Shown here: piece after piece, positions 1 to 32,000 of the stretch
Position numbering within the stretch: position 1 is the stretch's first letter
Layout: each line of letters opens with the position of its first letter
Assembly (NCBI GenBank): GCA_963843975.1
Contig: CAWJMG010000001.1
Location: 990,001 to 1,022,000 of the forward strand
DNA from: an uncultured Actinomycetes bacterium
Lineage (GTDB): Bacteria > Actinomycetota > Actinomycetes > S36-B12 > CAIYMF01
Direction: 5' to 3'
Length of the DNA: 32,000 nt
Position numbers and translations under genes: made by a program
The notes under the pieces: generated by a model
Told to the model about the DNA's origin: nothing
The model's input: only the letters and a program-made list of their open reading frames with translations
The model's database searches: none

Positions 1-1622
1 CGACGTCGTCCCCGGGCACACGGGCAAGGGCGCTGACTTCCGCCTCGCCACGATGAAGTACGGCGACTACACCGGGATCTACCACATGGTGGAGATCGCA
101 CCGGAGCACTGGGACCTGCTGCCCGAGATCCCCGACGGCCAGGACTCCGAGAACATCGGCACCGCCACCGAGGCAGAGCTGCGAGCAGCTCGGCTACATC
201 GTGGGGCAGATGCAGCGCGTCATCTTCGCGGCACCGGGGATCAAGGAGACCAACTGGAGCACGACCGGCCCCGTCCTCGGGGTCGACGGTGTCGAGCGCC
301 GCTGGGTCTACCTGCACTACTTCAAGGAGGGGCAGCCCTCGCTCAACTGGCTCGACCCCACCTTCGCCGCGGCGCGCCTCGTCGTCGGCGACGCGCTGCA
401 CTCCCTCGGCGACCTCGGCGCCGGCGCCCTGCGCCTGGACGCCAACGGATTCCTGGGCCTCGAGAAGACCACACCGGGCAACCCCGCATGGTCGGAGAAC
501 CACCCGCTGTCCGAGGCGGCGAACCACATGATCGCCGCGTCCGTGCGCAGCATGGGCGGCTTCACGTTCCAGGAGCTCAACCTCACGATCAACGACATCA
601 AGGCCAACTCGCTGCGCGGAGCCGACCTGTCGTACGACTTCGTGAACCGTCCGGCCTACCACCACGCGCTCGCGATGGCCGACACCGAGTTCCTTCGCCT
701 CACACTCAACGCGTCGCTGGCGATCGGCGTGCAGCCGGTGCAGCTCGTGCACGCGCTGCAGAACCACGACGAGCTCACGTACGAGCTCGTGCACTTCGAG
801 TCGGGCCACCGCCACGACCGCTTCGTGTTCCGCGGCCGCGACATCTCCGGCGAGCAGCTGGCGGGCGAGATCCGCGCCGACCTCGTCGAGCGGCTCACCG
901 GCGACGCCGGCCCGTACAACGCGCTCTTCACGACCAACGGCATCGCCTCGACCACCGCCACCGTGGTCACGGCGTCGCTCGGGATCGTCGACCTCAAGCG
1001 CATCACCAGCGACCAGGTCGCCGACGTCGTGAGCGCGCACATCCTGCTCGCGATGTTCAACGCGTGGCAGCCCGGCGTCTTCTGCCTGTCCGGCTGGGAC
1101 CTGGTCGGGGCTCTCACGCTGCCGCGCGAGGCCGTGGCCGAGCTGCTCGTGGAGGGCGACACCCGCTGGATCCACCGGTCCGCCTACGACCTCATGGGCT
1201 TCGACCCGGACCTCACGAGCTCGACGTCCGGCATCCCCAAGGGCCGGTCGCTGTACGGCACCCTGCCCGAGCAGCTCGCCGACGCGACGTCGTTCGCCTC
1301 GCGGCTCTCGGACGTCCTGGCGGTGCGCAGCGAGAACGGCATCGCCACCGGCGAGCAGCTCGACGTACCGCCGGTCGACCACCCGGGCGTGCTCGTCATG
1401 GTGCACACGCTCGACGGCACGACCGACCGCCAGATGACCGTGCTCAACTTCGGCCGCGAGGACGTCGTCACCCGCGTCACCTCGGCGAGCCTGTTCGAGG
1501 GCGCCCAGGTGATCGACATGCTCACCGGGGAGACGGTCGGTCGCGTGGACGCCGACCGCAGCGTGCCCGTGCCGCTCGGGCGCCTCTCGGGCCGCTCGCT
1601 GCGCCTCGTCGTCTCCGGCTAG
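1..1622 (+). pseudogene. GH13 alpha-amylase-family glycosidase/glucosyltransferase (TreS/amylosucrase-like), 5'-truncated by the window edge and interrupted by a +1 frameshift near 181-182
   Basis: Frame 2 from nt 2 reads [60 protein letters not shown] (GH13 DxxxxH region), then becomes Arg/Ala-rich junk. Frame 3 from 183 continues [15 protein letters not shown]...[16 protein letters not shown]...FTFQELN to TAG 1620-1622. The frames join if one base of GAGCTGC (176-182) is dropped. Confidence 0.8.
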
Positions 1623-1731
1623 GCCGTACGGGTCGTTCGTCCGTGTCGTGGGGCGACCTCAAGCCGCGGGCCGTCCGTGCCGAAGCCATCCTTGAGGCGT
1701 GTCACGAGGCGCGCCCTGAGACGGGGGCCCC

Positions 1732-2686
1732 GTGGACACGTTGGAGAGGGCGCCGGCAGCCGGGTGGTACGACGACGGCACCGGCCAGGTGCGCTGGTGG
1801 GACGGTGACGGCTGGACCGATCACGTCGCCCCCGCGTCCGCCGTACCCTCTGTGACCCCTGCCGCCACCGTCTCCGTCACCCCCGAGCCCGAGCCGGAGC
1901 CCGCGCCTGCCGCGGCGGCCGCGCCCGAGCCGCTGCGCCCCGGCGCGCCCGACCCCGTCCGCCCCGCGGCGGCCGCCCAGACCACCGCCGCCCAGACGGC
2001 CGCACCGTCGCCGTCGCCGTCGCCCTCTGCGGCTGGCAACGCGTTCCTGCCGGCGACGTCGTTCCTGCCCGAGACCACGAACCTGATCCCGGGAGTGGCT
2101 CCGACCGTCGCTCACATCACCAACCCCGACGAGGCCGCGGCCCGCTTCGGGTCGTCGACCCCCTCGACCTCGTCCCGCTTCGGCGCAGCCGGGGGCACGT
2201 TCTCGGCACCTCCGACGTCCGGCTCGTCCCGCTACGAGGGCGGCTCGCACAGCAAGGGCGGGCTCATCGCCCTGGCAGTGGTCGTCACCCTCGCCCTCGT
2301 CGGGATCGGCGTCTTCCGCTACATCAGCGGCCCGCCCAAGCCGGTCGCGACACCGGCGATCATCGCCGCAGCGGTCCCCACGCCGGCCACCAAGCTTCCC
2401 GGCCGGCTACACGGCCGACGGCCTCTCCGGCGGCTTCAAGGTCATGCCGCTGTCGTCGTGCGCGTCCGGCACGTCCTGCCGCACGATCAAGCTCGCGTCG
2501 CGCACGACCTGCAAGCGCCTCAGCGCCCTGGTGCTGTTCGCGACGGCGTCCGGCAACCGAGTCGGCAGCGACGTCGTCGCCGCCAAGAACGTCAAGGCCG
2601 GGAAGCCCGTGGCGCTGCTCGCCACGGTGCGCCCGAGCGGCGGCGAGACGGTCCGCGTCTCGAGCGTCGTCTGCCAGCAGTTCTAG
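1732..2686 (+). pseudogene. DUF2510-domain single-pass membrane protein, interrupted by a +1 frameshift near 2397-2400
   Basis: GTG 1732. N-terminal [21 protein letters not shown] (DUF2510 signature), Pro/Ala/Ser-rich linker, one TM helix (GGLIALAVVVTLALVGIGVF). After KLP (2392-2400) frame 1 turns into Arg-rich nonsense, while frame 2 continues AGYTADGLSGGFKVMPLSSCASGTSC...VVCQQF to TAG 2684-2686. Confidence 0.75.
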
Positions 2687-2732
2687 GGCCGCCGCGGGCT
2701 TCTGGCCCAGCGACGCGGCCGGCGTGCCGGAC

Positions 2733-3155
2733 CTACTGCTCGACCGGCGTCGGGTCGGAGCAGGCCCGCAGCTCGATCTGCGTGGCTGTCACGGTGTAGC
2801 GGCAGGTCTGCGTCGTGATCCCGGCGCCGGTGCCCGCGAACTTGTCCTGGGTGGAGTCGACCACCACCTCGACCTCGTCGGTGCCGCTCGCGCGATAGGT
2901 CGTGGTGATCGGGTCGCCCTCGGTCGTGGGCGCCTCGATGACGAGCGTCGTCATCGCCCCCGACGCCGTGCCCGCGGTGAAGCAGTCGAGCGCGTCCTTC
3001 GGCAACCCCTGGTCGCCGAGGCCCAGCCGGGCAGTGCCGCAGTCCGTCGTGGAGGGCGCCGGGGCGGCGACCTGCGACGTGCGCGCGGCGCAGCCTCCGA
3101 GCGCGGCCGTGGCGACGAGCGCGGCGATGACGATCGCGGACCTGGTCGTGCTCAT
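2733..3155 (-). CDS. Small secreted lipoprotein, function unknown
   Basis: 140-aa ORF with signal peptide and lipobox MSTTRSAIVIAALVATAALGGC. The mature part has protein-like composition with paired Cys residues. Confidence 0.75.
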   Translation of the reverse strand: MSTTRSAIVIAALVATAALGGCAARTSQVAAPAPSTTDCGTARLGLGDQGLPKDALDCFTAGTASGAMTTLVIEAPTTEGDPITTTYRASGTDEVEVVVDSTQDKFAGTGAGITTQTCRYTVTATQIELRACSDPTPVEQ

Positions 3156-3283
3156 GGCGGCTCCCCATCTCGACGGTCACGGCTCGGACGCCGTCCCGGC
3201 GACGGTGGTTCCGCGTCCGGCGTGCGCCGTGCCAGGGTCCGCTCCGCGTACGCTCGGGCTCACCACGACGTCGAGGGGACGAC

Positions 3284-3736
3284 ATGGACCACGCAGAACT
3301 CGCCGCTGCTGTGCTGGACGACGGCGGAGGCGCGCCCGCGTGGCTCGTCGCGTTCGTCCTCGTCGCGCTGAGCAGCGGCATCGGCTGGTGGTTCACCCGG
3401 CTCAGCCGCGGGGGCCGCGGCGCCAGGCCGTCCAGGGCTCAGCGGTCGAAGAAGTACCGCGCCCTCACCGAGGACGACGCGGTAGCCGCGACCCTGGCCG
3501 CGGCGGCCGCACCGGTCGAGCCGTGGACCGACCGGGTGGTGGAGCCCGTCGTGGCCGCCGTGCCCGACGTGAGCGAGGACGGCCGCACGCTGGCGCAGCG
3601 CCTCGACGAGCTCGACAACGCCCTGAACACGGGCAAGCTCAGCGCCGACGAGCACCGCATGCTGCGCGCCGCCCTGCTCGAGGGCTTCCCCGGCGGCTGG
3701 ACCCGCCCCGGCCCCGTCCCGCCGCCGACGCAGTAG
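3284..3736 (+). CDS. Membrane protein with C-terminal SHOCT-like domain
   Basis: 150-aa ORF with one TM (WLVAFVLVALSSGIGWWF). The C-terminal LDELDNALNTGKLSADEHRMLRAALLEG matches the SHOCT pattern (LxxLxxxGxLoxxEYxxxoxxLL). Confidence 0.65.
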   Translation: MDHAELAAAVLDDGGGAPAWLVAFVLVALSSGIGWWFTRLSRGGRGARPSRAQRSKKYRALTEDDAVAATLAAAAAPVEPWTDRVVEPVVAAVPDVSEDGRTLAQRLDELDNALNTGKLSADEHRMLRAALLEGFPGGWTRPGPVPPPTQ

Positions 3737-3864
3737 CGCCGCTGCGAGGTGCCCCGACCGGTCGCGGCGGGCGGCGCGGTCGGTGAGTGGTACTCGTTTC
3801 GCACGCTCGGGCGTCCGTTTCGACTACCCCTTCGGCCGTCGCAGCCGGAGTCGACCGTGCGGTG

Positions 3865-4677
3865 TCAGTCGCGGTCGAGGTAGGCGAGCTGAGCCAGTAC
3901 CGAGAGGTGCGCGGCCGGCCAGACCTCGCGGGGCACGTCGGCGTAGACGACCTCGACGACGTCGTCCGCGGTGACAGCGCCGCCGGCGAGCGCGGCGCGC
4001 ACCTGGTCGAGCCGCGCGTGCCGGTGCTGCTCGTACGCCGTCACCGCACCGACGGGATCCACGAGCGCCGGGCCGTGGCCCGGGAGCACGTGCGACGCCG
4101 ACGTCTCCTCGGCGACGAGGCGCAGGCGGTGCAGGGAGTGCAGATAGTCGGCGAGGCGGCCGTCGGGGTGCGCGACGACGGTGGTGCCGCGGCCGAGGAC
4201 GGTGTCGCCGGTGAGGAGCGCACCGTCGTTGCGCAGGTGGAACGACAGCGAGTCGGCGGTGTGGCCCGGCGTGCCGACCACACCGATCTCGAGGCCGCCG
4301 ACGGAGACGACGTCGCCGTCGACGACGCCCTCGTCGCCGAGGCGGTGCGCGGGGTCGAGCGCGGCGACGGGCGCGTGCACGCGTGCGGCGAAGGCGGCAG
4401 CACCCTCGGCGTGGTCGGGGTGGCCGTGGGTGAGGAGCACACGTACGACGCGCGCACCGTCGAGCGCGGCCTCGATGGCGTCGAGGTGGGAGGGCAGGTC
4501 AGGGCCCGGGTCGACGACGACGGCGACCTGCTCGCCGGGCACCCGCAGCACCCAGGTGTTGGTGCCGTCGAGCGTCATGGGGCTGGCGTTGCCGGCGAGG
4601 ACGCAGAGCGCCGACGGCGTGACCGAGCCGCCGGTCCACGGGCCGTCGCCGCCGAGCGGCAGGAGACCGCCGCTCAT
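3865..4677 (-). CDS. MBL-fold metallo-hydrolase (Rv3677c-like)
   Basis: ATG at 4677 (MSGGLLPLGG...). HxHxDH motif LLTHGHPDHAEG, later GTPGHTADS and LPGHG. Its ATG overlaps the stop of the upstream NUDIX gene (ATGA at 4674-4677). Confidence 0.9.
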   Translation of the reverse strand: MSGGLLPLGGDGPWTGGSVTPSALCVLAGNASPMTLDGTNTWVLRVPGEQVAVVVDPGPDLPSHLDAIEAALDGARVVRVLLTHGHPDHAEGAAAFAARVHAPVAALDPAHRLGDEGVVDGDVVSVGGLEIGVVGTPGHTADSLSFHLRNDGALLTGDTVLGRGTTVVAHPDGRLADYLHSLHRLRLVAEETSASHVLPGHGPALVDPVGAVTAYEQHRHARLDQVRAALAGGAVTADDVVEVVYADVPREVWPAAHLSVLAQLAYLDRD

Positions 4678-5528
4678 CGCCCGGTCCCGTCCGTCTCGCT
4701 GGCGTGCGGCTCGTCGACGCCGGCCACGACCTCGCGGGTGCGGTCGTGCACCAGCCGCCACTCGAGCCGGTCGTCGACGAGGAACGGAGCGGGCAGGAGG
4801 GGTACGACGTGCAGCCGGCGCAGGGCCGGCAGCGCGACCTCGACCGTGGGGTGCCGGCCGATCTCGGCGAGCGTCGCGATCGTCGGCGGCAGCATCGCCG
4901 TCTCGCCGCGCTCGAACGACGCGAGCGCGTCCGCCGGCCGCCACCACGCGACGCGGTCGGCCTCGCCGCCGCGCTCGGTGGCCTCCTGGCGGTCGGGCAG
5001 CCGCGCGGCGAGGAAGCGGGTGTCGTACCGGCGGTCCTCGACCTCGGGAGTCACCCAGTGCGCGAAGGGCACGAGCGCCTCGCCGTCCACGCGCAGGCCG
5101 CGCGAGCGCAGGAGGTCGGCGAAGAGCAGCCGCCCGGCGTCGAGCGCCTCGCGCTCGGCCTCGAAGGAGTCGTCGAGCAGCACCTGGCGGCCGTCCTCGT
5201 CGACGGCCAGGAGGACGCCGGACTCCTCGAACGTCTCACGCGCTGCGGCTGCGACCACAGCGATCGGGTCGTCGGTCGAGAGGCGTCGGGCGACGTCGTC
5301 GAGGTCCGTCGTGGCCGTGACGGGCACGAGAGAGTCGGACGTCTCGACGGCACCGCCCGGGTAGACGTGCATCCCGGCGGCGAAGGCCATCGAGCGCTGA
5401 CGCCGCATGAGGAAGACCTCGATGCCGGCGTCGGTGTCGCGCAGCAGAGCGATCGTGGCGGCGTCGCGCACCGGGACGGACGCAGGGTCCTCCTCGCCGC
5501 GCGCGATCCGCTCGGCCCGCTCGCGCAT
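4674..5528 (-). CDS. NUDIX hydrolase
   Basis: ATG 5528 (MRERAERIARGEE...). Nudix-box remnant PGGAVE...AAARETFEESGVLL. Stop overlaps the MBL start. The start is uncertain, since the ORF is open further upstream into the RidA stop. Confidence 0.8.
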   Translation of the reverse strand: MRERAERIARGEEDPASVPVRDAATIALLRDTDAGIEVFLMRRQRSMAFAAGMHVYPGGAVETSDSLVPVTATTDLDDVARRLSTDDPIAVVAAAARETFEESGVLLAVDEDGRQVLLDDSFEAEREALDAGRLLFADLLRSRGLRVDGEALVPFAHWVTPEVEDRRYDTRFLAARLPDRQEATERGGEADRVAWWRPADALASFERGETAMLPPTIATLAEIGRHPTVEVALPALRRLHVVPLLPAPFLVDDRLEWRLVHDRTREVVAGVDEPHASETDGTGR

Positions 5529-5560
5529 CCGCGCAGGCAGGCCGGCGAGCGCCTCCCCAG

Positions 5561-6025
5561 TCAGTCGGCGACCTCGAAGACGGCCTCGACCTCGACGGCG
5601 GCGTCGAGCGGCAGCGACGCGACGCCGACGGCGGAGCGCGCGTGCACGCCGCGCTCGCCGAAGGCCGCGCCGAACAGCTCGCTCGCGCCGTTGATGACGC
5701 CGGGGGCGCCGGTGAACTCGGGCACGCACGCGACGAACCCGACCACCTTGACCACGCGGGTCACCTTGTCGAGGTCGCCGATGACGGACTTCAGCGCGGC
5801 GATGGCGTTGAGCGCCGACGCCTGCGCGAGCTCCTTGGCCTGCTCGGGCGTGACGTCGGCGCCGACCTTGCCCGTCTGGGCCATCGCGCCGGCCACCATC
5901 GGCAGCTGGCCCGAGACGTAGACGTACGAGCCCGTGCGCACGGCAGGGGTGTACGCCGCGACCGGCGGGACCACGTCGGGGACGGTGAGGTCGAGCGCGG
6001 CGAGGCGCTCCTCGACAGCAGACAT
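5561..6025 (-). CDS. RidA/YjgF/L-PSP family reactive-intermediate deaminase
   Basis: 154-aa product MSAVEERLAALDLTVPDVVPPVAAYTPAVRTGSYVYVSGQLP...RSAVGVASLPLDAAVEVEAVFEVAD, a typical RidA fold sequence. ATG at 6025. Confidence 0.9.
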   Translation of the reverse strand: MSAVEERLAALDLTVPDVVPPVAAYTPAVRTGSYVYVSGQLPMVAGAMAQTGKVGADVTPEQAKELAQASALNAIAALKSVIGDLDKVTRVVKVVGFVACVPEFTGAPGVINGASELFGAAFGERGVHARSAVGVASLPLDAAVEVEAVFEVAD

Positions 6026-6030
6026 GCTGA

Positions 6031-6186
6031 TCAGCCCTTCGGACGCTTCAGGTAGGCGACGTAGTTCTCGGCGTTCGGGCCGGGCACCACCTGGACGAGC
6101 TCCCAGCCGTCCTGGCCCCATGTGTCGAGGATCTGCTTGGTCGCATGGATGAGCAGAGGAACGGTCGCGTACTCCCACTGGGTCAT
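6031..6186 (-). CDS. DUF4177-domain small protein (Rv3678A-like)
   Basis: Not in the ORF track because it is too short; hand translation of the minus strand gives MTQWEYATVPLLIHATKQILDTWGQDGWELVQVVPGPNAENYVAYLKRPKG (51 aa). ATG 6186, TGA 6031-6033, 5 nt upstream of the RidA start. Confidence 0.75.
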   Translation of the reverse strand: MTQWEYATVPLLIHATKQILDTWGQDGWELVQVVPGPNAENYVAYLKRPKG

Positions 6187-6261
6187 GGCCTGACCCTAGG
6201 GGGTGAGGTGTCCGTCGTCACCGGGACTGCTGCTCGGCGGGTACGGCGGCCCCGCGGCCCG

Positions 6262-6267
6262 TAGTGT
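6262..6267 (+). promoter_or_regulatory. Candidate -10 hexamer TAGTGT for a leaderless ArsA-like operon transcript
   Basis: TAGTGT (TANNNT class) lies exactly 7 nt upstream of GTG 6275, with no Shine-Dalgarno in between. This is the geometry of actinobacterial leaderless mRNAs. Confidence 0.3.
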
Positions 6268-6274
6268 CGGGGCC

Positions 6275-7316
6275 GTGACCGCGACCCCGGGCGACGCCGC
6301 CCCCGACTGGACCGGCGTCCGTCTCCACGTCGTCTCCGGCAAGGGCGGAACCGGGAAGACGACGGTCGCGGCGGCGCTCGCCCTCGCGCTCGCGCACGAT
6401 GGGCGCAAGGTGCTCGTGGTCGAGGTCGAGGGCCGTCAGGGCCTCTCCCAGATCTACGACGTACCACCCCTCCCCTACGCCGAGCGCAAGGTGGCGACGG
6501 CCCCCGGCGGCGGCGAGGTCTTCGCGCTCGCGATCGACCCCGAGGAGGCCCTCCTCGAGTACCTCGAGATGTTCTACAACCTGCGCCGGGCGGGCACCGC
6601 CCTGCGCCGCATGGGCGCGATCGACTTCGCCACCACCATCGCCCCCGGCGTCCGCGACGTCCTGCTGACCGGCAAGGCGAAGGAGGCGGTACGCCGCAAG
6701 AACGGCAGCAAGCACGTGTACGACGCCGTCGTGATGGACGCGCCGCCCACGGGCCGCATCGCCCGCTTCCTCAACGTCAACTCCGAGGTCGCCGGCCTCG
6801 CCCGCACCGGGCCCATCCGGTCGCAGGCCGACGCGGTCATGGACGTCATCGCCTCGCCGCTCACCGCGGTGCACCTGGTGACGCTGCTCGAGGAGATGCC
6901 GGTGCAGGAGACGGCCGACGCCGTCCTCGAGCTGCACGCGGTCGAAGCTGCCGGTCGGCGGCATCGTCGTGAACCAGATGCGCCGCCCGCTGCTGCCGGC
7001 GAACGCGCAGGCCAAGGCGCGCAAGGGCCGCCTCGACAAGGCCGCGATCGCGCACGACCTCGCAGCGTCCGGCGTCGTGTCCGGCAGCGGTGCTCTCATC
7101 GGGTCGCACGGCGGCGTCCTCGTCGACGACGTCGTCCGCGCCCTCGCGGTCGAAGGGGCCGAGCACGCCGAGCGCGTCGCGCTCGAGACCCGCGAGCGCG
7201 ACAACCTCGAGGTGCTCGAGCGTCCGACGTACGAGCTGCCGTTCCTCGCGGACGGCGTCGACGTCGGCACCCTCTACGAGCTCGCCGACCTGCTCCGGGA
7301 GCAGGGCATGGCATGA
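6275..7316 (+). pseudogene. ArsA/Get3-like P-loop ATPase 1 (Rv3679-like), interrupted by a +1 frameshift between 6934 and 6950
   Basis: VTATPGDAAPDWTGVRLHVVSGKGGTGKTTVAAALALALA (deviant Walker A) ...DAPPTGRIARFL...LLEEMPVQETADAVLEL in frame 2. After that only frame 3 stays protein-like (KLPVGGIVVNQMRRPLLPA...LADLLREQGMA, TGA 7314-7316). The start could also be GTG 6203. Confidence 0.85.
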
Positions 7317-8479
7317 GCACCTTCACGCGCGAGGTCGTCCCTCGCTCGCCCGTCCTCGACATCGACGCCCTGCTCGACGACCGCGGAATCCGCGTCCTCG
7401 TCTGCTGCGGATCGGGCGGCGTCGGCAAGACGACGACCGCCGCGGCGCTCGGTCTGCGCGCGGCCGAGCGCGGGCGCAGCGTCGTCGTCCTCACGATCGA
7501 CCCGGCCCGGCGGCTCGCGCAGAGCCTCGGGCTGACCGAGCTCGACAACGACCCGCGGCCGGTCGACGGCGTCGACGGCACCGGCACGCTCGACGCGATG
7601 ATGCTGGACATGAAGCGGACGTTCGACGAGTTCGTCGAGTCCAACGCAGACCCCGAGCGGGCGGCGACGATCATCTCCAATCCGTTCTACCAGTCGCTGT
7701 CGAGCTCGTTCGCGGGCACGCAGGAGTACATGGCGATGGAGAAGCTCGGCCAGCTCCGGGCCCGCTCGGAGGCCGAGGGCCGCTGGGACCTCGTCATCGT
7801 CGACACCCCGCCGTCGCGCTCGGCGCTCGACTTCCTCGACGCGCCGCGGCGCCTCGGGTCCTTCCTCGACGGCCGGTTCCTGCGCATCCTCGCCGCGCCC
7901 GCGAAGGCCGGCGGCCGCGCCTACATGAAGGTGATCAGCGCCGGGTTCGGAGTGTTCACCAACGTGCTCTCGCGGGTCATCGGCGGCCAGGTGCTCACCG
8001 ACATCCAGACCTTCGTCGGATCGGTCGACACGCTCTTCGGCGGCTTCCGCCAGCGCGCGGACGAGACGTTCCACATGCTGCAGGCGCCGGACACCGCGTT
8101 CCTCGTGGTGGCTGCTCCCGAGCGTGATGCGCTGCGCGAGGCGTCGTACTTCGTCGAGCGGCTCGAGAGCGAGAAGATGCCGCTCGCCGGTCTCGTGCTC
8201 AACCGGGTGCAGACGACGACGGTCCCCGAGCTGGACGTCGCGATGGCGACGGCGGCCGCGGCTCGGCTCGAGGCGCAGTCGGGCACCTCGGTGACGGCGG
8301 CTCTCCTGCGGATCCACGCCGACCGGGTCGCCACGCTGAACCGCCAGCGGCGGATGGCGGAGCGGTTCACGTCGGTGCACCGCACGATCGAGGTCGCGAC
8401 GGTGCCCGTCATGCCGGCGGACGTGGTCGACCTCGACGGTCTGCGGCAGGTCGGCCAGGCCCTGGCGGACCGGCTCTAG
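7313..8479 (+). CDS. ArsA/Get3-like P-loop ATPase 2 (Rv3680-like)
   Basis: ATG 7313 overlaps the upstream stop (ATGA). MSTFTREV...VLVCCGSGGVGKTTTAAALGL (Walker A), LTIDPARRLAQSLGL, DLVIVDTPPSRSALDFLDAP. Confidence 0.9.
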   Translation: MSTFTREVVPRSPVLDIDALLDDRGIRVLVCCGSGGVGKTTTAAALGLRAAERGRSVVVLTIDPARRLAQSLGLTELDNDPRPVDGVDGTGTLDAMMLDMKRTFDEFVESNADPERAATIISNPFYQSLSSSFAGTQEYMAMEKLGQLRARSEAEGRWDLVIVDTPPSRSALDFLDAPRRLGSFLDGRFLRILAAPAKAGGRAYMKVISAGFGVFTNVLSRVIGGQVLTDIQTFVGSVDTLFGGFRQRADETFHMLQAPDTAFLVVAAPERDALREASYFVERLESEKMPLAGLVLNRVQTTTVPELDVAMATAAAARLEAQSGTSVTAALLRIHADRVATLNRQRRMAERFTSVHRTIEVATVPVMPADVVDLDGLRQVGQALADRL

Positions 8480-8494
8480 CCGGATCTCCCGGGC

Positions 8495-8815
8495 TCAGCC
8501 GGCGACCCGGGCCTCGGTGAGGTCGATGAGCGACGCCGAGGTGCCGTACTCCTCGCGCGCGGTCTCGAGCAGACGCCGCCAGCTCGTCACCTGGGGTCGG
8601 CGGCGCAGCAGGGCCCGGCGCTCGCGCTCAGTCATGCCGCCCCACACGCCGAACTCGATGCGGTTGTCCAGGGCGTCCGCGAGGCACTCGGTGCGCACGG
8701 GGCACGCGAGGCAGATCGCCTTGGCGCGGTTCTGGGCCGCCCCCTGCACGAACAGCGCGTCCGGGTCGCTCGCGCGACATGCCGCCGTTGTGGTCCAGTC
8801 CGTGGTCCAGGTCAT
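8495..8815 (-). CDS. whiB4: WhiB-family Fe-S transcription factor, WhiB4-type
   Basis: 106 aa with the four-Cys pattern C-x(n)-CxxCxxxxxC (AACRASDPDALFVQGAAQNRAKAICLACPVRTECLADALDNRIEFGVWGGMTERERRALL). As I recall it, this closely parallels Mtb WhiB4 (LFVRGAAQRKAAVICRHCPV...DALDNKVEFGVWGGMTERQRRALL). It is divergent from a class A PBP, as whiB4/ponA2 are in Mtb. Confidence 0.85.
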   Translation of the reverse strand: MTWTTDWTTTAACRASDPDALFVQGAAQNRAKAICLACPVRTECLADALDNRIEFGVWGGMTERERRALLRRRPQVTSWRRLLETAREEYGTSASLIDLTEARVAG

Positions 8816-9025
8816 CTGGTGGACTCAACCTCCCCCTGCTTCGACGGGTAGCGAGTGCCCCCGACCGGTTGCTCCGTGCGCGTGCTGCGACCGGAGGATG
8901 TCCCGACCTCGGGCCTCACCGACGCAGGTTGTGCGCCGACGGGGGCGACGCTACGCACGAGGGCAGAAACCGGGCAGGCTAGGACGGGCCATCTCTGATA
9001 GTCATATTGTGTCATGGACGTGGGT

Positions 9026-9056
9026 CCGGTGAGCCACCGGACGGGTGAGCCACCCG
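9026..9056. promoter_or_regulatory. Two adjacent 15-bp palindromes, CCGGTGAGCCACCGG and CGGGTGAGCCACCCG, in the whiB4/PBP divergent intergenic region
   Basis: 9026-9040 and 9042-9056. Each has 6-bp inverted arms around AGC. The core GGTGAGCCACC recurs with a 16-nt period, and a third partial GTGAGC sits at 9056-9061. They lie about 90-120 nt upstream of the PBP ATG (9148), next to an AT-rich patch (8991-9017). Confidence 0.35.
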
Positions 9057-9147
9057 TGAGCGAGGAGTGCCCGACGGGCCCCCGCAGGGGAACCCCGGCG
9101 AGCCAGGAGACGTCCCACCGGTATCAGCCGCCTATCCTCGACAGGCC

Positions 9148-11380
9148 ATGTCCCGTAAGCCGAGCCTCGCCGCCTCCCTCTCGCGCCTCGCCCTGTTCGT
9201 CCTGGTGAGCGCGCTTGCAGGCGTGCTCGTGGCCGGCGCCGCCCTCCCGTTCGTGGGGGGTGCGGGGGTCGCCACCCGCTCGGCGATCGAGGAGCTACGA
9301 GGCACTCCCGACCCAGCTCACCGCGCCCCCGCTGCCGCAGCGCTCGCGCATCCTGGCCCGCGACGGCTCGGTGATCGCCACGATCTACGAGCAGAACCGC
9401 ATCGAGGTGCCGATCACCGAGATCGCACCGGTCATGCAGCAGGCGATCGTCGCCGTCGAGGACGGCCGGTTCTACGAGCACCGCGGCGTCGACCCGCGCG
9501 GCCTCATCCGCGCCTTCGTCGGCAACTCCGCGGGCGACGGCGTCCAGGGCGGCTCGACCCTGACCCAGCAGTACGTCAAGAACATCTTCCTGAACCTCGC
9601 GACCACGCCCGAGGAGCAGCGCGCGGCAGTGGCCCGCAGCTACACCCGCAAGCTCAAGGAGATGCGGTACGCCCTCGCGCTCGAGCGCACGCTCACCAAG
9701 GACGAGATCCTCGAGCGCTACCTCAACATCTCCTACTTCGGCGCCGGCGCGTACGGCGTCGAGGCTGCGTCCCGCCGCTACTTCAACAAGTCGGCCGCCA
9801 AGCTCACGCTCGTCGAGGCCGCCACCCTCGCCGGAGCCGTGCAGCGCCCGGTGGCGTACGACCCGACCCGCAACCCGGGCTTGTCGCAGGACCGCCGTCG
9901 CCAGGTGCTCAACCGGATGGCTGCCCTCGGCTACATCACCCAGGCGGTGGCCGACAAGACCGCCAAGATCGCCACGAAGAAGTTCCTGAAGCCGCGGCGC
10001 CCGACGAACGGCTGCACCACGTCGTACGCGCCGTTCTTCTGCGACTACGTCTACCGCACCGTGCGCAGCGACCCGGCCTTCGGCTCGACGCCGGCAGCGC
10101 GCGAAGCCCTGCTGCGCAAGGGCGGTCTGACGATCCGGACGACGCTGCTGCCCAAGGCGCAGAAGTCCGCGCAGCTCGCGGCCGACACCTACATCCCGCG
10201 CAAGGACAAGAGCAAGAAGCTCGCCGCCGTCACCATGGTGAAGCCGAGCACCGGCGAGATCCTGGCGATGGCGCAGAACCGCTCGTGGGGCACCAAGGGC
10301 GCGGGCAACACGACGTACAACTTCAACGTCGGCACGAGCATGGGCGGCAGCATCGGGGCCCAGGCCGGATCGACGTTCAAGGCCTTCACGCTCGCAGCTG
10401 CGATGGAGAAGCGGATCAACCCGCTCGAGAAGATCGTGTCGCCGCCGCGCAAGACCTTCGACGGCTTCGTGAACTGCAAGACCGGCGCGGAGTACGAGCC
10501 CTACTCCGTCGGCAACTCGACCGGCTCGGGCACGTTCAACATGCTGCAGGGCGCCGCATTCTCGGTGAACACCTACTTCATGGCGCTCGAGCAGAAGACC
10601 GGCAACTGCCGCCCGGCCGAGATCGCGGCCGACCTCGGGCTCACCAAGGGCAACGGCGACCCGCTGTTCGACGGCCCGTCGTTCACCCTCGGCACCTCCG
10701 AGGTGACGCCGCTCGGCATGTCGAGCGCCTACTCGGTCTTCGCCAACCACGGCGTCCGCTGCCAGCCGATCGCGATCGCGCAGGTGACCGACCGCGACGG
10801 CAAGGACCTGCCGATCCCGAAGGCCGACTGCCAGCAGGTCATCGAGCGCCGCGTCGCCGACTCCGTCGCCGTCATCCTCAAGGGCGTCATCGACGGCCCG
10901 ATCCAGGGCCGCACCGGTGCCGCCATGAGCCTCGGCCGCGACGCCGCCGGCAAGACCGGTACGACGAACGACTCCGCTGCGGTCTGGTTCGTCGGCTTCA
11001 CGCCGGACATCGCGACCGCCGTCGCCACCTACGACCCGCGCGGCCAGTACAAGTTCCCGATGAAGAACCTCGTCATCGGCGGCCGCTCGTTCGCGCAGGT
11101 CTTCGGCTCCACGCTGCCCGGCCCCATCTGGAAGATGGCGATGCTCGGCGCGCTCGACGGCACGCCGTCGACCAAGTTCGACCTGAGGATCTACGACAGC
11201 CTCACCGCCGCGACGGCCTCCCCGACGCCTACCTCGTCGAGCCCCACCGCCTCGGTCTCAGGCTCGCCCACGGGCTCAGCGTCAGGCTCGCCGACGACCT
11301 CGGGCAGCCCCAGCCCCAGCACGAAGCCGACCAAGCCCCCCAAGCCCAGCACCAGCCCGCCCGCCTCCCCCTCCCCCTGA
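9148..11380 (+). pseudogene. ponA: Class A penicillin-binding protein (GT51 transglycosylase + transpeptidase, PonA2-like), interrupted by a +1 frameshift near 9295-9298
   Basis: ATG 9148 MSRKPSLAASLSRLALFVLVSALAGVLVAGAALPFVGGAGVATRSAIEE (TM anchor) in frame 1. Frame 2 continues (L/Y)EALPTQLTAPPLPQRSRILARDGS...EDGRFYEHRGVD, GGSTLTQQ (GT51 motifs), STFK, SVN, KTGT (transpeptidase motifs), then a Ser/Pro/Thr-rich tail to TGA 11378-11380. Confidence 0.9.
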
Positions 11381-11396
11381 CGGGCCGAGAGACGCC

Positions 11397-11446
11397 GATT
11401 TGGTAGTGGAAAGGCGCGCTATACGCCGCCCTTCCACTACCAAATC
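11397..11446. terminator. Bidirectional hairpin terminator between the convergent PBP and yqeY-like genes
   Basis: GATTTGGTAGTGGAAAGGCG (11397-11416) pairs with CGCCCTTCCACTACCAAATC (11427-11446). That is 20 bp with one mismatch and a 10-nt loop. Confidence 0.6.
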
Positions 11447-11463
11447 CGGGTCGTACGCCGGGG

Positions 11464-11928
11464 TCAGGCTCCGAGGGCGCTGCGCACTGCTGCGGCCACG
11501 CGACCACCGTCGGCCCGGCCCGCGATCCGCGGGGTCAGCACCTTCATGACCAGGCCCATCTGCTTCGGGTTCTCGGCGCCGCTCTCGGCGACCGCCGCGG
11601 CCACGAGGGTCGCGAGCTCGTCGTCCGACAGCTGCTGCGGCAGGTAACCCTCGAGCACGGCCAGCTCGGCCCGCTCGCGGTCGGCGAGCTCGGGGCGGTT
11701 GGCCTCGTCGTACGCCGTGGCCGACTCACGGCGCTTCTTGGCCTCGCGGCCGAGCACCGTGATGACGTCGGCGTCGGTGAGCTCGCGCTCCTCGGTGCCG
11801 CTCTTGGCCTCGTTGGTGAGCGCGGTGAGGGCCATCCGCAGCGTCGCCGAGGCGACCTCGTCCCGACCGCGGATCGCGGTGGTGAGGTCGTCGTGCAGGC
11901 GCTGGCCGAGGGTGCTGTCGGTGCTCAT
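11464..11928 (-). CDS. GatB/YqeY domain-containing protein
   Basis: 154 aa MSTDSTLGQRLHDDLTTAIRGRDEVASATLRMALTALTNEAK...ENPKQMGLVMKVLTPRIAGRADGGRVAAAVRSALGA, a typical YqeY sequence. ATG at 11928. Confidence 0.9.
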   Translation of the reverse strand: MSTDSTLGQRLHDDLTTAIRGRDEVASATLRMALTALTNEAKSGTEERELTDADVITVLGREAKKRRESATAYDEANRPELADRERAELAVLEGYLPQQLSDDELATLVAAAVAESGAENPKQMGLVMKVLTPRIAGRADGGRVAAAVRSALGA

Positions 11929-11979
11929 GGCCACATCCTCCCGTACCCCGGCACCCGAGGCAGCGGGGATACTGGTGGG

Positions 11980-12908
11980 GTGCACCTCCTCGCCCGCACC
12001 ACCCTCGCCCTCGGCGCCGCTGCCGCTGCCGGCCTCGGCTACTCCGTCGCGGAGGCCCACCGCTACACGCTGCGCCGCGAGGAGGCCCGCGTGCTGCCCG
12101 ACGGCGTCGCGCCGGTCCGCGTGCTGCACATCTCCGACCTGCACCTCACGCCGCGGCACAAGGGCCGCGCGGCCTGGGTGCGCAGCCTCGACGCGCTGAA
12201 CCCCGACCTCGTCGTCGTCACCGGCGACTTCCTGGCCCACCAGGAGGCCGTGCCCGCCGTCCTCGACGCGCTCGGGCCGCTGCTCGACCGGCCCGGCCTG
12301 TTCGTGCTCGGCTCGAACGACTACTACGGCCCCGGCGTCGTGAAGCCGTGGCGCTACCTGACCAAGCCGTCCGACCTGGACGAGCAGCGCCCACCGCTTC
12401 CGTGGCGCGACCTCGTGGCCGGGCTCACGGCCGCCGGATGGCACGACCTCGACAACGCGGCCGCCCGCGTGAAGGTCGGCGAGCTCGACCTCGACGTCCG
12501 CGGCGTCGACGACCCGCACATCGGGCTCGACCGGTACGACGAGGTGGCCGGGTCCTTCGCGGCCGACGCCGACCTGCGGCTCGGGGTCACGCATGCGCCG
12601 TACCGCCGCGTGATCGACGCGCTGGAGGCCGACGGCGCCGACCTGGTCCTGGCAGGCCACACGCACGGCGGACAGCCTGCGTGCCCTTCTGGGGCGCCCT
12701 CGTGACCAACTGCGACCTGCCCACCGCGCAGGCCAAGGGGCTCTCGCGCGTCGGGGGCGCCGACCTCGCGGGTACGCCGGGCGCAGGCGGCCCCGACGGC
12801 CGCGGCGCGTTCCTGCACGTGTCGGCCGGTCTCGGCACCTCGCCGTACGCCCCGGTGCGGTTCGCCTGCCCGCCCGAGGCCACCCTGCTGACGCTCGCCC
12901 GCGTCTGA
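11980..12908 (+). pseudogene. Metallophosphoesterase (Rv3683/YaeI-like), interrupted by a -1 frameshift (one base missing) at 12676-12678
   Basis: GTG 11980, N-terminal TM. Motifs VLHISDLHL, VVTGDF, GSNDYY, VTHAPY, AGHTHGGQ in frame 1, which then stops at 12703-12705. Frame 3 continues CVPFWGALVTNCDLPTAQAKGLSRV...FACPPEATLLTLARV to TGA 12906-12908. Confidence 0.85.
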
Positions 12909-12970
12909 GGCCCGCCCGATACCCGGTTTTGGCGCCCGCGTGCCCGGCACGTAGACTCACTCCGCTCCAC

Positions 12971-13095
<125 letters not shown>

Positions 13096-13185
13096 CCCAC
13101 TGATGTGGGAGGAGTTCTTCGTCGTCTCGGCCCCCCTCCCCCCGCGAGCCGAAGGCGCCCCTCTGGCCGAGACGACCAGGGTGAC

Positions 13186-13202
13186 GGTTCCTGTCACCCC
13201 GA
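13186..13202 (+). repeat. Truncated direct copy of the tRNA-Pro 3' end (T-arm/acceptor)
   Basis: TCCTGTCACCCCGA at 13189-13202 is identical to 13031-13044 of the tRNA. The preceding GGTTC (13186-13190) matches the tRNA GGTTC (13023-13027), with the T-loop AAATC missing. Confidence 0.5.
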
Positions 13203-13434
13203 AGATCAGACGCGCGGCGACAGGGCGAAGCGGCCGAAGGCCGCCGCAGGAAGCGAACCGACGACGCCGAGCGAGCCCCAGCCCACCCACTCCAGCACCA
13301 CCCACGAACCTGACAACCGAGATCCCCGTCGTCACCTGACGGCCGACACGTGTGCCGATTCAACGAAACGCGGCGTAGCGGACCTGTGACGGTGACATGC
13401 TCCCCGCCGAGGAACCGGGGAGAGGGCGATAGCC

Positions 13435-16400
13435 GTGCACGTGACAGCCACTGACGGTTCTGCGCTGCCCGAGACGAGGGTGCGTCCACGCGTCTCGTCG
13501 CGAACGGTCCTTCTCGTCGCCTCGTTCGGGGCGTTCCTCGCCTTCCTCGACGCCACGATCGTCAACGTCGCGTTCCCCAACATCCGCGAGTCGTTCCCCG
13601 AGTCCACCATCTCGACGCTCTCGTGGATCCTCAACGCGTACAGCATCGTGTTCGCGGCGTTCCTCGTCGTCTCGGGACGCCTCGCCGACCTGCTCGGCCG
13701 CAAGCGGGCCTTCATCAACGGCGTCACGCTCTTCACGATCGCGTCGGTCCTCTGCGCCATCGCGCCGAACGTCGAGGTGCTCATCGCGTTCCGCGTCGTG
13801 CAGGCCCTCGGTGCCGCGATCCTCGTGCCCGCGTCGCTCGCCCTCGTGGTCGAGGCGTTCCCCACCGAGAGGCGCGCCCACGCCATCGGCCTCTGGGGTG
13901 CGTCGGCCGCTCTCGCCTCGGGCCTCGGCCCGCCGATCGGCGGCGCGCTCGTCGAGCTCGGCAACTGGCGCCTCGCGTTCCTCGTCAACCTGCCGTTCGG
14001 CATCGCGGCCGTCGTCGCTGCCAAGCGTGCCCTCGTCGAGAGCCGGGCGCCGGGACGTCGACGCGTGCCCGACCTGCTCGGCGCCACGATCTCGGCCCTC
14101 ATGCTCGGCGTCCTCACCCTCGGCATCGTCAAGGGCGAGGACTGGGGCTGGACGAGCCCAGCGGTCATCGGCTGCTTCCTGGGCGCGGTGCTGCTCGGTG
14201 CCGCGTTCGTCGTGCAGCTCGAAGCGTCACCGCTCGCCGCTGCTCGACCCGGCGCTGCTGCGCATCCGGCCGTTCGTCGTCGGCAACATCGCGACGATCG
14301 TCGCCGGAGTCGGCTTCTACGCGTACCTGCTCACCAACATCCTGTGGCTGCAGTACGTCTGGGGCTACAGCATCGTGGTGTCGGGCCTCGCGGTGGTGCC
14401 GGGCGCGATCGTGGCCGCGATCCTCGCCTCCCGCCTCGGGCCCATCGCGCAGACGCGCGGCTACCGCCTCGTGATCATCCCGGGCGCGATCATCTGGGCG
14501 CTGGCATACGTCTGGTACGTCGCCCGCGTCGAGGTCACTCCGGACTTCTGGGGCGCATGGCTCCCCGGCCAGATCCTGTCGGGCATCGGCGTCGGCGCGA
14601 CCCTGCCGGTGCTCGGAAGTGCAGCGCTCGCAGCGGTTCCCGGCGGTCGGTTCGCGACGGCGTCCGCGGTCAACTCGTCCGCACGCCAGATCGGCGCGGT
14701 GCTCGGCATCGCGATCCTCGTGGTCATCGTGGGCACGCCGTCCCCCACATCGACGGTCGACAGCCTGCGGCACGGCTGGATCTTCTCGGCGATCTGCTTC
14801 GCGGTAACGGCGGTCGTCGCGGTGTTCGTGGGCAAGGTCGTGCCGACCACGGCCGACGACTCCGACGACGACTCCGTGCGCCCGCCGACGATCTCCCTGC
14901 CCGAGGCCGCCGCGGCTCCCGCCGCTGCTGCCACCAGCGCTCTCGCGGCCGCCCCCCTGCTCTCCCGCCTCCCCGAGGACGTGCGGGCGCGCCTGGAGGC
15001 CGGCGCCCACACGGTCGACCTCACGGCGGGCTCGCTGCTGTTCTCGGCGGGCGATCCCGCCGACGACGTGTACGTCGTCACTGCCGGGTTGCTCGACGTC
15101 GAGCAGGACGGCCGGGTCGTGCGGCAGGTCGGCGCCGGAGCGGTGATCGGCGAGCTCGCACTGCTCACCGGCGGCACGCGCTCGGCCTCGATCCGCGCGC
15201 GCCGCGACAGCCACCTGCTGCGGGTGTCGCACACGACGTTCGACGAGGTCGTCGGATCCGACCCTCGCGCGCTGCGCGCCCTCACCGGCGTGCTCGCCTC
15301 GCAGCTCCAGGACGCGGCACCGCCTGCCGCCGGACGCCCGCCGCAGCCGCGGCTCGTCGCCGTCGTGGCCCTGCACCGGGGCGCACCCGCGGCGGCCGTC
15401 GCCGACGCGATCGACGGGCACCTCGCGGCCGCGGGCCTGCGGGTCGCCCGACCGGGGCAGGTCGAGCCCGAGGCGCTCGAGCGGGCCGAGCGCGAGAACG
15501 AGCGCGTGCTCATCGTGGCCGAGGACCCGGACGCCGCGTGGTGGGCGATGGCCGTTCGCCAGGCCGACCTCCTCGTCATCGTGGCCGCGCACGACGCCGC
15601 GATCCCGGCCGAGGCACCGCTCGGTCGCACCGACGTCGACCTCGTCCTCGTCGGCCCGCCGTCACCGTCGGAGCGGGTGCGCGCATGGCAGGAAGTCCTT
15701 GCGCCGTACCGGATCACGCAGATCATGCCGCCGTTCTCGGTGGGCACGCGCGCCCTCGCCGGGCGCATCGCCGGCCGGTCGGTCGGCATCGTTATGGCCG
15801 GCGGCGGTGCGCGCGCGTTCGCGCACCTCGGCATCCTGCTCGAGCTCGAGGACGCCGGCATCCACGTCGACCGTGTCGTCGGGGCGAGCCAGGGGTCGAT
15901 CATGGCCGCGGTGCACGCGCGCGGCATCGACGCCCGCACGGCGATCGAGATGTGCCACGAGGAGTTCGTGCGCAACAACCCGTTCGACGACTACACGCTC
16001 CCGACCGCGGCGCTCGTGAAGGGCCGCAAGACCGAGAAGGCGCTGCGCCGCAGGCTCACGGGCATCGGCATCGAGGAGCTGCCGCTCCTGTTCCGCTGCG
16101 TGAGCACCGATCTGCAGTCGCGCACTCCGTACGTGCACCGCACGGGAGACCTCACCTCAGCGGTGATGGCGTCGCTCAGCATCCCCGGGATGTTCCCGCC
16201 GCGGCCGGACGGCCAGCGCCTGCTTGCCGACGGCGGCGTCCTCGACAACCTTCCCGTGCATGTCCTGACCGAGCGTGACGAGGGCCCGGTGATCGCGGTC
16301 AACATCGGCATGGGCGGCGACGCGCGGCCGCACGTAGCGGGCACGGTGCCGGCGGAGCCCAAGCGCATCCGCGTGCCGGCGATCGGCGAGACGCTCATGC

Positions 16401-16582
16401 GCTCGCTCTTCATCGGCAGCGGCGGTGCCGTCGCGTCGGCCCGCGAGGCGGGCGCGATCGTGGTGACGCCGTCGACGATGGGCGTGGGGCTGCTGGAGTT
16501 CCACCAGCTCGACCGCATGGTGGAGTCCGGCCGTCAGGCCGGTCGCGCGCTCCTTGACGAGGCCGGCGACCGCCTCACCTGA
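13435..16582 (+). pseudogene. MFS (DHA2-like) transporter fused to a cNMP-binding domain and a patatin/NTE-like phospholipase domain (Rv3239c-like architecture), interrupted by a +1 frameshift at 14220-14221
   Basis: GTG 13435 preceded by GGGAGAGGG. Frame 1 is an MFS N-half (LDATIVNVAFPNI, GRLADLLGRKR...) up to FVVQL. Frame 2 continues KRHRSPLLDPALLRIRPF plus further TM helices. Next comes the cNMP-binding fold (LLFSAGDPADDVYVVTAGLL...GAVIGELALLTGGTRSASIRA), then patatin motifs GGGARAF (oxyanion), GASQGS (GxSxG) and LADGGVLDN (catalytic Asp). TGA at 16580-16582. Confidence 0.85.
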
Positions 16583-16607
16583 CCCGGTGGCCCTGCGTCA
16601 GGTGGCG
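16571..16607. terminator. Inverted repeat spanning both stop codons of the convergent genes
   Basis: CGCCTCACCTGAC (16571-16583) and GTCAGGTGGCG (16597-16607) are inverted copies with one bulge. They overlap the stop of the fusion gene and the stop of the MBL gene. Confidence 0.4.
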
Positions 16608-17419
16608 CGGCCGATGTGGACGGTGTCGCCCTGCTTGGCGAAGGACACCCACGGCTCGTCGGCGTTGGCCTCGACCAGCCCGTCGAGGGCGTCGTCGGTG
16701 CGCGCCGGCCCGTGGTGGAACGCGACGAGACGGCGAGCACCGCACTCACGCGCCAGGGCGATCGCGTCGTCGACCGTCGAGTGGCCGTAGGCGTCCGAGA
16801 GAGCCCGCTCCTTCTCGACGAACTGCGCGTCGTGCAGCAGCACGTCGACGTCGTGGATGAGGTCCTTGACCTCGTTGCTCACCCCGGCGGACGTGATGTG
16901 GTCGGGCAGGTAGGCGAGGGAGCCGGAGTCGTCGCTCACGCGGTAGCCGAACGTGCGGCCGCCCTTGTGCTTCACCTCGGTCGCCCGGATCCGGAACCCG
17001 CCGATCTGGTGGTAGCCGGCCTCGAGCGCGGTGAAGGTCCAGGCGCCCTGGAGCCCCTCGGGCGTGATGGGGAAGTTCGGCGGCGCCATCGCGGCGGCGA
17101 GCAGGTCGCGCCCGGTGCGCGCGTTCTGCGCCGGCACGTAGAGATCGACGGCCGCGTCGGGCCGGTCGCCGGCGACGAAGAACGGGAGGCCCTGCACGTG
17201 GTCCCAGTGCAGGTGGCTCACCAGGATGGACCCCCGGTACGCCGCCCCGCCGAGCACCTTGGTCAGCTCGCGCAGACCGGTGCCGGCGTCGAGCACCAGC
17301 GCCGGCGAGTCCTCGCCGTCGTGGAACACGGCCACGCACGACGTGTGACCGCCGTAGCGGACGAAGTCCCCGCCCGGCGCGGGCGTGGAGCCTCGGACTC
17401 CTAGAAGCATCAGGCGCAC
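16598..17419 (-). CDS. MBL-fold metallo-hydrolase
   Basis: 273-aa ORF with LLGVRGSTP...GHTSC, the HxHxDH motif VSHLHWDHVQG, and later YGHST and AFHHGP. The start is GTG 17419 or ATG 17410. Confidence 0.85.
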   Translation of the reverse strand: MRLMLLGVRGSTPAPGGDFVRYGGHTSCVAVFHDGEDSPALVLDAGTGLRELTKVLGGAAYRGSILVSHLHWDHVQGLPFFVAGDRPDAAVDLYVPAQNARTGRDLLAAAMAPPNFPITPEGLQGAWTFTALEAGYHQIGGFRIRATEVKHKGGRTFGYRVSDDSGSLAYLPDHITSAGVSNEVKDLIHDVDVLLHDAQFVEKERALSDAYGHSTVDDAIALARECGARRLVAFHHGPARTDDALDGLVEANADEPWVSFAKQGDTVHIGRAT

Positions 17420-17512
17420 CGGCGCAGACTAGCCAAGCCCCGCCCGGCGCTCGGCAGAACCACCCAATGTTCGCCCCGAAGGGGACGGCGGGGCGCTGGA
17501 TAGGGTCGTCGC

Positions 17513-18007
17513 GTGACGACCTGGACCGGACGGTGCGCTAGCCGCGGACTCGTCGTGCTCAGCCTCGGCGTCGTGCTGATCATCGGGGGCATCGGCGGCG
17601 CGCTGCTCATCGCGTCCCGCGGATCGGACGTGCCTCCGTGGCTGGGCTGGCTGCTCGTCGTCGTCGCCCTCGTCGTCGGCTTCTTCGGCTTCCTCCTGTC
17701 CTCCCTGGAGGTGCGCGTCGAGACCGAGCGCGTCGTCGTGGCGTTCGGCCCGTTCGGCTGGCCGCGGCGCACGGTGGCGCTCGCCGACATCCGCGAGGTC
17801 GCCGCCGGGCAGATCGAGCCGATGGAGTGGGGTGGCTGGGGCTACCGCTGGAACCCCTCCGCGCGCGCGACCGCCGCCGTGATCCGCCGCGGCCCCGGCA
17901 TCGTGCTGGGGCTCGAGGACGGGCGTCGCTTCGCCGTCACCGTCGAGGACGCCCGCGCGGGCGCCGTCGCCGTCGGCGAGGCCCTCGAGGCCCGTCGCGC
18001 CCGCTGA
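17513..18007 (+). CDS. Two-TM membrane protein with a C-terminal bacterial PH-like region, function unknown
   Basis: GTG 17513. It has two hydrophobic helices (LVVLSLGVVLIIGGIGGALLIA, WLLVVVALVVGFFGFLLSSL), then RVVVAFGPFGWPRRTVALADIREV...GIVLGLEDGRRFAVTVEDA. Codon usage is consistent with its neighbours. Confidence 0.6.
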   Translation: MTTWTGRCASRGLVVLSLGVVLIIGGIGGALLIASRGSDVPPWLGWLLVVVALVVGFFGFLLSSLEVRVETERVVVAFGPFGWPRRTVALADIREVAAGQIEPMEWGGWGYRWNPSARATAAVIRRGPGIVLGLEDGRRFAVTVEDARAGAVAVGEALEARRAR

Positions 18008-18022
18008 CGCCGCCGCGGCGCG

Positions 18023-19744
18023 TCAGGTGAACGTGTAGTAGATCCAGCCGCTCGACCCGGACGAGCTGAAGGCCCCTGCGCCCGTCGAGGCCATCATGCG
18101 ACCGCGCCCGACTCCGCCGTTCGTGAAGAGCGTGGCGAAGGCCTGCGAGGAGAAGTCGAGCGTCGCGCAGGCCAGCGTGGACGTCGTCTGCCACGTCGAC
18201 CCGTTGAGCCGCTGCGCGACGAGGTCGACGCATCCACCGGGCTTTGCGGGCGTGACCAGCACCGAGATGTCGGGGTTGGTGCCCGCGCGGAAGAGGTAGC
18301 CGGAGCCGGAGCGGCCATAGGCGCCACCCATCCGCACCGTCACCTTCGCCCTCACGTTGACGGTGCGCGCCCTGCCGACGGGCAGGTAGCGGTAGTCGCC
18401 GGCGAACTTCACCGAGTAGATGGTCTTCACGGTCACCGGCATCGAGACGACGAGGTTTCCGCTGGCATTCACCTTGCCCGCCTTGACCATCCGGGCGGCA
18501 CCGCCGTTGAGCTTGCGGGCGTAGATCGCGACGGCCCGGTTGTTGTACGTCGTCCCGAGGTGCACCTTCACGACCGCCCGGCCGCCGTACGCGTAGACGC
18601 TCTTGTCGCTCGTGATGGTGATGCTTGTCGAGGCGCGCGACACGGTGACGCTGCGCTTGGCCGTGACCGAGCTCCGGTCCATGTCGCCCGCCCAGCTCGC
18701 CGTCCACGCGACCGGACCGCCTACGGTCGGGACGTCCTTGTACGAGAACCTGCCGGTGGAACTGGTCTTCACGTACAGCGTGCGCTTGCCGGACAGCCCG
18801 GTGCGCGTGATCGTCACGGTGGCCGACGGCACCGCGGCACCGCCGCTCGTCAGGGTGCCCGTGAGCGTGTACGAGTGCCCTCGCGCGACGGTCGTCGGTG
18901 CGCTCAGGGCGAGGACGCTCGCCGCCTTCACCGCACTGACGCTGATCGACGTGGTCGCGGCGTAGTGAGAGGCGTCCCCGGCGTACTCGACCGTGTAGGT
19001 CCGTGCCGCGGTCCCGATCGTGTCGTCGACCGACCAGGTGCCGTCGACGCCGGTGGTCGCCGGGAACGACGTCGTCCCGCCGGTGCCGTCCGGGCGCGAC
19101 ACGGTGACGGAGGCACCCGCGAGCGGGCCGACGGCATCGGCCAGCGTGCCCGACACGGTGACCGGGCCGTTGACCCGCGCCGTCGGCGGCGTGGTCGAGG
19201 TGAGCGTCGAGGGGGACTTGGTCGCGTTGTAGGCGATGGTCCCGCGGTTGGCGGACGCCCCTCCCTCGCAGTGGTTCTCGAACGTCGCGGCGAAGCGGGT
19301 CACCTCGCCGGTCCCGGCGTCCTTCTCGATCTCGAGCACGGTGAACGAACCCGTGACCGTGTTGCAGCCGCGGCTGTCGCCGTAGACGTCGAGGCCCGGG
19401 TGGGGCGGCGTCGCGAACGGCGCCCTCTGGGCATCCGTGTACGTCGTACCGGCGACGAAGTCCTCGCCCTCGGGCGCCCGGAGGTCGACGGTCCAGTACT
19501 GGACGTAGGCGCCCTGCAGCACGAAGAAGCTCGCCGTGCTCGCCGTGAGGTTCGGCGTGAAGGTCGCGTTGGCCTCGGTGAACGAGTACGCGGCGCCACC
19601 GGTGACGTAGTCGCCGGCGTCCCCGTCCATCACGAGGTAGGTGTAGCCCGTAACCGCCTGCGCCGGTGAGGCGGCGGCGAGGCCGCCGATCAGAAGCGCC
19701 CCGGCGGCGACGACGGACACGGCTGCGCGACGACGCGACGACAT
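18023..19744 (-). CDS. Large secreted protein with Ig-like/beta-sandwich repeats, function unknown
   Basis: 573-aa uninterrupted ORF. Signal peptide MSSRRRAAVSVVAAGALLIGGLAAASPAQA. Thr/Ser/Val/Gly-rich beta-type composition with recurring TVT/VTVS strands (for example TYTVEYAGDASHYAATT, HSYTLTGTLTSGG). Confidence 0.75.
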   Translation of the reverse strand: MSSRRRAAVSVVAAGALLIGGLAAASPAQAVTGYTYLVMDGDAGDYVTGGAAYSFTEANATFTPNLTASTASFFVLQGAYVQYWTVDLRAPEGEDFVAGTTYTDAQRAPFATPPHPGLDVYGDSRGCNTVTGSFTVLEIEKDAGTGEVTRFAATFENHCEGGASANRGTIAYNATKSPSTLTSTTPPTARVNGPVTVSGTLADAVGPLAGASVTVSRPDGTGGTTSFPATTGVDGTWSVDDTIGTAARTYTVEYAGDASHYAATTSISVSAVKAASVLALSAPTTVARGHSYTLTGTLTSGGAAVPSATVTITRTGLSGKRTLYVKTSSTGRFSYKDVPTVGGPVAWTASWAGDMDRSSVTAKRSVTVSRASTSITITSDKSVYAYGGRAVVKVHLGTTYNNRAVAIYARKLNGGAARMVKAGKVNASGNLVVSMPVTVKTIYSVKFAGDYRYLPVGRARTVNVRAKVTVRMGGAYGRSGSGYLFRAGTNPDISVLVTPAKPGGCVDLVAQRLNGSTWQTTSTLACATLDFSSQAFATLFTNGGVGRGRMMASTGAGAFSSSGSSGWIYYTFT

Positions 19745-19859
19745 GAGTGGCTCCCCCCGTGAGCCTCCCCCGAGGCTCGGACCCGCATCGTGCCCCGTTG
19801 CCGCTGGCCCTGTCGCGCTGACGCGCGGCGATTGCTCCGAACGGCGCGGCTGCGACCGC

Positions 19860-20849
19860 TCAGCGGAATCCGTAGGTCGCGATCACGGCCCGATGGTCGG
19901 TGTCGGTGATGTCCACCGCCTCGAACGTGTCGGCGACGTACGCCGTGGAGCGCATGAGGACGTGGTCGATCGCGACCACGGGCGGGACGCTGCGGCCGAC
20001 GGGGAACGTCGGCACGAAGCCCGCCCCCGCCTCGTCCGCGGCGTCGGCGTACCCGGCCGCCTCGTAGCGGCGCACGACGGCGTGGTCGCGGGTGGCGTTC
20101 AGGTCTCCCACGAGCGCGGTGGCGTCGGGCCCGCTCTCGACGAGGTCGAGCAGCAGAGCGTGTTCGTCGCGCCAGACGCTGTTGTCACGCACGCCCGGCG
20201 CGACGGGATGCGCGGCGATCACGGTGAGGCCGGCGCCGGTCTCGGCATCGACGGTGACGAACGCGCGCAGTGTGCGGGAGAAGAAGCCGGGCTCCTCGGT
20301 CGTGGCGCTCAGCGGGAGCCGCGACCAGATGCCCGTGCCCTGCACGCCGGGGGCGGGCTCGGCGTACCGGTTCGGGAGCAGCCGGTCGAGACCTGCACCC
20401 TCGAGACGGCGCATCGCCTCGGGCGTCAGCTCGAGGACGACGAGGACGTCGACGTCCTTGTCGCGCACGAGCGCGGTGAGGTCGTCGGCGGACGCGTCCC
20501 CGAAGCGGATGTTGCTGCTCGCGATGACGAGCGGCCGGTCGCCCGCAGGCGTGCGCGCGGTGTAGAGCGGCAGCAGCCACCAGCCCTGCAGAAGGAGGAG
20601 CGCGGCCGCGACGAGCGACGTCGCGCGGCTGCGGCCGAGGAGGGCGAGGACGAGCGCGACGACGGTGACCGGCAGGAACCACGGCACGAGCGACACGGCG
20701 TACGCCAGCGGCCCGACCTCGATGCCGAGCAGCCGCAGCGCGAGGACGAATGCCGTCCCGAGCACGAGCAGGACGGCCATGACCAGAGCGCCGCTGCGCC
20801 ACCAGGTGCGCGGCCGTGCCTCGTCCTCCACGGGGCCAGTCTCACCCAC
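19860..20849 (-). CDS. Membrane-anchored endonuclease/exonuclease/phosphatase (EEP) family protein
   Basis: GTG 20849. Three N-terminal TM helices, then an EEP-type core: VIASSNIRFG, VDVLVVLELT, VIAAHPVAPG, LVGDLNATRDH, IDHVLMRS, TDHRAVIATY. Confidence 0.8.
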   Translation of the reverse strand: MGETGPVEDEARPRTWWRSGALVMAVLLVLGTAFVLALRLLGIEVGPLAYAVSLVPWFLPVTVVALVLALLGRSRATSLVAAALLLLQGWWLLPLYTARTPAGDRPLVIASSNIRFGDASADDLTALVRDKDVDVLVVLELTPEAMRRLEGAGLDRLLPNRYAEPAPGVQGTGIWSRLPLSATTEEPGFFSRTLRAFVTVDAETGAGLTVIAAHPVAPGVRDNSVWRDEHALLLDLVESGPDATALVGDLNATRDHAVVRRYEAAGYADAADEAGAGFVPTFPVGRSVPPVVAIDHVLMRSTAYVADTFEAVDITDTDHRAVIATYGFR

Positions 20850-20919
20850 CGGGGCCTGACGTGCGGCGCGGGCCGCCGCCCGGCCTCAGCCGGACGACGA
20901 CCCGCGTCGGAGAGCGTGA

Positions 20920-23408
<2,489 letters not shown>

Positions 23409-23626
23409 GGTGGGGGTCCGCCTCACGTGTGCGATACCGACAGGGATGCCTGCAAACGTGGTCATCGTACCGGCGGGAGAAATCGCACCACCCTCGCGTC
23501 CGAATGGTGGGATATCCGTCTCGTGCCCCAGATCGGCGGACGAACCTTCTGCGGAGGAGGCGTCCGGGGCCGTTCCCGACGAAGGATCCACGGTCTCCGG
23601 CCCGGTCGTGCCGGACGTCGTCGGCG

Positions 23627-24406
23627 CTACAGCGCCGGCAGCCCGGCCTCGATCGCGGCCCACGAGCGGGCAGGCGTGGTCGCGCCCTCGACGGCGACCA
23701 GTCGCACGACCGAGCCGGTGCGCGTCACGAGCTCGCGCCACGTCGTGCCGAACGCCGAGTCGACCTGCACGCTCGCATAGGCACCGGCCGGCGCCTTCGC
23801 CCGCGTGACGACCATCGAGCCGCCCGGCCCGGCGACGCAGCGGCCGAGCGCGGCGGTGTAGAGCCCGACGAAGCGCTTCGCGGACGCCTCGCTGCCGAAG
23901 TCGAGGGCGAGCGCGACGCCGTGCGCACCGCTCGCGCGGTAGGCGTAGTCGACCTCGAGCGCGTGCTCGGGCACGGGGAGGTCGTCGGCGTACACGGACT
24001 CGTCGGCGCAGCCGATGGGCCGGACGGCCTGGATCACGTCCTGCGGGTCACGCGCGGTCACGGGCGTGCCGTTGCCGGTGTAGCCGTCCTCGGCGCTGCC
24101 GGGGTCGACGCGGGCGACCCAGCCGCCGCCGAGCGCATCGGGATCGGGCAGCGCCTTGCCGCTGAGCGGTCCGCTGCTCGTGGCCGGGGTCGCCGTACGG
24201 TCGAGGCCGGAGGGACTCGCCGACGGGGACGGCGACGTCTCGGACGCGCTCGGCGTGACGGTCGCCGCGGGCGTGCTGCTCGGGCTCACGGCCACCGGCT
24301 CGCTCGACGCGGTCGGCTCGGGGCTCGCGGACGAGCAGCCCGCGACGAGGACGACGACGGCGAGGGCCACGGCGACGGCGCGCAGGCGCGGGGCGTCAGC
24401 CGCCAT
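23627..24406 (-). CDS. Lipoprotein, function unknown
   Basis: 259 aa. Signal peptide and lipobox [20 protein letters not shown], a Ser/Pro/Thr-rich linker, then a globular C-terminal domain. The ATG at 24406 overlaps the upstream M15 gene end by 11 nt. Confidence 0.75.
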
Positions 24407-25949
24407 TGCTGCTGAAATGCTGGTAGTCCGGCGGCGACCAGCGTCCGCCCCACACCCACCCGAACGCGCGGAACGTCTGCGCCACCACGCTCCACGACGA
24501 GATGACGCCGTGGTCGTCGAGGTTCTGCTTGCGGAACAGGTAGTACGGGTACCTCGCCGCCGACGGGTAGACGCGAGACCAGGTCACGTACGGGTTCTCG
24601 AAGGTGTTGATGTCGATCGCGTTGCCGAACGAGTGCTGGCTGATCCGGTAGCGGTTGCCCGTGACCGGGCGGCAGTTGTACGCCGAGGTGTTGCCGGCGT
24701 TCATCGCGGCGATGTCCGAGCCGCTGGGAGAGCGGTTGCCGCCGAGGTAGTAGTAGTCGACCGGGCGCACCTGCTTAAAGCGGAACTTCAGCTCGAACGA
24801 CTTCGTGAACACAGCGCGCACGGTCTTCACCGCGTAGTCGCGCAGGATGATGTCGCCGCGCTGCACGCTGCCGTCGTACGCCCAGTAGTTCACGGTGAGG
24901 CGGCGCAGCTTGGACGGCCCGACCGGGCAGCCGTTGCGGTACGAGTACTTCACCGACGAGCGCGTGAGCGGGCCGGACACCACGGCGTCCGCGGCCGCCG
25001 TCACGGTCGTCGTCGTCATGGTCGTCGCGGACGAGCCGTCGGCCCAGACCGCGCGCGCACGCCAGGTGATGCTGCCCACGACGTTGGGCCGATGGGCGAC
25101 CCACCAGACGCCGCTGACCGTCGGCTTCGTCGACGCGACGGTCACCCAGCCGCTCGCCCGCAGGCGCTGCACGCTGACCGTGATGGGTCCGCCCGAGAGC
25201 GGGTCGACGGCGCCGGAGAACGTCATCGAGCGCTGCGCGTACGCCGTGGCCGGAGCCGAGAGCGTGACCGAGTGACCGGGTGTCGAGGCCAGCGTGGTCA
25301 CCGTGACCGTGCCCTCCGCCGTACGGCCGGTGGCCGAGGTGAGCGTGTAGGCGAACGACTCGACGCCGGTCCAGCCGGTGTCGGGCGTGTAGAGCACGCC
25401 GGTGCCGGCATCGACCGTCGCGGATCCGCGCCGCGGGTCACCGACCGCCGTGACGGTGAGGGCCGAGTCGTACGGGTCGGTGTCGTTGCCGAGCAGAGGG
25501 ATGCGCACCTGTACGCCGGGCGGAGTGGTGGCGGTGTCGGGGCCGGCGGTCGGGGGCGCGGGCGCGACCGTGGCGGTCACCGTCGCGGTCGAGTCCTGGC
25601 CGGACGAGTCCGACAGCGTGTACGTGAACGTGTCGACGCCGTACCAGCCGGCATCGGGCGTGTACGAGACCGCGGGCCGCTCGACCCCGCTGACGGTCAC
25701 CGCCGTCACGACCACATCGCCGTGATCGGGGGCGCCGACCTGGTTCGCGCGCGGCAGCGAGAGGTCGGGGGCGCCGGTCCACGTGTCGTTGGCCAGGACG
25801 TCGACCACGGCGGTCGTGCCGCCCTGCAGCGCGGCGGCGTCGTCCACAGCCGTGGGCGCGAGCGTGCCGGCGTCGGCAGGCACGACGGTGAACGCGCTCG
25901 CGAGCGCGACCACCGCGGTGGCTGACACGAGCCGTGCAAGGCGCCGCAC
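24396..25949 (-). CDS. Secreted protein with cadherin/Ig-like repeats and a C-terminal M15 (VanY / D-Ala-D-Ala carboxypeptidase-like) metallopeptidase domain
   Basis: Signal peptide MRRLARLVSATAVVALASAFTVVPADA. Two repeats of the type xAVDDxA...VDVLANDT / IPLLGNDTDP...YTPDxGWxGVDxFTYT. The C-terminus carries SQHSFGNAIDIN (M15 HxxxxxD zinc motif) and PPDYQHF (second His). Confidence 0.8.
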   Translation of the reverse strand: MRRLARLVSATAVVALASAFTVVPADAGTLAPTAVDDAAALQGGTTAVVDVLANDTWTGAPDLSLPRANQVGAPDHGDVVVTAVTVSGVERPAVSYTPDAGWYGVDTFTYTLSDSSGQDSTATVTATVAPAPPTAGPDTATTPPGVQVRIPLLGNDTDPYDSALTVTAVGDPRRGSATVDAGTGVLYTPDTGWTGVESFAYTLTSATGRTAEGTVTVTTLASTPGHSVTLSAPATAYAQRSMTFSGAVDPLSGGPITVSVQRLRASGWVTVASTKPTVSGVWWVAHRPNVVGSITWRARAVWADGSSATTMTTTTVTAAADAVVSGPLTRSSVKYSYRNGCPVGPSKLRRLTVNYWAYDGSVQRGDIILRDYAVKTVRAVFTKSFELKFRFKQVRPVDYYYLGGNRSPSGSDIAAMNAGNTSAYNCRPVTGNRYRISQHSFGNAIDINTFENPYVTWSRVYPSAARYPYYLFRKQNLDDHGVISSWSVVAQTFRAFGWVWGGRWSPPDYQHFSSNGG

Positions 25950-26011
25950 TGCCCCACCCCTGTCCCGGTGCCGACGTGGCCACCCCAGCAGTGACGAGCA
26001 CGAACGGTTCC

Positions 26012-26028
26012 TAGTCGTGAATCGACTA
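26012..26028. promoter_or_regulatory. Palindrome TAGTCG-N5-CGACTA in the AT-richer spacer upstream of the M15 peptidase gene
   Basis: TAGTCGTGAATCGACTA lies 63-79 nt upstream of the M15 gene start (25949, minus strand). It is the locally lowest-GC stretch of this intergenic region. Confidence 0.25.
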
Positions 26029-26102
26029 TGACACGGGGCCCCTTGAGGTCTGGGCCACCGTCCGCTGGCCGAACCTGTGCGTGTCCCGGTCCGGAGCCCG
26101 TG

Positions 26103-26696
26103 CTACCGGGCGGGATCGACGTCGACGTCGGTGTCGATCGGCACCTCGAGGCGCACGTGCGCGACGAGCGACTGCAGCGCGCGCAGCGCCGCCGAGGCCG
26201 CGACGCCCCAGGTCGAGAGGTACGAGAACTGCCACCACCAGAGGGCCTCGAGCGGGCGGCCCGCGGCGTGGTGGGCGAGGCCGTGCAGCAGGTCGGACGT
26301 GATCTGGGACAGGTCGTCCGACAGCCGCGCGGCCATGACCTCGGGGCCGGCGTACGGGTCGAACACCTCGACGTAGTCGTCGACGGGGCCGAGCAATTCG
26401 TGCAGGCGGTTGCGCAGCTTGTCGATGTCGGGCTCGGCACCGGCGTCCGGCTCGAAGCGGTCGTCGGGCACGACGTCCTCGATCGCGCCGAGCGGCGCGC
26501 CGGCCGCGAGGAGCGAGGACAGCTCGAGCAGCAGGATCGACACCGACTCGTCCGGAGTGCCCGCGCTGGCGACCACCTCGATGCTGCGCACGAACTGCGC
26601 GGCCGCACCGGCCATGTGGTCGGACAGGTCGACGAGGTCGGCCGGGGCCGGGTCAACCTCGAGGTCGGGGCTCTGCACCTTGTCGCTCATGGGCAC
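26103..26696 (-). CDS. DUF5063 domain-containing protein
   Basis: 197-aa acidic protein (…LLLELSSLLAAG…LWWWQFSYLSTWGVAASAALRALQSLVAH…) immediately downstream of recR, the usual actinobacterial position for DUF5063. The start is GTG 26696 or ATG 26690. Confidence 0.75.
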   Translation of the reverse strand: MPMSDKVQSPDLEVDPAPADLVDLSDHMAGAAAQFVRSIEVVASAGTPDESVSILLLELSSLLAAGAPLGAIEDVVPDDRFEPDAGAEPDIDKLRNRLHELLGPVDDYVEVFDPYAGPEVMAARLSDDLSQITSDLLHGLAHHAAGRPLEALWWWQFSYLSTWGVAASAALRALQSLVAHVRLEVPIDTDVDVDPAR

Positions 26697-26702
26697 AGCG
26701 TG

Positions 26703-27302
26703 TCAGAACTCGACGCGTCGACGTCCCTCGAACGCGCGCCCGAGCGTCACCTCGTCGGCGTACTCGAGGTCGCCGCCCACGGGGAGGCCGCTCGCGAGGC
26801 GCGTGACGGCGAGCCCGAGGGGCTTGGTGAGGCGGGCCAGGTAGGTGGCCGTCGCCTCACCCTCGAGGTTGGGGTCCGTGGCGAGGATGAGCTCGACGAT
26901 GCTGCCGTCGGCGAGCCGCGTCATGAGCTCCTTCACGCGGAGGTCGTCGGGCCCGATGCCTTCGATCGGGCTGATCGCGCCGCCCAGCACGTGGTAGCGC
27001 CCGCGGAACTCGCGCGTGCGCTCGATCGCGACGATGTCCTTGGGCTCCTCGACGACGCACAGCACCGTCGGGTCGCGACGAGGGTCCTTGCAGATGCGGC
27101 ACTCGACGTCCTCGGCGACGTTGCCGCAGATCGCGCAGAAGCGCACCTTCTCCTTGACCTCGAGCAGCGCGTTCGCGAGGCGGCGTACGTCGGTGGGCTC
27201 GGCCTGCAGGATGTGGAACGCGATGCGCTGCGCGCTCTTGGGCCCGACGCCCGGGAGACGGCCCAGCTCGTCGATGAGGTCCTGGACGATGCCCTCGTAC
27301 AC
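26703..27302 (-). CDS. recR: Recombination mediator RecR
   Basis: 199 aa [32 protein letters not shown] (HhH), C4 zinc finger [16 protein letters not shown], Toprim region [17 protein letters not shown]...[13 protein letters not shown]. Confidence 0.97.
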
Positions 27303-27327
27303 AGTGGTTGCCTGGTTCCTGTCCGGC

Positions 27328-29397
27328 TCAGCCGTTGTCGTACTCGGTCATGACCGTGCCGCCGAGCTCGCGCTGCACGAGCGCGAGACCGGACAGGCCG
27401 GTGTCGTCGACGTCGTCGTCGTCATCGCTGACGACGTCCGCCTCGGGCGGGGTCTGGGTGGCCTGCTCCTCGGCGACGACCGCGGCCGCGCGCTCGCGCG
27501 GGCTCGGGCCCTCGGGCTCGGACGGCGCGGGCTCGCTGTGGTCGGACGGCTCGGGCGCACGGGCGGGCTCGGGCGCGGTGGCGCGGCCCGGGTCGAGCAC
27601 GAGGTCGACGTCGACGTCGAGGCGCAGGACGTCGAGCACCGCGATCTTCAGCAGCTCGAGGTGGCCCTTGTTGCTGCGCAGGATGCCCATGCGGACCTTG
27701 TCCGGGTGGGCGAGCGTGAGCAGGCGCGTGCTGCGGCTGAGCGGCACCGCGCCCTCGGCCAGCGTGTGCGCGACCCGGCTCGAGGACTTCAGCGCCTCGA
27801 GCACGGCCGGCCACATCGACACGACGGGGCCGAGGTCGAGCGCCTCGTTGGGGTCGGTCGGAGCGGCGGTTGCGGCAGCGGCGGGCTCGTCGGCCGGGGC
27901 GGCCTCGGGCTCCGCGGCCACCGGCGCTGCTGCGTCGCCGGGTGCGGCGGTGGTCGGGGCGACGCTCGACAGCCGCGGCGGTGCCGGCGGGCCGCCCGCG
28001 GGCCGCTCGGCAGGGGCGGTCGCGGCGGGACGCGTGGGTGCCGGGCGCGACGGCGGCGCGACGGCCTCGGCGGTGCCGGCGGCGTCGGCCGGGGCAGCGG
28101 GCTCCGGCGTCGCGGCCGGCTCGACCGGCTCGGGAGCGGCCGGTGCAGCAGGAGCAGGCGCGGGAGCAGGCGCGACGGCGGCTGGACGCGCCGGCGGCTG
28201 CGGGCGCTGGGCCGGTGCGGCCGCGGGGTCGCCGAGGAACGAGACGCGGTGCTCGAGTCGCTCGAGGCGGGCAGCGACGCCTGCCTCGGAGCCGTCGGCC
28301 GCGGGCAGCAGCAGCCGGGCCATGAGCAGCTCGAGCTGCAGCCGCGGCGCGGTGGCGCCCTTGAGCTCGGAGAGGCCGACGCTCACGAGGTCGGCGGCGC
28401 GCGAGAGCTGGGCGAGGCCGAGGCGCGCGCTCTGCTCCTTCATCGTGGCGATGACGTTGTCGGGCGCGTCGATCAGGCCCTGGTCGGCGGCCTCGGGCAC
28501 CTCGTGCAGCACGACCAGGTCGCGCAGGCGCTCGAGCACGTCGGCCGCGAAGCGGCGGGGGTCGAGGCCGGACTCCACCACGGAGTCGACGACGGCGAAC
28601 ATCTCCGGGCCGTCGCTGTCGGCCAGAGCGTCGACCACGCGGTCGAGCAGTGCGGCGTCGGTGAAGCCGAGCTGGGCGACGGCATCGGCGTACGTCAGGC
28701 CCTCGGGGCCGCTGCCGGCGATGAGCTGGCCGAGCACCGACTGCGCGTCGCGCACTGAACCGGCGCCGGCGCGGGCGACGAGCGCGAGCGCCTCCGCCTC
28801 GTAGGGCACGCCCTCCTGGTCGCACATCCAGGCGAGGTGCTCCTGCAGGCGGCGCGCAGTGACGAGGCGGTAGGGGTAGTGGTGGGTGCGCGAGCGGATG
28901 GTGGCGAGGATCTTGTCCGGCTCGGTGGTCGCGAAGACGAACTTCAGGTGCGGCGGCGGCTCCTCGATCAGCTTGAGGAGGGCGTTCGCGGCATCGACGG
29001 TGAGCTGGTGGGCCTCGTCGATGATGTAGACCTTGTAGCGGCTCGCGGCGGGGGCGTACATCGCCTTCTCGCGGAGCTCGCGGGCGTCGTCGATGCCGCG
29101 GTGGCTCGCGGCGTCCATCTCGACGACGTCGATCGAGCCGGGGCCGTTGGGCGCGAGGTCCTGGCAGCTGCCGCACTCGCCGCAGGGGTCGGACGTCGGG
29201 CCCTTCTCGCAGTTGAGCGAGCGGGCCAGGATGCGCGCGGTCGAAGTCTTGCCGCAGCCGCGGGGGCCGGTGAACAGGTAGGCGTGGTGGGCCCGCCCGG
29301 TGTCGATCGCCCGGGCCAGCGGCACGGTGACGTGCTCCTGCCCGATGACGTCGGAGAGACGCCCGGGGCGGTAGGTGCGGTACAGGGCGAGGGACAC
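27328..29397 (-). CDS. dnaX: DNA polymerase III subunit gamma/tau
   Basis: GTG 29397. [23 protein letters not shown], Walker [16 protein letters not shown], zinc module [16 protein letters not shown], a long Ala/Pro-rich linker, and an acidic C-terminus ...[32 protein letters not shown]. Confidence 0.95.
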
Positions 29398-29443
29398 GCG
29401 AGAACCCTAGTCGCCCCGCCGGACAGCGACCTACAGCCGGACG

Positions 29444-29528
29444 AGCCGGGCGATCTGCCCCCGAAGTGGTCGCTTCCCCGCCTGATTGGTCGCTTCTTCA
29501 CGACCGGACCGGGGGCAGATTCCCGGCT
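29444..29528 (-). terminator. Long-range stem (11 + 7 bp) enclosing a 2 x 10-bp direct repeat, between the HxlR stop and the dnaX start
   Basis: 29453-29463 ATCTGCCCCCG pairs with 29510-29520 CGGGGGCAGAT, extended by 29444-29450 with 29522-29528. The enclosed loop carries TGGTCGCTTC twice (29467-29476, 29487-29496) and a single complementary CGACC (29501-29505). Confidence 0.4.
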
Positions 29529-29532
29529 GTGA

Positions 29533-29914
29533 CTAGGCCGAGGCCTGGGCCTCGTCGTACGCCCCGCGCGAGCGGATGACGTCCTCGATGTGGTCGCGGG
29601 CCCAGGCGTCGAGCGCCGAGAGCGGCCCGGTGAGCGTGCGGCCGGCCGCCGTGCAGCTCGTACTCCACCTTCGGCGGCACGGCGGCATGCACGGTGCGCG
29701 TGACGAGGCCGTCGCGCTCCAGGCCGCGCAGGGTCTGGGTGAGCATCTTCTGGCTGACGCCGTCGATGCGGCGCGAGAGCTCGGAGAAGCGCATCGGGCC
29801 CTCACGCAGCGCACCGACCACGAGCACGGTCCAGCGGTCGCCGATGCGGTCGAGGATCGTCCGGGTCGCGCAGTTGCGGTGGTACGGGTCGGGCTCGAAG
29901 CCGCTGGCCTGCAT
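29533..29914 (-). pseudogene. HxlR-family winged-helix transcriptional regulator, interrupted by a +1 frameshift near 29653-29654
   Basis: ATG 29914 preceded by GGAGG (GTG 29920 is also possible). MQASGFEPDPYHRNCATRTILDRIGDRWTVLVVGALREGPMRFSELSRRIDGVSQKMLTQTLRGLERDGLVTRTVHAAVPPKVEYEL in one frame. The second frame continues TAAGRTLTGPLSALDAWARDHIEDVIRSRGAYDEAQASA to TAG (29533-29535). Confidence 0.85.
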
Positions 29915-30041
29915 GCTCACCTCCGGGTAAGTACCCCACTTTGAAGTGCCTGCTCTCCGATGGGAAGCGACTCCAGGGTACCCCGGTTGTGGAGGGCAGG
30001 CCGCCCACGGCCGTCACCGTCCGCACACCGAGGAGATCCGC

Positions 30042-30896
30042 ATGTCCGTCGTCGTCACCGCCGCCTCCAGCCACCTGGGCCGTCACGTGGTCGAGTCGCT
30101 GCTCGAGCGCGGCGTGCCCGCCGCCGAGATCACCGCCACCAGCCGCCGCACCGAGACGCTCGCCGACCTCGCCGAGCGCGGCGTGAACGTCATCGCAGCC
30201 GACTACCACGACGCCGCCGGCCTCGAGGCCGCGTTCGCCGGTGCCGACAAGGTGCTCCTGGTGTCGAGCGGCTCCTTCGACGACCGCGCCGGCCAGCACC
30301 GCAACGCCATCGCCGCGGCCAAGGCAGCCGGTGTGAAGCACGTCGTCTACACCTCGGGCCCGAAGGCCACGACGTCCTCGATCCTGCTGCTCGCCGACCA
30401 CGCGGCGACGGAGAACGCGCTGGCGGAGTCGGGCCTCGCCTGGACCGCGCTGCGCGACGGCTGGTACGTCGAGAACTACACCGCCCAGGTGCCGACGTAC
30501 CTCGAGCACGGCATGGTCGGCTCGGCCGGCGAGGGCCGCGTGAGCCTGGCGCTGCGCCGCGAGCTCGCCGAGGCCGCCGCGGTGGTCCTCACCACCGAGG
30601 GCCACGAGGGCAAGGCCTACGAGCTCGGCGGCGAGGCCGTGACGCTTACCGAGCTCGCCGCGATCCTGTCCGAGGTCACCGGCTCGACGATCACCTACAC
30701 CGACGTCCCGGTCGAGACCTTCCAGGGGATCCTGTCCGGCGCCGGCCTCCCCGACCCGCTGCCGCTGATCTTCTCCGACGTCGACCGCGGCATCGCCGCC
30801 GGCGAGCTGTACGTCGACCCCAGCGACCTCGCAGCCCTGCTCGGCCGCCCGGCCACCGGCGTGGCCGACGCCGCCCGCGAGGCCCTCGCCGGCTGA
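30042..30896 (+). CDS. NmrA/SDR-family NAD(P)H-binding oxidoreductase (YtfG-like)
   Basis: ATG 30042 with AGGAGA at 30031-30036. MSVVVTAASSHLGRHVVESLL (Rossmann N-terminus), GVKHVVYTS, WTALRDGWYVENY. It is divergent from the HxlR gene, a common regulator/oxidoreductase pairing. Confidence 0.85.
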   Translation: MSVVVTAASSHLGRHVVESLLERGVPAAEITATSRRTETLADLAERGVNVIAADYHDAAGLEAAFAGADKVLLVSSGSFDDRAGQHRNAIAAAKAAGVKHVVYTSGPKATTSSILLLADHAATENALAESGLAWTALRDGWYVENYTAQVPTYLEHGMVGSAGEGRVSLALRRELAEAAAVVLTTEGHEGKAYELGGEAVTLTELAAILSEVTGSTITYTDVPVETFQGILSGAGLPDPLPLIFSDVDRGIAAGELYVDPSDLAALLGRPATGVADAAREALAG

Positions 30897-30911
30897 CCGG
30901 ACCGCGGACGC

Positions 30912-30948
30912 AGGAAGGGCGGGCGCGCAGTGCGCTCCCGCCCTTCCT
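30912..30948. terminator. Bidirectional hairpin between the NmrA-like gene end and the tRNA-Ser 3' end
   Basis: AGGAAGGGCGGGCGCGC (30912-30928) pairs with GCGCTCCCGCCCTTCCT (30932-30948). That is 17 bp with one mismatch and a 3-nt loop. Confidence 0.6.
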
Positions 30949-30955
30949 CACGTGC

Positions 30956-31043
30956 TGGCGGAGGATAGGGGATTCGAACCCCTGAGGGGTTTCCCCCAAC
31001 ACGCTTTCCAAGCGTGCGCCCTAGGCCACTAGGCGAATCCTCC
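30956..31043 (-). tRNA. tRNA-Ser (anticodon GGA), CCA encoded
   Basis: The reverse complement reads GGAGGAT-TC-GCCTAGTGGCCTAGGGC-G-CACGC-TTGGAAA-GCGTG, a long variable arm (TTGGGGGAAACCCCTCA), then AGGGG-TTCGAAT-CCCCT-ATCCTCC-G-CCA. Confidence 0.95.
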
Positions 31044-31112
31044 GCCGCAGAGGATACGGGGCCGAGGAGGGTCATCACCAAACCGGCCTCCGGAGCACCC
31101 CTCCGCCTGCCG

Positions 31113-31118
31113 TAGAGT
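31113..31118 (+). promoter_or_regulatory. Candidate -10 hexamer TAGAGT for ffs
   Basis: TAGAGT sits a few nt upstream of the first base able to pair in the SRP RNA closing helix (about 31125). Confidence 0.35.
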
Positions 31119-31121
31119 GGG

Positions 31122-31216
31122 CGCCGACCCCCCGTGTGGCGTCACCCTGCCGAACTCCCCCAGGGCCGGAAGGCAGCAAGGGTAAGCGGGCTCTGACGGG
31201 TGCGCGGGGGGTCACC
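31122..31216 (+). ncRNA. ffs: Signal recognition particle RNA (small bacterial SRP / 4.5S type); ends approximate to about +-5 nt
   Basis: Contains CCAGGGCCGGAAGGCAGCAAGGGUAAG, matching the conserved domain-IV core (compare E. coli GGUCCGGAAGGAAGCAGCCAAGGCAG). The closing helix pairs GACCCCCCG (31126-31134) with CGGGGGGTC (31205-31213), and CGTCA (31140-31144) pairs with TGACG (31194-31198). Confidence 0.8.
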
Positions 31217-31297
31217 TCATTCCCGCGAGCGCCGTCCGGACTGCGTGCGGCGCGAGGCGCGCGGACGCTGCCTACGTGCCATCCGACGTTCGCCGCC

Positions 31298-31303
31298 TAG
31301 ACT
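31298..31303 (+). promoter_or_regulatory. Candidate -10 hexamer TAGACT for a leaderless transcript starting at GTG 31311
   Basis: A TANNNT hexamer lies exactly 7 nt upstream of the GTG start, with no Shine-Dalgarno. Confidence 0.3.
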
Positions 31304-31310
31304 CGATCAG

Positions 31311-31655
31311 GTGATCTTCAAGGGTGTGGGAGACGGGCGTCCGTACCCCGACCATGCCCTCACGATCTCCGCGTGGGCCGACGTCGCGCCCCGCCAGGTG
31401 CGGCTCGCCGACCTCGTCACCACCAAGCGCACCCTCGACCTCGAGACGCTGCTCGACGAGCAGTCGACGTTCTACGGCGACCTGTTCGCGCACGTCGTGA
31501 AGTGGCAGGGCGTGCTCTACCTCGAGGACGGCCTGCACCGGGCCCTGCGTACGGCGCTGCACGGTCGGCCCGTGCTGCACGCCCGGGTGCTCGACCTGGA
31601 CGACCCCGCCGCGCTCCGCGCGAGCGCCGGAACGACCCGTGGGGGAACTCGATGA
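31311..31655 (+). CDS. Small conserved hypothetical protein with a degenerate ParB/sulfiredoxin-like motif
   Basis: GTG 31311. VIFKGVGDGRPYPDHALTISAWADVAPRQVRLADLVTTKRTLDLETLL...GDLFAHVVKWQGVLYLEDGLHRALRTAL resembles the ParB-N/Srx pattern (VxxLxxTQ...LD...YLxDGHHR). The stop overlaps the next ATG (ATGA 31651-31654). The upstream part of the track ORF (31200-31310) overlaps ffs and is not counted. Confidence 0.6.
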   Translation: MIFKGVGDGRPYPDHALTISAWADVAPRQVRLADLVTTKRTLDLETLLDEQSTFYGDLFAHVVKWQGVLYLEDGLHRALRTALHGRPVLHARVLDLDDPAALRASAGTTRGGTR

Positions 31656-32000
31656 GCATGCTCAGCGGAACGGTCATCGGCCCGAGCGGCGGCGGCCCGC
31701 GCCGGCGCCGCCCGTGGGCCACCGGGCTGCTCGTCGTGCTGATGATGGCCGTGGTCTTCGGCGGCACCTACGGCGCCGTCGTCCTCCTCCGCGGCGGCGG
31801 CAACGAGCCCGGCCCGGGCACGAGTTCGAGCGGCGCCACCCCCGACACCTGCGTGACGGTCACCGTCACCCCGGGCGCCGCACTCCCCGAGCCCGCCACC
31901 GTGACGGTCAACGTCTACAACGCGACTGACCGATCCGGTCTTGCACGCACCACGGCCGACGAGCTGAAGGCTCGGAAGTTCGGCATCGGCGCGGTGGCCA
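31651..32000 (+). CDS. LytR_C (LytR cell-envelope-related C-terminal) domain membrane protein, 3'-truncated by the window edge
   Basis: Hand translation of frame 1 gives MSMLSGTVIGPSGGGPRRRRPWATGLLVVLMMAVVFGGTYGAVVLL (TM) ...TVTVNVYNATDRSGLARTTADELKARKFGIGAVA, the LytR_C signature (VxVxVxNxTxxxGLAxxxAxxL). The ORF is open to the end of the window. Confidence 0.7.

Follow-up and report, generated by a model that had tools for sequence, protein, structure and literature searches.

The errors that most closely resemble those considered here are the systematic errors of R10.4.1 Nanopore sequencing, which were described in the work on Hammerhead (PMC11610603) and in outbreak-tracing and multicentre studies (PMC11610573, PMC11389150). 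The R10.4.1 errors that arise from base modification are strand-specific, locked to a motif and survive polishing with Medaka, and they consist mainly of C>T and G>A substitutions (PMC11610603). In Propionibacterium freudenreichii, strains with 5mC at GRGCYC had more than 100 errors in their native-ONT assemblies as compared to 2 for a strain without this motif, and in that report the errors are apparently not mapped to the motif (PMC11649196). Additionally, m5C methylation at both AGCT and GAGCTC has been documented in the Actinomycetota (PMC11275837). The frame breaks in the stretch of DNA that was analysed in this work (32 kb at its full length, referred to below as the window) have much in common with these systems. 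Like the R10.4.1 systematic errors, they are locked to a short motif, are organism-dependent and come out differently with different consensus methods, and persistence after Medaka would also be a shared characteristic. However, most of the published cases are C>T and G>A changes at 5mC or 6mA motifs, whereas the errors in the window are 1 nt indels at the edge of AGCT and do not show the published substitution signature. Propionibacterium freudenreichii is likewise a high-GC actinobacterium and its motif includes GAGCTC, but GRGCYC does not fit three of the eight sites in the window (AAGCTC, GAGCTA, and CAGCTC), the common core of which is AGCT. No errors at GGGCCC, GAGCCC or GGGCTC were seen in the window.

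The original prediction for this DNA was that eight genes each carry one single-base frame break at an AGCT site. An unbiased GC3 frame map of the window, which was run independently of the earlier list, revealed eight frame breaks that are not accompanied by a gene boundary and no others; the remaining phase changes in this map were ordinary gene boundaries (viz. those of a RidA/NUDIX/MBL operon, of RecR followed by DUF5063, and of LytR_C). The base-level positions of the breaks were taken from alignments with the same strain and with orthologues, and for site 8 from protein logic and homologues. These alignments agreed with the prediction in placing each of the breaks at or inside the AGCT core, where seven are +1 insertions and one is the loss of a T. 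The sites, together with a ninth AGCT site at which two assemblies disagree, are listed below, with surplus bases in square brackets.

Site 1, 181..181, + strand: spurious extra G, GAGCT[G]C, in a treS-type maltose alpha-D-glucosyltransferase gene (2-1622), the 5' end of which is cut by the window.
Site 2, 2396..2396, + strand: spurious extra T, AAGCT[T]C, in a DUF2510 membrane protein gene (1732-2686).
Site 3, 6934..6934, + strand: spurious extra G, GAGCT[G]C, in a BagA-type Get3/ArsA-like ATPase gene (6275-7316).
Site 4, 9290..9291, + strand: spurious extra G directly 5' of AGCT, GAG[G]AGCTA, in a class A PBP gene (9148-11380); the surplus base may be the G at 9290 or that at 9291.
Site 5, 12676..12677, + strand: T of AGCT missing between these positions, CAGC-CTGC as against the true CAGCTCTGC, in a metallophosphoesterase gene (11980-12908).
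Site 6, 14215..14215, + strand: spurious extra C, G[C]AGCTC, in an MFS-cNMP-binding-patatin fusion gene (13435-16582).
Site 7, 23259..23259, - strand: spurious extra base, C on the + strand and GAGCT[G]C on the gene strand, in an aspartate kinase gene (22136-23399).
Site 8, 29654..29654, - strand: spurious extra base, C on the + strand and GAGCT[G]C on the gene strand, in an HxlR-type regulator gene (29533-29914); its position is fixed to within one base.
Ninth AGCT site, 19525..19533, - strand: window GCGAGCTTCTTC (S-F) versus Logan contig GCGAAGCTCTTC (K-L), the window being correct.

The tetranucleotide AGCT occurs 97 times in the 32 kb, i.e. once per 330 nt. Its density had earlier been put at one per 100-120 nt, and as the motif is in fact rarer, the coincidence is stronger than was then stated. 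Of the window positions, only 1.5% are in contact with an AGCT core and 3.3% are no farther than 3 nt from one, and the probability that all eight breaks fall at AGCT by chance is 3e-15 to 1.5e-12. The same product, GAGCTGC/GCAGCTC, is found at five of the sites (1, 3, 6, 7, and 8), where three or perhaps four identical heptamers had been counted before. At site 6, GAGCTC is read as G AGC TCG and not as Glu-Leu, and the indel orientation is independent of the gene strand, which indicates that the effect is exerted at the level of DNA rather than of codons. The breaks also depend upon the bases that follow: AGCTC[A/T] is broken in 6 out of 23 cases, AGCTCC in 1 out of 13 and AGCTCG in 1 out of 90, whereas none of about 70 sites in which AGCT is followed by any base except C is broken. 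Such a strong k-mer dependence is expected of a signal artefact. Overall, the wrong version has been fixed at about 8% of the AGCT sites in the window.

For sites 1 and 2, evidence was provided by a second assembly of the same strain, consisting of Logan contigs from the run ERR12037365, which overlap with the window over 13,632 nt that include 34 AGCT sites. The extra bases of both sites are missing from these contigs. Contig L085, which has no mismatches to positions 1-4187 of the window, contains the first gene as a single 727-aa ORF that scores 846 bits against TIGR02455 (cut-off 719) over model positions 3-684 of 689, and the DUF2510 membrane protein, with a PF10708 match in its N-terminal half, as an intact ORF of 317 aa. 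Over the entire 13.6 kb the two assemblies show three differences, all of them at AGCT, and no mismatch elsewhere; the error types are indels and one compensated indel pair, and no substitutions were found in this comparison. The third difference (19525..19533) is the only one in 6653 nt of the Logan contig L174. The JGI orthologues P0025 and P0026 have NF and SF at this place, indicating that it is the Logan contig which is wrong (at 19528). This implies that the reads of ERR12037365 are themselves ambiguous at AGCT, and for sites 1 and 2 this run is therefore no independent control of high accuracy.

Sites 3 to 7 are intact in close relatives. Metagenome contigs from the JGI, derived from five samples and 93-96% identical, cover positions 3839-16034 and 22084-28094 of the window, and in about 18 kb, which contain some 1000 substitutions, no coding indels occur other than those at sites 3, 4, 5, 6, and 7. 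The gene lengths in these contigs equal the repaired lengths of the window genes. The extra base of site 3 is absent from L002 and from the four JGI contigs L169-L172, where the gene encodes 346 aa; its alignment to position 6934 fits GAGCTGC at 6929-6935, one of two candidates originally offered. The repaired protein matches the BagA model NF053622 with 487 bits (cut-off 400) over positions 2-325 of 325. For site 4, L002, L006, L169, and L170 have GAG-AGCTAC, encoding I-E-S-Y-E, and the surplus base is accordingly not the A of the GAGCTAC to which the break had been assigned but a G just 5' of AGCT; the PBP gene of the JGI contigs (743 aa) has the repaired length. The earlier reconstruction of site 5 as CAGCTCTGC was right, as the same sequence is present in L002, L169, and L170, and this repair yields GHTHGGQLCVPFWG and a protein of 309 aa, the JGI gene being equally long. 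The extra base of site 6 is absent from L169, L005, L006, and L002, and the repaired protein reads AAFVVSSKRHRSPLLDP. Similarly, that of site 7 is absent from L002 and from four JGI contigs (L081-L084), the JGI protein P0017 is intact with 420 aa, and the repaired aspartate kinase scores 732 bits against NF005153 (cut-off 585) over positions 4-421 of 421. Lastly, the junction at site 8 is crossed in one frame by all 81 of 81 homologue alignments, with VEY-x-LT..G..L, and Leu-Thr is restored only by deleting the G or C directly after AGCT; the frameshifted product P0087 (138 aa) is a singleton found only in the source contig. For TreS, BagA, and aspartate kinase, single-base repairs thus gave matches that run from end to end and exceed the curated cut-offs.

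Based upon these results, the eight frame breaks are almost certainly artefacts and not features of the genome. The source assembly appears to be Nanopore-only, as we infer from the 1.4 Mb contig, the density of frameshifts and the AGCT-specific disagreement of the two assemblies. The explanation that we consider very likely is that the breaks are consensus errors of a long-read-only assembly in which AGCT was misread, the root cause being most likely base modification. The earlier inference of motif-locked sequencing or assembly errors, as opposed to pseudogenes, is thereby strongly supported: it draws upon the genes being intact, for sites 1 and 2 in the second assembly and for sites 3 to 7 in independent close relatives, upon the AGCT-only disagreement of assemblies, and upon the frameshift frequencies of related genomes. 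The latter were compared for 39 Nanopore-only MFD loci, with 84 frameshifts in 792 kb, and 41 Illumina MAG or isolate loci, with 2 in 662 kb, so that the Nanopore-only relatives show an excess of at least 30-fold per base. In the MFD pipeline, R10.4.1 reads are assembled with metaFlye and the result is subjected to a single Medaka round, short reads not being used for polishing (PMC12313526). Although the density of breaks in the window (8 in 32 kb) is similar to that in other frameshift-rich long-read-only MAGs (the related Nanopore MAG loci L022 and L032 have as many as 10 in 20 kb), in the latter mostly no single motif is present at the breaks, whereas those of the window all share one tetranucleotide.

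An artefact of this kind could also arise without base modification, if basecallers or polishers were generally weak for k-mers such as GAGCTCA on any DNA. The strong dependence of the errors upon extended k-mer context is in accordance with this possibility, as is the fact that the documented modification errors are substitutions and not indels. However, codon strings like GAG-CTC-ACC are very common in high-GC genomes, and hence the failure would show everywhere. In the other Nanopore MAGs only 6 of the 84 frameshifts are near AGCT, as against 5.8 expected. The 39 loci belong to related high-GC Actinomycetota and include 546 AGCTC[A/T] sites; no more than three of the frameshifts are close to one of these, which is the chance level, whereas 6 of the 23 such sites of the window are hit (Fisher p = 2e-7). 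The lack of AGCT failure in these MAGs indicates that the locking to AGCT is specific for the organism or sample of the window; provided that the window was made with the same chemistry and models, as this comparison requires, a generic weakness is excluded by it. Such a weakness is therefore improbable.

Much less probable is that the indels are real mutations, either in pseudogenes or as scars that would be left if a SacI-like enzyme cut the DNA of its own host (GAGCT^C) and error-prone end joining then inserted one base at the cut. Ku/LigD end joining is present in the Actinomycetota, and five of the insertions coincide exactly with the position, between T and C, at which SacI cleaves GAGCTC. 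Nevertheless, GAGCTC is not the sequence at sites 2, 4, and 5, a base within AGCT is lost at site 5, and the ninth discrepancy (19525..19533) is a compensated shift rather than a scar. The locking of the breaks to AGCT speaks against true pseudogenes, as does the absence of secondary decay, the repaired proteins scoring as full-length family members. Further, the genes are intact in close relatives from five samples, and the second same-strain assembly lacks the insertions of sites 1 and 2. The site-specific mutagenic process at AGCT that had been put forward as a fallback is unsupported. With eight knock-outs in 32 kb, among them those of an aspartate kinase and a class A PBP, about 25% of all genes would be broken, and a real loss of this extent would not be viable. 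A merging of strains or alleles in the consensus, with indels where co-assembled variants differ, is exceedingly improbable: the source is probably a metagenome and strains with 93-96% identity exist in other samples, but a mixture would scatter substitutions rather than target one tetranucleotide (P about 1e-12), and over the 13.6 kb that are common to both assemblies of the strain these differ nowhere except at AGCT. Programmed recoding at the sites that contain AGCT, whether through ribosomal frameshifting or through transcriptional slippage, may be dismissed, for although the frames downstream of the breaks are intact and protein-like, a slippery heptamer or homopolymer run is absent at 7 of the 8 sites, every relative has single-frame orthologues, and eight unrelated genes would each need it.

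The reading that we favour is thus that of motif-locked consensus errors. In the reads of the source organism, AGCT sites would be read wrongly by one base at the motif edge, with AGCTC followed by A or T being worst affected and GAGCTC to GAGCTGC the typical error, and the assembler and polisher would then fix the wrong version at about 8% of the AGCT sites, breaking roughly one quarter of the genes. The trigger for this is probably a base modification at AGCT or GAGCTC: a host methyltransferase would modify one of these words and thereby shift the nanopore signal, and a modified base that disturbs basecalling in this manner is consistent with all of our findings. The AluI-type (AGCT) and SacI-type or M.Sgr13350I-type (GAGCTC) enzymes of the Actinomycetota are m5C methyltransferases (REBASE), and m5C, as in these enzymes, would be the most plausible modification. 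Their recognition words are the same as the motif in the window, but they are linked to it by motif only, and the names AluI and SacI serve here solely as analogies. No methyltransferase or restriction gene was found among the roughly 30 genes of the window. The signature of the errors, consisting of 1 nt indels at the T^C edge of AGCTC, highly dependent upon the next base and with no substitutions, is unusual, and it raises the rather doubtful possibility that this uncultured Nanopelagicales-related actinobacterium carries a modification other than ordinary 5mC, e.g. 4mC or a bulkier or backbone modification.

These results reveal nothing new regarding the biology of the eight genes. Their significance lies in the quality of a publicly deposited contig of 1.4 Mb, which would contain about one false frameshift per 4 kb, with about one quarter of its genes represented in protein databases by truncated or chimeric products. 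Examples of these are a 356-aa aspartate kinase fragment (P0016) and the HxlR chimera of 138 aa noted above, and such products may pass for pseudogenes, gene loss or novel proteins. The locking to a motif offers a cheap diagnostic and a repair rule, namely that AGCTC[A/T] sites should be inspected, and it leads to the prediction that the source lineage modifies AGCT or GAGCTC. If the modification should prove to be other than 5mC, methylomes could be read without raw signal from the frameshift-motif signatures that finished long-read MAGs contain, and these signatures could also flag unusual modifications.

The window has a G+C content of 72% and long ORFs are present in all six frames. Hence, its coding frames were mapped from the GC content at each codon position, leaving aside the list of frame breaks in the original prediction. 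In this map, the coding frame switched without an intervening stop and start at exactly eight places, and these are the same eight where single-base breaks had been predicted. The remaining phase changes corresponded to ordinary gene boundaries, viz. those in the RidA/NUDIX/MBL-hydrolase operon with its overlapping stop and start codons, those of RecR followed by a DUF5063 gene, and those of a small membrane protein and a LytR_C gene. A minus-strand GC3 signal at 11464-11928 is due to a YqeY-like gene not mentioned in the original prediction; this gene is encoded on the minus strand, is flanked by those for the PBP and the phosphoesterase, and is 154 aa long in metagenome relatives from JGI.

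A reference-genome scan, for which the central MBL-fold gene served as the anchor, yielded 80 related loci, of which L002 is collinear with window positions 6812-28452 at 80-92% identity. The exact indel positions were set by base-level alignments to relatives and to contigs of the same strain; for site 8 the evidence is from proteins (extra bases in square brackets).

Site 1, TreS gene, 181: extra G, GAGCT[G]C
Site 2, DUF2510 gene, 2396: extra T, AAGCT[T]C
Site 3, BagA-type ATPase gene, 6934: extra G, GAGCT[G]C
Site 4, class A PBP gene, 9290/9291: extra G, GAG[G]AGCTA
Site 5, metallophosphoesterase gene, 12676^12677: T missing, CAGC-CTGC, true sequence CAGCTCTGC
Site 6, MFS-cNMP-patatin gene, 14215: extra C, G[C]AGCTC
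Site 7, aspartate kinase gene (minus strand), 23259: extra C, G[C]AGCTC
Site 8, HxlR regulator gene (minus strand), 29654: extra C, G[C]AGCTC

The lost T at site 5 agrees with the earlier reconstruction, and the inserted base proposed for site 4 is corrected to the extra G listed here. For site 8, 80 metagenomic HxlR homologues were collected via exact-sequence look-ups; the junction was crossed in a single frame by 81/81 homologue alignments, with the pattern VEY-x-LT..G..L, and the Leu-Thr is restored only by removing the G or C immediately 3' of AGCT.

As had been claimed, all eight indels touch or enter an AGCT core. This tetramer occurs 97 times in the window, or about once per 330 nt, which is three times rarer than the by-eye estimate of one per 100-120 nt. 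Positions touching an AGCT core constitute 1.5% of the window and those within 3 nt of a core 3.3%, and the probability that 8/8 indels would lie at AGCT by chance is 3e-15 to 1.5e-12. With the indel oriented to the T^C side, every site reads AGCT^C, and the identical change from GAGCTC to GAGCTGC is observed at five of the eight. The orientation of the indels is independent of the gene strand, and in the gene with site 6 the hexamer is decoded as G-AGC-TCG instead of Glu-Leu; therefore, the effect is on the DNA rather than on codons.

Closely related JGI metagenome contigs (L081-L084 and L169-L172, from five samples) are 93-96% identical to the window. Over the approximately 18 kb aligned to these relatives, containing about 1000 substitutions, the coding indels were limited to sites 3, 4, 5, 6, and 7, and all other indels were intergenic. 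In C runs, the window also differs in length from 94% identical JGI relatives at two intergenic places: at 11384 (CC versus CCC) and at 13122-13140, following tRNA-Pro, where there is an insertion of 9 nt of the CCCCCCTCC type; these could be either real divergence or homopolymer errors. Sequence data for the same strain were provided by the Logan assembly of run ERR12037365, whose contigs (L085, L086, L167, and L174) overlap the window over 13,632 nt, including 34 AGCT sites. Only three differences from the window were present, all at AGCT. The extra bases at 181 and 2396 are absent from these contigs, which carry intact TreS (727 aa) and DUF2510 (317 aa) genes. The third difference is a compensated shift around AGCT at 19528-19530, where the window has GCGAGCTTCTTC (S-F) and the Logan contig GCGAAGCTCTTC (K-L). 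Since the JGI orthologues have SF or NF at this position, it is the Logan contig that is wrong here. This error (window 19525-19533, in L174) has given rise to a distinct protein entry, P0027. Because Logan is itself wrong at the AGCT at 19528, its contigs do not count as an independent high-accuracy check on the window. The reads of run ERR12037365, for which no mention was found in the papers or supplements searched, are ambiguous at AGCT, and the two consensus procedures settled this ambiguity differently, which is the picture of a read-level, motif-locked error.

Deletion of the seven extra bases and restoration of the one T gave continuous proteins, whose lengths equal those of the intact JGI genes for the BagA-type ATPase (346 aa), PBP (743 aa), phosphoesterase (309 aa), and aspartate kinase (420 aa). 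In the contig index, no exact match was present for RecR (with either V or M at its first residue), for the aspartokinase fragment, or for nine of the repaired proteins at full length; for these nine, the starts of genes are uncertain and the Logan assembly is fragmentary. The gene initially described as GH13 gave no Pfam match and is TreS by NCBIfam. The absence of secondary decay in the downstream frames, noted in the original prediction, is borne out by the intact repaired genes, which match curated full-length models.

TreS-type maltose alpha-D-glucosyltransferase, TIGR02455: 846 bits (cut-off 719), positions 3-684 of 689, scored with the intact L085 ORF
BagA, NF053622: 487 bits (cut-off 400), positions 2-325 of 325
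Aspartate kinase, NF005153: 732 bits (cut-off 585), positions 4-421 of 421

The proteins of the window are recorded by NCBI and ENA on a contig of 1,417,531 bp, including a truncated 356-aa aspartokinase fragment, and the frameshifted HxlR product forms a singleton cluster found solely on the source contig. The same-strain contig without the insertions, the intact genes of relatives and the disagreement of the assemblies at AGCT only all favor sequencing or assembly error over pseudogenes, as proposed earlier. The eight indels are assembly errors, and they are locked to AGCT(C).

Frameshifts in the 80 related loci were detected by all-against-all tblastn in fast mode with coding-like ORFs, an event being counted where an intact query aligned in two adjacent segments to different frames of the target and at least two other loci supported it. 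The 39 loci (within L004-L080) from the Nanopore-only MFD collection contained 84 homology-supported frameshifts in 792 kb, whereas 2 were present in the 662 kb of 41 loci from Illumina MAGs or isolates. MFD assemblies were made with metaFlye from R10.4.1 reads and polished by a single round of Medaka 1.8.0, short reads not being used for polishing (PMC12313526). The density of breaks in the window, 8 per 32 kb, is similar to that in the worst MFD loci, and the source of the window is probably likewise a Nanopore-only assembly. Up to 10 frameshifts per 20 kb were seen in the worst Nanopore loci, L022 and L032. The other Nanopore MAGs showed no such failure at AGCT, which was near 6 of their 84 events, versus 5.8 expected. 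Within the window, the sites hit were distributed by context as follows.

AGCTC before A or T: 6 of 23 sites (Fisher p = 3e-5 versus all other contexts)
AGCTCC: 1 of 13 sites
AGCTCG: 1 of 90 sites
AGCT before A, G or T: 0 of about 70 sites

In its dependence upon the extended k-mer, the failure resembles an artefact of signal decoding. The basecaller may have a generic weakness for such k-mers, but this is disfavored by the 546 AGCTC[A/T] sites in other Nanopore loci, which have at most three frameshifts nearby (Fisher p = 2e-7 versus the window), a control that rules out such a weakness only if chemistry and models were equal. The failure is therefore particular to the organism or sample sequenced here.

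A de novo analysis of k-mers enriched at frameshifts in the other Nanopore MAGs gave mostly noise, as junction windows are fuzzy and events per locus few, and a suggestive context emerged for L022 only. In L022 (MFD09848.bin.1.64), 6-7 of 10 events were at CCCGG/CCGGGC (p ~1e-5 before multiple-testing correction; e.g., 3339-3356, 8957-8980, 9417-9434, and 11896-11913), which may be a motif-locked or C-run error context of its own, unlike AGCT. The aspartokinase orthologue in the long-read MAG L005 has an apparent +1 of its own (aligned at ~23240-23250, GAGC[G]TCGATG on the plus strand), about 15 nt from the window's aspartate kinase site and independent of AGCT.

Strain mixing in the consensus is disfavored, as scattered substitutions would be expected from it and none were seen. 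Real mutation, either by site-specific mutagenesis at AGCT, the fallback of the original prediction, or in the form of end-joining scars, could draw upon the five insertions that coincide exactly with the point of SacI cleavage, GAGCT^C. However, GAGCTC is lacking at three sites, the discrepancy at 19528-19530 (the ninth) is a compensated shift, and such a reading is contradicted by the lack of the insertions in the same-strain contig and by repaired genes that are intact and free of secondary decay. At eight knock-outs per 32 kb, aspartate kinase and class A PBP among them, about a quarter of the genome would also be affected, a density at which it would be non-viable. Programmed frameshifting is excluded, the orthologues being single-frame and slippery sites being absent.

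The trigger for the motif-locked errors is most likely a base modification at AGCT or GAGCTC. DNA that itself differs at AGCT in the organism or sample would lead to an organism-specific decoding failure, in which modified AGCT or GAGCTC would produce ambiguous reads and the wrong one-base version could be fixed in the consensus. With R10.4.1, modifications are known to produce motif-locked, strand-specific errors that persist after Medaka and Racon (PMC11610603). Further, m5C is documented for both words, that at AGCT being predominantly from Actinomycetales and that at GAGCTC being due to an M.Sgr13350I-like enzyme from Patulibacter (PMC11275837). For Propionibacterium freudenreichii strains with 5mC at GRGCYC, which includes GAGCTC, >100 errors are reported in native-ONT assemblies, versus 2 for a strain without the motif (PMC11649196). 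In the published cases, modification has mostly led to C>T and G>A substitutions, whereas the errors in the window are indels. GRGCYC was rejected as the motif for the window: three sites do not fit it, and 0/8 indels are at GGGCCC, GAGCCC or GGGCTC. No methyltransferase gene was found in the window.

Other features of the window are as follows.

6275-8479: two ArsA-like ATPases, a BagA/BagB pair (Get3-like; BagA above the NF053622 cut-off) adjoining WhiB and class A PBP, an arrangement also present in JGI relatives
12971-13045: tRNA-Pro(CGG), intact; this segment is inverted relative to its neighbors in L002
13435-16582: fusion of ~1048 aa (MFS transporter, cyclic-nucleotide-binding domain and patatin-like phospholipase), an unusual architecture kept in close relatives (across 1034 aa on L169)
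16598-17410 (minus strand): MBL-fold anchor gene, labeled Anti-Pycsar_Apyc1 (PF23023) by Pfam in the precomputed L174 annotation
30956-31043 (minus strand): tRNA-Ser(GGA), intact
31123-31219: small SRP RNA, intact

Chromosomal relatives of the MBL-fold gene number at least 453 across Actinomycetota; hence, a housekeeping role as a cyclic-nucleotide or phosphodiesterase enzyme is probable, rather than one in phage anti-defence.

The pattern of breaks is real and highly non-random; its origin lies in a motif-locked artefact of sequencing and consensus rather than in biology, and the eight breaks contain no new biological feature. Its value is as a quality flag for the public contig and its truncated protein entries, and the frameshift load of Nanopore-only MAGs is a general quality problem for proteins predicted from such public MAGs. 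For the lineage itself, modification of AGCT or GAGCTC is predicted.
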